This document shows, one piece after another, positions 1 to 64,000 of a stretch of 64,000 bases of DNA. This stretch comes from Entomortierella parvispora E1425 (taxonomy: Eukaryota; Fungi; Mortierellomycota). Within the stretch, counting starts at the first letter, position 1. Each line of letters opens with the position of its first letter. The stretch lies in contig BQFW01000003.1 of NCBI GenBank assembly GCA_020891255.1, positions 806,001-870,000 on the forward strand. The letters are read 5' to 3'. The notes under the pieces are model-generated. The model saw only the letters and a list, made by a program, of their open reading frames with translations. It searched no databases and was not told where the DNA came from. Both the position numbers and the translations under genes were made by a program.

Positions 1-3000
1 TTACAGGTGGAAGCTCAGTCAAGAGAACTTGCTTGGGGATATTCCTCAAGACATGCGAGAGGGCAATCAAGAAGTTATGACGCACTTCATCCTTTGAACT
101 CTCAAAGCCCTTGACAAGGACAGGGATACAGTAGTTGAAGAACCTTTGCTTGTACAAGAGCTAGAAATTGCAGAAATTTAAAATCAAAGAACGCGGTCAG
201 ATCTAAAAAAAATGATATGAGAAAGCGAGAAAAAAAGAGGTGATAGTTTCAACTTACGCGAAGGACAGCAAAGGTTTCCTTGGTCAACACATCACGCTGC
301 TCGCCAATGACAAGGTTGAAGCCATCCGCTGCAATCTTGCCCAACCTTGGTACTGCGAAGATGTTCATCAACTCGCCCGTCATGTCATAGCCGAGGCTGT
401 TGGTGCTCAACACCAAGGCCTTGGTGATCCAGGTGTACATGATCAAAGCAGCCTCGCGGGCCTCGAAGGAGGCCTGCTCCTGTCGAATGATCAAATGAAG
501 CTCTGGGATTAAGGTCTGACCAATGAACGACTCGAGCACATTGGCCTTGTTATACTTGTTGAGAATAGTCGCCACAGCCTTGGACAAAGCCGTGCGTTGG
601 GTAACATTGGCAGTCTTGATCGCCACCTCAACCAAAGAGCCTGTGAACTGCTGGAGATTTTCGACGGGCAATGTTGTTTGCTGACGGCAGCCATCAATAA
701 CAGTGGAAAAAAGGGTAGCGGTGTTTTGTTGAGAGACTCTGCCAATCGCGCTCAATGGACTAAAGGCGACATCGCCTGCGTTTGCCTGGTAGGCTGGTAC
801 GATGGCGAGGTCTCCGTGGACAAAGATATTGAAAATGGACTTCACAAACTCGTTTTGGGCGCTAATTAGGTTAATTGGCAATAAAAGTCAGAAACGAGCA
901 AGTATTCCGCTTTTTGAAAACATCTCCACATTGAAGTATACAAAAAACACTTACGCAGTTTCGACATGAACCATCACCACACGGGTAATGCCAGCAACGA
1001 CCTCCAGGATTTCTGCATTCTTCATGATATGGTCGGCATCATCCTGAGTCAAGGTTGGTGCAATGCACTTGCCGATCAGCTGTGGGACCAAGTTGCTCAA
1101 ATATTGCGGGAGATCAGCATGCTTGCGCTCGGCCTTGGATCGGAGAAGAACCAAGAGTGTTGTAAGCAAGGCAATGGGGTAAGTGGTGCTGGATCCGTTA
1201 AAGTCGGCAGAAACCTGGTCAATCTTTTCCAGAACCTGGGGCACAACATCGGCAAAGAGTGTAGGTTCCATGCCGATCTTGGTCACAGCGTTCAGAATAT
1301 ACTCGGGGCTCTTTCGTTGCACAACAGTGTCGACCTCCATGTCGTTCTGAGTGGTGGGGAGCATCTCAAAGAAAGCGGGCAAAGCCATCGATCGGACAAC
1401 CCCTGGCATGATCAAAGCCAATGAGGCCAAAGACTCCAATGCAGTCTCCCTACGATTGTGAGCACATTTTAGTACTGAATAACGACAAAAAGCAAAGCGG
1501 AGCAAACTCCCAAGTTCTTACTGCAACTCTGAGTCTGGATCCTCCAGGACGATACGAACAAAATATTGAACGGCGTATGAAATCTCTGTCTCTGAGAGGA
1601 ACTCGCGGAGCAAAATCATTCCATGCAGGCCCTTCACTCCAGCAAGTCTCAACGCGTTGTACTCGTTCGATGAAAGGAGAGCATTGGTGAAAAGCTCAAA
1701 GAAGCGATCCTTAAACGTCAAAAGAGGGGTAACAAAGTCGGAATCGTCTAAATATTTTTAAAGTGTCCCAATACAGATTCATGTTAGTTTGAGGGACCGG
1801 CACCCAAGATATCCAGCAACTCGATGGACTTACGTTCGGTGGGCTGTCCAGCGGTTCCATAGAGCACACGACTCGCCTCCAAAAAGTCGAGGAGGACATC
1901 CAGCAACGCCTTCTTCCGCGTGGATTGTTCGCTGGTTGTATACTGGGAGAGGAGAGTGGGGATCGTCGCAAGGGTAATCGCAGTGCAAGCAGGATCTATG
2001 TCACCAATGAACAAAAAAACGCGTCAGTCCCGAGATATGAAATACCGATCAAATTCCATGAGTAAAGTATCTCTCAAAAGACATACCGGATGCCATAGCG
2101 CAGGCCTTCAAGATCTTTCCACTGGGCTTGGCAAGCTTGAGTTCTGGCTTTTGAAGTTGTGTCATGCAGTCGGTGATAATAGGTCTCAAGAATTTCTCCA
2201 CAGGGTCGTTTGTGCCTCCCATGCTGACGCCCATAGAAAGTTCTGTTGTGATAACCTGTAGTGTGTTCAAGGCAACCTGTTCAAGCTCATCTCCTGTAGC
2301 GTGGAAGATCTATGTCCAATGAGCAACAAAAACATAAGTTTTTTTTTTTTTTTTTTTTTTTTTCGAAATGTGAGCAGAAGCACATCCCCGTTTCCGCTCT
2401 TTTTGGCTCCCGAGCTTTACCTCATTCTGAAGTCCACTCCACAGCTCCTCCGCATAGGGAGTGAGAGCAGAGGATCCGTAGACTGGTGCGCAAGCGGCGA
2501 TCGTCTCCATGGAATCTTTCTATCGGGTTCAAACGTAAGGATATTTAAAGTTTAGGCTCATTTCAAGCCGGGACCTTCCTCAGAGTCACCTTCGGCGGAC
2601 GCAGTCCTTTGTTCTGATATCTCGTCACCCTTTACCTTGGCGCTTCCTGAGCTAGAGGACAGTTTCTCCAGCAACAACGGCAACGCAAACTTGGCAAAGT
2701 AGGGTGTTGCTGACAGACAGTCACGAAGACCGATCTTCAAGTGTTCGGAGGTGATACCATAGGGATCATCAGGAGGAGGTCTAAATGTGATAGGGAAGTA
2801 ACAGAATGTCACCTCAAAGAGATCCTGTGGTTGAATCAAAGATGAGTCCTAGGTGAGTGCTCTGATCTTGCGAAGCGAAAAAGATCTGTTAACTCCTAAT
2901 GCCACTGTTTTCACGTACCTCAACGTGCTGGGCAATATCAAATTCCTGAATAATATGTTTGATAAGGGTGAAAGCCAACATGAGATTCCTTGGGTCCTTT

Positions 3001-4060
3001 TCGCCATCGAGACACTGAATAAAGCCAAACACAAAGTCTGCAGACATGGATCGAAGACCTAGGACGTGAATAGAAAATCGAATAGAATCATTTAGAAATA
3101 CAGTCTTTAACCAGATTGTCAATTGCTGTCCCCCTTATTGACTGCTTGCATACTCTGGGTGTAGTTTTTGATGGCAGATTCGAAAAACAAAAAGACGTAG
3201 TGGCGAGCAGTTTGTTGATATGTTTGCACATTGACAAGTGCCAGGATGCTAGACGAGAGGAACGATGGCGCATTGTTAGCACGCAATCATGACGAAAAAA
3301 GGCGGTGAAAGTATCGTGATCTTCCCGCCAAGGATAAAACAGAGTCGTCTCTTACGCCTTGACTGCCTTGACACAGTCCACACCTGTGAACTTGTCGAAA
3401 GTAGAAAGCGCCAAAAGACCCTTCAAAAGCTCTGGCACGCATGCTTGATCCGTAAGTCTGTCGCAAAAAAATTCAACCAAGACGGTGACTAGCGGGGAAG
3501 GGAATCGGGATTGTGAGCTACGACGATAAGGCAAAAGTAATGGTCATATCCGCAGGCCAAATGGGGCAATGGCTATAATACCTGCGCTGGCATTAATCTT
3601 TGATTGATCCAAGGTGGCGAGAGTAGTGGACAAGAGGGCCGTGGCTATCAAAGCACAAGCAAGAGGAAAGGAAGGGAGAAAAAGGTCAGAGCGAGACGCA
3701 TATCAGATCAGACAGGAGTGAAACAGCGCAATCGCCGATCCAGCCACGAGCAAACGAGTCAGTCTGTCCACTTGCCTTTTGACCGCACAAAGGCCTCGTC
3801 GCTGGTCAGGTACTCGCCGAGTCCCTGCACCAACATGAGCAGCTTGGCGGGGTTTGTGCCGACATCTAAATGGGCGTGACAATCGAAGAGGAGGATCAGG
3901 AGTCAGTCTTGGAAAGTGCACGGGTCCAGCGAGAAGAAGAAAAAAAAGAAAAGAGGAAATGTGTGCAGTCAGTACCCCTGACGATGTCCTGGATCGCAGC
4001 GTCAGCCTGCTGCTGCGAGTCGGTCTGGGCGAGGATGTAGGTAGAGATGAGCCTGTCCAT
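1..4060 (-). CDS. MMS19: MMS19/MET18 cytosolic Fe-S assembly (CIA) targeting factor; multi-exon, 3' end runs off the window
   Basis: Spliced N-terminus MDRLISTYILAQ...LLMLVQGLGEYLTSDEAFVRSK...VEFFCDRLTD, then DGEKDPRNLMLAF and DLFEVTFCYFPITFRPPPDDPYGIT, with C-terminal HEAT-like exons (LYKQRFF...NIPKQVLLTELPP). These match MMS19 family motifs. Confidence 0.93.
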
Positions 4061-4780
4061 GGTCGAGTTGGGATCCCTGGGACTGAGGGCAAGAGAGCAA
4101 AGGAAGGGAGAGAGGAGGGGAGAGGAGGGGAATGAGGGAACGAGGGGGACAGCGATGGATGGGGAAGAAGAAGGAAGGGAATGTGCGTCCCTGTCTCTTC
4201 GTCAGTGCTGTCAGTCAGCCAGTGCTGCAAAGATTGCTTGCTTTGCGTTCGAGGGAGGGAGGGAGGGAGTCAACTCCAAAAAAACTGGATCCAGGATTTG
4301 ATCATGTGATGTGATCACTCTTTATCTGATCCTCGTCACGTGTCTCTCTTTTCGGTGCTGCTGAATGCTGATGATGATCACAGAGTCGCGTTTGGTCCTT
4401 CCTTCCTTTGGACAGCACAAAACGTCGCGACCATCGACCCAACATGCTAGATTGCCACTGGACCTTCGGCCTTCGGAAGCTGCTTCGGGGAATGTCACCC
4501 AAACGCTGCGCACTGAATGAGTATGTCTATGTGTCTGTTTGTTTGCTGTCTGTCTTCTGTCTACACGCATATCCACAAAAGGTCATTCTTCTCCTTCACC
4601 ATGCTCTTGCGGCGCAATCCGCCGCGGCCGACTGTGGCGTTGAAGCGGGCTGTCGATCGCGCTCCTTTGCTCAGACCGTAAAAACGCCGCTCTTATTTTC
4701 TTATTTTTTTTCCTTCTTTTCTTCATTCATTCACCTTCTTATTCCCTTCTCCACACTCATTCACCCCACTCCATTGCGCA

Positions 4781-5700
4781 ATGTATGACCTTCCAGACCT
4801 CAACCGCTACGTCGAAGTCCGCCCCGGCCTGTTCAGATGCACTATTATCTGGCCCGTCGCCCCCGGCGTCGCTGTGCCCGTCTCGACCTTCTTGGTCAGA
4901 GGCAACACTGTGACTTCAGGCCCACAGCCAGCGCACGAGTGGCTCCTCATTGACTCTGGAGACCCAACCCAGCCAGAAAAGTTGCTGCAGGCCATCTCTG
5001 AAGTCTTGACTCACGAAAAGGACACGCTTCGATACATCTGCATCACCCACGGACATCTCGACCACACCGGTGCAGCCCCTGCTCTACTCGAAAAGTACCC
5101 AGAGGCTAAAGCTGTCATTCACGCAGAAGAGAAGCCCTTCATTTGTGAAGGCAAGAGTTTCCGGAGCGTGACCACCGACACATGGACCTTTGCCATCCTG
5201 AAGCACTTTTCACACGAGTCCAAGGTCAAGTTGCCAGAAAACAGAGTCATTACTCTTCGTGATGGCGACAAGTGGGAATTTGACCATGTCCTCAAGTTTG
5301 TGGAGACACATGGACATACACCTGGTATGTAGTTTCTTTCGCGCTCCGGCTCTTCCATCCTCGGCAGCCGCTTCTCAAGGAGATCTAACTAACCAGAACT
5401 TGACACCTCCAATTTTTTTTTGTAGGATCCGCCTCTTTTGTTCATATTCCTTCGCGCTCCATCATGGTCGGTGATGCAGTGATGAACATTGCTGCCAATC
5501 CCATGTTCTCAAAGATACCCTGTATTTCAGGACCCATGGCTATGTCAACCTGCCATTGGGGCAACGCTATGAAGGCTATCGACAAGATTCTGACATACCG
5601 TGGCGAAGTTGACACTGTTTTCCCAGCACACGACTACAATGCAAACGGTGTCCCAATTGACGAAGTGCACGAGTTCCATCGTCCTGGCACTCATCTTTAG
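4781..5700 (+). CDS. Metallo-beta-lactamase-fold hydrolase, about 272 aa (exons 4781-5324, 5426-5700)
   Basis: HxHxDH motif THGHLDH, plus HGHTPG, VGDA and PAHD ligands. A GT..AG intron joins the two ORFs in frame. Confidence 0.88.
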
Positions 5701-7800
5701 GATCTGGCGCAAACCAATAGTGCTTTGGCAGGGCGTTATCATCATTCTATCCGTAATAAAACTTCTATACCCCTTGACAAAAACAACATCTGTTTGTACT
5801 GCTTACATCTCACGCCAATGTGACAAAGAATTACCTCGCTGTCTTTTGTCCACATCGCCATTGTGTGTCCACTTCGTGAGGCCATTGATTTCGACCAGTT
5901 GCCGATATGAACTGCAAGCATTGGTGACATCAGTCCATGGGCCAATGGTTAAGACATCCTCCGATGCAGCAAATGTTTGCGAACACCGGTCTATCCTGGA
6001 GTATCTTCCGTCATCGCAAGTTCATGCATTTGCTCCTGCTTGTGCTCGTCATTGCTTGTCTTCGTAGCCGGGCCGATCTTCATAACGGATGCCATGTTGT
6101 TTCTTCTTTCATCGATATCAAAATTTCCTTGTCCGACTGTCCGTGCGATAAGGCTCGTGAGAACAAGGTCCCAAGCCCGCGAAGCTGCTTTTTTTGTTTG
6201 TTCTCGCTGTCAAATGTCATTCCCGAATCCAAGTTTCCTTTGAAAGTGGTCGAGGTCCGGGTACAGACTGTCTGTTGTTTCAGAAAATAAAAACGACTCC
6301 AGATGCTACCAGTCCAGAGATACACCGCAAAGTCAAAGAGCTTTATTCAAACAGCAAAAAAAAAAAAAAAAAAAAAAAAGGATTTTTAACTGATTAACTT
6401 CACATGCATCCTGGAACATTGGTCCTACAAATACGGGCTCTGGGCAATGACAACTTGACAGCCGTTGGAAAAAAGAGTTCCCGCACGCACGCACGTTTGT
6501 TGTTGTTGTGCACAGAGTTAGATTCGGCTCTCGGTCGATTTTAACGACAACCCTCCGGAGGTTAAGGTACAGAGAAAGCCTCAAAGAAGATACAGGAGGA
6601 CCATGGCTTCCTAAATGCAAAGTTTAAGTACAAGGGCAAGACCACCTTCTCATTCCTTCTATTGCGCAACTTTACTCCAGAAGAGTACTACAGTCAATGG
6701 ATTGTAAAATGAATTCGCTCATCTCGCCATGATCATCACCATCACCGTTTCGCAATTTCGTTCGTCGGGACAGTCTTTAGTTCGTCTTGTCTATGCCGTT
6801 GGAGCCCCCGAGTTAATATCATGACTGGACGTTTTCTATCACTGGTCTTTGTTTGATGGTCGGCGGTTAAATGAGCCCTCCGATGCATCATAGCCGAGAA
6901 GAGAACATGCGACAGCCAAGGCAAAGATAGCCATTCTCTATGGCCATATCACACCACCCACGGATTTCGAGGACCGTTGGCGTGATTGCAACAGGTCCCT
7001 GTCTCCCTTCTGGACATCGTTTTTTGTCCATTTTTGCCTGACTTCACTAATAATTTCATAGGGCTGAGGCATTGGACTGTGCTCGTTTTGGTGGTCGCGC
7101 GACTAATGAACAGCCCGATCGCATACCAGTTAGATAATCGATTCATTGCGTTTCCCAACTGAATAGGAAAGATGATTGAACCATGTGGCTCCTGTCGTCA
7201 CTGTATTACTCCCCAGAAACACATCAGGCCCGGGCCCAAGGTACATCCCAGCGTCAGAACGATGACCAAGATCTGAGGGCGAAAGGAGAAATACGTCGGA
7301 TTGTCATCGTGAGCACATGTGCACACCTTGCGCGGAAGGACCACTTTGTTCGAGAAAAGGTACCCTGATGGAACGAGATAGGAATGTCGAGGCGGAGCTT
7401 TGTTTCGTTCAACTGGGCTGAATAGAATGAGTGAGCACTTAACTGACATTATTTCCCTCCATTCTCACTTACCGTAACATCCACCCACCGTCCTTTAACT
7501 GGTGTTTGCTCATAGAGTCCTTCATACCTCTGCACCTCCACTGCTACTCATGGAGATCACCCGACTTATTAAAATAAAAAGGTATCGCCCGTCAAACAAC
7601 TCAATATCCATCTGCCCAATTCAATTTCTCCTGTCTTTTTGCTCCTTCAATCCACCTGCAACCACGCTGCTTGCTCATTTCTTCCACCCGGTTTTATCTC
7701 CAACCCACAAATTCTTCTAAAAGCCATCACTCCCCCGCCCATTCCCTCCTTCATCCCCTCATTTTTCATATCACTTTTTCTTTTTTTCCAAACAACCATC

Positions 7801-9456
7801 ATGACCACCTCCATGTTCAAGACCGGAATGAACAGGTCCCTACTGACCAAGGACTTTTTTCAGACCATCCTTGATCGAGCATATGGCCCCCGTGCTGTTC
7901 AAACAAAGTCATGGTCCGAGAGAGAGCTCGACTCATCATCAAGCATCCTGAGCAGCATCAGCTCCGGTGATGATGATGACAACGACGATGATTATAGTCA
8001 AGAACCAGCTGCTCTTTCCACAGCATCCTCAGACGAAAAGGAACCGTGCCCGATGAACGACATGACGGGCCATTTTTTGTACAAGATCGAATACACAAGC
8101 TCATCAACCCACACCCGCTCTTCACCATCCTCATCAACATCATCAACATCATCACGGTCCCCACTCTATCTCGATCCATTCTCGTCCCCATTCGCCGGTG
8201 CGGCTTCTTCCAGCTCAATTTCTATCGCAGCCACAAGTCAAACAGACACGCAGCTCGCTTGTACGACCCCCTCATCAGACGAAGGCGAGCTTTGGGTCGT
8301 GATCAAATCCAAACCCATCGACACGGCTCTGATCGAGCTCACAAACATCATGGCCCAGCTTCAAGGCGGTGATCTGGCGGACGAATACGAAATGGTCAAG
8401 GACATGACCGGGTTCAAGAACAGTCATGTTCGCGAAATGGAGCTAGCCGAGCTGTCATGGGAGGTTCAAGGGGCCATGGAGAGGATCTCTACCAAGGTCT
8501 ACAATGTCCTTCGAAACGATAGTCAACAACTCTACGCCCTCTGCCTTGAGTACTTGGACCCCTCCATGGGCAACATCACCCATCTCAACAGTACCGATTC
8601 GGCCCTGACTGCTTGGTCACCCAATGACATTCACCTGGTGATGCGAGACTTGGCTTCCTTCCATGCTCAGTTCCTGGGTCAAGAAGAACGCCTTCTAGAC
8701 ATGTCATTTCTCGAGAATCCTACGCGATCCTCGATGAAGACGCTGCGCCCCGCGTACGAGGCTATGATCAAGACCAATGGCAAGAATGATCCAGAGCTTT
8801 TCTCTAGTTATCTGACCCAGTGCACACTTGAATACCTCGCTCATTCGGACGAACACTGGGCCACAATAGAGAGAAATCCAAGGACTTTGGTAAATATCTC
8901 TTTCTTTTTGTTTGTCATTGTCGACACTTGCGCTCTCTAGCAGTCGTGATTCTAACGTCTTTTTTTTTTTTTTTTTTTTTTTGTTCAGATTCATGGTGAT
9001 TTCAACACGCGAAATATCTGCATGCGACTCGATCCTAGCACTGGCGCACAGACTCTGTGCGCCTATGACTGGGAGCTAGCCTGCTGTCAAGTACCCCAGC
9101 GCGATGTCGTCGAGTTTCTTGCGTTTGTGCTCCCTCCAGGCTCGAATGAGTGGGAACATTACATTGAGTACCACCGCTTGGCCCTCAAAGAAGCATACAA
9201 GAAGCAGTGCTCATCATTGTCGTCACAGTCTTCGCGACAAGTGACCATTCCGTCGTCACAAGAGTATGCAGAGGCGGCGAAAATTGCCCTCATGGACTTT
9301 GCGTCCCTCCGTCTGGCTATGTACGGTATCTCCAATTCGTTCAAGAGTGTAGATTGGCTTCCAAGAATTATCCAGTCGGTTGAAGGACAGCTGAAGAAGA
9401 TGGGCCCCCTGCGATCTCGGCACAGCGACAGAGTCCTCCAGTATGCCAAGTTCTAA
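7801..9456 (+). CDS. APH/choline-kinase-like small-molecule phosphotransferase, about 518 aa (exons 7801-8889, 8989-9456)
   Basis: Splicing restores the catalytic loop IHGDFNTRN (HxDxxxxN), followed by YDWE. N-lobe VVIKSK. Ser/Asp-rich insertions in the N-terminal part. Confidence 0.8.
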
Positions 9457-9793
9457 AAGTGGTTTCCATTCGACTGCAGCGACCCTGATTCATTTATTAC
9501 CCTCACCCAAAGCACATCCCTTTGCATTTCATTCACCATCGCATTTAGACCACGCCCCAAAAGTATTATGAATAAACGACGTTATACCGCGTTATCATGA
9601 GTTCATTTCCATGTTTGGCGGTTGCGAACCTCTTTGAGAACCACACCCATCGATGAAGCAGAGAAATAGTCGTCTAAGTGCATGCATGCACAAGACTGTA
9701 CTCAGAGGAGACGTTCAATAATTGCAGTGGAAGTGAGGGGAGGTTCCTTTTTTATTTTTATTTTGTTGTCTATCATGGGAGTGTGTCATGTCA

Positions 9794-11154
9794 TCATATA
9801 TTCGTCTTTTCTGTTTCCGCCTTCAAGATGGTTTCGATCACGAATCGGCGATAAAAGTACGTTCTGTCCTTGGCCGTGGCAGCATCTGACAACTCTACCT
9901 CAGAGCGGATCAAGTCCTTGAGGGCCTCGGGTCTTTCTCTTGGCACAAACAAGTTCCAATAGCAGATTCTGGCATCCTTGGTACCCTTCTTGTGGATGGC
10001 TTCCAAGAAGGTCTTGAACAGATCTTCTCCCATCCACTCAAAGATATCTGAGAGGTTGTATCCATCAAACTCGCCACTCTCCTCCGATTGAAGGTACTTG
10101 AGCACATCGGCTTGCTTCAAGGTCACGCGATCGATCCTAGACCGGATCGTGTCATAGTTCTCTCGTACCAGATAATCTGGCAAAGAGTTCTTGCCCGCCT
10201 GCTGGCCAGTGAAGACATACTCGGCGTAGAAGTTGTCCTGAAGAGGAATGTTTCTGATGCCGTTGTTGATCTTGCCCAAAAGGAAAGCGCCCACGTCAAG
10301 ACGAACGTGCTCGAAAAACTTTGGATCACGTCCAAGATGTCCCAGTGACATTTGACCAAAGAAGACACGAGTACCTGCACGCCAGATCCAAGTGTTCCAG
10401 ACAGAATCAAAGTACTTGATCTGCTCGGGTTGGTTCTGACCATTCAGTAGTGTTCGGGTGGCGGCCTGGGAGTGGCACAGGGGAAGGACGTACTTCCTGT
10501 AGAGACCAAAGAACCGCTCGAGACGGCCAATGTGAATGATCTTGTTGCGGATCAGCTCCAGGTTCTCGTCCCAATACCGCCGGTGCTCGGCATTGGTCAA
10601 CGCCACGCGGACCTTGTCCTGGTAAAGATGGACCCGTCCCTCAACCCCAATGTCGTGGCCATTAAACTCAAAGCCAAGGAGCTGGGTGAACTCTTCGTAT
10701 TCCAATGTCTTGTAGGCAGCAATCTTCAAAGCGCACAAGGCCAACTGAGCGGGGCTGAAATCTGGAAGACGAGATAAAAAAAAAGTGAGTGAGGGGAGGA
10801 ACAAAATAAAGATTTTCGCTTTTTGATTGGCGTCCATTTCTTACCGATGGCAACAACTTCACGAGCATCGTCAAGGAGAAGTGCAAAAGCATTGTCACCA
10901 GCAGAAGCGATACTGAGGACTCTGCTTTGGGGCTTCAATCGGAGACCCTGGCGCAAGAGGCGGGTGTCCTCCCAGACCTGGGAATAGCGGATCTTTGAAA
11001 AGTCGACCGTTGCCTCTACGGTGGCATCTTTGCTGGACTGGACCGTCTTGCGACCCAGGGATTCGTGATAGAGCTGGACTAGCGTCGAGATGATGCGGAT
11101 ATGAAGAGGCAGAGCCTTCTGTGGTGCAGCTGCCGTTGTTGATGTGGTCGTCAT
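9794..11154 (-). CDS. Stand-alone BtaA/DUF3419-family SAM-dependent 3-amino-3-carboxypropyl-transferase-like protein, about 425 aa (exons 11154-10845, 10761-9794)
   Basis: IRYSQVWEDTRLL, RVLSIASAGDNAFALLL, spliced VVAIDFSPAQLAL, NLSDIFEWM and RICYWNL are DUF3419/BtaA-type motifs. No separate BtaB methyltransferase domain. Confidence 0.8.
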
Positions 11155-12178
11155 GTCTTGTCTTTCTTTTGTTTCGTGAGCGATTAAGTGTTTCCTTGGT
11201 TGAATAGAGAGAGAAAAGGGGAAAGAGAGTAAAGTTGAACTTTTTATTTCCTCAGCTTGAAAGGAGGGTGATCAGCTTCACATGCGACCGTTATTCTTCC
11301 CTGATGGGTGGTCGGAGGTATGTGCGGTCGGCACTGCTCTCTCTCCGTCCAAGGTGCTTAATGGCGAGAAGAGGTGTCGGCCCTCTTGTGTCAGTTTCGT
11401 CTTTCTCGCTTGATGGCAAGACCAAGGCTAGTTCTTTTGTGCATTCCATGTCCGCACTGAATTGAAAAAGAAGCCCAAAAGATACAGGGGGACACATGTC
11501 GCTCACAATTCATGAATCATGAACCAGCCCACTCCAAGAAATGAACAAACAGACAGCTGCTCTCGTCTTAACTCAGTTAACTTAATTGAAAGGAGGATCA
11601 ATTGAATCGCACAGAATGAAAGCGCCATCGAACCATGTCCGAACACAATCATTCTTTACCATTTGGAGAGATACATCTGCTTGCCTCTTGGTTGCATGCA
11701 CGCTTGCGTCTGTGCCTGCGACCTTGATCCACAAAGCGTTAGCCCCGTTATCTGCTGTTGTTTCCTCTTTCTGTCCGCCAAAACTCATACTGACGTTGAA
11801 CTGCGTCCGGCACAGTCAATGCATGGCCGACAGCTCCACTCCATCCTCGGTCGGCTCTGTATTCTTCCGTTCACATTCTTGCTTCATGGCATGGTCCTTC
11901 CTCTTTGTTCTTCACACTGCCTCTTGTCCTCCTGATTCCCTCTTCTTTTTACGCCCAATCTTTCAGCTCGATCGCCATCCATGCATTATAACCACTTTTA
12001 ATGACCCTCGCCACTGGACAGCTGACCTCCAACTCTTATTCATATTTCCCTCCCCTGCAATCTAACGACCCCCCTCCACATCAAGAACATTCATTTTAAA
12101 CCTCACTTGCCCAACGAGCGAGTAACGTCCTCTTCACCCCCTTCTCTACCAACAAGACACTACGCTAAAGCACTCAGG

Positions 12179-13600
12179 ATGTTGACCAACCTTCACAGCA
12201 GTCATTCAGACTTCCAGCAGGGGACTGTCCGTCCCCTGCCTATGTCCGCCGTTTACAACAAACAACAGTTTATCTCGCAGTTCGCGTCCCTTCATCATCT
12301 CAGCACACAGCCAGCGCTTATCCATCAGCTTTTGACGACGAGGCTACCCAATATGTTTGTAGAGTATTGGATCCTCTATGACGATTTCAATCAACCCATT
12401 GCCTGTGCGGCTGCCAACACGGTCATTTCGGACATGTCAGTGGGCTATGTGGGCCTGTTTGAGGCCAAGGATGAGCTGGCTGGCATCTCAGTCCTGAAGG
12501 CCGCCACAGCGTGGCTGCGCGGCGGCGGTCTCCAAGAGTTTGAACCCGTGCGTCAGATCCTGGGGCCGGTCAACTTGACCACCTGGCTCCAATACCGAAT
12601 TCGAGTCGATGAAGATCCAGCCCAGTCCATGTCCTTTGAACCCAGACATCCGCGGTTTTACCAATCGTGCTTCGAAAAGGTACAGGTCGTTTCCTTGAGT
12701 TATCTCTTTTTGTTGTGGAATACTTGACTAGACTACTCACTGGCATCTCGTTGGTAGGCTGGGTTTACCAAGGCTGTTGATTACTACACAACGTTTTTCG
12801 AGATTGATCAACTGATCCACGGCTACAGCTCTTATGTTGGCAGAGACACGGTGGAGGATCTGGGCCTGTCTCTGCAATATTGGAACACTCTCAACTTTGC
12901 GGCCTCGCTTGTGCCCGAGCGACACCCAGGATTGACGGACGAGGACAATGTAGCGAGGCGAGTTTATGATCTCTCCATTGAGCTCTTCCGTGGCAAGGAG
13001 CTTTTTGACGAGTCCCTCTCGCGAAATCACCATCGGCAGCTTGTCTTGAACGATATGATTTCCCGACCCGAGGTCGACAATAGTTCATTATTGGATCTGT
13101 CATCGTTCCTGCGGGATCCAAGAACGGGAGAGGACCTTGGATATCTTGCCTGCTGGATTGAGAACGGTACAACATTGGTGTTAAAGACAGTCGGATATGT
13201 GGAGAAGGTCCGAAAGACAAAGGTCTTTGCTATGGCGGTCCTGGAGACGTTGAAGCGGGCCAGGGACCATTGGGGTTGCTCCAAGGTGGCATGTGCGTTA
13301 ATGAATGAAAGCTCGGCTGGTCTGTCCGAGCGCGTCGGCGGCGAGAGCATTCGCCATGTTTACCGCCTCTATTACCACCAACTCTCCGATCCCAGCTCTG
13401 TTAGCATGGCAGCTGCACCAAAGACAACTGCAGCGACAACAGACAAAAAACACCATGGATTGAAAAGGCATCCAGCCGCGGCTACGGTCCAGGTATCATT
13501 GGAGGTTTCAGGTCCACAACGCCAGCAGCAGCAGCAGCAGCAACAACAACAACACCTCTTTCACCGACGACAGCCTAAAAGACCTATGGCTCGACTTTGA
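12179..13600 (+). CDS. GNAT-fold-like protein resembling bacterial YghO-type proteins, about 447 aa (exons 12179-12679, 12758-13600)
   Basis: GYVGLFEAKDE...VLKAATAWLR...ILGPVNLTTWLQYR...SFEPRHPRFY...AGF pattern. A GT..AG intron joins the two ORFs in frame. The start could instead be the later Met (MSAVYN). Confidence 0.6.
13523..13552 (+). repeat. (CAG)6(CAA)4 polyglutamine microsatellite in the GNAT-like C-terminus
   Basis: Directly visible; encodes Q10. Confidence 0.9.
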
Positions 13601-13869
13601 AAGACATAACGACAGCGCCCAAGATGAACTCTATTTATACCCTCTTTGCTACGACAACAACAACAACAACAGCACATATTCTTTCATGGCATACTTCGGT
13701 AATGACACGACGAAGGCGCGCTTTTCTTCTTTCAAAGAGACGAACAATACGTAAAAAATAAAAAATGTGACTGTCAAATGGACCCTTCTTCAGGGGATGA
13801 GCGACCTTCAAAGGGTGGTCCCCCTGAATTGTTTGCGGATTAATTCATCTCACGTCCATCGCATCAACC

Positions 13870-16788
13870 ATGGAGCCACCACCGCAGGACAAGGACACAT
13901 CAGGAACAGGACTGGAATCACTCTCATCCGATAGTGATGATGATTGTACGAGGGATTGAAAACATGCCCGCTGGATGCATCAGACATCACTTGTATATGA
14001 GACTTACCATGGAACGCCCTTTTTTTCCTTGCTCTTTTGTTCTATGCAGTGCGCCAACTGGAAGAAATCTCGCGTCTGAAAGCGCAGCTGGAGGCTAGAG
14101 TTTTGGAGAAGCAACGGAAGAAAGCCATGGCCAAAGCTTCTTCATCTAGCGATACTCAAGTGGCTCCACTTCCAAGCAAAGAAGGTCTTACGGATGGTGT
14201 TCGAGAAGGAAAGACTGAACCATCGTCTGCACCCATCGAGGTCAATCCGTTCATGGAGACAACCCCTGCTCCAGAACAGGGCAAACAGCGAGCAATCTCA
14301 GGACTCAAATCAAAACGACCCGTAACGACTCCTCCAACTGTAGGCACTCCCTTGATCTCGCCTGGGTACCATATACCTGTCCGTGATCCCGGATTCAGAA
14401 CGCCTTCCCCTCCACCTCGTAGCCGATACGACAACTCACCATCATCAGGAGCATATACACGGTCAAAGAAAAGGCAGCACAGCCCATCGCCTTTACCTCG
14501 ACAAGCGCCCATGTCCGCTCAGCTTGTGAGGAGACCCGTGGCCGTGCCTGTATCTGAGGCTCGGAGACTCTTTGCTGACCATACAGGTACAGCAAATGCT
14601 CCAAATGCGACCAGTCAGCCAGTTTCATCTCCTCAGTCCGCTAGCTCCTCACAGTCTCTCCAGCCGTTGAGGCCGACAGGAACGTCGACTAGCACCCCCA
14701 GCAAACTGGACGATTTCGAAGACTTTGAGTTTGAAAACTTTCCTAGTGATGACGACTTTGATGTCTTGTCGCCTGTAAAGCCCAAAGTGGTCCCTCCTAC
14801 TGTCTTCGAAGATGATCCTTTCAATCCCGTAGAACCGGTAAAGAAAGCACCAGTGGTGGCAGCCACCAGTAGACCACCTGGAGGCAAGTCTACAGCTGTA
14901 CGGAATATAACTGCGCCGAGTCAGGCACCTCGTGGGATGGCGACGACATCAGCGATAACGACGGCAAGCGACATAGTTGACACGGACCCTGTTTCTGGTC
15001 TTCGGATACTGTAAGAACAATAGAGTCTCCTTTTCTAGTGGCGGGTTTTTTTTTGGTCTGACCTATTTACTGACTCCCTTTCCCCACCCTCCAACCTCTA
15101 GTCATCGTGTTGTCCCAAAGGAAGAACTCGCACAGTTGACACAGAGTGCTCGAATTATACCCCTGAAAAACTACGAGCAGATCCGTGAAAAATGCAATCG
15201 ACCGACCATTGGCTCGGCGCCCTCTTACTCTAAACAGGACGAAAACAAGGAAAACTGGGGTTTGACAGGTGTCATTGGGGCGAAGTCAAAACCACGCAAG
15301 ACGGCTCAGAACACAGTGCACAGCTTGTTTCGGCTGTGCGACTTGAGCGGAGCCATAGTGAACTTGTTCATGTTCAAGCCAGTGATGGATGTGCACTACT
15401 CCAAGTTGCAAGTCGGTGATGTCGTAGTGGTCCTCAATCCTGACGTGCTCACTCAGGCAGACGTAAGTATTTCAACTGTGGCGTGGTTGGAGAGTTTGTT
15501 TCGAAGTATGAATCTACAAGATAACAAAACTCAAAAATGATATCTCTTTTTCTCTCTTTTTCGTTATAGCGATCAGGGCCAGTGGGGATCAAGGTTCAAC
15601 AGCCGGAGGGCATCTTCCGGATTGGCAAGAGCAAGGACTATGGATTGTGCGAGGCTGTCAAGCTGAACAATGAGAATTGCGGCCTGATGGTCGACAGGAG
15701 GGCATCCATTTACTGCACTCACCACATCATGACGGCAACAGACAAGCAGCGCAACCAACGTGGAAGTCTAATTGCCGGGACGAGTTCAATCTACGACTTG
15801 GAAAAGAAAAGACCAGGCGTCCACACTGCCTCCTCCACCATGCCAATTCGAATCGGAGGTCCTCAACACACTGCGCGCCGAAAGATCATGGATCCTGCCT
15901 CCACCAAAGATACGACTTATATATTCGATAATGGCAGTACAGGCTCTTCTTCGATGACTCAGCCGACCAAAAAAACCAGAACGAACGAACCCGTAGATGA
16001 CGACTTGTCCTTGTTCTTGATGAGCCAAAATAATCCTGGCGGTCAATATCTACGACAGGCCAAGAGTAGTGGCGATGTGACCTTGGCTAAAGAATTGACC
16101 TCTCCAAGTAAGAACTTCCACCCTGCTGATCAAGGACACTCTTCACCTTATGTTTGAAAAATACTCTCTAACACTCTTTTACTGTATCTTGTCCGTAGAG
16201 CGATCGACAACACCTAAAGAAATGTTCCCAGCAGAGATGGTTCGGCGGATGGGATACGATCCAGTTACAGGACAATTCGTACCTGGAAGTCCACAGCGCG
16301 GCCAGGACGACCCTGAGGCACGAGAACGCTCCATTCGGATGCTGGCGGAGAGAGTCAAGTCGCCACCGAGTGGAGGTCGTATCCGGGATTTCATGGGCAA
16401 AGGAAAAATTTTGACACCAACGAAACGGAAACTGGACTTTGGGCAGCCAGACGTTGCGTCCAAGAGTGCTAAGCTGCCCTCTGGTCGTGAGGTCTCGGGC
16501 AGCGTCTTCTTTGATGACGCAGAAGATGCGCCAGAGAAGGACAAGGGTGGTGAGACAAAACGGTGGATCGACCTTGATGATGGTTCCAGTAGCAGTGGAA
16601 GCGACGAGGAGGGACGGGGCCAAAGTCCTTTGCTTTCATTACAGGAGAAACGGGCTTTGAATCTCCGGAATGCAAGTCTATCAAAGAAACTTGCAGCCTC
16701 ATCGACATCCACTGCCTCCCCAGTCAAGGCAACAACAACCGTCCCTCTTCAGAAAACACTTCCGTCCAAGAGCGAACCCAAGGAATAG
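13870..16788 (+). CDS. MCM10: MCM10 DNA replication factor, multi-exon
   Basis: OB-fold segment (NWGLTGVIGAKSKPRKT...LCDL...VNLFMF...LQVGDVVVVLNP) and CCCH zinc finger (IGKSKDYGLCEAVKLNNENCGLMVDRRASIYCTHH). Confidence 0.88.
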
Positions 16789-16920
16789 AAATGGCTCAAT
16801 TAGTCGAGTGTGTTTCTACCCTTTGCGAACTTGTATAATTAACAAACAATCGCCATGGAATTGAAGGCTTTTAGTTCGGTATTGCTGGCCAGCCGTTAGA
16901 GTAAACAACAATGATACCCC

Positions 16921-16922
<2 letters not shown>

Positions 16923-16958
<36 letters not shown>
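16923..16958. repeat. Poly(T)/poly(A) tract of about 36 nt
   Basis: Directly visible homopolymer, the longest in the window. Confidence 0.9.
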
Positions 16959-17930
16959 CAAAGATCATTGTGCCATTTCAGATACAATTTTGACGCTTTC
17001 CTCCACTTCTTTTGCTGTTCCTCGTTGACCGCAATCGATGGTTGATTCGCTTTGGTTCGCGACTTCATTCTTTCCTCCACTCCCTCGCCCTCAATTCCAG
17101 ACCCTGATCTCTCTACTGTCTCATAGACCTCCCTCCCTCCCTCCCTTTTTCTTTGCAAGTCCTCGTTCCTCATTATCACCGTTGTTTTTGGAAGGGATCA
17201 AGAGCGCAAGTAAGAGAAAATACACATTTCAAGAGGAGACTTATAAACTCCGTAATCCAAACCATCCCGTACCTCTCTTCTCTCATTGGTATAAAGATCG
17301 CCAATAAAATGGATATGGAACAGGACGCCCTGGAAAACTTCCTGCTCTGCCGGTGAACGTTCGCCTAGCCGGTACAAGACGACTGCCAGTCGCCTGGCTT
17401 GGGTTTATTGAGAGATCAATGACTAACTATACGCTCAATGTTGTAGAGCTCGGACATGTTCCTATCTGTCTGACTGTTTGTCTCATGAAACGCAAGGACA
17501 CGCGTACCCCCAGTGGCCAATACGACACATCCTCGCAATTCGTCAAGTCCAATATCAATCTTGAGTCGGCTGTCAAGGACTCCAGACGTGTCGTAAGATC
17601 GCACTTTGCCCCGTGCTATGGTTTGCATGTATCGCTGCAGTTGTTCCATGTCTGCTTGCTTGATGGACTCCAGGGTCACTGTTGTCCACCTACGGTCCTC
17701 CCGTGACAACTGGGCTATGCTACGATGTTGAGGAAAGAAGAGGAGGAAGTGAAGGTAGTTTTTGTACCATATTGGAGGCGAGTCTGTTGACAGATGCAAT
17801 ACGACAATATCATTTATCAGACTCTGCCTGGATCAAGGTGAAGATCACCATGGAAGTCTTGACAACATCGACGATCAGAGCTTCATCCTCTGTTAGCAAA
17901 CGATGTAGGCCGACCTGGTCAACCCTACCC
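16958..17930 (-). other. Possible small spliced gene or gene remnant of unknown function
   Basis: Protein-like segments (HRLLTEDEALIVDVVKTSMVIFTLIQ; LESIKQADMEQLQRYMQTIARG...LYNIE) with candidate GT/AG junctions. No recognisable domain. Confidence 0.25.
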
Positions 17931-20900
17931 TCTGATCATCACTCTCTTGATCTGCTGCTGTATGGCAGAGGAAAAAAATAGATTGACGCGTGAGCGGTAG
18001 ATGACAAAGGCACAAACAGCCCTGCTTTCGCCCTCACAGTAAAGTTGAGGCGAGGGGCAATAGAACAGAGCAGTCGTGAGCACAGAACTACTGCAGCCGG
18101 TGCCTTTTGACAGAAATGGCAATCAAACAGCGTGTAGCGCAACGAGCCCCATATTGAAATCAAACGCAGTGGTGGATGGCAACACCCGCACAAAAAGTGC
18201 AGATAAACACTCATAGTGATACCCGACACAGACGCGAAGGCAAAATACAAATCAACAAGCCGTCGAGGCCCAACAAAGCTGGGAAAATACGAATGCTGTA
18301 TAGTTAGTGCTCAGTTGCCATGCCTTGTTGACGCTTAATGTTTGTTGCTGTGTCTTTGTTGTTGTTGTGTCTTTGTTGATGAGAGGATGAGAGACGCGTC
18401 TGTAGAAAAAAGGCGAGTCACAGAAACGAGGTCAAAGCGCCTTGTACCTGCACCGAACAGCTGCAACCACTCAATCGGTCCGCGGGAAAGTTTGCACCTG
18501 GACCACGTTGATGGAGTCATATGTTCGGCGGAATGAAGGATTACGGACTCAGGGGCGACATTGCTTGTGTCTCTGCCCACCAGCATTGACTTCATACCTG
18601 GCCATTGTTACGCCATCATCTACCTAAACATCTCAGGCCTCAGCTGTTTGTGATAAGGGGAACAGGAAGAGGGGAAAGGAGAAGGGTTAACAGAATCACC
18701 CCCCAGCCATTACGGTAGATACGTTAGTTCCCGTATTCTTGAAGACACCGCCCATATCCAAGTCCGATCTTCGACACATGAGAGTCTGGGCCATGACGCA
18801 CTGGTATCAAGGGGCTGCTAACGGTTTTTAACCATCGCCCCCCTCAGCCTCCTTTGGACGTTACTAAAACGGACGGCTGATGCATGGATGAGCCATATGT
18901 GGTCCAAGATATCCCAAGCGGTTCATCCCTACCCTAACTGCCGAGGTGATCGATCGAGGCTGGAATACAAGGCACTGATACATATGGACACAACTTTGCA
19001 GCAAGAAATTAAAAGAAGTGCCAAATGTGTGCGCCGTCGCCTGTGCTGCGTAGTGGCCAAGCACAAAGAAGTTTCAGGCATAGCTGTGGGTTGGTATCAT
19101 TTGCAACTCCACTTCCAGAGCTCAACTCGCGTGCATGAGTGACTCGGTCCATTTCAGGGCGCAATGGATGGAGCACAGTGCTTCGGACAAATTATAGCGA
19201 TGGGTGCTTCTATTGGCTATTAACAAATAATCGGGGTATGGTTCTATTTGGACCCCAGCCGCGCCTTGCAGGGTCAAATCTTCTGTGTACGTTGTCAGCA
19301 CTATCTCTATACCTCTTGTGTACACACTCTATCAACAGCGATGATGGTCGTTGGTTCTGAACTCCTCATCTTCAGCTGAAGGCCGGATTTTCGAACCGGG
19401 TCTGCTATTGTCATTACTCGACTACTAATCAAAGCGATGGCGTAAGATAGATCACTGACCTCTTAGACAGAACCTCATGTTTTACCTCTCTATGGTACCA
19501 TGGTACACTTCGGTCTTGATAATTGCTGCGCTCGAGCAATTTTTGTTTTGACACTTGGCTATCAGCCCATTGAGCGCGATGGCTTTTTCAAAGATATCGG
19601 CGTTTGTCCACGGAGAAGGGGACTTGCACCGCCAAGGATCAAGAAAAACCCGTGAAGACGCGCTCTGGCGCAGTGATCTTCTGACCTAATGCTCAGTTTG
19701 TTAAAAAAAATGAGAGAGAACGGAAAATGCAAACTGATAAGTTCTGGACAGAGTTGCTTAGGTCAATATGGATCCAATTCTATGGACTGGAGCATCATTT
19801 TTATTGTTAACGAAACTAGAGGTACCCATGCCATCCATTATTAATTTTTAAGAATAGAAGACCGCGCGTTAAAATGATGAAGAGGGGAAGAGAAGAAAAG
19901 ATAGCCAAAGTAGAGTGAGTAATTGCTGTTGAAGAAATGGTTTACAGAAGGGAAGGCACATCCATTGCGATCTTTGGCAGCGATCCTTTTCTGTTGGATG
20001 TTGGCACGTGTTTTTTTTTTTTTTTTTTGGTGGTGGGTGTAGAATAGGTTTGGATTGAGAGGAGAGCAAGCGAGCAAGCGGTTCCTTTGAACACCGGGGA
20101 TGAACACCGGGAATGAAGAACAGGCGGGATGCCGAACGAATGGATGTAAAACGGCAACCGAAAATATTGAGGTTCCTGGGTAAAAATCGTCGGCGCACAG
20201 TTCTTTGCTTGCATGCCGAGCTTGTGGCAAAAATCAGCTGGAGTTGAGGCGAGCCTTGTGAGTGGAACTGAGATAACGGGTAATCCATTTTTTCAACCTC
20301 CTTCTATGTACCTGTGGTACCTTTTTTGTTGCCTTGAAACGACCATCCGATCGCTTTCGGCGACCTGGGTGGTCCGGCAAGCCGAGCAGTCGACTTTCGC
20401 GAAGTGGCTGCGGAGCAAGAACATGTACTCTCGAGCAATTTGATCTCTTCCGAGAATGTACCCTTTCGAGAATGTACTTACCCATTGCTGATCCAAGAGC
20501 AAAGTCCAATTTTACGTTGAAGTAACATGTAAAGTGCAAACAGAGATTTCACCCATGGAGATTCTTTTGCTAAATGAAAAGGCCTACAGGTGATGGCACT
20601 CTCTGTCAGATATTATCCGGGGGTAAGGGTAACCATCATTTGCCGAAAGGCAACGTCGTTTTCCTCGCCGCCTTTGCAGCCTGCACCCTTGATTCAAGCC
20701 GAGAAAAGAGAGGAGCCAGTCTCCACCTTCAAATTGGAATTCAGAAAACCTGCATGCATGCCTTTCGACCGGGGCTGAAAAAAAATTTGGACACAAAAGT
20801 GAGCCTGTCTCCACACCGAACCTGTGGAATGCGGCTGTTTTTCTCTTTCTCTCTTGTGATAATTCCTCTGCTCCTATTCTGGGAATTTGGGAGCCGTACC

Positions 20901-21939
20901 GCGCAATCCAGTGTCTTTGTTTATGGGGCCCTCGTTTTTGGGCGCCATCCCGAGTGTTTATTTTTTTTTTTTTTTTTTTTTTTTTTGCATGCTGGCGTTC
21001 TGTGTTGCGGGAAACATCAATTGGTGCTGAGATCCAACAGTACTTTCGCTTCATTTTTTTTTCTGGTGGCGACGATAGCTAAAATGAACTAAAGTACCAG
21101 CGCCAGAGCTGTGTCTAACGCTCTGAACGAGGAGATGCCGGCTCTTCCTCCAAATGCAGTGGCCAGGCCCACCAGGTTTCTCTTTGTCCATGAACAAACA
21201 ACGGAGGCACGTGTTGAAAGCGATTCGAAGCGCGGATCTTGGACTCGGTCTGGTGTCCAGACCGTGAGAGCTTTTCCATCGGATCAAAGAGTGAAGACTC
21301 GAGCGGGATGATCAGTAGCTTTGTCCAGTAGCTTTGTCTGTTAGCCAGATGAAGGTCATTTATTTCGCAAGCTTGTTTTCCCAGTGAGCTCTCGGGTGTG
21401 AGCACCACGCTGAAGGAACAACGAAAAAGGTCCCACAAACACGCGCAAGGTACATGGCTCGAGTACCACGAGTGTTTGCGATTAAATTCAAGGTCAGATC
21501 GAGCGATGGTTGTCATTCATCCCACGAGCACATGCGTTGCGTCGATCGCTGCTCATATTTAGCAAAAACGCAAAAACGTCGCTTCTCTGAGTTAACGTTG
21601 GTCGTACGTTAACGCACTCACCAGTTACCGTAAGTCCGAGGGATGTGTGGTAAACAGAGCATTCTCTTTATTCGAATGAATGAATGGACCGTTTGTCCAC
21701 CCCAAGTATGTACAGTATGGGCTTTGCAATGAAGAAAGAGCTCTGTCACCGTTGCGGTCAAAAAGGGACGATCATTTGCGCACACAAGTTCACCTTTTCT
21801 TCATCCCTCGCTTTTTTCTTTTGATTCTTTCCCCTGCACCTCTTCATCCTTCTTTCCACTCGTCTTCACCGCATCATCATACCAGTAATAATCACTCCCG
21901 CGCTCACCTCTGTTCCTACAAGCTGCTAATATACCAATC

Positions 21940-24900
21940 ATGAGTCCATCCGTTGCAGAGGTAACCAATCCTCTCATTCCAATACTCGTCGTCGACTGAA
22001 AGCTGTGAAGTGCTTCACGATCTCTGACAAGACCCTCCATCCTCGCACAATAGATCCCAAGACCAACTACCAGCGATCCAACAGGAGCGGCCAAGGAGAT
22101 CGCCGTCTCACAGCTTCATGATTTCCTCTCTGGAGGATTCCCCGATATCTTTCGATGGAGTCTCCATCGAACACCAACCTCCGAGGAACTCAACGGGAAC
22201 CTTTGCAGTCTGTTCAACGCCATGTTTGTCCATTTCAGAGACACTTTACCTTCGAGCGAACCTTCACCCGATTGCTTCATCTTCACAGAACCCGGCAAGC
22301 AGGCCGTGACTTTTGATGAACTTTGCAGCCGCATCACTCATTTCACCCAGATCTTGGCTCAGCAAGGCAACCAGAAGAACAAGTCATCCACTCAACCCTT
22401 GAACACAGGAGACAAGGTCTTGATCCTGTCTTCACTGGGAGTAGACTTTTTCGTGGGGGCGATCGCCTGTCTTGCGCTGGGAGCGACCCTGATCTTGCTG
22501 GATCCGTACATGGAGCGAGCCAAGATGAATGTGTGCATCGAGTCTGTTCTTCCGATCAGCCATATTGTCACGAATATGAGGCTGACCTCGTTCAAGAAGT
22601 GGATCCTCTCCAGAGCTGTACCCGCGCTGAAGAAGATCCCGAATGTGGTCGAGATCCCAGTCAATGTTGAGTAAGTTGAACTAGCTTTTTTTGTTGTTGT
22701 TGTTGTTCTGTGCGAGATGATGGATCATTCTTGAACACAGTCTCAAGGTGACAACAAAAAAAATCACAGACTCTGACCCTCCATTGCCCCATGCCACCGA
22801 ACAAACAATAGTAAAAAGATCCTCTCCGCCGTGCCAAAAACTATTCCAGTGGTCTCCGTCCCTGGAAACACGACCGCATTGCTCTCATTCACAACAGGAT
22901 CAACTGGCAATCCCAAGCCCATCCGCCGATCGCACGACTACCTTCGAGCTCAAACCATCGCCGTCTTTTGCCAAAGAGAGATCAAGGCTTCGAGCGCCGA
23001 ATTCCCTTCTACACAGCCACCATCCACGACCGACGCCACAGAGACGAAGGCGACAGCACCGCACAAACCTGTCAAGGCTGTCACCAACCTTCCTGTGTTT
23101 ATCTTTGGCCAGATCATGCTTGGTTACACGACCCTGATCCCGGATAACTTTAACCCTGCAGGCGTCAACCCAGCCCCCCTTCTGCAGGCCATGATTCGAC
23201 ACAACGTCCAGGTCGCCTTTGGATCCCCGGCTTTCTTCCTTCGCTTGTTGCAGCACCTCGAAGAGACGAGTGGCGTGGATCAGCATGGAAAATTCTTGAG
23301 CCCTCTGCCTGTCCGTGTCCTATGCTTGGGCGGTGCTCCTGTTTTCTCGTCCGAGCTGGACATCATGAGACGCGGTGTCAAAGGCTCGGCCTTTATCTTT
23401 TATGGCGCCAGTGAGGCCGAGCCCATCTCCAAGATCCGCGTTGAGGAGCGCATCCTACTCGAGGCCAACCCTGGCTCGAACAAGGAGACGGCTCAAAAGA
23501 CCAGCAAGCGCTCAAACCGCATCTCGCGAATTGACTTTTCTAACCCAGAATCTGAATCAGGATTCGAGGGTGGCAATGTGAACGCAATCTGCGTGGGCCA
23601 TGTCAACTTGGATGGTGGATTTGCACACACAGCCATTGCTCCCCTCGATGGCGAGGTTCTCAGTGGTGGTGAGCAGTTCTTGGAGCAGGGCCATATTGGC
23701 GAGATCGTAGTCTCAGGCCCCCATGTCCACATTACGACCACTTCGGATGACGATCGCATCCTCCACGAGAAACCATCCGTTGCTAGCGGTGGAAAGGACC
23801 GGATTTGGCTCCGGACTGGAGACTGCGGTTACCTCGATGGAGCTAACCGTCTCTGGCTTGTGGGAAGAGCATCCTGGGTAGTAAAGGAGAACGCCGAAGA
23901 TAACAGCGTCGAGGGTGGATTGAACTCTCTTCGGTACTGGCCCATTGCAATTGAACGCTCTGTCCTCGAGACTTTTGGTCCTTCACATGGAGTGACCTAT
24001 GTGGTCTTCATGCCCTCGGGAACCACCAAGAAGCCAGCACTATTTGTTGAGGCACCACAAGGACTCCCCCTGGCTGCTCATTCATTGATCTTGGAGCATT
24101 TGCAAGAGACCTTTGATGTTCCTGTGGACGAGCTGCACGTTTTCCGCAAGTTGCCTAGAGACAAGCGCCACGCATCCAAGATCAACACAATGGCTTTGAG
24201 CAAGATGATCAAGGACAAGAAGGCCACTGACAAGATTGTGGTATTACGTAGCAACATTTCCGGCACCTTGAACGACGGTCTCCGCCGTGGGTTCACTGCC
24301 ACTTCGCTCAAGAGTTCTGATAGTTCCCTGGACTTGGTGGCTCGCAACACACTCGCTAACACTCAGGTTGTTTCCACCGAGCCTCTGGAGAACCGCTACC
24401 AGTTTTCGGATGCTGATCAGGTCCAGTTTTTGTTCGCCTGGCACCCTGCTCCTGTACTCGCGCAGTTTGGAGGCGGCAAAGCCAAGAACATGGCCACGCT
24501 CACGAATCTTGTCAACAAGGTCCAAGGTGTCAATGCCACTGTGCCAGCTTGGTTCTGTGTCTCGACTGAAGCATTCAAGTCCTTCTTGGTCGAGAATCAC
24601 TTGGATTCACAGATTGCGCCTCATATTACAACGGCAGAGGGCTTAGAGGCTTTCCATGATGCACTGACGAAGAAGGTCATGGCTGCACCTCTTTCTTCTG
24701 CCATGTTGAAGGAAATCACGGCTCTGATTGACCACCTTCGCTCAACCTCAACCTCCTCTACGACAACCAAGCCCTACTTTGCCGTTCGATCATCCGGAGC
24801 TGACGAAGACTCTGTCTCGCACTCGTTTGCTGGACAGTTTGATTCCTTCTTGTACCGCCAGTCGACAGAGGAGATCATCGAAGCTCTCAAAAGGTGCTGG

Positions 24901-27776
24901 CTCTCTGCATTTGCACCCCGCGTCATGTCTCATCGTTTGGCCTGTGGTCTACCCGTCAACAATGTTCGCATGGGTGTTGTGGTTCAAATCATGGTTGACT
25001 CTGAGTCCGCCGGTGTGGCATTTTCCCGCCACCCACTGAACCCCATCAGTGCCAATGTTGCTTTAGTTGAGGCTGTCTGGGGCCAAGGCGAGGCGTTGGT
25101 CAGCGGTGCTGCAGAACCAGACTCGTTCGAGGTCGAGCGTGGTCCCAGTGGCAAGGTCAAGGAGACTCTAGTCCCTAAACCAAAGATGTGGATGCGAAAC
25201 GCTGGTCAAGGATCTAATGGTGCAGATGCCACCGGTCTCGTTGCAGTGGATGTCCCTGAGCCCAAGGCCAGCGCTGCTGCCTTGACGGTCGATCGTGCTC
25301 GCGCTGTGGGCATGACGGTTACTGGACTCGAGTCTTTGATTGGCATGCCTGTCGACTTTGAGTGGGCCTTCCAGGAGGAAGACTCAACCCTTTACTGTCT
25401 TCAGGTCCGCCCAATCGTCAACTTGCCTCCATCTTCCTTCTTCCTGGCGACAGACCCTACTGCTCATTCCGAGGTCTCCTCGGAGACAGAGCACTCTGAG
25501 TCTGCGATCTCCAGCGATTCATCCATCACCATTCCATCGTTGACCAAGACTCCTAAGGAACCCAAGGGTATCAAGAATGATCTGATTGACATGACTTCGA
25601 TCGCAGGCCGCGCCATGGACTCCCTTACAGCGGCACCTCAAGGAATGAATGTTACTCTTTGGGACAACTCCAACATTGTCGAGTCCTACTCTGGTGTCAC
25701 CACTCCGTTGACCTTTTCGTTCGCCTCCTACAACTACCGTATCGTTTATGAAACGATGCTCACATTCTTGGGCACGCCGCCCAAGTTGGTCCAGGCGAAT
25801 GAAGATGCTCTCGTCAACTTGCTCGGCTACATTCGAGGCAATGTCTACTACAATCTCATGAACTGGTACCGTCTGCTGCTCCTCGCTCCCCTCGGCAAGT
25901 TCTCGGACCCGAAGCACATGGAGACCATGATGGGTGTCAAACAGGGCCAAGAAGGAAATGCCGATATGGAGAAGGAATTTAAGAAGATCTTGGACAGCCG
26001 CTACAAGTTCAATGCCTGGCATCGGACCAGACTTGTGCTCAAGTACATCTCCGCCTACAGAAACATTGACCGGATCGTCAACAAGTTCTTTGCCAACTTT
26101 GATGCTTTTTACTTGGCCGGTCGCGAGATGGATTTCTCAGTCATGTCGCTGCAAGAGATCTCAACCTACTACCGCAAGAACGCGAGTACTCTTTTGAGGG
26201 ATTGGAAGGCCCCAGTCATCAATGACCTTTTAGTCATGGGTTTCTTTGGCACTCTCAAGTCGTTCATTGCTAAGCATCTAGTTGAGCCCAAATCTAAGGC
26301 ACCCGTTGAGGGTGCAGCTGCTCCCACCGCTGAGGAGGCAGCGGCAGCGGCAGCCGATGCTGCGGCGGTGGATTCTCTTCAGAATGATCTTCTCTGTGGA
26401 GAGGATGTAGAGTCGGCCAAGCCGACCAAGATGTTGATGGAGATTGCAAAGACAATCGACACTACAATCGAGTACCCAGCTCTGGGCGCTTGGTTTGTCG
26501 GACACAAAGACGAGATTTTGAAAGCCATCAAGCCAGAGGAGAACCACTGGATCTTGCGCTCCACAATTCTGAAGCGCTCGTTTGTGAAAGCAAGCGAGCT
26601 TTTGGCTGGACTCAGAAAGACGGAGCCCGGAAAGGATCTTGAACAGCCACCCGTTCAGGTGGTGGCCGACGTTTTGGCCATGATCTTGGAGTTTTTGGAC
26701 TCTTATGGTTTCCGATGCATCAATGAGCTCAAGCTTGAGGAAAAGGACCTCAACGATGATCCCGGTATGTTTTATTTCACCTCTTGTTCCCCAGTTTACA
26801 ATCCGAGAAATGTCGGCTGAACTCTTTTTTTTTTTTTTTTTTTTTTTGTATTCGTGTAGCCTTCGTGATTGATGCTATTGCAGGTTACGTTCGCACCAAA
26901 GCCTATGAGGTCGAGGACTTGGACAAGCGTGAACAGCAGATCCGTGCTGCTGCTGAAGCACTGGTACACCAGAAACTTAAGGGAACCCAATTGGTGCTCT
27001 TCCTCTGGCTCTTGCGCAACACTCGTCGTGTGGTGAAGCATCGTGAGAACTTGCGTTTCGCTCGCTCCAAGGTCTTTGGTGTCATGCGTCGTATCTTCCG
27101 AGGCATGGGTCGTCAGCTTGTTGCCCTTGGAGCGCTCGAGACTGAGCAGGATGTTTTTTACTTGACAACGGAAGAGCTCATGTCCTATGTTGATGGTCGT
27201 GCCGTTTCCCGGGATCTCAAGGCTCTGACTCGACTTCGCAAGTCCGAGTTTGACGGTTACCTTGCAGATGCAAACGCCCCTCCAGAGCGCTTCGTCACCC
27301 GTGGTGCCGCGGGTGTGTACATGTGGTACCCTCATATCCTCGCAGACCTTGATCTCCTCAAGGACACCGAGGACTCGAACGGCCCTCCAGAGCCTGGTGT
27401 CCTCAAGGGAGTCTCTTGCTGCCCCGGTGTGGTCGAAGGTGTGGTTCGAGTCGTCAAGGACATCACAGAGACAAGAGATTTGGACGGCGAAATCTTGGTC
27501 ACGGCCAGGACCGACCCTGGCTGGGTTCCTTTGTATCCAATGTGCTCTGGTCTCTTGATTGAACGTGGATCACTGCTGAGTCACTCGGCTGTGGTGGCCA
27601 GAGAATTGGGTCTGCCCACGATCGTGGGCATTTCTGGTGGGCTGATGAAGCGCCTCAAGACTGGAATGAAGATCCGAATGGATGCTGGAAAAGGCAAAGT
27701 CTATATATTGGACGAGTTGGAGGCCTTGGAAAAGGAAAAGCAGTCAGGAGAAGGCGTTGAAGTCGCTGCTGCTTGA
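21940..27776 (+). CDS. Fusion enzyme of about 1,835 aa: OleC-like adenylation (AMP-binding) domain + PPDK_N ATP-grasp + central substrate domain + C-terminal phospho-His swivel domain (exons 21940-21960, 22054-22670, 22812-26764, 26860-27776)
   Basis: Adenylation motifs SFTTGSTGNPK, FYGASE, WLRTGD, LPRDKRHASKI. PPDK_N motifs GGGKAKNM, AVRSSGADED...SFAGQFDSFL, GQGEALVSG, DFEWA...LQVRPI. His domain GSLLSHSAVVARELGLP (His codon 27582-27584). The four exons sum to 5,508 nt, in frame. Confidence 0.87.
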
Positions 27777-28072
27777 GGATGATTGTATATAACGGAACTT
27801 ATGAATAAACACTGCTCATCATACAACATAAATCCCAACTAATGAAAACAAGAAACGACATGTTGTATGTGGACTTGAGGATAAATGAGTAGAGGAAGGA
27901 AGGAAACGAAGGAGCGAGCGAAAAAGAGCAAGGCGATGTGCAGGATACGAATCGTTCAATTTAGAATGGGAAGACCTTTTTTTTTTTTGCTTTTATTCTG
28001 AACGACCGGTGGATATTAACGACATAAATAAATTGGAGATGATGGGCTTGACAGGTAGAGAAGAAAGATTGT

Positions 28073-30390
28073 TTAAGCCTTCTTTCCGAGGAGGAGCAAG
28101 AGGCCGATGATGCGGAAAAGGATGTAGTAGGCAAGCAAGATCAAGACCGCGCGCCACTTGGTCAACCAGTCCAACTGGTCCAATCCAAAGTAAGCGAGCG
28201 TGGCGGTGCCCTTGGCCGAACCATCATGGAACTCGTTTTGGAGCAAACCTTGGAAGGCCCATTGGTAGTAAGAAGCCCAGAACGCCCAGATCCATCCACG
28301 AGGGATGTCGGTGCGACTGACGATAAAGCCCGAGAACAGCATGGCCATCGTGTTGATCAACGAGAGCAGGTTCATACCGACTTCTGAGTTCTCGGCGCCA
28401 GCTCCAATAGCAGCGATCAACGACAGGGCGACGTTCACAAAGACGGCGACCAGGACAAAGTAATAAAAGATAGAGCCGTGGAGTCCAATGAGGTAATAAG
28501 TGATGACCACAAAGATGATGGACAAGATCGTGTAGGACATGGTCTCGACGATGGTCTTGGCAAAGAAGTAAGAGGAGGTTCTGTACATGCCAGCAGCCCT
28601 CTCACGAAGGAAGAGGCTTCTCTCGATGATGACTAACAATAGATGAGATGAATGAGGAAAGGAAGGTTCTTGTGTTAGTCAATGACTTGGAATGGTTCTT
28701 TCCACAAACACTCCCCAAAGCAAACTTACATTGAGGCATGGCGGAAAAGGTCATTGTGGCCAAGAACGATGTGATAAAGAACAGAGCAATTGACTTGTTG
28801 AAGCTGGTCGCACCCATTTCTGGACGATCCTTCAAGCCCGAGAACAAAGAGCCCACGACCAATGCAAAAATGATGTGAATGACCAGCGACGCTTGGAAGA
28901 TGGTTGGATGGCGTGCCAAGTTGGTCAAGCTACGCTTGGTGAGCAACATGGTCTGGGTCAAGGTAGTAGTTGCAAACTCGGTGGTGTACTGCTTCTTGAA
29001 CTGGTCCAACAGAACGTTGCGCTGTGACTTTTCAGTCGAGTTCGCATGCTGGGTCAACAGCTGGGTCAAGTGGGCTTCGGGGTTGGTGGCGACATGGTCG
29101 GCATACTTTTTGGCAAAGTCTTCTGTTGATTCCAATGACTCGGCATGAGGGGAGTTGTCTTGGTGCAGAGTAATCAAGTCCACTATTCGTGAGACAGTGT
29201 GGAAAGGACTGTTAGAGGCTATGGTCAACCGAAACTCGTAGTGTAAACACAACAAATAGTAGACAACTTACAGAAATAATCGGCAACATTCCAGCCAACG
29301 GGGCATTCATGACCCAGAGCCTCAAAGTAAGCCGCGGCAGCATGGGCCTTTCCAAAGTAGACGACCTTTCCTTGCGACAAAAGAAGCAAGTCATCAAAGA
29401 GCTATCCAATTGAGGGACCATGTTAGTACACAGCATGCTTCAGCTTGAGAGGCAAGGCGAGAGACTGCAAGGCTGTTACCTCATAGATATCGGAGCGGGG
29501 CTGGTGGACAGTCAAGATGACGGTGCGGCCGCTAGTAGCCAGGCCCTTGATGGCATTGGCAACATTCAGGGCATCGGTGGAGGACAGACCTGATGTGGGT
29601 TCATCCAGGAGCAGCACGCTTGGACTGGACAAGAGCTCGATACCGATGGTCACACGTCGCTTCTCACCGCCAGAGATTCCGCGAATGACGGCACCTCCGA
29701 CCTTGGTGTCCTTGATATGGGTCAAGTTGAGTTCCTGCATCACAGCGTAGACACGGTCCATCTTTTCTTTGTTGGTCATGGAGCGGGGCAGTCGCATCTT
29801 GGCTGCAAATGTCAGTGTCTCCAAGACGGTCAAGGTCTCGATAAAGTCTAATTGATCAATGGAACATCATGAAGAGCAAAGTCAATGTGTTGTTAGAGAG
29901 TGATTCTTTTGCCTTGACCAGGGTCGACTCGGAGAGTCAGCTTACCGTCTTCTTGGGTCACATATCCGAGGAGACGCTTGCGCATGGAACCGTACTCCTT
30001 GATCGGCACATCGTTCAACGAGATTTCGCCCTGGAGTTTGCCAGTGTTGCGAACCTGACGATCAGCGAGCAGATCCAAGAGCGTGGTCTTGCCTGATCCA
30101 CTAGGTCCCATGATGGCAAAGACGCGACCAGGAATGGCCTTGATGGCAATGTCGGAGAGGAGAGCCCTTTGCACATTAGGGACCTTCTTGAATAGGGACC
30201 TCTTTTCGCCGTCCTTGAGGGGCTCTTTGATGGTGACCTCGTACTGGAGGTTGGTGACGGTGAGGGAGGCAGGGATGAAAGGGACGCTCGAGTCAACAGT
30301 GACAGCGACCTCGGCATTGTTGGATGTGATGGAGGCAGAGGTGCTGGAAGCACTTGCGGTGCTCTTTTCTTCGTCGATGTGCTTGGTCAT
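28073..30390 (-). CDS. ABCG (White-family) half-transporter, NBD-TMD, multi-exon
   Basis: Walker A GPSGSGKTT, signature ISGGEKRR, Walker B VLLLDEPTSG, H-loop TVHQP and a hydrophobic C-terminal TMD. Confidence 0.93.
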
Positions 30391-31616
30391 TTTTTAAGGA
30401 ACAGGGTATATGTGAAAGTCAAAAGTCCGTCTCGGGGTATGGGTGCAGATCAAAAGAGAAAAGAAAGAGGAGAAATCAAGTTGGACTGGCAGAGCAGCGA
30501 AAATTGTGGAGGAGGGAAAGACAAAACGAAAAGAGAGCTCGAGATGATGAGTTGGGCTGAGGGGCAAGACGGAAGCAGGAAAGAAAAAGGGAAGGAAGGA
30601 AAGAAGGATAAAGTGGAGAAAGAAGCACGCACTTATCGAGCAAAATGAACTCCCATCCATGGTCAGAGAACTCGCCGCCCCGGCTCTGTATCACCTTGGA
30701 GAGCTCAGACGAAAAACCGCCAGAGTGGTGGCGAGGCGCTTGGGGCACATTGCAAACCCATCATAGCGATCCATTGTTGTTGGTTGCTGCTATTCTTCAT
30801 TGGAAAATCGACGCTGATAACGGTGGACCGTTGATGTCCTCATCTGGACAGAACAATGGCAACAGTGCATGTGCGCACTCTTTGCTTGTGATGTTGGCTG
30901 AGGCCGAACTTGCACTTGATTGCACCAGCGCAGGCGTGTATAGAAGATAGAGTACTCGACAAGTGCGAAAAAGACGGATCAGCACAAGCATGGAAGGCCG
31001 AGGCAGCGATAAGCAGGCAGTCCAGTCATCCTGTCCTCCGTCAAGGTGAGATGCAAGGTCTCGTCAATGTTCTGCCTCACATGAAAAAGAAGACTGGAAA
31101 TAAAAGAGCGATGGACCGTCGGGGTACACTGCTCAGGTATTAAAAGAAAAAAAAGAGTGCTTTCTGAGAAATAACGTATTCGAACGACTTAAGGTAATCT
31201 CAATTCAATGCCAATTGAATGATTGAATGAGCATTGCCATTGTTACGCAGCGATCCTTGAACCTTTGTCTCTTTGCTTCTTTGTTTGTCTTCATTTCATT
31301 TTCTCCTTCATCCCTCTTTTTTTTTCTCTCTCTCTCTCTCTTCATCTGTCTTCTGTTTTTCCTTCCTCTCCACTTGCTCTCCACTTGCTTGCCCAATCCA
31401 CCTTCAATCACGACCACGTCTTTATCTTTTCACGATCCACTCTCCCTCTCTGAACGATCCGTTCCGTGCCAACATCGTCATCATCGACCCGTTCATTCTC
31501 GTGTCCATGCCCCGACTCTGCTACGCCACCTAAGCAATTCTTTTTTCCGTCCTTCATCTTTCTTTTACCTCTCTTTTCTCTCTCTCTTTTCTTGCTCCTC
31601 ATATTTGAACTACAAC

Positions 31617-32816
31617 ATGGAGAGTCACAAGTCTAAAGAATCACTGGCATCCTCAACAGCAAGCAGTCGTCAAGTCGATGTCTTTGTTCAATTCTCAGGG
31701 TAATTGGTGTCTCTTGCTCCATTGCCGTTGTCTTTTCTGTTCTGTGCACAGACCGACGAGTTCCTGACATGCCAACGCTTCACCTATCTTCTAGTTACAA
31801 AAACTGGCTCAAGTTCTTTGGTGAACGTGTCGCCTTATTCGTCTATCTCTTGACGGCAGCAGGATACACTCTCTCTGGATTCTATGCTTTGGCCACAGGC
31901 AAAAGCCTCGCCGGCGTTTGGCCTTATGTTATCTGGATCGTCATCATCGAAACTCTCTTCCTCGTCACCCTCCGAGTCATGGACGATCTGAAGGACGTTG
32001 ACACTGTAAGTCATGAGCAATGATCTGCTTTACTCTGACAACCAAAAAAAAACTATGAGAAAACTCTGACAATAACCCCCTCGCCTCCCCTAGGACATCC
32101 TCGCTCACCCTGAACGTCCATTGCCCCGTGGTCTGGTCACCGCCCGCGAGGCTAGCTTTGTGGTCCACGGCTTGGTGCTAATCCTGATTGCGAACGGAAT
32201 CGCTCTTGCGATTGTCAAGAACCTTGCCTCGGGCCTTCTTTGCATCGCCACTACTGGATACTATTACCTCATGTTCAAGGAGTTTGGCTGCGGTCACTGG
32301 CTCAGTGCACGCCCTATCCTCTATGTGATTACTCATCAGCTTGTAGTCTTGCTCATGGTCCTCTTGCCCGTGGCAACGTTCTGGGGTGCCTCTTCTCTGA
32401 AGGGTATCTTGGCCTGGCATGTGGCCTTACTGCAGTTTGGAGGATCGTTCACGTTCGAGGTCTGCCGAAAGCTGGACCCAACTGCCCACGTGGCTCTTAG
32501 CACCTATTTGGTGGCATATGGCAAATTCAAGACGTTCTTGATGATCTTGTTTGCTGTCGCGATCGGTGCCTGGGCGTCGTACGTGATGGCGGTTGAGATC
32601 ATCATGTGGCCCTTCCTGGGCTTCCTGTTGCTGAGTGTCTTGGTCTTGTTTGCAGGCCAGAGAACTCCGGGAACGCCACTGGCAGAGGGAGAGAAGGCAC
32701 CCAAAGGTCACAAGACCGTCGAGTTGATCTGCACGCTGATCACACTCTTGACTATGTACATTGTCCCCATCAAGTTGTGGAGCGGCGTTCCCAAGACGGC
32801 GATGCGCACTTTCTAA
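31617..32816 (+). CDS. UbiA-superfamily intramembrane prenyltransferase-like protein, about 338 aa (exons 31617-31699, 31795-32005, 32094-32816)
   Basis: Splicing restores LRVMDDLKDVDTDILAHPERPLPRGLV (Asp-rich motif plus RPLPxG). Multiple hydrophobic helices. The exons sum to 1,017 nt, in frame. Confidence 0.82.
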
Positions 32817-33056
32817 GAGATGCCCGTTCCCTGACTTGCCATTACCATACTATCTCATATAATAAATAACATCTTACAAATCTCTGCATCAGCACTCTGA
32901 AAAAAAAAAAGGTAATTTGCAATGGAGATGGCCTATGTGTCAGATACCGCGAAAACGAGTCGTCATGAACTCTTGGCCTCATATCAACTTTGCTCATTCT
33001 CTTTGAGATTCAAAACTAAAGATTTTTTATTGTGGATGATATTTGCTACTCTTCAC

Positions 33057-34921
33057 TCAATCTGCCAATCTGACGCCGACATGCACTCCAGGGACAGGCT
33101 TTAGGCTGACAGACCATTGCCATGCTATTTCGCCCTTGGCCGCTTGCAACTCGGGTGTTTGAACAAATTCAAATTGGTTCACAAGGTTGGCCAGATGGGT
33201 CTTGATCTCTAGTGTTGCCATCTTGTTACCGATGCAACCTCTTTTGCCGTGGTAGAAGGGAAAGTAACAAAGTCCATTTGGTGGTACGTAGGGCGGGCAC
33301 GGTTTGTCTGTGGACAGCCAACGATCTGGGTTGAATTCCAAAGCATCGGGCCCCCAGATTTTGGGGTCGCGTTGGAGAATGAACATGGGGATCTGCAGGT
33401 TGGTACCGGCTGGGACAAAGAGAGGCTCTTGTCCGTAGGCGCGGGGAAGATGGTCATCTTCGACCGATACTCGGAGATTGAGCTAGGGATAGGGGTTGTG
33501 TATATGTTAATCAAGAGTGATGGACGAAAGCAAGATCACACGAATGGTCAATCGGGTTCTTACAGGAATTGGGGACCAGAGGCGAAGACTTTCGCGGACA
33601 ACGGCGTTCAAGTATGGGAGCGAGTTCAAGTCATCATACAAAGGCGAGCCGTTTGTGTCCTTGAAGAGCTGTCTAGTTTCTTCTCGAAGGCGGGACTGGA
33701 TATCGGGGTTGCTTGCTAGCTGATAAAATGTCCAGGACAGGGACGCAGATGTTGTTTCCTGAGCATTGACCAAACAAAAAAAAAAATCAGTTTGTGATAC
33801 CATGATCGTCCAGCTCAAGAGACTGTGGAACAAGGACGTACATGTCCAGCGAAAATGGCTGTAAAGACATCGTGTCGGATCTGTAGATCCGAGACGCCCT
33901 CGCCTACGAGCTGATCCACCAGTAACATGGTCAGCATGTCTTTCTTTTGACTTGTGGCCCCCTCATCTGTTGAGAACTCTCCATTGTGGTCTTCTATCTC
34001 TTTGATCAGGGCCTGCTTCCGGGTCCTCACAATCTCATCCATGGACGCGTTAAAATGTCGGACCGCCGTCCATGCGCGCCGATTTGTCCTTGTCGGGATC
34101 CAGTTGGAGAATGGCAACAATGTCAAAAGTGAGACCTTGAAGGACTCAACAATGATTCTATAACTCTCGAAATCTTCCCCGATCGGACTCTTGATCGCGT
34201 CAAAACCTTGGCCAAGGGCAAACTCGCCGATCGAATCCAAAGTCAGGCTGTAGAACCAAGGTTCGAGATCTACGGTCTTGTACAGCTTGCCATTGAGCTC
34301 CCATGCTGTCCCTGGACTTGAGGTTGCCTTGACCTCGTCTTGGATCGGTAGAACGCCGCCCACCGGCTCTGAATCTTCTGCGCCCGCGATCGCCGCTTTT
34401 TTCTTCCATTCGTCGACCAGATCTTGTGCGACTCTTTGGAAAGCGACCGTCATGGATTTGAGATAGGTGTGCTTGAACCCCTTGGCGAGATATTTCCGAT
34501 GAGACGTATGCTCTGCACCCTTCATCGACAAGAGCGATGAACCCAGGTTTTGTTCAAACATGTCTTCTGTGCCTTTGCTCTTGAGCCAGTTGTCGTTGGC
34601 CTTGCCGAGGACATAACCGACCGTGACCGGATCGGACGTCAAGAGTGTCAAGCGGGTGAACCAGTAGTAGCGGTAAATCGAGCCTGGGTATTGCATTGCC
34701 CAGTCGTACAGTGCCATCATTGGTTTCTTTTTGGTCAGGCCGACCATATTGCCGAGGAACCAAATCTTGGACGGCTTTGGGCCAGGAATGTGAGTGAGTG
34801 GATCAAGGACAAAGGGGTAGAGCCATGTCTTGTAGATGCCATAGGTGAGCACCGTTGCCAGGGCTACTGTGAGGGAGAGGACCGGAGGGGCCTTTTCCAG
34901 GGATGATTTGATGAAGGTCAT
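33057..34921 (-). CDS. Cytochrome P450 (microsomal type), multi-exon
   Basis: N-terminal membrane anchor followed by IPGPKP, I-helix AGH/ETTS split by an intron, ExxR (ESLR), FNPDRW and heme motif FYHGKRGCIG. Confidence 0.93.
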
Positions 34922-36977
34922 TTTTTTCTTTTTGATCTTGGATCTTGGGGGTCTTGGTCTTGGTCTTGGATCTCTGTCTGTGTGTGCGCTTGTCAAAACT
35001 GAAATTTGAACACTCGGTCGTCTTTTGTCTTATTTGTTCTCGAGTCGCAGGAATGAAAGGAAAGAAGTCGAGGAGGAGGAGGAGACCTGGACGGCAAGTC
35101 CAAATGGAGCTTGACGGATGATGCAAAAGACTGGGGAGGTGAGGGGATCGCACAAAGGGCCGAGACTCCGGAGTCAGAGACTGTCTGTGTCAGATGCAAA
35201 CTTGATGCACAGTTTGCGTAATGATTGGGAGTGTAAAAAAAAAGGAAAGTCCAAAGAAAACAAAAAAGGCTCGACACAAACCAAGCCCAAGCCCAAACGA
35301 CAAAGACATGTGGGTGCGCAACGCACAAACACCGACAGAGTAGAGAGCATCCAACTGTCCATTGTATTGATGATGGTCTTAAGTGAAAAGATAACGAGTT
35401 AAGAGCAGAAGGGACCGTTCAGGTACAGGAAACTCAATTGCGACCTACGTTGAACTTTTAATTTGATAGGCTGTTTGCTTAACTTTTTCGCTCATTGTTT
35501 GTATCCCGTTCCATGTTTCTTTTAGAATAACGACCACCAAACAAACGAAAAACAAGCCAACTAAAGTCTGAGCTGCGCGGAATTGCAAACCTGTGAGCTC
35601 TCTCCCCGGATCTTGCAGTCTACAAATCGACACAATGGAACCGAAAAAAAGCGCGTGCATGCATGTTTGTCTCTTCTGTGGACGAACAATTGAGAGCCAA
35701 ATCGGGGTTATTCTTTCAATCATTTAAACACACTGTGGTCTGGTTCTTTTTTTGTTGTTTAGTTTTCAGCCTTGTCCATTTATGACAACTCCCATGCCGT
35801 CCGCGGCTGAGTTTCCAATGTCCGTTAGATCCGGTGGAAGAATGATGAAAGTCTATGGATCGAGAGTCTGGAAAGTAATCAGCCTCCATTCAACCAAAGT
35901 CCGGTGAACGATTCCTCGGCCCGATGCACTCCATACGCAGGGTGCTGAAATGAACAAGGAGGATGCCGGACGCCACAGTGCGGGATTAACAAAAACAGTT
36001 CAGAGTCCACGGACAATAATTCGGGCTGACAATCAAATGAATCCCGTCCGCAAGTTCTTTGATCAGGGCTGAGGATTACACTCCTCACACACATCCTGTT
36101 TATTTTCCTCTTTGGCGCCGGAAATTGGCGGTACCCAGTCCACTGAGAGAGCAAACCATGAAGAAACATGGATGGGTCATTTTCCATCCCGCACAAATGG
36201 TGTAGAAGATAAGCCCATTCGTTAAAAGTAGGTTGCCTGTTCGACGGGGTGGCGAAATGGGGGTAGGTACAAGAAGAAAGTACCAATTGAGATTTTGTGT
36301 GTTAACAACAAAAAGAATTTGCTTAAACGAAAACGGACTCTCTTTCCATTTAGCACATGTCCATGGTATGGGCGTCTTATTCTTTCATCTCCTTACATTT
36401 GATTCAGTCCATTGACTGACTCAACCATGACATGTCTACCACTTGATCGGCAGTGTCGGCAAAGATAACGCTTGACACCCGGGGACATGGGTTATTTTGT
36501 TTCCTTGTTTTGTGTTTTCCTCGATCAGTTCATGGTCTGGCAGAGGTCTACGCATCTCGTCTCTGCGTAAAAGGGACAGGCGAGGATTCCAAAAGGAATC
36601 GCTCACTCTCCATTTGAGCAGCGTCAACTTAAAACAGACAATTGACTTCCGGTTCAAGTCAGTGCGTGAAAGACAAGAGATAATGGAGACGAATGGGAAG
36701 AAAAAGTAATAAAAGGCCGCGACCACTGCTCGTCGTGTGTACGACAAACAGTTTTTTTTTCTCTTCTAATTTGGCGCCACCAAAATTCACCACCATCACA
36801 TCCAAAGCGACAGGTAATGATCTCTTCATGAGGAGAATGGCATCCAACGAAAAACACACACATTGGAAACAATCACAAACACGCAAGCTAACAGCCCATT
36901 GTTTTCTATTTCCATCTCTTTTGTTAGCCATTGGACTCACTTCTGAATCAAACATCACCATCACATACAAAATAACA

Positions 36978-38766
36978 ATGTCGCCCTCCTCAACCAAGTT
37001 CGGCCCAAGCATGGCCAAAGAGTTTTACAACGAGAACACAGTTGTATTCCTCACAGGGGCCACAGGCTTTGTTGGCAAGACGGTACTCGAAAAGTTGTTG
37101 CGATCCTTCCCTCAAATAACAAAGTACGTCTTGTTCCCTCTGTCTTCAAATTCTTCGTGGCCTCGTTGTTCACACTTCTGATTCAGTTGACTGACTTTTA
37201 TCTTCATCCGACATTCATAGGGTGTATCTGCTGATGAGGATATCAGGAACCAAGACCCTACAGGATCGTGTCGAGAATGATGTTTTCGCTAGTCGCATCT
37301 TTGATACCTTGAAAGCGACGTTCAGCAGCCCACAAGAGTTCCACGATACCATTGTGAAGAAGATTGTGCCAGTCCAAGGAGACATTACCATTGACCGACT
37401 TGGACTCTCCGATGACGACTTGAAAATGATCCAGGAGGATGCCCGCATCGTCATCAACAGTGCAGCCTCTGTCAGTTTCGATGACCCATTGGGCAATGCA
37501 CTTGAGGTATATTCAGCGACAACGATGACGGAAGCGTGACACGCCATTGCATGGCATCGTCGGAGTTCTACCTTTTTTTTTTACTGACGTTCAAGACCCT
37601 TCGAACTAGATGAACACCAAAGGCCCATTCCGCACATTTGATGTCGCACAGGGAATCAAGCACCTCTCGGCCTTTATCCACATCTCAACCTGCTACGTGA
37701 ATGCGCCCATGTTTGAGCAACGAATTGACGAAACCATCTACCCTCACCCATTGGGCGAGCCGGAAGCCATTTATGACATGTTGACAAAGATGACCTACGA
37801 TGAGGTCCGGAATTACGAGAGAAAGGTCGTTCTCAAGACGTATCCCAACACGTATACATTCTCAAAGTCTTTGACGGAGCACTTGATCCACAACCGATAC
37901 AAAGCCATGGGCCTGCCCTTGGTCATTGTCCGTCCTTCGATTGTCACGGCCGCTGTTCAAGAACCAGTCCCTGGCTGGGTTGAAGGATCGGCCGCTGCGA
38001 ACAAGGCCGTGCTTTCTTGTGCCCTCGGACATGTCCAAGAATGGATCGGAGATGAGGTAAGTCCACATTGCTCCTTGCGCTGGTACTTGATCTTCACTTT
38101 TTTTTTTTACTGATGCCCGGTTGTTACCCCTTCATATTGCTATCAAAACAGACGGTCAAGACAGATCTCATCCCTGTCGATATTGTCGCCAAGACCATCC
38201 TCCTCTCTGCCACGACGGCCGACCGATCCCGACCTTCTCCCCCCATCTACCACGTTGGCACCAGCTGCCTCAACCCCATGACTTGGGGCCTCTTTGGAAT
38301 CTACGTGTCCGGTTTCTGGCGTGCTCAAGAGAAGCCGCGCAAGAGAACCTCAGATGACATTCGCTTTGACATGTTCCCAGCCCAGGAGTTCAAGCAAAGG
38401 TTCGATGCTCGGTTTGGCGAACAGATTCGCACCCTGGCACAAAACAAGGACGGAAAGAAACTCAAGATTCGCATCTCCAAGGCCATGGCCGTGCCCTTGA
38501 CCTTCAAGACCTTTTCTTGCAACCAATGGTTTTTCGACATTACAAAGACACTAGCGATGGATGATGCTGCCCCCAAAGAACTCAAGAGTGGATTGAGACG
38601 AGGCCTCGATTGGCATCGGTATATGGAGGATTACAATGCTGGCGTTCAAGACTTTATCCTCCGAGAGAAGGTCGATCGGACAATTCCCATTGATTACTCG
38701 GCCCAACTGCCACCACCGGTATCACAGACATCAGGACCAAAACCAGAAGTGGTTGCAAGACTGTAA
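36978..38766 (+). CDS. Fatty acyl-CoA reductase (alcohol-forming FAR/male-sterility family), multi-exon
   Basis: TGATGFVGK Rossmann motif, VINSAASVSFD, HISTCYVN, PNTYTFSKSLTE (YxxxK), IVRPSIV...PVPGW, DLIPVDIV and a C-terminal Sterile-like domain. Confidence 0.9.
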
Positions 38767-38904
38767 AACAAATAATGCAAACATCAATGAAATAAAACGA
38801 CAGCAAATGATCGCCGAAGAGTATATTATGTCCAAGAGTCATCTTGGCAACTTGTCAAAGGGTGCTAACATCCTCCTTTCTATATAAGCTTATCAAAATA
38901 GTGT

Positions 38905-41900
38905 TTACAATAGGTGAGGGACCGATTCATCGTCAATCTTGGCAGTAATGAGGTTGCGGCAGACCTCGCAATCTCCAGCCTCATCCAAGCAAGTGCGACC
39001 AAGACGGTCCTTGATCGTCAAGTCCAGTTCTGGGAAATTGTCCAACAGATATTCCAGTACCAAGTGGCGATGCTCGGCTGCGGCAATGTGCAAGACTGTG
39101 CGCTGATCGAACAATGGTCGGTTCAGATCGTAACCAGCCTCGGCAATCATCGACACTCGGTTCACGTCTCCCTCTGTGGTTGCAATCATTAACTTCCACC
39201 CGAGATCCGATACTTCTGAATCATTGAAATGAGCTCCAGTGTCTCTAAGAACTTTGACCACATCCAAGTTGCTGCTGCGAGTGACTGCATCGTAGAGTGG
39301 GGTGTGGTTCAAGCGATCCCGCTTGTGGATAGAGGCACCGTGACTCAAAAGGAACTTGACAACATCCAAGTGCCCTGAGCTGCAGGCAATGTGCAGAGGC
39401 GAGCGTCCCTCCCAATCGCCATTGCTCAAACTAATACCGTCGCCGCCCATGACTGCACTTCCTCCCAAGAATTGGGTATCATTGGCACCAAGATCTTGAG
39501 ATGCCTTATTCGGTCCCTGACCATCTGCCATCACCTCCCAGAGTTTGCCGAGTCCTTCTAAATCGCCGCTTCCTGCAGCTCCGCAGATCAAGAGTGGATA
39601 CAAACTTCTCTCGATCCAACGCTGATCCTCTGTAGACAAAGGTCCGACGCCCAAATGTTCCTCAGTATCTGTGACGGCAGGAGAGACGGTTCCTTCGCCC
39701 GCTTCTGATGAAGTCTCCGAGCCGTGGCTGGAAATATGGAATCGCGAGTTCATGGCTTTTGCGGTAAGGGTATCCACTGCATTCCATTGATCCCGCGTCT
39801 CAGAAAGCTCTACCTTCCGCATCTGCTCCTGCATCTTCATATCTTTCATCGCCTCAGTATCCAGGATCGGTCCTGTGCCAGCGACGGATGGGGTGGCTGG
39901 GACACTCTTGGTGAGAAGTCCCTGTGATGCAGCCCTGAACAAAAGTTGCAACAGGGAATGGGTTCTGTTGATGTAGCTGAATCGGGTGCGAGGCTGAACC
40001 ACCGTCAGCTCTCCACGCAGGTTCTTGGTCATCATTTCTCGAACCTTGCTGGTGGGCAAGTTATGACCAAGCAAGTACGAAAGCTTTGTGAGTGCACACT
40101 CTGGCGTCATGTCGTTCCCTGGAATGACTCCTGCATTATAGAGGACCTTTCCAGTTTGATAGACGTCCGTCACCAATCCACGCTTGCCTATGTAGTCAGA
40201 GAAACGATAAGTAAATGTACAATAAACCAAATGACTCGAGCAGATAAAAGCGTCAACTTACATTGTGTGCAATTGACAATAACAACACCACGGTCGTTTG
40301 CCTCCTTCAAAGCGGCAATCAAGTCAGCACGAGTGGAGGGAGCGTTTCCAGCACCGTAGGTTTCGAGTACAACTCCTTGAATTGGTGGGGCAAGAAATGT
40401 GCGGATAGTACAATCGGTGATGCCAGGGAAGAGTCGCAAGCTGGCAACATTTGCATTCATAGACTTGTGCGCACGGAATCGGGACAACGAAGTGGGTCGA
40501 ACAACCTCTGACCAGTCGACGTCTAAGTGATGGGAGGAATAAGTCGGTCAGCAATCACCAGATGGGTCGACCAATGAGTACAAGAATACCATTGCTAGAG
40601 CAAGTTGCTGCTTCGGAGTTCAGTCCCACATACCAATGTTGATCCCAACCTTGACCAGGGGAGGAAGGTTTGGACTGTCAAAAGCATTAAAGTCAATGGC
40701 ATCCATCTTTGAGCTCCTGTTGCCACGGAACAGCTTGTTGCCAAAGTACAAGCTGACTTCAGGGATGACAAAGTGACCGGCAATGGTCAAAGCGCCGAGC
40801 AGGTTATCGATGGCGTCGTTCCTGATCTCGGTGATGGGGACCTGTGATCCTGTGATGATGACGGTCTTGCTGCAGTTGCCATGTTGCCATTGAAAGAATA
40901 GTAAAAACACAAAGAATAAAAAAAAAAAAAAAAAAAAAAAAGCGGGGAAAGCCGGTTAGAGTTCGTAGTCCGTGGGAGATATCGAATTCAGTTGAATTGC
41001 GCCACCGTGTGAAAAATTAAAGGGGGAGGAGCATCCACACGCCCCCAAAGGAGTGAGATTCCCGCGCAGCGCGTGGGCGCACAGACTCACCACCACAGGC
41101 AAAAAGAAGAAACAGGGCAGTCTAGTTCCTGCACTGTCTCCACTGTGTCGCCCCAAAAAGACCACAAAACAGCACCCTTGCAGTCGATCCGAAAAATGTT
41201 GTACCCGTGCCTTATAAAGAACCCACGGACACTCAACCCAAACAAAAACACAGGACACCAACCAGCCCTGTCCTCATGGCGACATTCTGCAATCTGACTC
41301 ACCCAAGGTCTTCCAGCATGAAACTCAGCGCACTGGCCGTGTAGGCCATCGTATCCGTGCCATGAAGAACAATAAAAGCGTCGTAGAGCTCATAGTTTGC
41401 CTCAATGTCGGTTGCAATCCGGACCCAGTCCGTCATGGTCATATTGCAAGAGTCCAGAAGTGGGTCGTATTCCAGGATCGAGTACCGGATCCTCTTTCCA
41501 TACAGGGAAGGAGGGGTGATCAGCGATGGGATCTTTCCTAGGCTGCCTGGCAGGTGACTGAAGCATGGGATTCGGATTTTGTTGACAGGCGTGTTTGGAG
41601 GCAGAGTCGCTCCGGATGTGGTTCCGTTGATTGTGGCATGTGAGGGAGGGATGGTGTGGTGGCTATGAAGACCATTCATGGCTGGGTCGAGGTGTTTGTT
41701 GAGAGAGTCATTGTTGGGCAAAGATTCGAGGTTGACGGAGGAGCTTGTCCGGGAAAGTCGACCGAAGACAGTATTCAGCGAGGGCAGATCATGGAAGCGT
41801 GACTGGTTGGAGAGGGTCTCGGCGAGGAAGTTGGGCACAGGAACATAGCCGAATTGTTTAGTATTGCTCATGCCGATCGTGCCTCCTGTATAGATTACAA

Positions 41901-42104
41901 GGACTCGAGAGACCTCTGAAGAAAAAGAAGGCAAGCAAGGACAGAGTGAGTTGAGTTTTCAATGCTGAGAGAACAGGAGCAAACAGCACAAGCATAAATA
42001 GAAACTGATTCCGCACCACAGGGCAGCATCTCGTCAATGAACTGCGAGAGCTGGTAATCAACCGCAGCATTCTCGAATGCGATGGTGTCGAGGGATTCAG
42101 GCAT
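38905..42104 (-). CDS. ASPG: L-asparaginase I with C-terminal ankyrin repeats (ASPG/60-kDa lysophospholipase-like), multi-exon
   Basis: [52 protein letters not shown] and ankyrin repeats ([29 protein letters not shown]). Confidence 0.9.
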
Positions 42105-44269
42105 GTTTTGCAGATGATGAGGGGAGGAAGGAGGGAGAGGGAGAGGGAGAAGGAGGATGCAATGGTCTGCAAAGAAGAAGAATGTCAACGAGATGTTGCC
42201 CGCTGTTGCCTTTTTCTTTTTTCTTTTTTTTTTTTTTTTTTTTTGGCTTTTTCAACTTGCGGTCACGTGGACATCGTTGCGCCGGATTTGGATGTCTTTG
42301 CGCGACGGAGGACGAAGAGCGACCAAAGAAGAGGACACTCACCAGGCTAAACTACCTGTTATCTGGACCAGACAACAATCAGCTGTCTCGCGGTGCAGAG
42401 GTGCATCTTGGCAGTAACCTCACTCCTGCAGGGTTAATGGTACACTGCCAAGATTGCATGCGCAAAGGAGGGCGGGAGGGTGTAACAGAGCCAGCGGCCA
42501 CCTTCTCGGCCAGCTTTGGCCAGCCCTTCTTGGTCTTGCACCCAACAAAGTACGCGACCTTGTTCAAGGCCGACTTTGAAAAGTTCCAAGTCCAAGGCCT
42601 CTGAAGAGATGCTCTTGGCTGGTCTCCAAGTCTATCAAAACTGATCATGTCAGCCCCTGCTGTGGAACATAAAGATTAGAAATTAAAAAATAAAGCGATG
42701 CTATGAAGTGCCACCAAACCCGGGTTTCGACCTTCATCTCGAGATATCCAAACCGTATTGACCATTCTTTGTATCTCTCTTTGTTTTCCCCGATCCCTCT
42801 TGATCATGAATAACCACTGTCTACAGGGTAGAAGCCGGATCTGATGCTAAAGATATGTCCTCAATGAAGACACCTTCCTCAGCATGCGAAATGGCCGAAG
42901 ACCTTCTTCCAGACTGCCTTGTTGGCTTGTAGCGGTTCCCACGCAAACGAAAAAACGAATGCAGCTAATTCACATGCGACATGGCGAAATGCAACCACCT
43001 CCATCTGATCCTCCATTCTCGCAAGTTCCTGCATTCATTGTCCATTCCATTCCACGACTCTGCGTCGCCGAGAACTTTAGAGACAGAGCTGGCACTTCAT
43101 ACCAGATGTTGGATGCTCTGTTTCTCTTCTCTCTCTCTTTTTTTGGTTTGTCAGCCAATCAGCGACTCGCCAGCCAGTGGTCATCGACAGTGCGTGAAAA
43201 GGACGGCCATTGTTACATGGCGAGAATGACCCGGACGCACTCGATGGATGTCCGCTGCTTTTTTGTGTTTATCTGCTTCGCCTTTTTCCCCTTCTCTCTT
43301 TTTCGCTTCTCCTTCACCCCCACCCACCTTCCACTCCCAGTCCACCACCACCACCCCTCCCAGTCCATCTCCACCCATTATCCACCTTCACTTTCACACT
43401 CCACAGGGATCACGGTCCGTCCACGCCCATGACCCAAGGTTGCACCACACTCGCGTTACATTCAGACACGAGAGCACAGCTCGCGCTTTTAAGGTATTTT
43501 GAAATCCAGCCAAACAAACACAGCCTGGCCAAACACTTTGATCCCTTTCGGTCTCTGACCCCCCCTGCATGCTACGTTCCTTTTCCCGTTTCCTCTTTTC
43601 TTTTGCAGCACTGCCAGCCTGCACGTTGCTTAGCCGAGTCTCGGTCGCTGTTCGTTTCGTTGCCACCTGTGCAAGCTGACTTTGCGAGGCGCAGTCCTTG
43701 CAGAACGCCTCTCTGCCCTCCAAGGTCTTCAAGACTCTGCCTCCCTAGCAGATAACTGTGCCCTTTGGAAAGAAGCTCTTTCCCTTTGGTACCTTCCGCA
43801 CTTCAAGAACGTTTCTTGCCCAGAGTGGTCCGGGCTTGAGTGCAACCTCCCAAGCACACAAGTTCCACCTCTGAGCAAGCAAGGCTACGCTCCCTGCCTT
43901 CAAGACCGGCTGTGCCTCGGGGGACTCTACAGCAAGACCACTCTCTGGAGCATGCTCGGCCCTCTCAAGCCCTCTGTGCGCCACTCTTCCAAAGCGCCCT
44001 CCTCCAGAGCACCCTCCCTGGCTGTGCTTCCTGGCCGTGCCACTGCCCGTTTCGCGTTTGGGTCAACAACGAAAAGCAGTCCCACGTCGGCTGTGCCCCT
44101 TAAAATTGGCCAATCCGTCCTGGCCATCGACGCGTCTGTCCATCCATCTCTCCAAGGCCTGGGAGACAAGTGCGCGCCTTCCATCCAGTCAAGATTCTGT
44201 CAAGAGACCGCTGCCGCCTCCTTGCGGTGCCTTTCTCTTCAACGGCAGTCATCTCACGCCCTTGTCCGA

Positions 44270-46140
44270 GGACATGATGCCGCCAACAAGTTACACTGTG
44301 CCTGGTCGGTTGCCTAGAAGCTTGAAAAGGTACGAAAGTATGGCAGTAGGTAGCGCTTCGGGGCAAGGTGTCTGCAAGCGCCCATGCGGATTCAATGATG
44401 AATTGGAGATCTCGAAGTGAGGGAAGTGGTCGTGGTCGTGGTTGTGGCGGGTGGTGAGTGGTGAGTGGTGAGTGGTGAGTGGTGAGTGGTGAGTGGTGAG
44501 TGGTGAGGATTATTACCCTGAGAATCATCTCTGCGGCGACCATTGTTACGGAAGACGATGGTGCCCTACCCTCGGGTAGCGTAATAGTGATCAGAGTAGG
44601 TTCAGTGAAGGGCTGGGGAGAGTGAGAGGTGAGTGGCGTGGGTGATTCCTGAGAATTCGTCTCCGCGGCTGTCAACGTTCCGGAAGACGTTCGGGGGCCT
44701 CTACCCATCGAGGAGGTTAATAGTTGGAGGTGGTTCAAAGATGGACTCGGCTGGGGGGTTGGGAGTTGAAGAGAGGGATAGTGAGGGTGAGGGTGAGGGT
44801 GGTGTGTGGCATCTCCCTGAGAATCATCTCTGCGGCGACCATTGTTACGGAAGACGGTGGTGCCCTGCCCTCGGGTAGCGTAATAGTGATCAGAGTAGGT
44901 TCAATGAAGGATTCGGTTTGGGGGTGGAATCAAGAGGGGAAGAGTGAGAGTGGTGTGGAGTATCTCTCTGAGAATAATATCTGCGGCATCAGGGATCAAC
45001 CGAGTCTTGACAACGTCCACTGACCATACTGGAGTCCTCTCCATTACGGATAGCAAAAAATCAAAAACGGCGGCCTTCCATCCAGTCAAGATCCTGCCCA
45101 GGCACTGCAGCCGCTTCCTTGCGATATCTTTGATTGTCAACGCGTGGCAATAAGAGGTTCCCTCTCTTCAACGTCAGTCCTCTGAAGCCCTTGTCCGAGA
45201 TCCAAACTCTGCCCTATACCTTCCTATCCTAGGCGAAAAAGAGTGCGCGTGGAGCCAGATGTGGTGCGAGGATCGAAAGACTCTTCAGAGTCCTTCATCA
45301 TATCCTCCTCTGCAGACTGGTGTGTACTTTTAGCTGTTTTGATGGGTTGGATTTGTGTATGAGGGGTTGGTCCTGGCCCTTGGTGAGGTACTTTTTGTTC
45401 AGAGACTTCTCTTTTTGTTCTTGTCGTGAACAGCTCCGTCTTCCTTTCTGCTAGTCATCGGAGATGATTGTCGACGAGCAACACCTACTCGTGGATTCAA
45501 GAACAGATGCCGCCCTCCTCTTCTCTGGCCCTCATCCATATGAGGACGTGATGCTGCCAACAAGTTCCGCTGTGCCTGGCCGGTTGCCTGCGAGCTTGAT
45601 CAAGGTACGAAAGTATGGCAGTGGGTAGCGCTCCAGGACAAGGCGTCTGCAAGCGCCCATGCGGGTTCAGTGATGGGTTGGAGGTTGGGAGTGGGATTGG
45701 GATTGGAGGTGAGAGGGGTGGCGGTGGTGTGGATTATTACCCTGAGAATCATCTCTGCGGCGACCATTGTTACGGAAGACGATGGTGCCCTACCCTCGGG
45801 TAGCGTAATAGTGATCAGAGTAGGTTCAGTGAAGGGCTGGGGAGAGTGAGAGGTGAGTGGCGTGGGTGATTCCTGAGAATTCGTCTCCGCGGCTGTCAAC
45901 GTTCCGGAAGACGTTCGGGGGCCTCTACCCATCGAGGAGGTTAATAGTTGGAGGTGGTTCAACGAAGGACTCGGCTGGGGGGTTGGGAGTTCAAGAGGGG
46001 AAGGGTGTGGTGTGGTGCGGTGTGGGGTATCACCCTGAGAATGATCTCTGTGACGGTTGCTGTTACGGAAGATGGTAATGGCCCAGAGGTCAACTGCGTC
46101 TTTACAGCGTCCACTGACCATACTGCAGTCCTCAATATTT
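44270..46140. repeat. Local segmental duplication: about 44507-44738 matches 45731-45962, with diverged flanking and partial copies
   Basis: An approximately 230-bp block appears identical by eye. 44279-44410 resembles 45550-45685. Partial copies near 44815, 44965 and 46030. Confidence 0.88.
44453..44507. repeat. (GGTGAGT)7+ heptamer tandem repeat
   Basis: Directly visible. Confidence 0.92.
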
Positions 46141-46939
46141 CAGATAGATGCAGCGACTTCCAAGCAACGGCCGATGGCCTCGTAGTACTAGTTTTCTTTC
46201 AGCATATATTAAAATGGCGACGAGAGTGCACCCAGTGAAGAGGATATGACAATATTCAAATCATGTACAGCTGTTTCCTCATTGAATATCACGGCAGGAT
46301 GATGGTCACCGGTGATGGCGACCAACGGTCTGTTGTTTGGCCTGCTCATGGACTCAAACATCACGAGCGGCCTGGAAAACCCATAGCCGTGGCAGATTCT
46401 GTCGAAAAAAAATATGTGTGTACGTGAGCTGTGGACTCCCACTTTTTTTTTTTCTTTTTCTTTCTTGTAATTCAGTAGCTTTTCCTCTTCAAAGCTCCGG
46501 ACATTGACCCTTCCTCCTTGGTTCTCTTGCATCTTTCGTCTCCTTGTGGCACTTTGTCCGGCTACTTCATCTCAATCGCTCCCCTTTCTTTCGTCCAACC
46601 GTCTGCTCCTTAGGAGCTTTGTTTGCTAGGGACTATCAATTCTCATATGTCTATGCATCATCGTGTACCCAAGCTTTTGGTCCCAGTCACTCACATTTTC
46701 CCTTTCTTCTTCTCTCTCGGAAGAGTGCTCCTGCAGCAAGCTGCAGGCCGCAAGCGAGAGGCCAAGCACGCGTCGAATGATGGCAAACAAAAAAAAACAA
46801 CCCCGACGCGTTCTTTAATTAAAATGCTAAGCCACCAACAATACCGACGCGCTGTCTTGTTCCCTTTTTCTCGGTCTCTTCTTTCTCCATCTTCAAACAC
46901 CCCTGACAATCCTCGCTCTACCCGTCGCCACATTAAGCC

Positions 46940-49900
46940 ATGGCTCCAAAGGTCACGTCCCGATGGGCTCACGCTGCAGAGATCAGCGCTGTCGCCTACG
47001 CACCTGATGGAAGGTACATTTTAGAATTGTCCTTGAAGGACCCATGACGGTCCAGACTGAATGGCGTTACTAATTCAAAACTATTCCACTCCCATCTTAT
47101 AGTTGCCTCATCACCGCCTCGGAGGACGATTTCATGCACTTGTTCCCTGAAGGAAAAGCCAACTCCACAGCCGATAAACTCGAACATGAGGGTGCCGTCA
47201 CCTGCCTGATTGTCACGGTATAGAGACTGCCCACATTTTGGATTAATTTACGTTGATTTTACTCGATCCGTGGTTGCTGATACAACGGACTTTTTTTTTC
47301 TGTTTGTGTTTTTAGAAAGAACATATTTTCACGGGATCGGCCGACGGTTGTATCAGGCAGTACGATTTGAGAGAGCAGCAGTTCATGGGCATCATTGTCA
47401 AATATGAGTTGGCCGTCCGATGCATGGCCATTTCACACGATAGAAATATCTTGGCCGTTGGAACAGAGTAGGGACAGAAGGAAGGATCGGACGTAAAACT
47501 GGGTTACTGCATGTTGGGTCTCTCGACTAACAGAATCGTCTTCTTTCTATTAGATCTGCCGATATCAAGATCATTGTTTTGGAAGATCGTGAAAAGGGCT
47601 ACCCCTTGAGAGGTCACAAGAAGGCACTTAGCTCGCTGTCCTTTGACCCACAAGGAGAATTCCTGGTATATAGATATGATCCGGTTCGCTTTTGTCGCAG
47701 GCAGAAAAACATCAGATTTGTTAACACAATGTCGGCTTTTAGGTATCTTCAAGTTGCGACGGAACTGTTAAAGTGTGGAACCTCAAGGAACGTGAAAAGG
47801 TGCCAGTTGACTCCATTCCAGTTGGTGAGCCAGTATCTACAGAGTAAGTGATTAAGGTGACTTAGTTTGAATACATCGTTCATTCGAATTTATATACTTA
47901 TTCTATATCTTTGTCATAGTTCTCAAGACAGAATCCCGGTTTTATGGCATCCCTCGAGTGAATTTTTCGCAATTGGCAAAGGAAAAGGTACAGCGGAAGG
48001 GAAAGATGGAGGGCTCGGACATCCTCAACTTCATACTAAGAGATGAATCCGAACTTTTGTAGATATTGTCGTACATAACCGACTCACATGGAAGTATTCA
48101 TTCAAATATCGATCGGGAACTGAGCATGTACGTATATAGGTCATGCGGATCAAACGTACAGTAACTTGCCACGACAACAAAACAATCTAATGCGACATTG
48201 TATACAATTAGACTGTGCGAACTTTGGCCTGGTCTCCCAACGGAAAGTTTTTAGCCGCTTCCTCGTCCGAGGCTGATCTTTGGGTCTGGCAGTATAAGGA
48301 GAAAGAGAACCCTTTGGCAAGGTACGCCAACCAATTGCGATGATTGCGCTTATACGCGTTGTGTTATTTAGAGTGCGGAGGAACTCACATTCTGCGCTCT
48401 GTAAATAGCCATAAGCACAAAAGTGGTTGTATTACTGCCTTAGCGTGGGCACCCAATGCCAACAGATTGCGCTTTGTAAGTTATCATAGCGATTGATGTA
48501 AGATAGTCTCCCTCCACATCTTACTCACCTCATCTATAATTTACAGACGGACACCACTGGCGAGCTCTCTTGCTGGGAAGAGGTGATTGAGGAGGGAAAG
48601 GGGTCGCCTTTCAACCAACCAAAGCAGGATCCACTGGAAGGACTCTTTGACGACAGTGCCGCCGAGGATGCTGCTGCTGAGGATCAAGGTATGAGCTTGT
48701 AGCTTGAGGATAGAGGCACATCCCGATCTATGGATGATTCGTTTTAACGATCGCTTCAATTCCATGTTTTGATGCCAAATAGAAATGACTGCGCCTGAAT
48801 ACCTCAGTGACAATGAATCATTGAATGACTTTATTGTCGACGACGAAAACAATAATGGATATCTGGAAAAAAGACCACCAGGCGTTGTAGGAGGGAGCAA
48901 ATCTGCACAGAGGCTGCAAGCCGTCAAGGAACTTCATCCAGCGTTTCAATCAGGCTCTACAGTGCTCAAGGATGAGAGGCGCTACCTTGGTATGTATAAC
49001 CGACATTCCACTATGCACAGCTGTTTTGCGTTTACGTGAGGCTCTGACGTTTTTTCCTATGATAGCTTTCAACCTTTTGGGCCTCATCACCACTGTTGAC
49101 CATGGCACCCATGCCACTATCTCGGTCGAGTTCCACGACAAGCTTACCCAGCGTGGATATCATTTCACGGACAACAATCATTATTCCATGGCTTGTTTGG
49201 GAATGAACGGCGCTCTCTTTGCTGCTGCCTCCAGTGATGGCAATCCAAGCACTGTGTTTTACAAGACCTCTGACAGTTGGGCAACGAAATCGGAGTGGCA
49301 AATATATCTGCCTGATGGAGAGGATGCTACATGTAAGAATCACCTTGACTGTTGCTACCTGGATTGAAGCTTCGACCAGAAACTGATAGTTTTTTTTTTT
49401 TTTTTTTTTGTTAACGATCGTAGCCGTTGCTTTAAATGCCGAGTCTGCCATTGTCACCACTTCCCGAGGATATGTCAGAGTGTTTTCTCAAAGCGGAATT
49501 CAAACGGGATTGTTTGGCGTTGGTCCTGTCATTTCTTCCGCTGGAAAGGGAGATTTGGTACTCTTGGTTCATCATCAAGGAGAGCCCTTCCAAGGTATCT
49601 TTCCTGCTGATGAAGTGTTAATGGACTGTTTTCTTTCTCAGTTTGAATTGAGTATGAATTTACTGACAGCTATTGATATTGTCCTTTGATAGGTTCACAA
49701 AATTTGGGATATTCTATGTACAATGTTGAGACTGGCCAGAGGATACAACAAGGTGTTTTACCTGTGTCAGACGATACCTTCATTTCTTGGATTGGTTTCT
49801 CAGAAGGAGGTATCCCTGCGTTTTATGACGATAAGGGCGTAATGCATGTTCTTAACTATTACCGACGAGTCGATCAGGGGCAATGGACCCCCATTTTGGA

Positions 49901-51432
49901 TACAGGAATGTATCACTTGAACCTTGAACCTGAAGCACGTCCCTACTACTGGCCCATTGGACTGACGGATCAAACAATGAGCTGTGTCCGGTGCAAGGTA
50001 TGAATTATTTGTGGACAGTGACCTCTTGAAGATTGTCCATATCTAACGCGCCTATACAAACCAAATAGAAGGGAGAAGTTGAGCCGGCAACAATTCCAAA
50101 ACCATTTTTGACGGAGTTGCCTCTGAAGATGCCAACACTGTACCAGGAGAGCGCCTCTGGACAACATGAGGAAGGTTGGCTTCGAACCAGGATTCTCTCT
50201 GGATTGAACAAGGATGAGAAGATTGCCACCACTGCTAGTCGTGACGACGATATTGTAGCCCGGAAAGAGTTGGAAATGGATAAGCTGGTGCTTCAGATGA
50301 TTGATGTAAGCTCATGCAGGGAAAGCTCTTTTTTTCCCTTTTTTTTTTTTTTTTTTTTTTTCGTTCAATCCTAACCACTATTTGAATCTATGAAAATTAG
50401 TTGGCCTGCAAATCTGACAGGACCCAAAAGGCGCAAGATCTTACTGCCATGCTCTGCAACCTTCGTTCAATTGATGCCGCCATCAAGATTGCTCACCATC
50501 ACAACCTTCACAGTCTTATGGAGCGTATGAACTGGGTCAAGGAAATTAAGATGAAGGAAGAAGAAAACCGAGATCCAGAGGCGGAGGCAGAATTAATTAT
50601 GGCGAACCCTGTTCTCGCTGAGAAGCAAACGAGGGACCACAATGCTTCCAGACTTGCTTCAAGAGCGGAAGAGCAAGAATTGGAGAGACGGACATTCCAG
50701 AGAAAGGACCCGGTGGCGCCAAATGACCCTTTTGGACGACGAGTCGTTAAGGAAGGCTCCTTTAGTAGAGCAAATGGCCAAGGATCATCAGCATCCGCAG
50801 CCAACCCTTTTAAGAAGAAGAGCGCCAACAGCGATGGAGGTTCTCGTGGATTTGGCCTGGTCAAAGAAATCGAGGGTACAGCGCTTCCTCTTCCTCTCAT
50901 CCGCAGAGCAACAGATGTTTTCCAGGCAGCTGACTATTTGGCAGCAGATGAACAGCGTTCCAAGGCTGATCGAGAGAAAGCGTCGCGTCAAGAAGATTCA
51001 CTCCGGAAGCGTAAAGCCAATGGGCCAACAGTGGGTGGCGGACAGAAGACACTTGATATCTTTAGCAAGGCGTCAACTTCAGCTGGTAGCAACAGTGTTG
51101 CGGACGCTAAACGCTTCAAGAGACAGGAGGAAGAGGCGGTCGAGGAGAGCGAGGCAGACAGGATGATGGATGCGGACGATTTCTTGGAGGAGGAAGAAGA
51201 GGCAATGGACGAGCGCGAAGACTCTATGCCACCTCTTGCGCAGGTCATTCCCACAACACAATACGTGCGACCCACAGATGACGAAGGTGACCTTTTCGAG
51301 ACCATTGATGACTCTGTCGAGGTGACGCGCGAGCGCTTGGAGAAGAGCCAAATGCAGGCATCGTCATCTCCATCCCCACCCAAGCCCCAAAGCTCGAGCT
51401 CCGTCCTGGCCGGGTTCAAGTTCAGCAAGTGA
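46940..51432 (+). CDS. CTF4: CTF4/Mcl1/AND-1 (WDHD1) replisome hub protein, multi-exon
   Basis: N-terminal WD40 exons (MAPKVTSRWAH...AYAPDG), SepB region FQSGST...RRYLAFNLLGLITTVD...ISVEFHD, and GIPAFYDDKG...YYWPIG. Confidence 0.88.
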
Positions 51433-51608
51433 ACAACAATTTCCCAGTTTAAAAAATAAAAATATAATTCGACTAATTTATTTTTGGTGGCTTGTGACTT
51501 CCCCACAAATATTTTTTTTTTGCCTCGAGGATAAAAGGCTCCATGCCAGCATTCTCCATCCCTTGTTCAACTCATTACTTCACCCTTGAGAAGTCAGCAA
51601 TTAAAGCC

Positions 51609-52672
51609 ATGTCTGCCCAAAAGTCCTACCTCGAGCGCTCCAAGCTTCACTCCAACCCCACCGCCAAGGCTTTCTTGGAGCTCATGGAACGCAAGAAGTC
51701 AAACTTGTCCGTCGCTGCTGATCTTACCACCAAGGCTGGATTGATTGAGTTGGCCGACAAGGTCGGACCCTACATCTGCCTGCTCAAGGTCAGTTTTCTT
51801 TCTGCTGACCTTCCTTCATAACCTTGTACCTCTGGGAATATTCTTTTGGGTATTTGGTGTGATACAGGTGTGCCACGCGATCTTCCTCTAACCCAAAAAA
51901 AATCCCGATTCCCAAAAAATATAATTGAAACGCTTGCCTTAACAGACCCACATTGATGTTGTGGAGGACTTTGACCAGGATCTGGTGGACCAATTGACCG
52001 CCCTTGCGAAGAAGCACGACTTTATGATCTTTGAGGATCGCAAGTTTGCCGATATTGGTGAGTTGCAGTGCAAGACCTGGTGAAAGAGCCTTTTGATCTC
52101 CGGGGTCATTTTTTTTTTCCTAGATTTGCTTTCCCTTTTCTAACGACTGTGCTCTTTTTCGATTTTCTCGAATAGGCAACACTGTCAAGCTCCAGTACAG
52201 CTCGGGCGTCTACAAGATTGCTTCGTGGTCCCATATCACCAACGCTCATATGGTTCCCGGTGAGGGAATCATCCAGGGTCTTCGTGAGGTTGGATTGCCC
52301 TTGAACCGCTGCATGTTGTTGTTGGCTGAGATGTCGTCTGCCGGTACTTTGGCCAAGGGAGACTACACCGAGACGACAGTGCAGATGGCTCGCAAGTACA
52401 AGGATTTCGTTGTTGGCTTCATTGCCATGAAGCGCTATGCTGATCAGGAGGGCGATGATTTTATTTACATGACTCCCGGCGTCGGACTGGATCAGACCTC
52501 GGACGGCTTGGGTCAGCAGTGGAAGCAGCCCAGAGAAGTTGTCTATGACCAGGGATGCGATGTGATCATTGTGGGCCGTGGCATCTACGGCAAGGGACGC
52601 GACCCCGCCTTTGAGGCCAAGCGCTACCAGGAGGCCGGTTGGAACGCTTACCTCGAGAGAATTGCCAAGTAA
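51609..52672 (+). CDS. URA3: Orotidine-5'-phosphate decarboxylase (two introns)
   Basis: CLLK/THID, catalytic [20 protein letters not shown]...GDGLGQQ-type loop and [10 protein letters not shown]. Confidence 0.97.
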
Positions 52673-53088
52673 ATGCGCCGACTAGGATAGATAATAAACT
52701 AGGCGAATGTAAATATAAAAAAAAGTGAAGAGAAGGAAAAAAAAGAAAAGAACAGAGGAACAGATAAAGGGAACCAAGCCCGTTTCCAGTTACCCAGGAA
52801 CCGCATGGCATCACTCCAAGGGCCAATTGCACCCAGTAGAGTTTCCACGTCACAGAAGCCACTTTTCTCACTTTTCTTGGAACACCTTCGTCATCTCTCT
52901 CCTTTTCTTCTCCATCCCTCACGGCATCATCCTTCTCCTTGCTGCATCCCCTCTCTATCCTCATCTGCATCCATCCTTCTCTCTGTGCTGTACTGTGCTG
53001 GTCCTACCCTGAGAGCGCGTGTTTGCTTCCCTTTTCTCTTCTCTACTTCCCTTCATTCACCTCGTCGTCCTACATCAGCCCCACGCTC

Positions 53089-56000
53089 ATGTCCCGAGGC
53101 AACGAACGCAAGCCCACGTCCACCAAGGCGATCGTCCTCCGCTCGGTCTTGGCCCTGGGACTCGCCCTTGGCTGCGTGAATGCAGTCAAGCGCGAGGACT
53201 TCAAGACCTGCGCCCAGTCTGGTTTCTGTGCCCGCAACCGTGCCTATGCTGATCTCGCCAAAGACACCCCTCAATGGACCTCGCCCTTCCAGCTTAATCC
53301 ATCCTCATTGCGACTCCAGAAGGGCATCATCTCGGGCGACCTGCTCAACATTCAGGAAGAGCAGTTGCCTGCCTCTGGAAAGGCTCTGTCTTTTGAACTC
53401 CACCTCCTCGATACCGAGGCTGTACGCGTCCGCATCAACGAAGTTGACCCCATTAAGCCCCGCTACGATGGTGTCCAGGACACGGTTCTGATCAGACCCT
53501 ATGGATACTCTTCCGAGGGTCAATACGAGCGACTCTCCAAGGACGACAATGGCGTCCTGTCGGTCAAGTATGGCTCTGAGGGTCAAAACACGGTCAAGAT
53601 CACCTCGGCCCCTTTCAAGGTCGAGTTCCTGGTTAATGGCGTCTCGACGGTCATCCTGAACGAGGAGGGTCTCTTGAGATTCGAGCGTTTGCGCAACAAG
53701 GAGGCCGAGTCTGAGAAGCTGGTCGATCAGGGCGCACAAGGAGAACAGGAGGGCGAGATCCAGATTGAAAAGTCGGCGTTGGAGCTCAAACTGGAGGAGA
53801 ATCTCTGGGACGAGCGATTCAAGGACAACACGGACTCCAAGCCAAGAGGTAACGGACGCGATCTGCCAGGAGGCTCCCCTGAAAGTGTGGGAACAGTCTG
53901 CAGTTTTCCCAATGTGCTGACCTGTAAGTTTCTTTCTTTGCATAGGTCCCGAATCGTTTGGCATGGATATCACGTTTTCAGGAATCAGCCATGTTTATGG
54001 AATCCCTGAGCACGCCACCAGTTTGTCGTTGAAGTCCACGCGAGGACCTGACGCGCCATACACTGAGCCCTACAGATTGTACAACTTGGATGTTTTCGAA
54101 TACGAGATTGATAACCCCATGGCTTTGTACGGATCGATCCCATTCATGATGGGCCACAGCAAAAATTCGACCGCAGCTGTTTTTTGGATGAACGCTGCAG
54201 AGACTTGGATCGATGTTGAAAAGACAAACGAGGACAAGGCCAGTGGTCTTCTCTCATGGATTAAGACCAAGAAGGTGACTCCCACCCCAACAACAAAGAC
54301 GCATTGGATCAGTGAGTCGGGTGTTTTGGATGTGTTTGTCTTCCTTGGCCCAACTCAACGCGATATCTTCCGTCAATATGCTTCTCTCGTTGGCACTACA
54401 GCCATGCCTCAGTCGTTTGCTATTGCCTACCACCAGTGCCGTTGGAACTACAACACTCAGCAGGATGTAGCCGAGGTGGATGCTGGATTTGATGAACACG
54501 ATATCCCATACGATGTTCTCTGGCTCGATATTGAGCATACAAACGGAAAGCGCTACTTTACTTGGGATGACGCCAAGTTCCCTAACCCCGCAGACATGCA
54601 GTTGTCTCTTGGAGCAAAGGGCAGAAAGGTAGGGATTACGATATGATTGTTGGTTGCAGAGGTGTCTCCATGTTATCATAATTGGATGGAACAAAAAATT
54701 GATTTTTATTTCGTTTTATATTTTGTAGATGGTCACCATCATCGATCCCCATATCAAGAAGGACAGTGGATACCACGTCTCTAAACAAGGAACAGAGTTG
54801 GATGTTTACATCAAGAACAAGGATGGAGACACCGACTTTGATGGCTGGTGCTGGCCAGGAAACTCTAACTGGATTGACTTTTACAACCCCAAGGCCAGAG
54901 ATTGGTGGGCTTCCAACTTCAACTATGACAAATATGTGGGATCGACAAAGAACCTCTTCACTTGGAACGACATGAACGAGCCATCGGTTTTCAGTGGACC
55001 AGAGATTACTATCCCCAAGGATGTCATTCACTATGGCAATGTTGAGCATCGTAACGTCCACAACCTTTACGGAACCATGTTCGTAAGTGCTTTTTTTATT
55101 ATTTCTGTTGTTGAAACAAACTTCCAAACTTCTTACTATGGATTTGGTATTCATGTCCTCAACAATCACATTTCATGTAGCACTCTGCCACCGCCCAAGG
55201 CTTGACACAACGTAACGAGACCAACCAAAGACCCTTTGTACTCTCCCGCGCTTTCTTTGCTGGTACACAACGTTATGGAGCTATCTGGACAGGAGACAAC
55301 ACTGCAACCTGGGAACATCTCGAGATCGCCTCACCCATGTTGTTGACCATCGGCCTCGCAGGTGTCCCCTTCTCAGGAGCAGATGTTGGAGGCTTCTTTG
55401 GAAACCCAGAGCCAGAGCTGTTGACCCGTTGGTACCAGGCCGGCATCTACTATCCTTTCTTCCGCGCCCACGCTCATTTGGACAGCAAGCGCCGTGAGCC
55501 TTGGCTGTTTGGCGAACCCTATACCACCCAGATTCGTGAAGCTGTCCGAACCCGGTACACCTTCTTGCCTTTCTGGTACACCCTGTTCCAGGAAGCCAGC
55601 GTCGATGGCATGCCAATTATCCGACCCATGTTCACCGAGTTCCCGGAGGATGAGGCAGTGTTTGGCATGGATGATCAGTACATGGTTGGAGACGCTCTTT
55701 TGGTCAAGCCTGTGACAAAGGCAGGCGTGACTCGTTCGACTGTCTATTTTGCCGGTAATGAGAAGTGGTTCGATATCAAGGATTACAGTGTGCAGCAAGG
55801 ACCAGGAGCCAAGGAGATCGCATCGCCCGCCAACAAGATCCCCGTATACCAGCGTGCAGGAACCATTATTCCTCGTCGCGAGAGACCCCGGAGGTCGTCC
55901 AAGGCCATGGAGAATGATCCTTTCACGTTGGTGATTGCTTTGGACAGCAAGGGCGAGGCCTCGGGCAAGATTTACTTGGATGATGGAGAGACCTTTGATT

Positions 56001-56299
56001 ACCAGAGCGGAGACTACTTGTTGCGCGAGTTCCGCGTCTCAAAGGGAGTGTTGAGCTCGCACGACATCAAGCCAGCAGGAGCGTTGGCTCAGGGCAAGAA
56101 GATCTCTGAGTTTGTGCAGCGGGTAGGCGGACTGAGAATCGAGCGTTTGGTGATCCTAGGCTCAGCTGGATTGAAGACTGTCCGTGTGGGTGACCGCACT
56201 GTGTCGGTGTCGTGTGTGAAGACTGCAGGCAACCATGTGTGCACGGTCAAGGAACCCCAGGTGGCGATCGGCGAGGACTTTTCCTTGCAATTGGAGTAA
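53089..56299 (+). CDS. ROT2: ER glucosidase II alpha subunit (GH31), multi-exon
   Basis: Signal peptide followed by VKREDFKTCAQSGFCARNR, YRLYNLDVFEY, catalytic WNDMNEPSVF, GAIWTGDN and GADVGGFF. Confidence 0.95.
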
Positions 56300-56529
56300 A
56301 GTATTAGAACGAGTGAATTATAGTGACTGCGTCCATTTCATTAAAACGCGCTCTTCGGTGGCGACAACGAAAACAAATAGGCGCGCGTGCAGAAAGGGGA
56401 CTGTTGGTGCCTGTTGCGCTCTTTTGGGAGTCGTCTGTGCTGTGGCATTCACCATTCGCTCCCTTTGCTCCATCTCTTTGCTCCACCTTCCTTCTTTTGC
56501 TCGCCTCTACGGGATCTGGATCACGCACT

Positions 56530-59500
56530 ATGGACCCCGATCAGGAATCACTCCTCGTCTCCACATGCTCTGCCCTCGGTGGGTACGAGCATGTGTCGGA
56601 GGATTGGAACGACGACACCCAGGTCTATGTCATGGGTGACGAATGTCTAGGTGCGCTGCGTGCTATTGCTTGTCTGCATGCTTGCCTGCTGTTCTTCTTA
56701 TGTTCTTATTTTGGCCTCAAGTCATCTGTTTCTCTGTCTCTTGGAATGGAGACAAACGATGAAGGATCCATTCCCCCGGTCGCTGACAAAAGAAACCTTT
56801 TTTTTTATGAAAAACATAGAGTGCATGAAGGATATCAAAAAGTTCATCAAGTTCTTTGGAGACCACCCGGACAATCCCGCCCTGGTCCTGTTGGCCAGAA
56901 TGGGAACTCTTGAAAACGACTTGATTCCCATAATGCTCCTCAACTCGCCTGCCGACAACGAAGTCAAGGAGCGACTCGTCCTTGCCTGCAGTAACGTGTC
57001 TTGTGTTGAACATTGATGGTCTCCGATATGTAGAACAAGAGCATTGCAAGTGAACTGACAGCGCTTCCTTTTACTATTAGTTGAATTGATTGTACCAATG
57101 ACCTGGATCATTGACTTTAAGGAACTTCAGGCAGCGGCCGAGAAACAGGAGGATGACAGCGTGGTGGGAAACCTGCACCAAAAGACAGAGATCTTGCGAG
57201 CATACAAGTTGGCGTGTATTCAGCCGCGTGTGATGGAAGCCGTCGTTGGGGTCCTCATGAGACCCTTGAATGTCGAATATCGGTATAGGATCGGGAGTCT
57301 CTATTATTTTTTGTTGTCTTTATTCTTTTGCTTGATAATTGGACTTACTTTTGGTGATCCCTTCTATGATTCATTTTGTCCGCAACAGTCTGAGGACCAC
57401 CAGGGATCAGGCGATTATTCGACTCGGGCTCTCTTTATTCAGGAACTTGGTAGCAATCCAGGACGCAGAGACTTCTATCACAGGCAGCATGAACCAATTT
57501 ATTAGCTCTGTCATGCAGGATACTCTCTTGGAACGGTTCAAGGAAGAGGCCGTCTTGACCCTCCTGCTCGTTCTTGCCTCATCATCGACGGAACCTCAGT
57601 ATGTCGAGTGGAATGCCATCACCCTTGAAATTTTTTATCATATTTTTTCTGGAATCGACCCCGCAGAGCTCATCCCAAGCGCTTCCGTAAGTTTGGACTA
57701 TCCATTATTCCCAGCTTTTTGACATACTCGAAGGGTTTAGGACCATTTTCTAACCTACCTCTTCATCGATTTCAAGCAGAGCGGCGGTACCGTCAACACT
57801 CGACTTCAGGATCTCTTGGCCAAGGAGGAACGGGAGAGGACTTCCAAATCGACTGCGGGACGCAAACGTCATGATCGCTTTGGCACCACTGGATCCGTCA
57901 AGCTTCAGGTAACGCACTCTTCTTTCGATCAGAATATGTGGAACCAAATCAAAACAATTGATAAAATACTAAAGCACGAATCGGCATGTATTTATTTTTC
58001 AGGACGGCACAACCATCGTTTTGCACAAGAAGGGTGCTCTTTTCACCGATTTTGAGCAACAGCTGGACGACATCAAGAAACCTAGAGCGAAAAAGAAACA
58101 TCTAAAGGTTAGTTGTCCCTGCAGCTCCTGTGAACATTGTGTTTTGGACAAAGTACACTGACAGAAATGATGCAAACTCTTTAGGAGGAGGGCGAGTACA
58201 GGAAAAATCTGACAAAATCTGGAATGTTGAGACTGAGGAATCTCGCCTCCACCTTTTTGGAGAGCTGTTACAACCGTATGCGACTTTTGGAAATTGTACA
58301 GTCTTGTGGAGGAATGGTGACATCAGATCACTCACCTCTCTATTACATTGCATTTCTTTGTTTTTTTGTAGCTTTCTTCGAGACTTTGAGAAAGGACATT
58401 GAATACGGAAGAGAAAAGATCAAACCCCATCACAGGAAGCAATATCTCTTCTTGATGACCTTTTTGCTAAAGTTCCAACGCCTGTATGTCGACTATCTGA
58501 ACCGTCAATTCGCCGAAAAGAAGAAGAAGGCGCAGCCTTTCATGCTGAAAACTTTGGAAGAAAAGCACGAGAAGGACCTCTATGAATATGGATTTCATCT
58601 CGTAGCCACGTCGATGGAAGTTACTTGCGTTTTCCAGATTATTACGAAAATCCGAGAGGCATATGAATTGAAGGTAAGGTGCAAAGAATAGGTGAGGACA
58701 TACTTATTTCTGTAAAAGGAGTTGTTACTCAAGCATTGCAACCACTTCTTCACTTTTTAGGAGTTTGATGACGTGAGGGTTGGAGTGAATTGTCTTCAAG
58801 AACTGGTAATGCGGATTGAAAATTATATGGAATGGCAACAGGAAGCAATGTGTGGCAGCGATGGATCACTGAATTTTGTCATTCTTGACCGTAATAGCTT
58901 TCAACTTTGTATGTCATGAGTAAATCAGGCGATCAGGAGCTGAAGGATGCATCCGATCATGTTCAGATCAACCTCTACTACGAAGAGGCCACCTTGGAGC
59001 TGCTTATCGATCTAGTCAAAACTTATGGCGTGCAGTCTAAAAAGTATGAACAGCTTCTTCACTATTTGATGTTTGGTGTACTGCTATGATATACTTACAG
59101 TCCTGACGCTTCTATCTTGTTGTAGGTATCTTCACGCTGTGTTAAAGATGATTCACATACTGCTCAAGTCGCTAGAGAGTTACTCCAAAGAGAAACCAGA
59201 CTTGATCGTCCGTAAAGTTGTTGCGCAAAGGAAGAAGAAGGACAAAAAGAAAACCGCGGAAGGAACTGCAGGCACTAAAGGCACTGAAGGGGCAGAAGGG
59301 GCTGAAGGGACAGAAGGAGCTCAAGGAGATGACGCTCAACAGGCTGAGAATACCGACCAAGCTGACGGCGAATCCCAGCCAGCACATCATAACGAAAACG
59401 ATAACGAAGACGACGTTGAAAGCCAAGAGAATGAGGTTCGCCGTATTGCAAAGGAGCGCAGGTTCCACTTCCAGACGTTTGAAAACGTAAGATCCACTTT

Positions 59501-61950
59501 AACATGGTTATCCACCTGTCAGCGATCCTTTCTCACCAGTTGATTGTTTTTTTTTTCTGTCTTCATTAGAGATTCGCGAATGAAAGTGTGGTCGCGACAT
59601 ATTGTGCATTCCTCGAGGACTTTGCAACACTGGACGAGTCTGAGCTTCATTTGGCGGCATCCATGTTCCATCGCATCGCGCTCAGTTGCAAAAACTTGGG
59701 CGTGTTTTACAAGATGTCGACGCTTCACCTCTTTCACCAAATTTTGCTCAAGGGCCATGAGGGAACAAGGAAGGATCTTGAGCCATTTGTGAACTATATA
59801 CTGCATCAGTTCTTCAAGAAGCTTCAAGAGTATCCGTTGCTGATGGTAGATACCTTTTTCCCACGGTTGAAACAGACGTGTCTTGATATTAACGTTGGCA
59901 GAGATGCCGTAGAAATGGAGAATCGTGCTCAGAAGGAAAAGAAGGAGAAGAGGTAACTTGCGTTTATCTGTGGTGCTGAAGACGTTGTGTTCATGACTAT
60001 TCTCGATATTAACAGTTGTCATGTTTTTGAATTTTAATCGTCTAGACTGATGAACATTGAACTCCAGGTCGATCCCAAGAGATCAGAATCAGAACAAATC
60101 CAGATTGCCGTTATGGGACTTTTGGACGAAGATAAGGAAGACCTTGTCTTGTGGGTCATTGATGTAAGTTCTCTACAGATTGAAGCTTTGTCACTGTGCC
60201 CTGTATTCCTGTTTCTAGATTCTCATCCCTCTTTTTTTCCTTTACGCTCATTAGATTCTCGGCGAAGCTGTAGTGAAGCGAATGACAATGACAATCCGTA
60301 CGGAACAGGAACTGGGAGAGAACCCCGATTTGATGTACTCTGTTGAAGGTGTTGAGGATATCCGTAAGTGCAGTTTTGATACTACTTTACTCTCTTCATG
60401 TACTTCAAATGGCCACACGTGCTGATTTTTTTTTTCTTTTTTGGACCTTTAATAGCCATTGAAGCGGTTACACCAGCAAGACAAACGTCTATTCGCGTCG
60501 AGCCACGATTCAGATTGTTGCTCAAACTCCTTTCCTTCACGAAAACTGAAAGTAAGAATGGCCGACTGTGGTATTGCCAGTGTCAACCTCATCCACCCAA
60601 AAGCGCATTTGGATGCTAACCAATATGTCCGATATTTGTATTTTCTTTTTCTTAGCATTCGATGGTGGTTTGCAATACTCGATTCCAAAGACTCTCCCCA
60701 CCGAGACCTTGCATGATTATCAGGAATTGATCCAGGAAGTGCTTGACAAGGAGACGCGTGGAGAACGGGATCCCGATATTGACTTTGCGGCCCTCATTAC
60801 AAAGATCAACAAGACAAAGGCACCTAGCGGAGGCACTCGCCGACGAACGGGCGTCAATGGACAGGACGTTGAACCTGCTGCGGTTCCTGTATACCACTCG
60901 GCAGAGTATGTCATTGACTCTGAGGACGACGAAGACATTTATTTCGACAAGGAGAAGCGACTAAGAGAGCGGACGTCGATGAAGTTTACCGAGGAGCAGA
61001 ACGAGCGCATGAAGCAGTCTGCTGCAATGGAGGCAGAGAAGAAACGGCTGCAAAGCCTGCGCAATGGAGGAGCCACCGCCAAAGCGATCCTGTCACGATT
61101 GGAGAAGAATGGCGCACTTGGCGATGAGGATGAGAATGTGGCTGATCAGGATCAACGTCGGAAGAGGGCCGTGAGTCTGGATGATGACTCGGAGGACGAA
61201 GACCAGGATGACGACGATGATGAGGACAAGGAAAACAGACCTCCCAAGCCCAAGAGTGCCAGTGATGTAGAGAGCAGCGACGATGACGCACGAGCACCCA
61301 GAAGAATATCCATGGGAACTGCAGAGGTTACAAAGTCCTTGTCCGAAAGACTGGCCTCCTCCACCCTCACTTCCCCCGCCAAGAAGCGAAGGGCGATCCT
61401 TTTGGACTCGGATGAGGACGAAGATAGTGGCAGGATCGACGACCAAAAGGCTGATGGTGTAAAGCCAGCGGTTTCCGGGACAAAGGAGGACTATGAGCCG
61501 GCGAGAAAAAAGGTTGTGCCAGAAGATCACTACGATGAGGATGACTCGGACATGTTTGATGAGGGTGACTCGGACGGGTTCGGTGATGGAAGTCAGTACG
61601 TGACCTCCCGTTACCCTTACCTGCCCATGAGGATATTGGACGATGACGACTCGGATGGATTTAGTGACGGAAGCCAGTACTTGACCTCTCGTCGCCCTAG
61701 GCGGCCCATGGTATCCTTGGACGATGACGACACGGATGGATTTAGTGACGGAAGCCAGTACTTGTACTCCCGTCGCCCTAGGCGACCCAGGATGGTCATA
61801 GACGACGACACGGATGGGTTTAGCCATGGCAGCAGTGAAGAAGAAGAGGTTATTGACTCGTCGGATGAGTTTAGCCAAGACGGCAGGGATGAGGTCGACT
61901 CGGGCGGGGTTAACGCAGGAACCAAACCTGATCAACGTGAGCAATTGTAA
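56530..61950 (+). CDS. TOF1: TOF1/Swi1/Timeless replication-fork protection protein, many exons
   Basis: LVSTCSALGGYE...YVMGDECL...KDIKKF, LENDLIPI, ELIVPMTW, RLGLSLFRNLVAI, GRKRHDRFGTTG and LHLAASMFHRIA...YKMSTL. Confidence 0.92.
61558..61830 (+). repeat. Three full 81/81/78-bp coding repeats plus a partial fourth in the TOF1 C-terminus
   Basis: Units start at 61567, 61648, 61729 and 61807. Consensus approximately DDD(S/T)DGFSDGSQYLxSRRPRRPMV. Confidence 0.92.
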
Positions 61951-62725
61951 AATAAAACCAGATTTCTAATAGTAGACATGGAACGGCGTGAGGGTTGCCC
62001 TGATAGAATCGATGATGGCAACCTTCAGGGACATCTTTAGACCGATTTTTTTTTTTACCTTCAATTGCTCAGGCTGAGTTGCCGTGTTTTGCTATGGTGG
62101 CAAAAGGAGTATCTAGAGAGAAGAGTAGATAGACTAGAAAATGAGTCGGGGCAGCACATGTGCATGTACTTTCAGAACTGCGGCCCATAATGAGCACAAT
62201 GCGGCGCGTCCATTGTTTTGTTGACATGGACTATTGGTTGACCGTCTGTGCGAGGGTTGGGCAAGAAAAATAAATAAAGATAGTTTGTTTGCTCTTCTTG
62301 CATTGACTTTGCGGCGGACATGGTGGCGGCCACTAGTCCAGGACTGGAAAAGGAGGATGCAGAAGGGGAAGGGGGACACGAACTCTGCGCCTCGCAAGGC
62401 TCATTGCACTGCCTCCCTGGGCCCCCTGTCCAACGAGAGAGACTCTTACACTACCTCGCTAGCCCCCTTTAAGAAAGAGCGGCTCTCTCGATGATGGAAC
62501 TCCCTTTCTCCTCCGCGCAGGGCAGGAAGGCAGAAGAGAACGCTTCAAGAGAGCAAAAGTCGGAAACTCAAAGTGAAAATTAGTCTGAACCCTGTGACGA
62601 TTTGGCTTCTGCACCGTCCGAACAGTCGAGCATGTTGAGACACGACAGCCCATTTGAACAGCATAGCCCAACGGGCACGCCTCTCTCGCGCTCCGCCTCC
62701 TCTCTGGGAATAGAATAGCTGCCGA

Positions 62726-62738
62726 CTGTCTGTCTGTC

Positions 62739-62770
<32 letters not shown>
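62726..62770. repeat. (TGTC)n tetranucleotide microsatellite
   Basis: Directly visible, with one interruption. Confidence 0.9.
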
Positions 62771-63118
62771 GTTCTGGCCCTTCGAGACCCCCCCGCTCCA
62801 TGGGGACGAGGTAGAGGGTGATTCATCCTACTGGACAGGCATGTTGATAGGCTTGAATCCCTGTTCACCCTCCCGGCGGGTGCTCAATTGCACGGCACGA
62901 CCGGTATGGAAAGGTAGAACGGACATCTTTAAAGAGTGAATGAAAATTTTGGGACGTGATATATTGTTTTGTCTTTGAAGGCCGATGCCGATCCTTCACA
63001 TTATGAGTTTTATTTTATCGGTCGGTGGTATATTTCATTTTTTTTTTTCTTTTTTGGGATTTCTTGCTTTCGTTTCTTGAGTAATTAGAGAAAGAGAGAA
63101 AGGCACATCTCGACCCTT

Positions 63119-63487
63119 TTATTGGACCTTGGCCAATTCGATGTTGAGGTTGGTCTGGGCACGTTGTTGAGCATTGTACTTTGGCAGACAGCAGATCAGG
63201 GCAAAGGGACCGCAGCAGATGAACCAGGCGATATCAGAGCATCCAATCTCGTTCTCAGCGATTTCCCTTTGGTACTGAGCAATCAAGGCCTCGTTGCGAC
63301 GGTAGACCATGACGGGAGGCTGTTGCTGTTGACCATATTGTTGTTGTTGCACATACTGGTGGTGTTGTTGGATATAGGGCTGTTGCTGCTGTTGCTGGGG
63401 TGGTTGTTGGCCATAGGGCTGCTGCTGGTTGTAGGCAGGGGAAGGGCCCTGGTTCACGACGGGGGAGGAAAATTCTGGCTTGGACAT
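63119..63487 (-). CDS. Small protein of about 122 aa with a Q/P/Y-rich N-terminus and a Cys-rich hydrophobic segment
   Basis: Single-exon ORF MSKPEFSS...QQQPYGQQ...GCSDIAWFICCGPFALICCLPKY, preceded by a pyrimidine-rich leader typical of other genes in this window. Confidence 0.7.
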   Translation of the reverse strand: MSKPEFSSPVVNQGPSPAYNQQQPYGQQPPQQQQQQPYIQQHHQYVQQQQYGQQQQPPVMVYRRNEALIAQYQREIAENEIGCSDIAWFICCGPFALICCLPKYNAQQRAQTNLNIELAKVQ

Positions 63488-64000
63488 GATGGTAATTGAG
63501 GAGAGAGGGTACGGTATGAGACGAAGTGGTGGTGAGGGAAAAGATAAAAAATTGTGGAGAGAAGAATAAGAGAAAGAAAAGAAAGAAAGAAAGGCAAGGA
63601 CGTTGAAGAGGTTCTGCTTTTTATCTCTTGTTTTGGTCTCTCCAGCAGCAAGCATTCCTCCTTCCAAAAAGAAGAAAAGGAGGCACGAACCTCGTTACTC
63701 AAACCAAAAAAAAAAAAAAAAAAAAAAAATTGAAGACCTGGCGACATTTTCATTCGCCCACAGGGGGGGTCAACAGAGTCGAAACCTGAAAAAGCCAAGA
63801 AAATAAAAACTGAGCCCCGAGGGCGAGGGGTTGGAAGGTTCAGCTTTTTAGGTCGTTTCCAACTTCCAAGTGGCGTCGGTGGCGCAAGAGCCATCCTCAG
63901 CAGACAAGAATCTTTTTTAATCATTTTTTTGTATCCCAGCTGAGAAGGACTGGAGACAGCAAAAAAGGATGGGTGTTCTATCTAAAAAAGTTCACTCGTC

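Follow-up and report, generated by a model that had tools for sequence, protein, structure and literature searches.

A conserved gene cluster of Entomortierella parvispora putatively involved in lipid synthesis and export, with counterparts in chytrids and bacteria

Closest described systems

The btaA/btaB pathway of betaine-lipid (DGTS) synthesis resembles the locus described here in having a member of the DUF3419 aminocarboxypropyl transferase family in a lipid context. However, the present cluster is without BtaB, N-acylation or N-formylation apparently takes the place of methylation on its amine, and a much larger pathway surrounds DUF3419. Archaeal digeranylgeranylglyceryl-phosphate (DGGGP) synthase makes ether lipids through formation of the ether bond at a lipid hydroxyl. 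This enzyme (PDB 6M31/7BPU) is the best structural match to the cluster UbiA, in which the first Asp-rich motif is conserved, but the two are 16–18% identical and the second Asp-rich motif is replaced in the cluster protein. The hosts of the cluster are also bacteria and fungi, without the GGGP synthase or G1P dehydrogenase partners. Rifampin phosphotransferase (RPH) and the prodigiosin ligase PigC/RedH share with the cluster dikinase an ATP-grasp PPDK_N domain, an Rph_4th domain and a C-terminal swivel His domain, whereas the cluster enzyme is fused to, or lies directly after, an adenylating enzyme and UbiA, and belongs to a separate clade.

The ceramide pathway of Caulobacter consists of Spt, bCerS, CerR and the ceramide kinase CpgB (PMC9393093). 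The tandem-GNAT protein of the cluster is structurally nearest to bCerS and YghO, and related bacterial operons combine a DAG-kinase/LCB5-type lipid kinase with NAD-dependent reductases. In contrast, serine palmitoyltransferase is absent from the cluster, and the amine would be derived from SAM via DUF3419 instead of from serine. In the OleABCD olefin cluster, OleC is a beta-lactone synthetase. The best scores for the adenylating enzyme of the present cluster are those against the OleC models and PRK09274, a fatty-acid ligase family, although they are far under the cut-offs and the partners OleA, OleB and OleD are absent. The ebo operon, common to bacteria and eustigmatophyte plastids, is centred on UbiA and its lipid-related product is unknown. 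It resembles the present cluster as a UbiA-centred operon common to bacteria and one eukaryote lineage, but the genes that accompany UbiA are entirely different ones, and those of the fungal cluster are nuclear and contain introns.

Organization of the E. parvispora locus

The window, i.e. the whole stretch of DNA analysed, comprises 64 000 nucleotides of the soil fungus E. parvispora E1425 (Mortierellaceae; contig BQFW01000003.1, positions 806 001–870 000). An initial annotation had reported eight small-molecule or lipid-modifying genes at 7801–38766, broken by MCM10 and a gap of about 5 kb. This held: Pfam/profile matches and gene models confirmed all eight families in this interval, and the gap (16.8–21.9 kb) contains no Pfam match. 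Genes for a PKS, an NRPS or a terpene cyclase were not seen. MCM10, a DNA replication gene (14037–16788, + strand; MCM10_OB and zf-primase matches), is an interloper outside the pathway; other Mortierellaceae do not have it at that position.

The first gene of the interval (7801–8889 and 8989–9456, + strand) encodes, in two exons, an APH/EcKL-type small-molecule kinase of 518 aa. Its second exon matches EcKL (1.9e-4) and APH (0.008) in Pfam, and the orthologue in Mortierella sp. GBA30 matches both. The kinase is homologous to the C-terminal half of HMG-CoA_red–kinase fusions found in one chytrid and in bacterial loci L021, L036 and L050. Just outside the start of the interval lies a metallo-beta-lactamase (MBL)-fold gene (4691–5685, + strand; Lactamase_B, 8.6e-13), the orthologue of which adjoins the kinase in Mortierella sp. 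GBA30. G-type bacterial operons also carry an MBL-fold family (F9), but the F9 HMM gave no match against the fungal gene. It is a possible ninth member of the cluster.

The DUF3419 gene (11154–10845 and 10761–9794, − strand) encodes a BtaA-like protein of 425 aa (Pfam 4.2e-43 and 4.3e-15). Mortierellaceae and chytrids have orthologues of it; among bacterial matches, the best are 35–40% identical. Many metagenomic homologues are annotated as SAM:diacylglycerol aminocarboxypropyl transferase. The fungal protein is only 28% identical to an annotated BtaA, and therefore diacylglycerol should not be assumed to be its substrate. The neighbouring tandem-GNAT N-acyltransferase (approximately 12182–12679 and 12758–13600, + strand; ~446 aa) aligns colinearly with the tandem GNATs of bacterial operons. 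Acetyltransf_1 matches its bacterial and L. hyalina orthologues, and HMM comparison ties it to 16 loci. An AF2 model of a bacterial orthologue has E. coli YghO and the Caulobacter ceramide synthase as its nearest structures (TM 0.74 to the latter).

Downstream of the gap, four exons (21940–27776, + strand) encode a fusion protein of ~1835 aa with AMP-binding, PPDK_N and PEP-utilizers matches, which joins an OleC/FAAL-like adenylation domain to an RPH/PigC-type phosphohistidine dikinase. A motif check showed that the swivel-His motif is intact in the dikinase part, and the Rph_4th domain was found in orthologues of the fusion. The dikinase scores ~1e-110 against PigC and RedH models, and its scores do not reach the cut-offs of the RPH and PigC models; its nearest solved relative is the Listeria rifampin phosphotransferase. 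The best solved relatives of the adenylating enzyme are NRPS-type and beta-aminoacyl adenylases. A divergent intramembrane transferase of the UbiA superfamily (31769–32005 and 32094–32816, + strand; at least 319 aa) was assigned to PF01040 via its orthologues and carries the Asp-rich motif DDLKDVDTD. A search of the UbiA profile against PDB by sequence gave no match, but the AF2 model of a bacterial orthologue (pLDDT 95.9) has DGGGP synthase as its closest structure (TM 0.67–0.75).

Between the fusion and UbiA lies an ABCG-type half-transporter (30390–28073, − strand; ABC_tran and ABC2_membrane matches), which adjoins the fusion in Mortierellaceae and also in a chytrid. By analogy, it may be the exporter. 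The cytochrome P450 (33057 to approximately 34996, − strand; ~560 aa, at least three exons, p450 match) has its heme-Cys motif in the ORF at 33057–33386. Its orthologues were found only in Mortierellaceae, always 3–4 genes from the fusion; like the P450 of the bacterial operons, it falls in the CYP4/CYP97 neighbourhood. The last gene (36693–38766, + strand; ~500–520 aa, NAD_binding_4 and Sterile matches) encodes a fatty acyl-CoA reductase (FAR), which is the neighbour of the P450 in both A. wolfii and L. elongata. It appears to be a functional counterpart of a bacterial NAD_binding_4 reductase family present in 15 loci, with only weak sequence similarity. For FAR, P450, ABCG and the MBL-fold gene, orthology to the bacterial operon members could not be demonstrated, and they are counted as members because of functional analogy and conserved synteny in Mortierellaceae.

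Conservation in other fungi and expression

Linkage of the homologues in other fungi and bacteria had been named beforehand as a test of the cluster, and they are linked in Mortierellaceae, chytrids and bacterial loci. Gene order is kept amongst Mortierellaceae genera while the interlopers vary, with MCM10 here and MMS19 and TsaD in A. wolfii. Most Mortierellaceae clusters are tighter than that in this window, with GNAT adjoining the fusion in the absence of MCM10; in at least eight species, locus tags put DUF3419 at a distance of two genes from the fusion and P450 at a distance of three. In Chytridiales JEL0842 the order is ABCG, GNAT, UbiA, HMG-CoA_red–kinase and AMP–dikinase fusion, and in the chytrid Quaeritorhiza UbiA adjoins DUF3419. 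The gene grouping is far beyond chance: dozens of bacterial operons, as well as two chytrids, have the same families as neighbours.

Synteny in Mortierellaceae also takes in an unrelated asparaginase–ankyrin gene.

Transcript contigs show that the kinase, DUF3419, GNAT and fusion genes are expressed as spliced transcripts at similar depth; no cross-condition co-expression data are available. The contig of run X10 is spliced for the kinase and also has the DUF3419 intron removed.

Counterparts in bacterial operons

The UbiA profile, used on its own, retrieved 52 bacterial loci. In 46 of these the dikinase is immediately downstream of UbiA, in 42 the AMP enzyme is immediately upstream of UbiA or fused to it, and the order of AMP, UbiA and dikinase hardly varies. 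The adenylating enzyme, the DGGGP synthase-like UbiA and the RPH/PigC-type dikinase form an obligate core and are neighbours almost everywhere, with pairwise fusions of AMP and dikinase in fungi and of AMP and UbiA in some bacteria. Genes found around this core include those for DUF3419 (28/52 loci), formyltransferase-like (23) and acyl-ACP-reductase-like (20) proteins, lipid kinases (16), FAR-like proteins (15), GNAT (10) and P450 (eight). HMGR occurs in six loci, and in three more, all gammaproteobacterial, as a fusion with an APH/EcKL kinase, as in one chytrid. GNAT and the formyltransferase-like gene are mutually exclusive (0/52 loci with both). Lipid exporters also recur (MacB with a LolA-like protein, and MMPL). 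In Oligoflexus, for example, AMP–UbiA, dikinase and GNAT are followed by a LolA-like gene, MacB, an ABC ATPase and DUF3419. Bacteriovoracaceae locus L020 has all the functional classes present in the fungal cluster: kinase, FAR-like reductase, MBL-fold gene, P450, AMP–UbiA, dikinase, GNAT, DUF3419 and ABC exporter.

The statement in the initial annotation that DUF3419, PEP-utiliser, AMP-binding, UbiA and kinase genes co-occur in bacterial operons was thus borne out, as was the frequent fusion of the kinase to an HMG-CoA-reductase-like domain. P450, FAR-like reductase and exporters had not been named there for bacteria, yet are recurrent operon members.

The dikinase and UbiA trees agree, both splitting GNAT-type from formyltransferase-type clades (support 100), and the fungal UbiA and dikinase fall in the GNAT-type (GNAT/P450-type) clade. 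The dikinase clade includes fungal and sponge proteins. Fungal DUF3419 does not follow UbiA and dikinase in this but falls with another bacterial subfamily; the gene set is therefore a mosaic and not a single block.

Proposed pathway

In the absence of any product, mutant or assay, all of the chemistry proposed here rests on inference from family membership. The candidate product is an exported, ether-linked, N-acylated lipid bearing an aminocarboxypropyl group. FAR would reduce an activated acyl group to an alcohol, a role that in bacteria may be taken by acyl-ACP-reductase-like and thioester-reductase-like enzymes or by HMG-CoA reductase. The APH/EcKL kinase (in bacteria, a YegS/DAG-kinase-type enzyme or the reductase-fused kinase) would phosphorylate this alcohol, and the His-swivel dikinase could add or transfer a further phosphoryl group. 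From a diphosphate donor, UbiA would form an ether linkage or a prenyl linkage within the membrane. DUF3419 would then move the 3-amino-3-carboxypropyl group from SAM onto a free hydroxyl, and the new amine would be N-acylated by the ceramide-synthase-like GNAT or, in other bacteria, modified by the formyltransferase-like enzyme. The adenylation domain may activate a carboxylate for ester or amide formation and the P450 may oxidize a chain, before export by ABCG or, in bacteria, by MacB with the LolA-like protein or by MMPL. Saturated alkyl diphosphates would be unusual donors for UbiA, which counts against the scheme, as does the replaced second Asp-rich motif of UbiA, and this particular order of steps or product is unlikely to be correct as drawn. 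The initial annotation had predicted an exported, alkylated or prenylated, aminocarboxypropyl-modified and possibly phosphorylated lipid. The DGGGP synthase-like and ceramide-synthase-like models fit this prediction, which remains an inference because no product is known.

Alternative explanations

The core trio could instead produce a small soluble or pigment-like metabolite, with the dikinase as a PigC-like ATP-driven condensing enzyme and UbiA as a prenyltransferase. The scores against PigC and RedH, the adenylase relatives noted above and a 680-aa bacterial partner similar to the N-terminal reductase part of PigE would favour this. No other prodiginine genes are present, however, and the partners are of lipid type (YegS/DAG-kinase-type kinase, FAR, acyl-ACP-reductase-like enzyme, ceramide-synthase-like GNAT and DGGGP synthase-like UbiA), as are the exporters (MacB with LolA-like protein, MMPL and ABCG), making this reading improbable. 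Still less support exists for an ordinary DGTS-type, phosphate-sparing betaine-lipid pathway, in which DUF3419 would be BtaA acting on diacylglycerol amongst unrelated neighbours. Family membership and the annotation of metagenomic homologues are consistent with this, but the low identity to BtaA is not, a BtaB-type methyltransferase was not seen among the cluster genes, and 28 bacterial loci link DUF3419 both to the core trio and to GNAT or formyltransferase-like genes.

RPH-like, APH-type, GNAT, MBL-fold, P450 and efflux families each include resistance enzymes, and the locus could be an island for inactivation of xenobiotics or antibiotics, with each protein detoxifying independently. The Listeria relative of the dikinase is in keeping with this. 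Such an island would leave unexplained the obligatory UbiA, the adenylating enzyme, DUF3419 and the reductases, as well as the AMP–dikinase, AMP–UbiA and HMGR–kinase fusions and the matching UbiA and dikinase phylogenies; it too is very unlikely. Finally, the genes might be co-inherited through general synteny with no functional link, as the inclusion of the asparaginase–ankyrin gene and MMS19 in Mortierellaceae synteny might indicate. This is all but excluded by the adjacency of the families in chytrids and dozens of phylum-level bacterial lineages, and by the variation in interlopers amongst Mortierellaceae genera, in all of which the metabolic genes remain clustered.

Implications

The claim of a genuine, hitherto undescribed biosynthetic cluster is upheld by its conserved linkage, and no publication describing it or the bacterial operon was found in the literature searched. 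The preferred reading, inferred from family membership and considered likely (probability roughly 0.78), is that of an ancient, bacterial-type pathway cluster, kept together in Mortierellaceae and chytrids, which would build and export an unusual membrane-type lipid. The fungal cluster is a function-for-function match to an unstudied operon of many uncultured bacteria and of chytrid fungi.

Gene content of the cluster

The window consists of nuclear, intron-bearing Mortierellaceae DNA; its P450 exon shares 98% identity with Entomortierella parvispora EMPS_02337, and a protein uniting adenylating and dikinase domains, here called the fusion, is 67–92% identical to counterparts in Mortierella, Podila, Linnemannia, Actinomortierella and related genera. 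Gene models were derived from Pfam matches on ORFs, spliced contigs of a public run and splice-site modelling. Pfam and the large searches were run on contiguous sequences only, not on spliced full-length fungal proteins.

An MMS19 homolog (26–3870, minus strand) is followed by a gene of the metallo-beta-lactamase (MBL) fold (4691–5685, plus), which lies between MMS19 and the kinase, just upstream of the cluster. The cluster opens with an APH/EcKL kinase (7801–9456, plus, 518 aa), a DUF3419 protein (11154–9794, minus, 425 aa) and a tandem GNAT (about 12182–13600, plus, about 446 aa). Next come MCM10 (14037–16788, plus) and about 5 kb without a recognisable gene (16.8–21.9 kb), and then the fusion, which comprises AMP-binding, PPDK_N and PEP-utilizers domains (21940–27776, plus, about 1835 aa in four exons). 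The remaining members are an ABCG half-transporter (30390–28073, minus), a UbiA-family protein (31769–32816, plus, at least 319 aa), a P450 (about 34996–33057, minus, about 560 aa) and a fatty acyl reductase (FAR) with NAD_binding_4 and Sterile C-terminal domains (36693–38766, plus, about 500–520 aa). A gene encoding asparaginase and ankyrin repeats (38905–40230, minus) adjoins FAR. The initial annotation had proposed an undescribed cluster of eight genes running from the kinase to FAR, and both its gene set and its coordinates held against Pfam, the spliced contigs and the splice-site models.

The interval between MCM10 and the fusion (16789–21939) contains only short ORFs, has no Pfam match and shows nothing conserved with L. 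hyalina or A. wolfii. Pfam was likewise blank on an ORF at 35879–36286 and on a 688-aa neighbour in the chytrid. When the window was scanned with HMMs of the bacterial partner families described below, there were no matches for the formyltransferase-like, acyl-ACP-reductase-like, DAG kinase, GtrA-like, alpha/beta-hydrolase, MBL, HMG-CoA reductase and MMPL families or for the further bacterial family U406; the bacterial FAR and P450 HMMs gave generic matches only. There are therefore no concealed further members, and orthology of the fungal FAR, P450 and MBL genes to bacterial ones is unsupported. The P450 homolog search returned Mortierellaceae only. Two low-complexity stretches were also seen: the GNAT has a run of glutamines at its C-terminal end (about 13500–13570), and the kinase has a long, serine-rich N-terminal region (about 7950–8300), at the position taken by an HMG-CoA reductase domain in chytrid and bacterial homologs.

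Transcription

No RNA run is listed for the exact sequence, which occurs in DNA runs only. One public RNA-like run, X10, carries the same species label; its strain is about 86% identical to the window, and there is no condition series. In this run the GT..AG introns are missing from contigs of the fusion (assembler word depth 78), of the kinase (52) and of DUF3419 (52), and the GNAT is covered as well (55). These genes are therefore transcribed and spliced, which does not imply co-regulation. Across 9419–9819 of the window, one contig joins the convergent kinase (plus) and DUF3419 (minus) genes with both introns removed, suggesting overlapping or abutting 3' ends.

Gene neighbourhoods in fungi and a sponge

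The same families are adjacent in distant genomes, namely in two chytrids, in at least 10 genera of Mortierellaceae and at 52 loci in bacteria of more than 10 phyla-level groups. Chytridiales sp. JEL0842 encodes the same adenylation–dikinase fusion, flanked by an 869-aa HMG-CoA reductase-domain protein whose C-terminal half is homologous to the window kinase; adjoining this protein are homologs of the window UbiA and GNAT and an ABCG transporter. A second chytrid, Quaeritorhiza, has UbiA adjoining DUF3419 on a 9-kb contig.

Within the Mortierellaceae the order asparaginase-ankyrin, FAR, P450, UbiA, ABCG, fusion, GNAT, DUF3419, kinase, MBL, MMS19 is kept with local rearrangements. The interlopers are MCM10 in the window and TsaD and MMS19 in Actinomortierella wolfii, and there are none in Mortierella sp. 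GBA30. By NCBI locus tags, the fusion lies two genes from DUF3419 and three from the P450 in at least eight species.

Some features of this neighbourhood extend beyond the metabolic genes. The asparaginase and ankyrin-repeat gene adjoins FAR in the window, A. wolfii and L. elongata, so local synteny reaches past them, and the position of MMS19 between DUF3419 and the GNAT in A. wolfii indicates internal rearrangement. The MBL ortholog adjoins the kinase in Mortierella sp. GBA30; an MBL-fold gene is also present in bacterial operons of the GNAT-containing type, without demonstrable orthology. No cluster partners were found within 10 kb of the dikinase homolog of the sponge Oscarella lobularis.

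Bacterial operons

Among bacteria, the closest relative looked up was Oligoflexus. It encodes, in order, an AMP-binding–UbiA fusion (752 aa), a dikinase (912 aa) and a 347-aa GNAT; beyond these lie genes for an unknown 406-aa protein, a LolA-like protein, a MacB permease, an ABC ATPase and DUF3419. When 185,579 species genomes were scanned with a profile of the UbiA-like domain alone, 53 loci were recovered, all from MAGs. These are mostly of Bdellovibrionota, with others from Chlamydiae, Omnitrophota, Planctomycetes, Verrucomicrobiota, Gammaproteobacteria, Nitrospirota, Spirochaetes, Fibrobacter, WOR-3, Acetothermia and Terriglobia. Excluding Oligoflexus, the dikinase gene is immediately 3' of UbiA in 46 of 52 loci (a contig end truncates two more), and an adenylating enzyme is immediately 5' of UbiA, or fused to it, in 42 (five more truncated).

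To identify recurrent partners, the other ORFs of these loci were clustered de novo and the resulting families compared with Pfam and NCBIfam. The commonest are DUF3419 (28 loci), a Formyl_trans_N-like protein (23), a 680-aa protein whose C-terminal half resembles the PigE N-terminal region or acyl-ACP reductase (20), a YegS/DAG-kinase-type lipid kinase (16) and an NAD_binding_4 thioester/FAR-like reductase (15). Less frequent are a GtrA-like membrane protein (11 loci), a GNAT (10, or 11 with Oligoflexus), P450 and an alpha/beta-hydrolase, often fused to the AMP-binding domain (eight each), HMG-CoA reductase (six), an MBL-fold protein (five) and an HMG-CoA reductase–APH/EcKL fusion (three); MacB/LolA-like or MMPL exporters occur in several. 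NCBIfam holds no specific names for the operon members.

The GNAT and the formyltransferase-like gene are mutually exclusive across the 53 loci, which defines G-type and F-type operons, respectively. G-type loci such as L015, L017 and L020 have kinase, FAR-like reductase, MBL, P450, AMP–UbiA, dikinase, GNAT, DUF3419 and ABC exporter genes contiguously, so that all functional classes of the fungal cluster are represented. Members are fused in differing combinations: AMP–dikinase in the fungi, AMP–UbiA in Oligoflexus and four more loci, HMG-CoA reductase–kinase, and alpha/beta-hydrolase–AMP. The initial annotation had suggested similar bacterial operons that included an HMG-CoA-reductase–kinase fusion; this held and is extended by the 53-locus scan.

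A further arrangement is seen in four loci of Omnitrophota, Planctomycetes and Nitrospirota (L031, L037, L038 and L046), where a second AMP-binding gene adjoins HMG-CoA reductase. In L037 (positions 1–2970) it encodes a protein of MFS, PlsC-acyltransferase and AMP-binding domains, of the Aas (lysophospholipid) type. A GtrA-like membrane protein adjoins DUF3419.

Phylogeny

The G-type/F-type split corresponds to two deep clades. Both trees, of 59 rows for the dikinase and 53 for UbiA, separate them with support of 100. Fungal UbiA proteins fall inside the G-type clade, where those of Mortierellaceae and the chytrid are only weakly grouped (support 81). The eukaryotic dikinases form a single clade in their tree (support 100), again within the G-type clade, and the fungi are sister to sponge proteins. 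The latter are stand-alone dikinases of about 900–1000 aa, annotated as RPH- or PigC-like, and form one well-supported clade with the fungal fusions.

The UbiA and dikinase trees are congruent. Fungal DUF3419 groups (support 100) with a subfamily from Omnitrophota, Planctomycetes, Chlamydiae and WOR-3 loci; it thus belongs to a different bacterial subfamily, and the fungal set is therefore a mosaic rather than a single transferred block. P450, FAR and MBL have no demonstrable orthology to the bacterial members. We infer from the introns, the family-wide conservation and the presence in chytrids that old acquisition or old ancestry is to be favoured over recent transfer.

Predicted functions of the encoded proteins

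Mortierellaceae and chytrid orthologs of the UbiA protein match PF01040, and the fold is all-helical with multiple transmembrane segments. The top structural matches of an AF2 model of a bacterial ortholog (pLDDT 95.9) are DGGGPS, ApUbiA and AfUbiA, and structure comparison places the protein closest to archaeal DGGGP synthase, an ether-forming lipid synthase. The UbiA profile had no matches among PDB sequences, and this placement rests on structure comparison only. Of the two Asp-rich Mg/diphosphate-binding motifs of the superfamily, the first, D-[ED]-x-K-D-x3-D, hardly varies and occurs in the window, spanning an intron in the fungus; at the second Asp-rich position a conserved E..RK replaces the canonical DxxxD. 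The UbiA-like family is discrete and divergent. Out of 1.84 billion, 3,041 representatives match it at E ≤ 1e-3 and 1,232 at E ≤ 1e-30; these 1,232 are clusters at 50% identity in public data.

The adenylating domain matches PF00501, and the phosphate-binding loop TGSTGNPK is found in a close ortholog, P0004. Its nearest NCBI models are the PRK09274 fatty-acid-ligase family and OleC beta-lactone synthetase, and its nearest solved structures are NRPS-type and beta-aminoacyl adenylases. The dikinase comprises a PPDK_N ATP-grasp domain, Rph_4th and a C-terminal PEP-utilizers swivel (Pfam, with precomputed PF27448 in orthologs), and fungal, chytrid, sponge and bacterial proteins carry an identical motif at the catalytic swivel His.

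A model of the Oligoflexus GNAT ortholog (pLDDT 87.7) has two GNAT-fold halves, with tandem GNATs as top PDB matches. The best structural matches in Swiss-Prot are E. coli YghO (E 1.7e-17) and the Caulobacter bacterial ceramide synthase bCerS (TM 0.74/0.68). The fungal GNAT aligns colinearly with the bacterial ones; acyl donor and acceptor are inferred only. For DUF3419, PF11899 is matched over profile positions 5–383 of 385 across two exons, and identity to a Rhodovulum protein annotated as BtaA is only 28% (E 7e-30), too low for a diacylglycerol substrate to be presumed. Kinase exon 2 matches EcKL at 1.9e-4, the ortholog also matches EcKL, and the bacterial fusion in L050 matches APH at 1.9e-7.

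Proposed pathway and alternative explanations

Adenylase, UbiA and dikinase form an obligate core of three and are fused to one another in pairs. The phylogenies of UbiA and the dikinase match, and the accessory modules around the core are interchangeable. We consider it likely (probability about 0.8) that the cluster encodes a conserved pathway of lipid-type biosynthesis and export. Any particular order of steps or product, such as that set out next, is unlikely to be correct as stated.

Family chemistry and module swaps lead us to infer three non-homologous solutions to one task. One would use acyl-ACP-reductase-like and FAR-like enzymes with a DAG-kinase-type kinase, another an acyl-CoA ligase and HMG-CoA reductase, sometimes fused to an APH/EcKL kinase, and the fungal one FAR with an APH/EcKL kinase. 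By inference, these point to a phosphorylated alcohol intermediate. The dikinase may add a second phosphoryl group, giving a diphosphate donor, or may phosphorylate a different hydroxyl. Next, within the membrane, the DGGGPS-like UbiA would build an ether or prenyl bond. Transfer of the aminocarboxypropyl group of SAM onto a hydroxyl would fall to DUF3419. The ceramide-synthase-like GNAT would N-acylate the new amine, which in F-type operons would be N-formylated or acylated. The P450 and hydrolases may tailor the molecule, with putative export by ABCG or, in bacteria, by MacB/LolA-like or MMPL systems.

Several other explanations can be considered. The dikinase scores about 1e-106 to 1e-110 against PigC, RedH and RPH models, under curated cut-offs, and its best PDB match is the Listeria rifampin phosphotransferase. 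The substrates of RPH are rifamycins, and PigC joins MBC to MAP. A soluble product of PigC-style condensation is nevertheless unlikely, and an island for resistance or detoxification is very unlikely. Equally improbable is a plain betaine-lipid pathway: BtaA systems include the N-methyltransferase BtaB, whereas here the partner is a GNAT or a formyltransferase-like protein, and the cluster genes include no methyltransferase, whether in the window, in the chytrid or at the bacterial loci. Mere synteny is all but excluded. Synteny in Mortierellaceae is weak evidence by itself because unrelated genes are also kept, and the argument rests on the chytrid and bacterial data. Fusions, matching UbiA and dikinase trees and lipid-type partners are not jointly accounted for by any of these four explanations.

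In a bolder form of the lipid-pathway reading, which is possible only, the cluster makes two-tailed ether aminolipids, ceramide-like or archaeal-like, by a route not recognised before. Their polar amine would derive from aminocarboxypropyl transfer from SAM rather than from serine, and one tail would be ether-attached by the DGGGPS-like UbiA, perhaps from an alcohol formed by reduction, phosphorylation and dikinase activation.

Implications

No description of the cluster or its product was found in the open-access literature searched, the Lipocone paper or NCBIfam names. The enzyme families are all known; the combination, its cross-kingdom conservation and the product are not, and the chance of a new kind of chemistry is not negligible. 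If the main reading is correct, this would be a new lipid or amphiphile pathway with a core of adenylase, UbiA transferase and phosphohistidine dikinase, a combination for which standard cluster predictors do not look. It would be widespread, as the UbiA-like subfamily exceeds 1,200 clusters. The bacterial carriers are nearly all uncultured MAGs; the fungal version is in cultivable, oleaginous and genetically tractable Mortierellaceae, making the product findable.

The pathway would bear on the synthesis of ether and amino lipids outside the archaea, on roles of RPH/PigC-type enzymes other than resistance, and on the sharing of genes between bacteria and early-diverging fungi. Under the bolder reading it would be common to uncultured bacteria, predators among them, as well as to chytrids and Mortierellaceae and, because the fungal dikinases and the sponge proteins form one clade, may possibly date to early opisthokonts.

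Follow-up and report, generated by a model that had tools for sequence, protein, structure and literature searches.

An adenylate-forming enzyme fused to a dikinase in Mortierellaceae, and the bacterial operons shared by relatives of its two halves

In the window (the whole 64,000-nucleotide stretch analyzed, from the soil fungus Entomortierella parvispora), an adenylate-forming (ANL) enzyme and a dikinase are encoded as the two halves of one open reading frame and, as a spliced contig from a related strain shows, of one transcript. A new finding is that bacterial operons pair the closest stand-alone relatives of these halves. We somewhat favor the reading that the fusion is a bifunctional enzyme predicted to spend two ATP on activation, in which two members of a conserved, operon-type pathway centered on a UbiA-like transferase have been joined, and that its substrate is a lipid or isoprenoid.

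The gene model rebuilt from the sequence (21940-27776, plus strand) has four exons and a coding sequence of 5,508 nt for 1,835 amino acids with a single, terminal stop codon, in agreement with the spliced frame of that length in the preliminary description. All three introns (93, 141, and 95 nt) have GT..AG borders. The exons and domains are listed below.

21940..21960, plus strand: exon 1 (Met1-Glu7), with the ATG at 21940 and a GT donor at 21961
22054..22670, plus strand: exon 2, N-terminal part of the ANL domain (Pfam AMP-binding, E 9e-5; NCBIfam PRK09274, E 1e-7; contiguous in the spliced contig)
22812..26764, plus strand: exon 3, 3,953 nt, with the remaining ANL domain, the linker, the ATP-grasp domain, and most of the central domain (from the ORF and splice sites)
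26860..27776, plus strand: exon 4, end of the central domain, phospho-His swivel, and stop (Pfam PEP-utilizers, E 1e-18; NCBIfam PRK06241.2-2, E 1e-84)
22306..24243, plus strand: ANL domain, residues ~92-690 (end-to-end alignment with the ANL protein of operon L006, 28% identity, E 4e-54)
24244..24453, plus strand: Ser/Thr-rich inter-domain linker of ~70 residues (residues 697-765 of the orthologue model have pLDDT <50)
24454..25443, plus strand: ATP-grasp nucleotide-binding domain (Pfam PPDK_N, E 5e-61; tblastn matches to bacterial dikinases; fold match 5HV6)
25642..27482, plus strand: central helical, substrate-side domain of the rifampicin phosphotransferase (RPH) type (Rph_4th in orthologues; whole-chain fold match to RPH 5HV1)
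27483..27695, plus strand: phospho-His swivel domain (Pfam PEP-utilizers, E 1e-18), with the predicted catalytic His1772 at 27582-27584

The junction of the halves lies inside exon 3, where one ORF of 1,329 codons (22831-26820) carries both the AMP-binding and the PPDK_N domains. In run X10, from a related strain whose DNA is ~86% identical, a 7,979-nt contig crosses both halves and lacks all three introns; none of the listed RNA runs carries the exact window sequence, and the transcript evidence is that of the related strain. The joint at the boundary of exons 1 and 2 in this contig is 21958/22052, recorded as "GT..AG (cut +2)", and the N-terminus of the orthologues reads MSPAV(I/T)EV. From this sample there are also DNA-type contigs (X4 and X5), which retain intron-sized inserts. 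The linker stretch 24239-24377 was described in strain X9 as "same length, diverged". That two neighboring genes were misread as one, through annotation or assembly, has a negligible probability, given the uninterrupted ORF, the contig that bridges the junction, and the recurrence of the fusion in more than 30 independent assemblies from two fungal phyla; the earlier statement that splicing did not create the fusion artificially is thus borne out. With the continuous ORF refuting the artefact, separate proteins could arise only from an internal promoter or by cleavage.

The ANL-dikinase fusion is rare. Among 1.84 billion representatives, only two clusters at 50% identity cross the junction, one of Mortierellaceae and one of chytrids. 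With exon 3 as the query, full-length orthologues of 1,800-1,843 residues and the same four Pfam families were found across the Mortierellaceae at 67-83% identity, and three full-length orthologues of the chytrid type have 36-37% identity, a conservation that chance could not nearly explain. The architecture had been called unfamiliar in eukaryotes; this does not hold as regards occurrence, since more than 30 database entries from Mortierellaceae and chytrids contain it, although it does as regards characterization. The entries are named "hypothetical protein" or "phosphoenolpyruvate synthase", and no published description of the fusion was found in the literature. In sponges, the ANL and dikinase genes are unlinked.

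Both halves are complete, with every family-invariant position kept: 47 of 47 invariant columns in the ANL alignment and 139 of 139 in the dikinase alignment. The ANL half has the motifs A3 (TTGSTGNPK, residues 240-248, 22891-22917), A5 (YGASEAEP, residues 410-417), A7/8 (RTGDCG, residues 547-552), and A10 (LPRDKRHASKI, residues 660-670, 24151-24183), the last including Lys669 at 24178-24180. For the orthologue in M. alpina, the AlphaFold model gives this half a pLDDT of 75.6, and it matches both subdomains of ATP-bound MatB (4FUT) with a target-normalised TM of 0.79. The best-scoring NCBIfam models for the window ANL half and for the operon ANLs are OleC/NltC and PRK09274, and the stand-alone proteins most closely related to the fungal domain carry the JGI label "olefin beta-lactone synthetase". 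Near the C-terminus, all of the PRK09274/OleC-like clade shares the conserved motif (I/L)PRDxRHxSK. The proposed likeness to OleC stands at the level of the clade, but not as membership in OleC proper: the window ANL half scores 71-82 bits against cut-offs of 850-900, and oleA and oleD are both absent.

The dikinase half has ATP-grasp motifs at residues 766-772 (GGGKAKN) and 871-879 (VRSSGADED), and the fold match of this domain is the ATP-binding domain of RPH (5HV6). The central domain begins at WDNSNIVESYSG (residues 1163-1174) and is interrupted by intron 3 (26765-26859); this motif and LPRDKRHASKI were both found in the protein as first quoted. Pfam PF27448 (Rph_4th) occurs in the fusion orthologues and in bacterial homologues. 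The window protein has His1772, a position that shows little or no variation in alignments A1 and A3. The dikinase half of the M. alpina model (pLDDT 81.6) has its best PDB match in RPH 5HV1, over the whole chain, with a target-normalised TM of 0.73 and E 1e-36.

Listeria monocytogenes RPH (5HV1/5FBS) has the same order of ATP-grasp, helical substrate domain, and C-terminal phospho-His swivel; the profile match has an E of 1e-116, and the catalytic His and ATP-grasp residues are common to both. Only Listeria RPH structures match all three domains of the orthologue model, and, together with Rph_4th in the orthologues, this upholds the earlier assignment of the domain order to RPH and PigC rather than to PEP synthase or PPDK. 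The latter have homologous ATP-grasp and swivel domains and have lent their names to orthologue entries. Their structures, however, match single domains only (ATP-grasp or swivel), their His domain is central rather than C-terminal, and the fungal protein lacks their PEP/pyruvate-binding TIM-barrel. The fungal dikinase also differs from RPH, to which it is ~18% identical, in its N-terminal ANL enzyme and in a disordered insert of ~50 residues behind the ATP-grasp domain.

The prokaryotic relatives were surveyed as the 80 loci of the best dikinase matches, using stop-to-stop ORFs and HMMs from four seeds. A UbiA-like membrane transferase was nearby in 60 of the 80, an ANL of the OleC/PRK09274 clade in 57, DUF3419 in 44, a double-GNAT acyltransferase in 43, and HMG-CoA reductase (HMGR) in 10. 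Bdellovibrio bacteriovorus (CP169237.1) has one of these operons of ANL, UbiA, dikinase, GNAT, and DUF3419, loci L004 and L005 read DUF3419-ANL-UbiA-dikinase-GNAT, and P0125 and P0131, the stand-alone proteins closest to the fungal ANL domain, lie in HMGR-UbiA-dikinase-DUF3419-...-GNAT-ANL clusters. This shared location of the nearest relatives of both halves lends strong support to the earlier "Rosetta-stone" idea. The five families co-occur in several bacterial phyla and in two archaeal MAGs. Other fusions within the module are ANL-UbiA (six loci), alpha/beta-hydrolase-ANL (eight loci, with the hydrolase N-terminal), and DUF3419-dikinase (P0247, adjoining a UbiA gene). Accessory genes include HMGR, a DAGK_cat lipid kinase, NAD_binding_4 reductases, MMPL, and LolA-like/MacB-type exporters; HMGR and the NAD_binding_4 reductases never occur together. 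One accessory protein resembles CdsA, phytol kinase, or dolichol kinase, which we note as a lead only.

Within 25 kb, the window has homologues of the operon partners, together with P450 and ABCG exporter genes:

9794..11154, minus strand: DUF3419 (BtaA-like) gene in two ORF pieces (Pfam DUF3419, E 4e-43 and 4e-15)
11586..13600, plus strand: double-GNAT-like acyltransferase gene (tblastn with operon GNAT-like proteins, 12257-13342, E down to 3e-17)
28073..30390, minus strand: ABCG-type half transporter (Pfam ABC2_membrane and ABC_tran; also a neighbor in L089, L090, and chytrid L003)
31227..32816, plus strand: divergent UbiA-superfamily membrane protein (35% identity to operon UbiA over 235 residues, E 7e-31)
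33165..34996, minus strand: cytochrome P450 (Pfam p450; weak match to a Bdellovibrio operon P450; conserved neighbor in L089 and L090)

The gene families are those of the bacterial operons, with identities of 38-48% for the dikinase, 28% for ANL, 35% for UbiA, 31-35% for DUF3419 (E 4e-54), and 30-37% for the GNAT-like protein, whose orthologue in L089 has 457 residues. In the bacteria the genes are separate or otherwise paired in fusions, whereas a single polypeptide combines ANL and dikinase in the fungi; the bacterial loci have extra DAGK_cat, reductase, HMGR, MMPL, or Lol-type exporter genes, and the fungal exporter is ABCG. The nearest relatives of the UbiA-like protein outside the fungi are UbiA proteins of Bdellovibrionales. 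It has the first Asp-rich motif, a non-canonical second one, and a score that does not reach the Pfam gathering score. In the window, MCM10 interrupts the cluster, and no reductase or second lipid kinase was found near the fusion gene. The cluster is found again in the Mortierellaceae Linnemannia and Actinomortierella, and the chytrid cluster includes an HMGR gene beside the fusion gene.

The domain order is also that of PigC and RedH, prodiginine-condensing enzymes that act within a biosynthetic pathway and not in resistance. A dikinase half of this kind would drive a C-C or C-N condensation through transient phosphorylation of a carbonyl or enol oxygen, the way in which PigC and RedH act on the aldehyde MBC, and would leave no stable phosphate ester. 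NCBIfam scores for the ATP-grasp/central part (PigC 167, RedH 153, RPH 150 bits) and the C-terminal part (77, 86, and 104 bits) are at a level like that for RPH, the sponge relatives are named "PigC-like" at NCBI, and the NAD_binding_4 reductase of type-A bacterial clusters could convert the acid activated by ANL to an aldehyde. We nevertheless consider such a condensation unlikely, as every score is far under the equivalog cut-offs of 1300-1350, pyrrole and prodiginine genes are absent nearby, the fungal clusters have no reductase, and the tight pairing with UbiA points instead to an alkyl transfer with phosphate or diphosphate as the leaving group.

Less credible is a mevalonate-type route, in which the OleC-like half would form, from a beta-hydroxy acid such as mevalonate, a beta-lactone and, by decarboxylation, an olefin, while the dikinase (pyro)phosphorylated the distal hydroxyl, so that the UbiA-like enzyme would receive an isopentenyl-type phosphate. 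The ANL clade lies closest to beta-lactone synthetases, HMGR is found at the loci mentioned above, and the alpha/beta-hydrolase-ANL fusions are reminiscent of the OleB-OleC fusions of actinobacteria. However, no OleB-specific match was obtained for that hydrolase domain, most loci and the window lack HMGR, and the mutual exclusion of HMGR and NAD_binding_4 reductases is better fitted by generic thioester reduction. Moreover, the classical pathway already exists in fungi, and homoallylic diphosphates serve UbiA poorly as donors.

A resistance enzyme provides the closest solved structure, and an ABCG exporter and a P450 are nearby, but it is very improbable that the dikinase acts on hydroxylated xenobiotics or antibiotics, phosphorylating them as RPH does rifamycins, with ANL as an unrelated add-on: the scores of RPH equivalog models, 84-150 bits, fall far short of the cut-offs (999-1700), and the strict co-occurrence of the dikinase with ANL, UbiA, DUF3419, and GNAT, together with the multiple fusions, marks out a biosynthetic module, the fungal gene likewise lying in a biosynthetic-type cluster.

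Because these NCBIfam scores are so far below the equivalog cut-offs, the specific reactions of OleC, RPH, or PigC should not be assumed, and the chemistry proposed here for a two-ATP activating enzyme draws wholly on family behavior and gene context. The ANL half would adenylate a carboxyl group with ATP, Lys669 being the putative A10 lysine, and the acyl-AMP would then be captured by a nucleophile, in this clade perhaps a partner enzyme or a hydroxyl of the same molecule instead of CoA. The C-terminal half would act in the manner of RPH: at the ATP-grasp domain a second ATP would yield AMP and Pi, its beta-phosphate passing to His1772, and the swivel would then bring it to the substrate in the central helical domain, with a hydroxyl or enol oxygen as acceptor. 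Since a UbiA-like transferase gene usually lies between those of ANL and the dikinase in bacteria, and reductase and lipid-kinase genes are common, there may be steps intervening between the two activations, which the preliminary description had proposed to be consecutive on one intermediate, with possible channelling. The divergent UbiA-like protein, the MCM10 interruption, the absence of a reductase or second lipid kinase close by in the window, and the unlinked sponge genes count against the favored reading; the lipid/isoprenoid flavor of the accessory genes counts for it. The substrate would be a lipid or isoprenoid-type intermediate, phosphorylated for, or after, the adjacent UbiA-like enzyme; DUF3419 and the GNAT-like enzyme may add and N-acylate an amino-acid-like head group, and the P450 and ABCG pump may tailor and export the product. 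As both enzymes are separate operon neighbors in many bacteria, the fungal fusion points to an uncharacterized lipid/isoprenoid pathway.

We rebuilt the gene with four exons separated by introns of 93, 141 and 95 nt, each with GT..AG ends. The spliced coding sequence of 5,508 nt encodes 1,835 aa and has a single terminal stop.

21940-21960, 22054-22670, 22812-26764 and 26860-27776, plus strand: exons 1 to 4 of the fusion gene
aa ~92-690 of its product, plus strand: A half (ANL), with canonical ANL motifs

All coordinates and motifs in the preliminary description were recovered, including the catalytic His1772, encoded at 27582-27584. Pfam places AMP-binding in exon 2 and in residues 1-200 of the exon-3 ORF, PPDK_N (E 5e-61) in the same exon-3 ORF, and PEP-utilizers (E 1e-18) in exon 4. 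Because AMP-binding and PPDK_N share this ORF, the domain junction lies within one uninterrupted ORF of 1,329 codons, and the fusion is, as first proposed, not an artefact of splicing.

Runs listed as containing the window's exact sequence were all of DNA type. Splicing was therefore assessed with runs that share the species label and have ~86% DNA identity to the window. One 7,979-nt contig of run X10 matches 21925-21958, 22052-22670, 22816-26762 and 26860-27740, and its own numbering is continuous over the three gaps (84 to 85, 706 to 711 and 4660 to 4663). Contigs from X4 and X5, runs of the same sample, retain intron-sized stretches between the exons. We infer that the X10 contig, whose library type is not on record, is the spliced mRNA form, and that the two halves are co-transcribed. 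Differences between strains are found chiefly at third codon positions, and the window protein retains every invariant column of two alignments, 139 of 139 for the dikinase (15 rows) and 47 of 47 for the ANL (12 rows); the gene is under selection. The linker between the halves appears to be hypervariable among strains. Within it, at 24239-24377, is a 137-base stretch for which run X9 has sequence of the same length that is too diverged for alignment. Long T runs and (GTT)n-like tracts in introns 3 and 2 (26820-26848 and 22680-22713) were left out of the strain comparison as repeats.

The motifs expected of an ANL enzyme are the A3 P-loop T[ST]G[ST]TGxPK, A5 YGxTE, A7/A8 TGD ... GR and the A10 lysine. 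The A half has TTGSTGNPK at 240-248, YGASEAEP at 410-417, RTGDCG...LWLVGR from 547 and, inside LPRDKRHASKI, the A10 lysine as Lys669. Structure models are those of the Mortierella alpina orthologue P0002, which is 83% identical over the exon-3 query, and not of the window protein itself. The AlphaFold model of the P0002 A half (mean pLDDT 75.6) matches the full chain of ATP-bound MatB (4FUT) with a target-normalised TM of 0.79, including both subdomains, the large N-terminal and the small C-terminal one. The model also predicts two disordered inserts and ~70 residues of disordered linker. With these core motifs and the two-subdomain fold, the A half belongs to the ANL adenylate-forming superfamily.

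The preliminary description had likened the C-terminal adenylation motif of the A half to the OleC type rather than to NRPS domains. Its top NCBIfam models are PRK09274 (160 bits against a cut-off of 478) followed by two OleC beta-lactone synthetase models, and Pfam gives AMP-binding, PPDK_N and PEP-utilizers only, with no NRPS carrier (PCP), condensation or thioesterase domain. The kinship with OleC therefore stands, but membership does not, as the OleC models, with cut-offs of 900 and 850, score only 82 and 71 bits. The A half is a clade relative of the OleC-type beta-lactone synthetases. No OleA thiolase or OleD reductase gene was found in the window or in 80 bacterial loci. A single-sequence PDB search with the A domain gave no match at E <= 0.001, and a profile search gave generic ANLs only, with no OleC or NltC structure.

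The dikinase half has the order ATP-grasp, central helical domain and C-terminal swivel domain, as seen from the Pfam matches of orthologues and the fold match to 5HV1. His1772 lies within the swivel-domain motif GSLLSHSAVVARE, and the conserved ATP-grasp residues are kept. The earlier assignment of this half to the RPH/PigC type was correct: the AlphaFold model from P0002 (mean pLDDT 81.6) has a sole whole-chain PDB match, the Listeria rifampin phosphotransferase 5HV1 (E 1e-36, target-normalised TM 0.73), the family profile matches RPH with E 1e-116, and Pfam Rph_4th is present in the orthologues. In contrast, structures of PEP synthase and PPDK match at the ATP-grasp or swivel domain alone. 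There is no Pfam match to the PEP/pyruvate-binding TIM barrel (PEP-utilizers_C), and the protein ends 63 residues past His1772. A role as the PEP synthase or PPDK of central metabolism was rejected because the PEP-binding domain is absent.

The complete set of four Pfam families is present in full-length proteins from Mortierella, Podila, Linnemannia, Entomortierella, Dissophora, Lobosporangium, Actinomortierella and Modicella, and there are partial entries for additional genera of the Mortierellaceae. Three chytrid-type fusions were found, in Blyttiomyces sp., in Chytridiales sp. JEL 0842 and in one Logan-assembly protein. Database names include "hypothetical protein", "phosphoenolpyruvate synthase" and "pyruvate phosphate dikinase". 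When a junction-spanning query of 681 aa was compared with 1.84 billion representatives, only two matched over the junction, one from the Mortierellaceae and one from a chytrid, and the others among the matches listed aligned with the ATP-grasp part alone; the architecture is thus rare. A literature search found no description of either the fusion or the operon.

Sponges have both a dikinase and an OleC-like ANL, unlinked and unfused, so clustering is not universal in eukaryotes. In a dikinase tree of 102 sequences (quick search, midpoint root, compositional heterogeneity flagged), all eukaryotic rows formed one clade with an SH-aLRT value of 100, nested among Bdellovibrionota-rich bacterial clades. 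The Mortierellomycota and chytrids (99) were sister to the sponges and two other eukaryote rows. Given this grouping and the unfused sponge genes, the fusion most likely arose once, prior to the divergence of chytrids and Mortierellomycota.

Our chief new result is that prokaryotes encode the two halves of the fusion as operon partners. In Bdellovibrio bacteriovorus, the homologue of the dikinase half (48% identity over 660 aa) is in an operon with two ANL genes and genes for a GNAT-like protein, a P450, an MFS transporter and a UbiA-like protein, with DUF3419 nearby, and two further genomes have the tight order DUF3419-ANL-UbiA-dikinase-GNAT. Among stand-alone proteins, those nearest to the fungal A domain have ~525 aa and 28-31% identity over 90% of the query. 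Their clusters contain HMG-CoA reductase (HMGR), UbiA, dikinase, DUF3419, a 472-484-aa protein, GNAT-like and ANL genes, with MMPL alongside in one. The AdenylPred preprint does not mention such clusters.

There are at least 590 relatives of the dikinase, counting one genome per species, and we took a census of the best 80 loci using HMMs from four seeds and stop-to-stop ORFs within 10 kb. The loci come from Bdellovibrionota, Gemmatimonadota, Planctomycetota, Verrucomicrobiota/Lentisphaerota, Acidobacteriota, Myxococcota and two archaeal MAGs. UbiA-like genes were found in 60 of the 80, ANL in 57, DUF3419 in 44, GNAT-like in 43, DAGK_cat in 20, the membrane protein u484 in 15, MMPL in 13, P450 in 12 and HMGR in 10; many contigs are incomplete, so these counts are lower bounds. 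The archaeal contigs with the module are L034 (Methanobacteriota, Tara Red Sea), which has ANL, UbiA, dikinase, GNAT-like, HMGR, DUF3419, u484 and MMPL genes, and L082 (Thermoplasmatales). In the tree, the L034 dikinase groups with those of Gemmatimonadota, pointing to transfer or mis-binning.

The same partners surround the fusion gene in the window, where the cluster spans no more than 25 kb and is interrupted by a housekeeping gene, MCM10. The chytrid fusion at locus L003 is flanked by genes for HMGR, a UbiA-like protein, a GNAT-like protein and an ABCG transporter.

9794-11154, minus strand: DUF3419 gene
~11586-13600, plus strand: GNAT-like gene
14037-16788, plus strand: MCM10 gene (MCM10 OB-fold, primase zinc finger), between the GNAT-like and fusion genes
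28073-30390, minus strand: ABCG half-transporter
~31227-32816, plus strand: UbiA-like gene
33165-34996, minus strand: P450
L003:6096-8900 (JADGIY010000097.1), opposite strand to the fusion: chytrid HMGR of 869 aa, directly upstream of the fusion

The fusion has the same neighbours in Linnemannia hyalina and Actinomortierella ambigua, and locus-tag numbers place the UbiA-like gene two to three genes from it in five further species. Outside fungi, the fungal UbiA-like protein is closest to UbiA proteins of Bdellovibrionales. Homologues of the UbiA-like, GNAT-like and DUF3419 proteins lie near the dikinase and ANL in the window, in other Mortierellaceae, in the chytrid and in prokaryotic loci. 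The chytrid HMGR parallels that of the 10 bacterial clusters; the window is without one. A tblastn search of the window and the chytrid locus found no DAGK_cat, NAD_binding_4, 677-aa dehydrogenase, formyltransferase, u484 or MMPL, the chytrid HMGR being the only accessory gene found.

Other fusions occur within the module. Single-ORF fusions of ANL with UbiA were found at six loci (L015, L020, L023, L027, L029 and L076), and fusions with an N-terminal alpha/beta-hydrolase and ANL at eight (L048, L050, L051, L053, L055, L062, L078 and L083). The latter arrangement resembles the OleB-OleC fusions of actinobacteria. In bacteria, fusion of ANL to UbiA or a hydrolase is as frequent as its adjacency to the dikinase. 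A third kind of fusion, of DUF3419 with dikinase, is P0247, a metagenomic protein of 774 aa with DUF3419 at aa 11-325 and the dikinase ATP-grasp at aa 441-743; its gene adjoins a UbiA gene.

L091:2469-4793 (metagenome contig ERZ1764468 k141_463723): P0247 gene
L006:9562-11013, minus strand: u484, a membrane protein of ~480 aa that adjoins DUF3419 and has homologues in 15 loci

The bacterial clusters come in two types with mutually exclusive accessory genes. Type A, in the Bdellovibrionota, has a DAGK_cat lipid kinase, an NAD_binding_4 (fatty-acyl reductase type) reductase, a 677-aa dehydrogenase and LolA-like/MacB exporters, and a formyltransferase often replaces the GNAT-like gene. Type B adds HMGR, MMPL and u484. 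In the 80-locus census, HMGR never co-occurred with the NAD_binding_4 reductase, nor u484 with DAGK_cat. The u484 protein has no Pfam or NCBIfam match; protein-language-model features liken it to membrane proteins of the CdsA, phytol-kinase, DUF92 and dolichol-kinase type (score 0.91), a likeness that we treat as a lead only. The UbiA-like enzyme retains the first Asp-rich, diphosphate-binding motif. The recurring set would comprise an acid activator, a thioester-type reductase, a lipid-alcohol kinase, the dikinase, the UbiA-like enzyme, an N-acyl or N-formyl transferase, a BtaA-like SAM enzyme and lipid exporters, a combination compatible with a membrane lipid or isoprenoid product whose head group is N-acylated and resembles an amino acid.

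Both halves of the fusion are intact, fused and partnered in operons or clusters. By analogy with characterized relatives, the ANL half would adenylate a carboxylate, and the dikinase half would pass the beta-phosphate of a second ATP via His1772 to a substrate oxygen, in the predicted reaction ATP + substrate + H2O -> AMP + Pi + phospho-substrate through a phospho-His; gene context suggests that the phosphorylated species would serve the UbiA-like enzyme. We consider this general picture somewhat more probable than not. It is possible that the two ATP-dependent steps are consecutive on one intermediate, with channelling.

RPH-type dikinases are known chiefly for inactivating antibiotics and for condensation in prodiginine synthesis. 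A PigC-like role, with transient activation of a carbonyl for condensation, is fairly unlikely; the PigC and RedH equivalog models give 167 and 153 bits over the ATP-grasp/central part against cut-offs of 1300 and 1350, and no prodiginine gene context surrounds the fusion gene. A route through mevalonate or a beta-lactone to a phosphate of the isopentenyl type is a minor rival and less probable again. HMGR accompanies the dikinase in some clusters, but the idea of a replacement lower mevalonate pathway was downgraded because this is true of so few loci and never of those with the NAD_binding_4 reductase. Detoxification is very improbable, the rifamycin-phosphotransferase equivalog models giving 84-150 bits against cut-offs of 999-1700. 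That the fusion is an artefact is scarcely conceivable.

The fusion is real, rare and uncharacterised, and unites enzymes of two known kinds. OleC-type ANLs have their established place in olefin and beta-lactone pathways. Fungi have an ANL and a dikinase joined, and in many bacteria the two lie beside a gene for a UbiA-like membrane enzyme; this indicates a widespread pathway, and to our knowledge nobody has described a pathway for the UbiA-dikinase-ANL module. The value of the fusion is that it reveals this widespread, unnamed five-gene module, which offers testable partners in its five core genes, alternative fusions and exporters, and that it provides one protein for assaying both ATP-dependent steps. 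Genetic tools are available for Mortierella alpina, an oil fungus used industrially, and Bdellovibrio provides a bacterial genetic system. The cluster is also a clean case of a bacterial-operon-like set retained as a eukaryotic gene cluster since before the chytrid/Mortierellomycota split. More tentatively, and with considerable doubt about the whole, the module may represent an ancient pathway common to the predatory Bdellovibrionota, Gemmatimonadota, the PVC group, Acidobacteriota, marine archaea, sponges and early-diverging fungi. In it, a carboxylic acid would be adenylated, reduced if a reductase is present, and (pyro)phosphorylated by the RPH-type dikinase, so that a phosphate or diphosphate could act as leaving group when a divergent UbiA-like enzyme transfers the alkyl or prenyl moiety. 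The pathway would end in an exported lipid of a new class, with an N-acylated aminocarboxypropyl head group. If true, this would be the first biosynthetic role of the RPH/PigC dikinase family besides prodiginine condensation.
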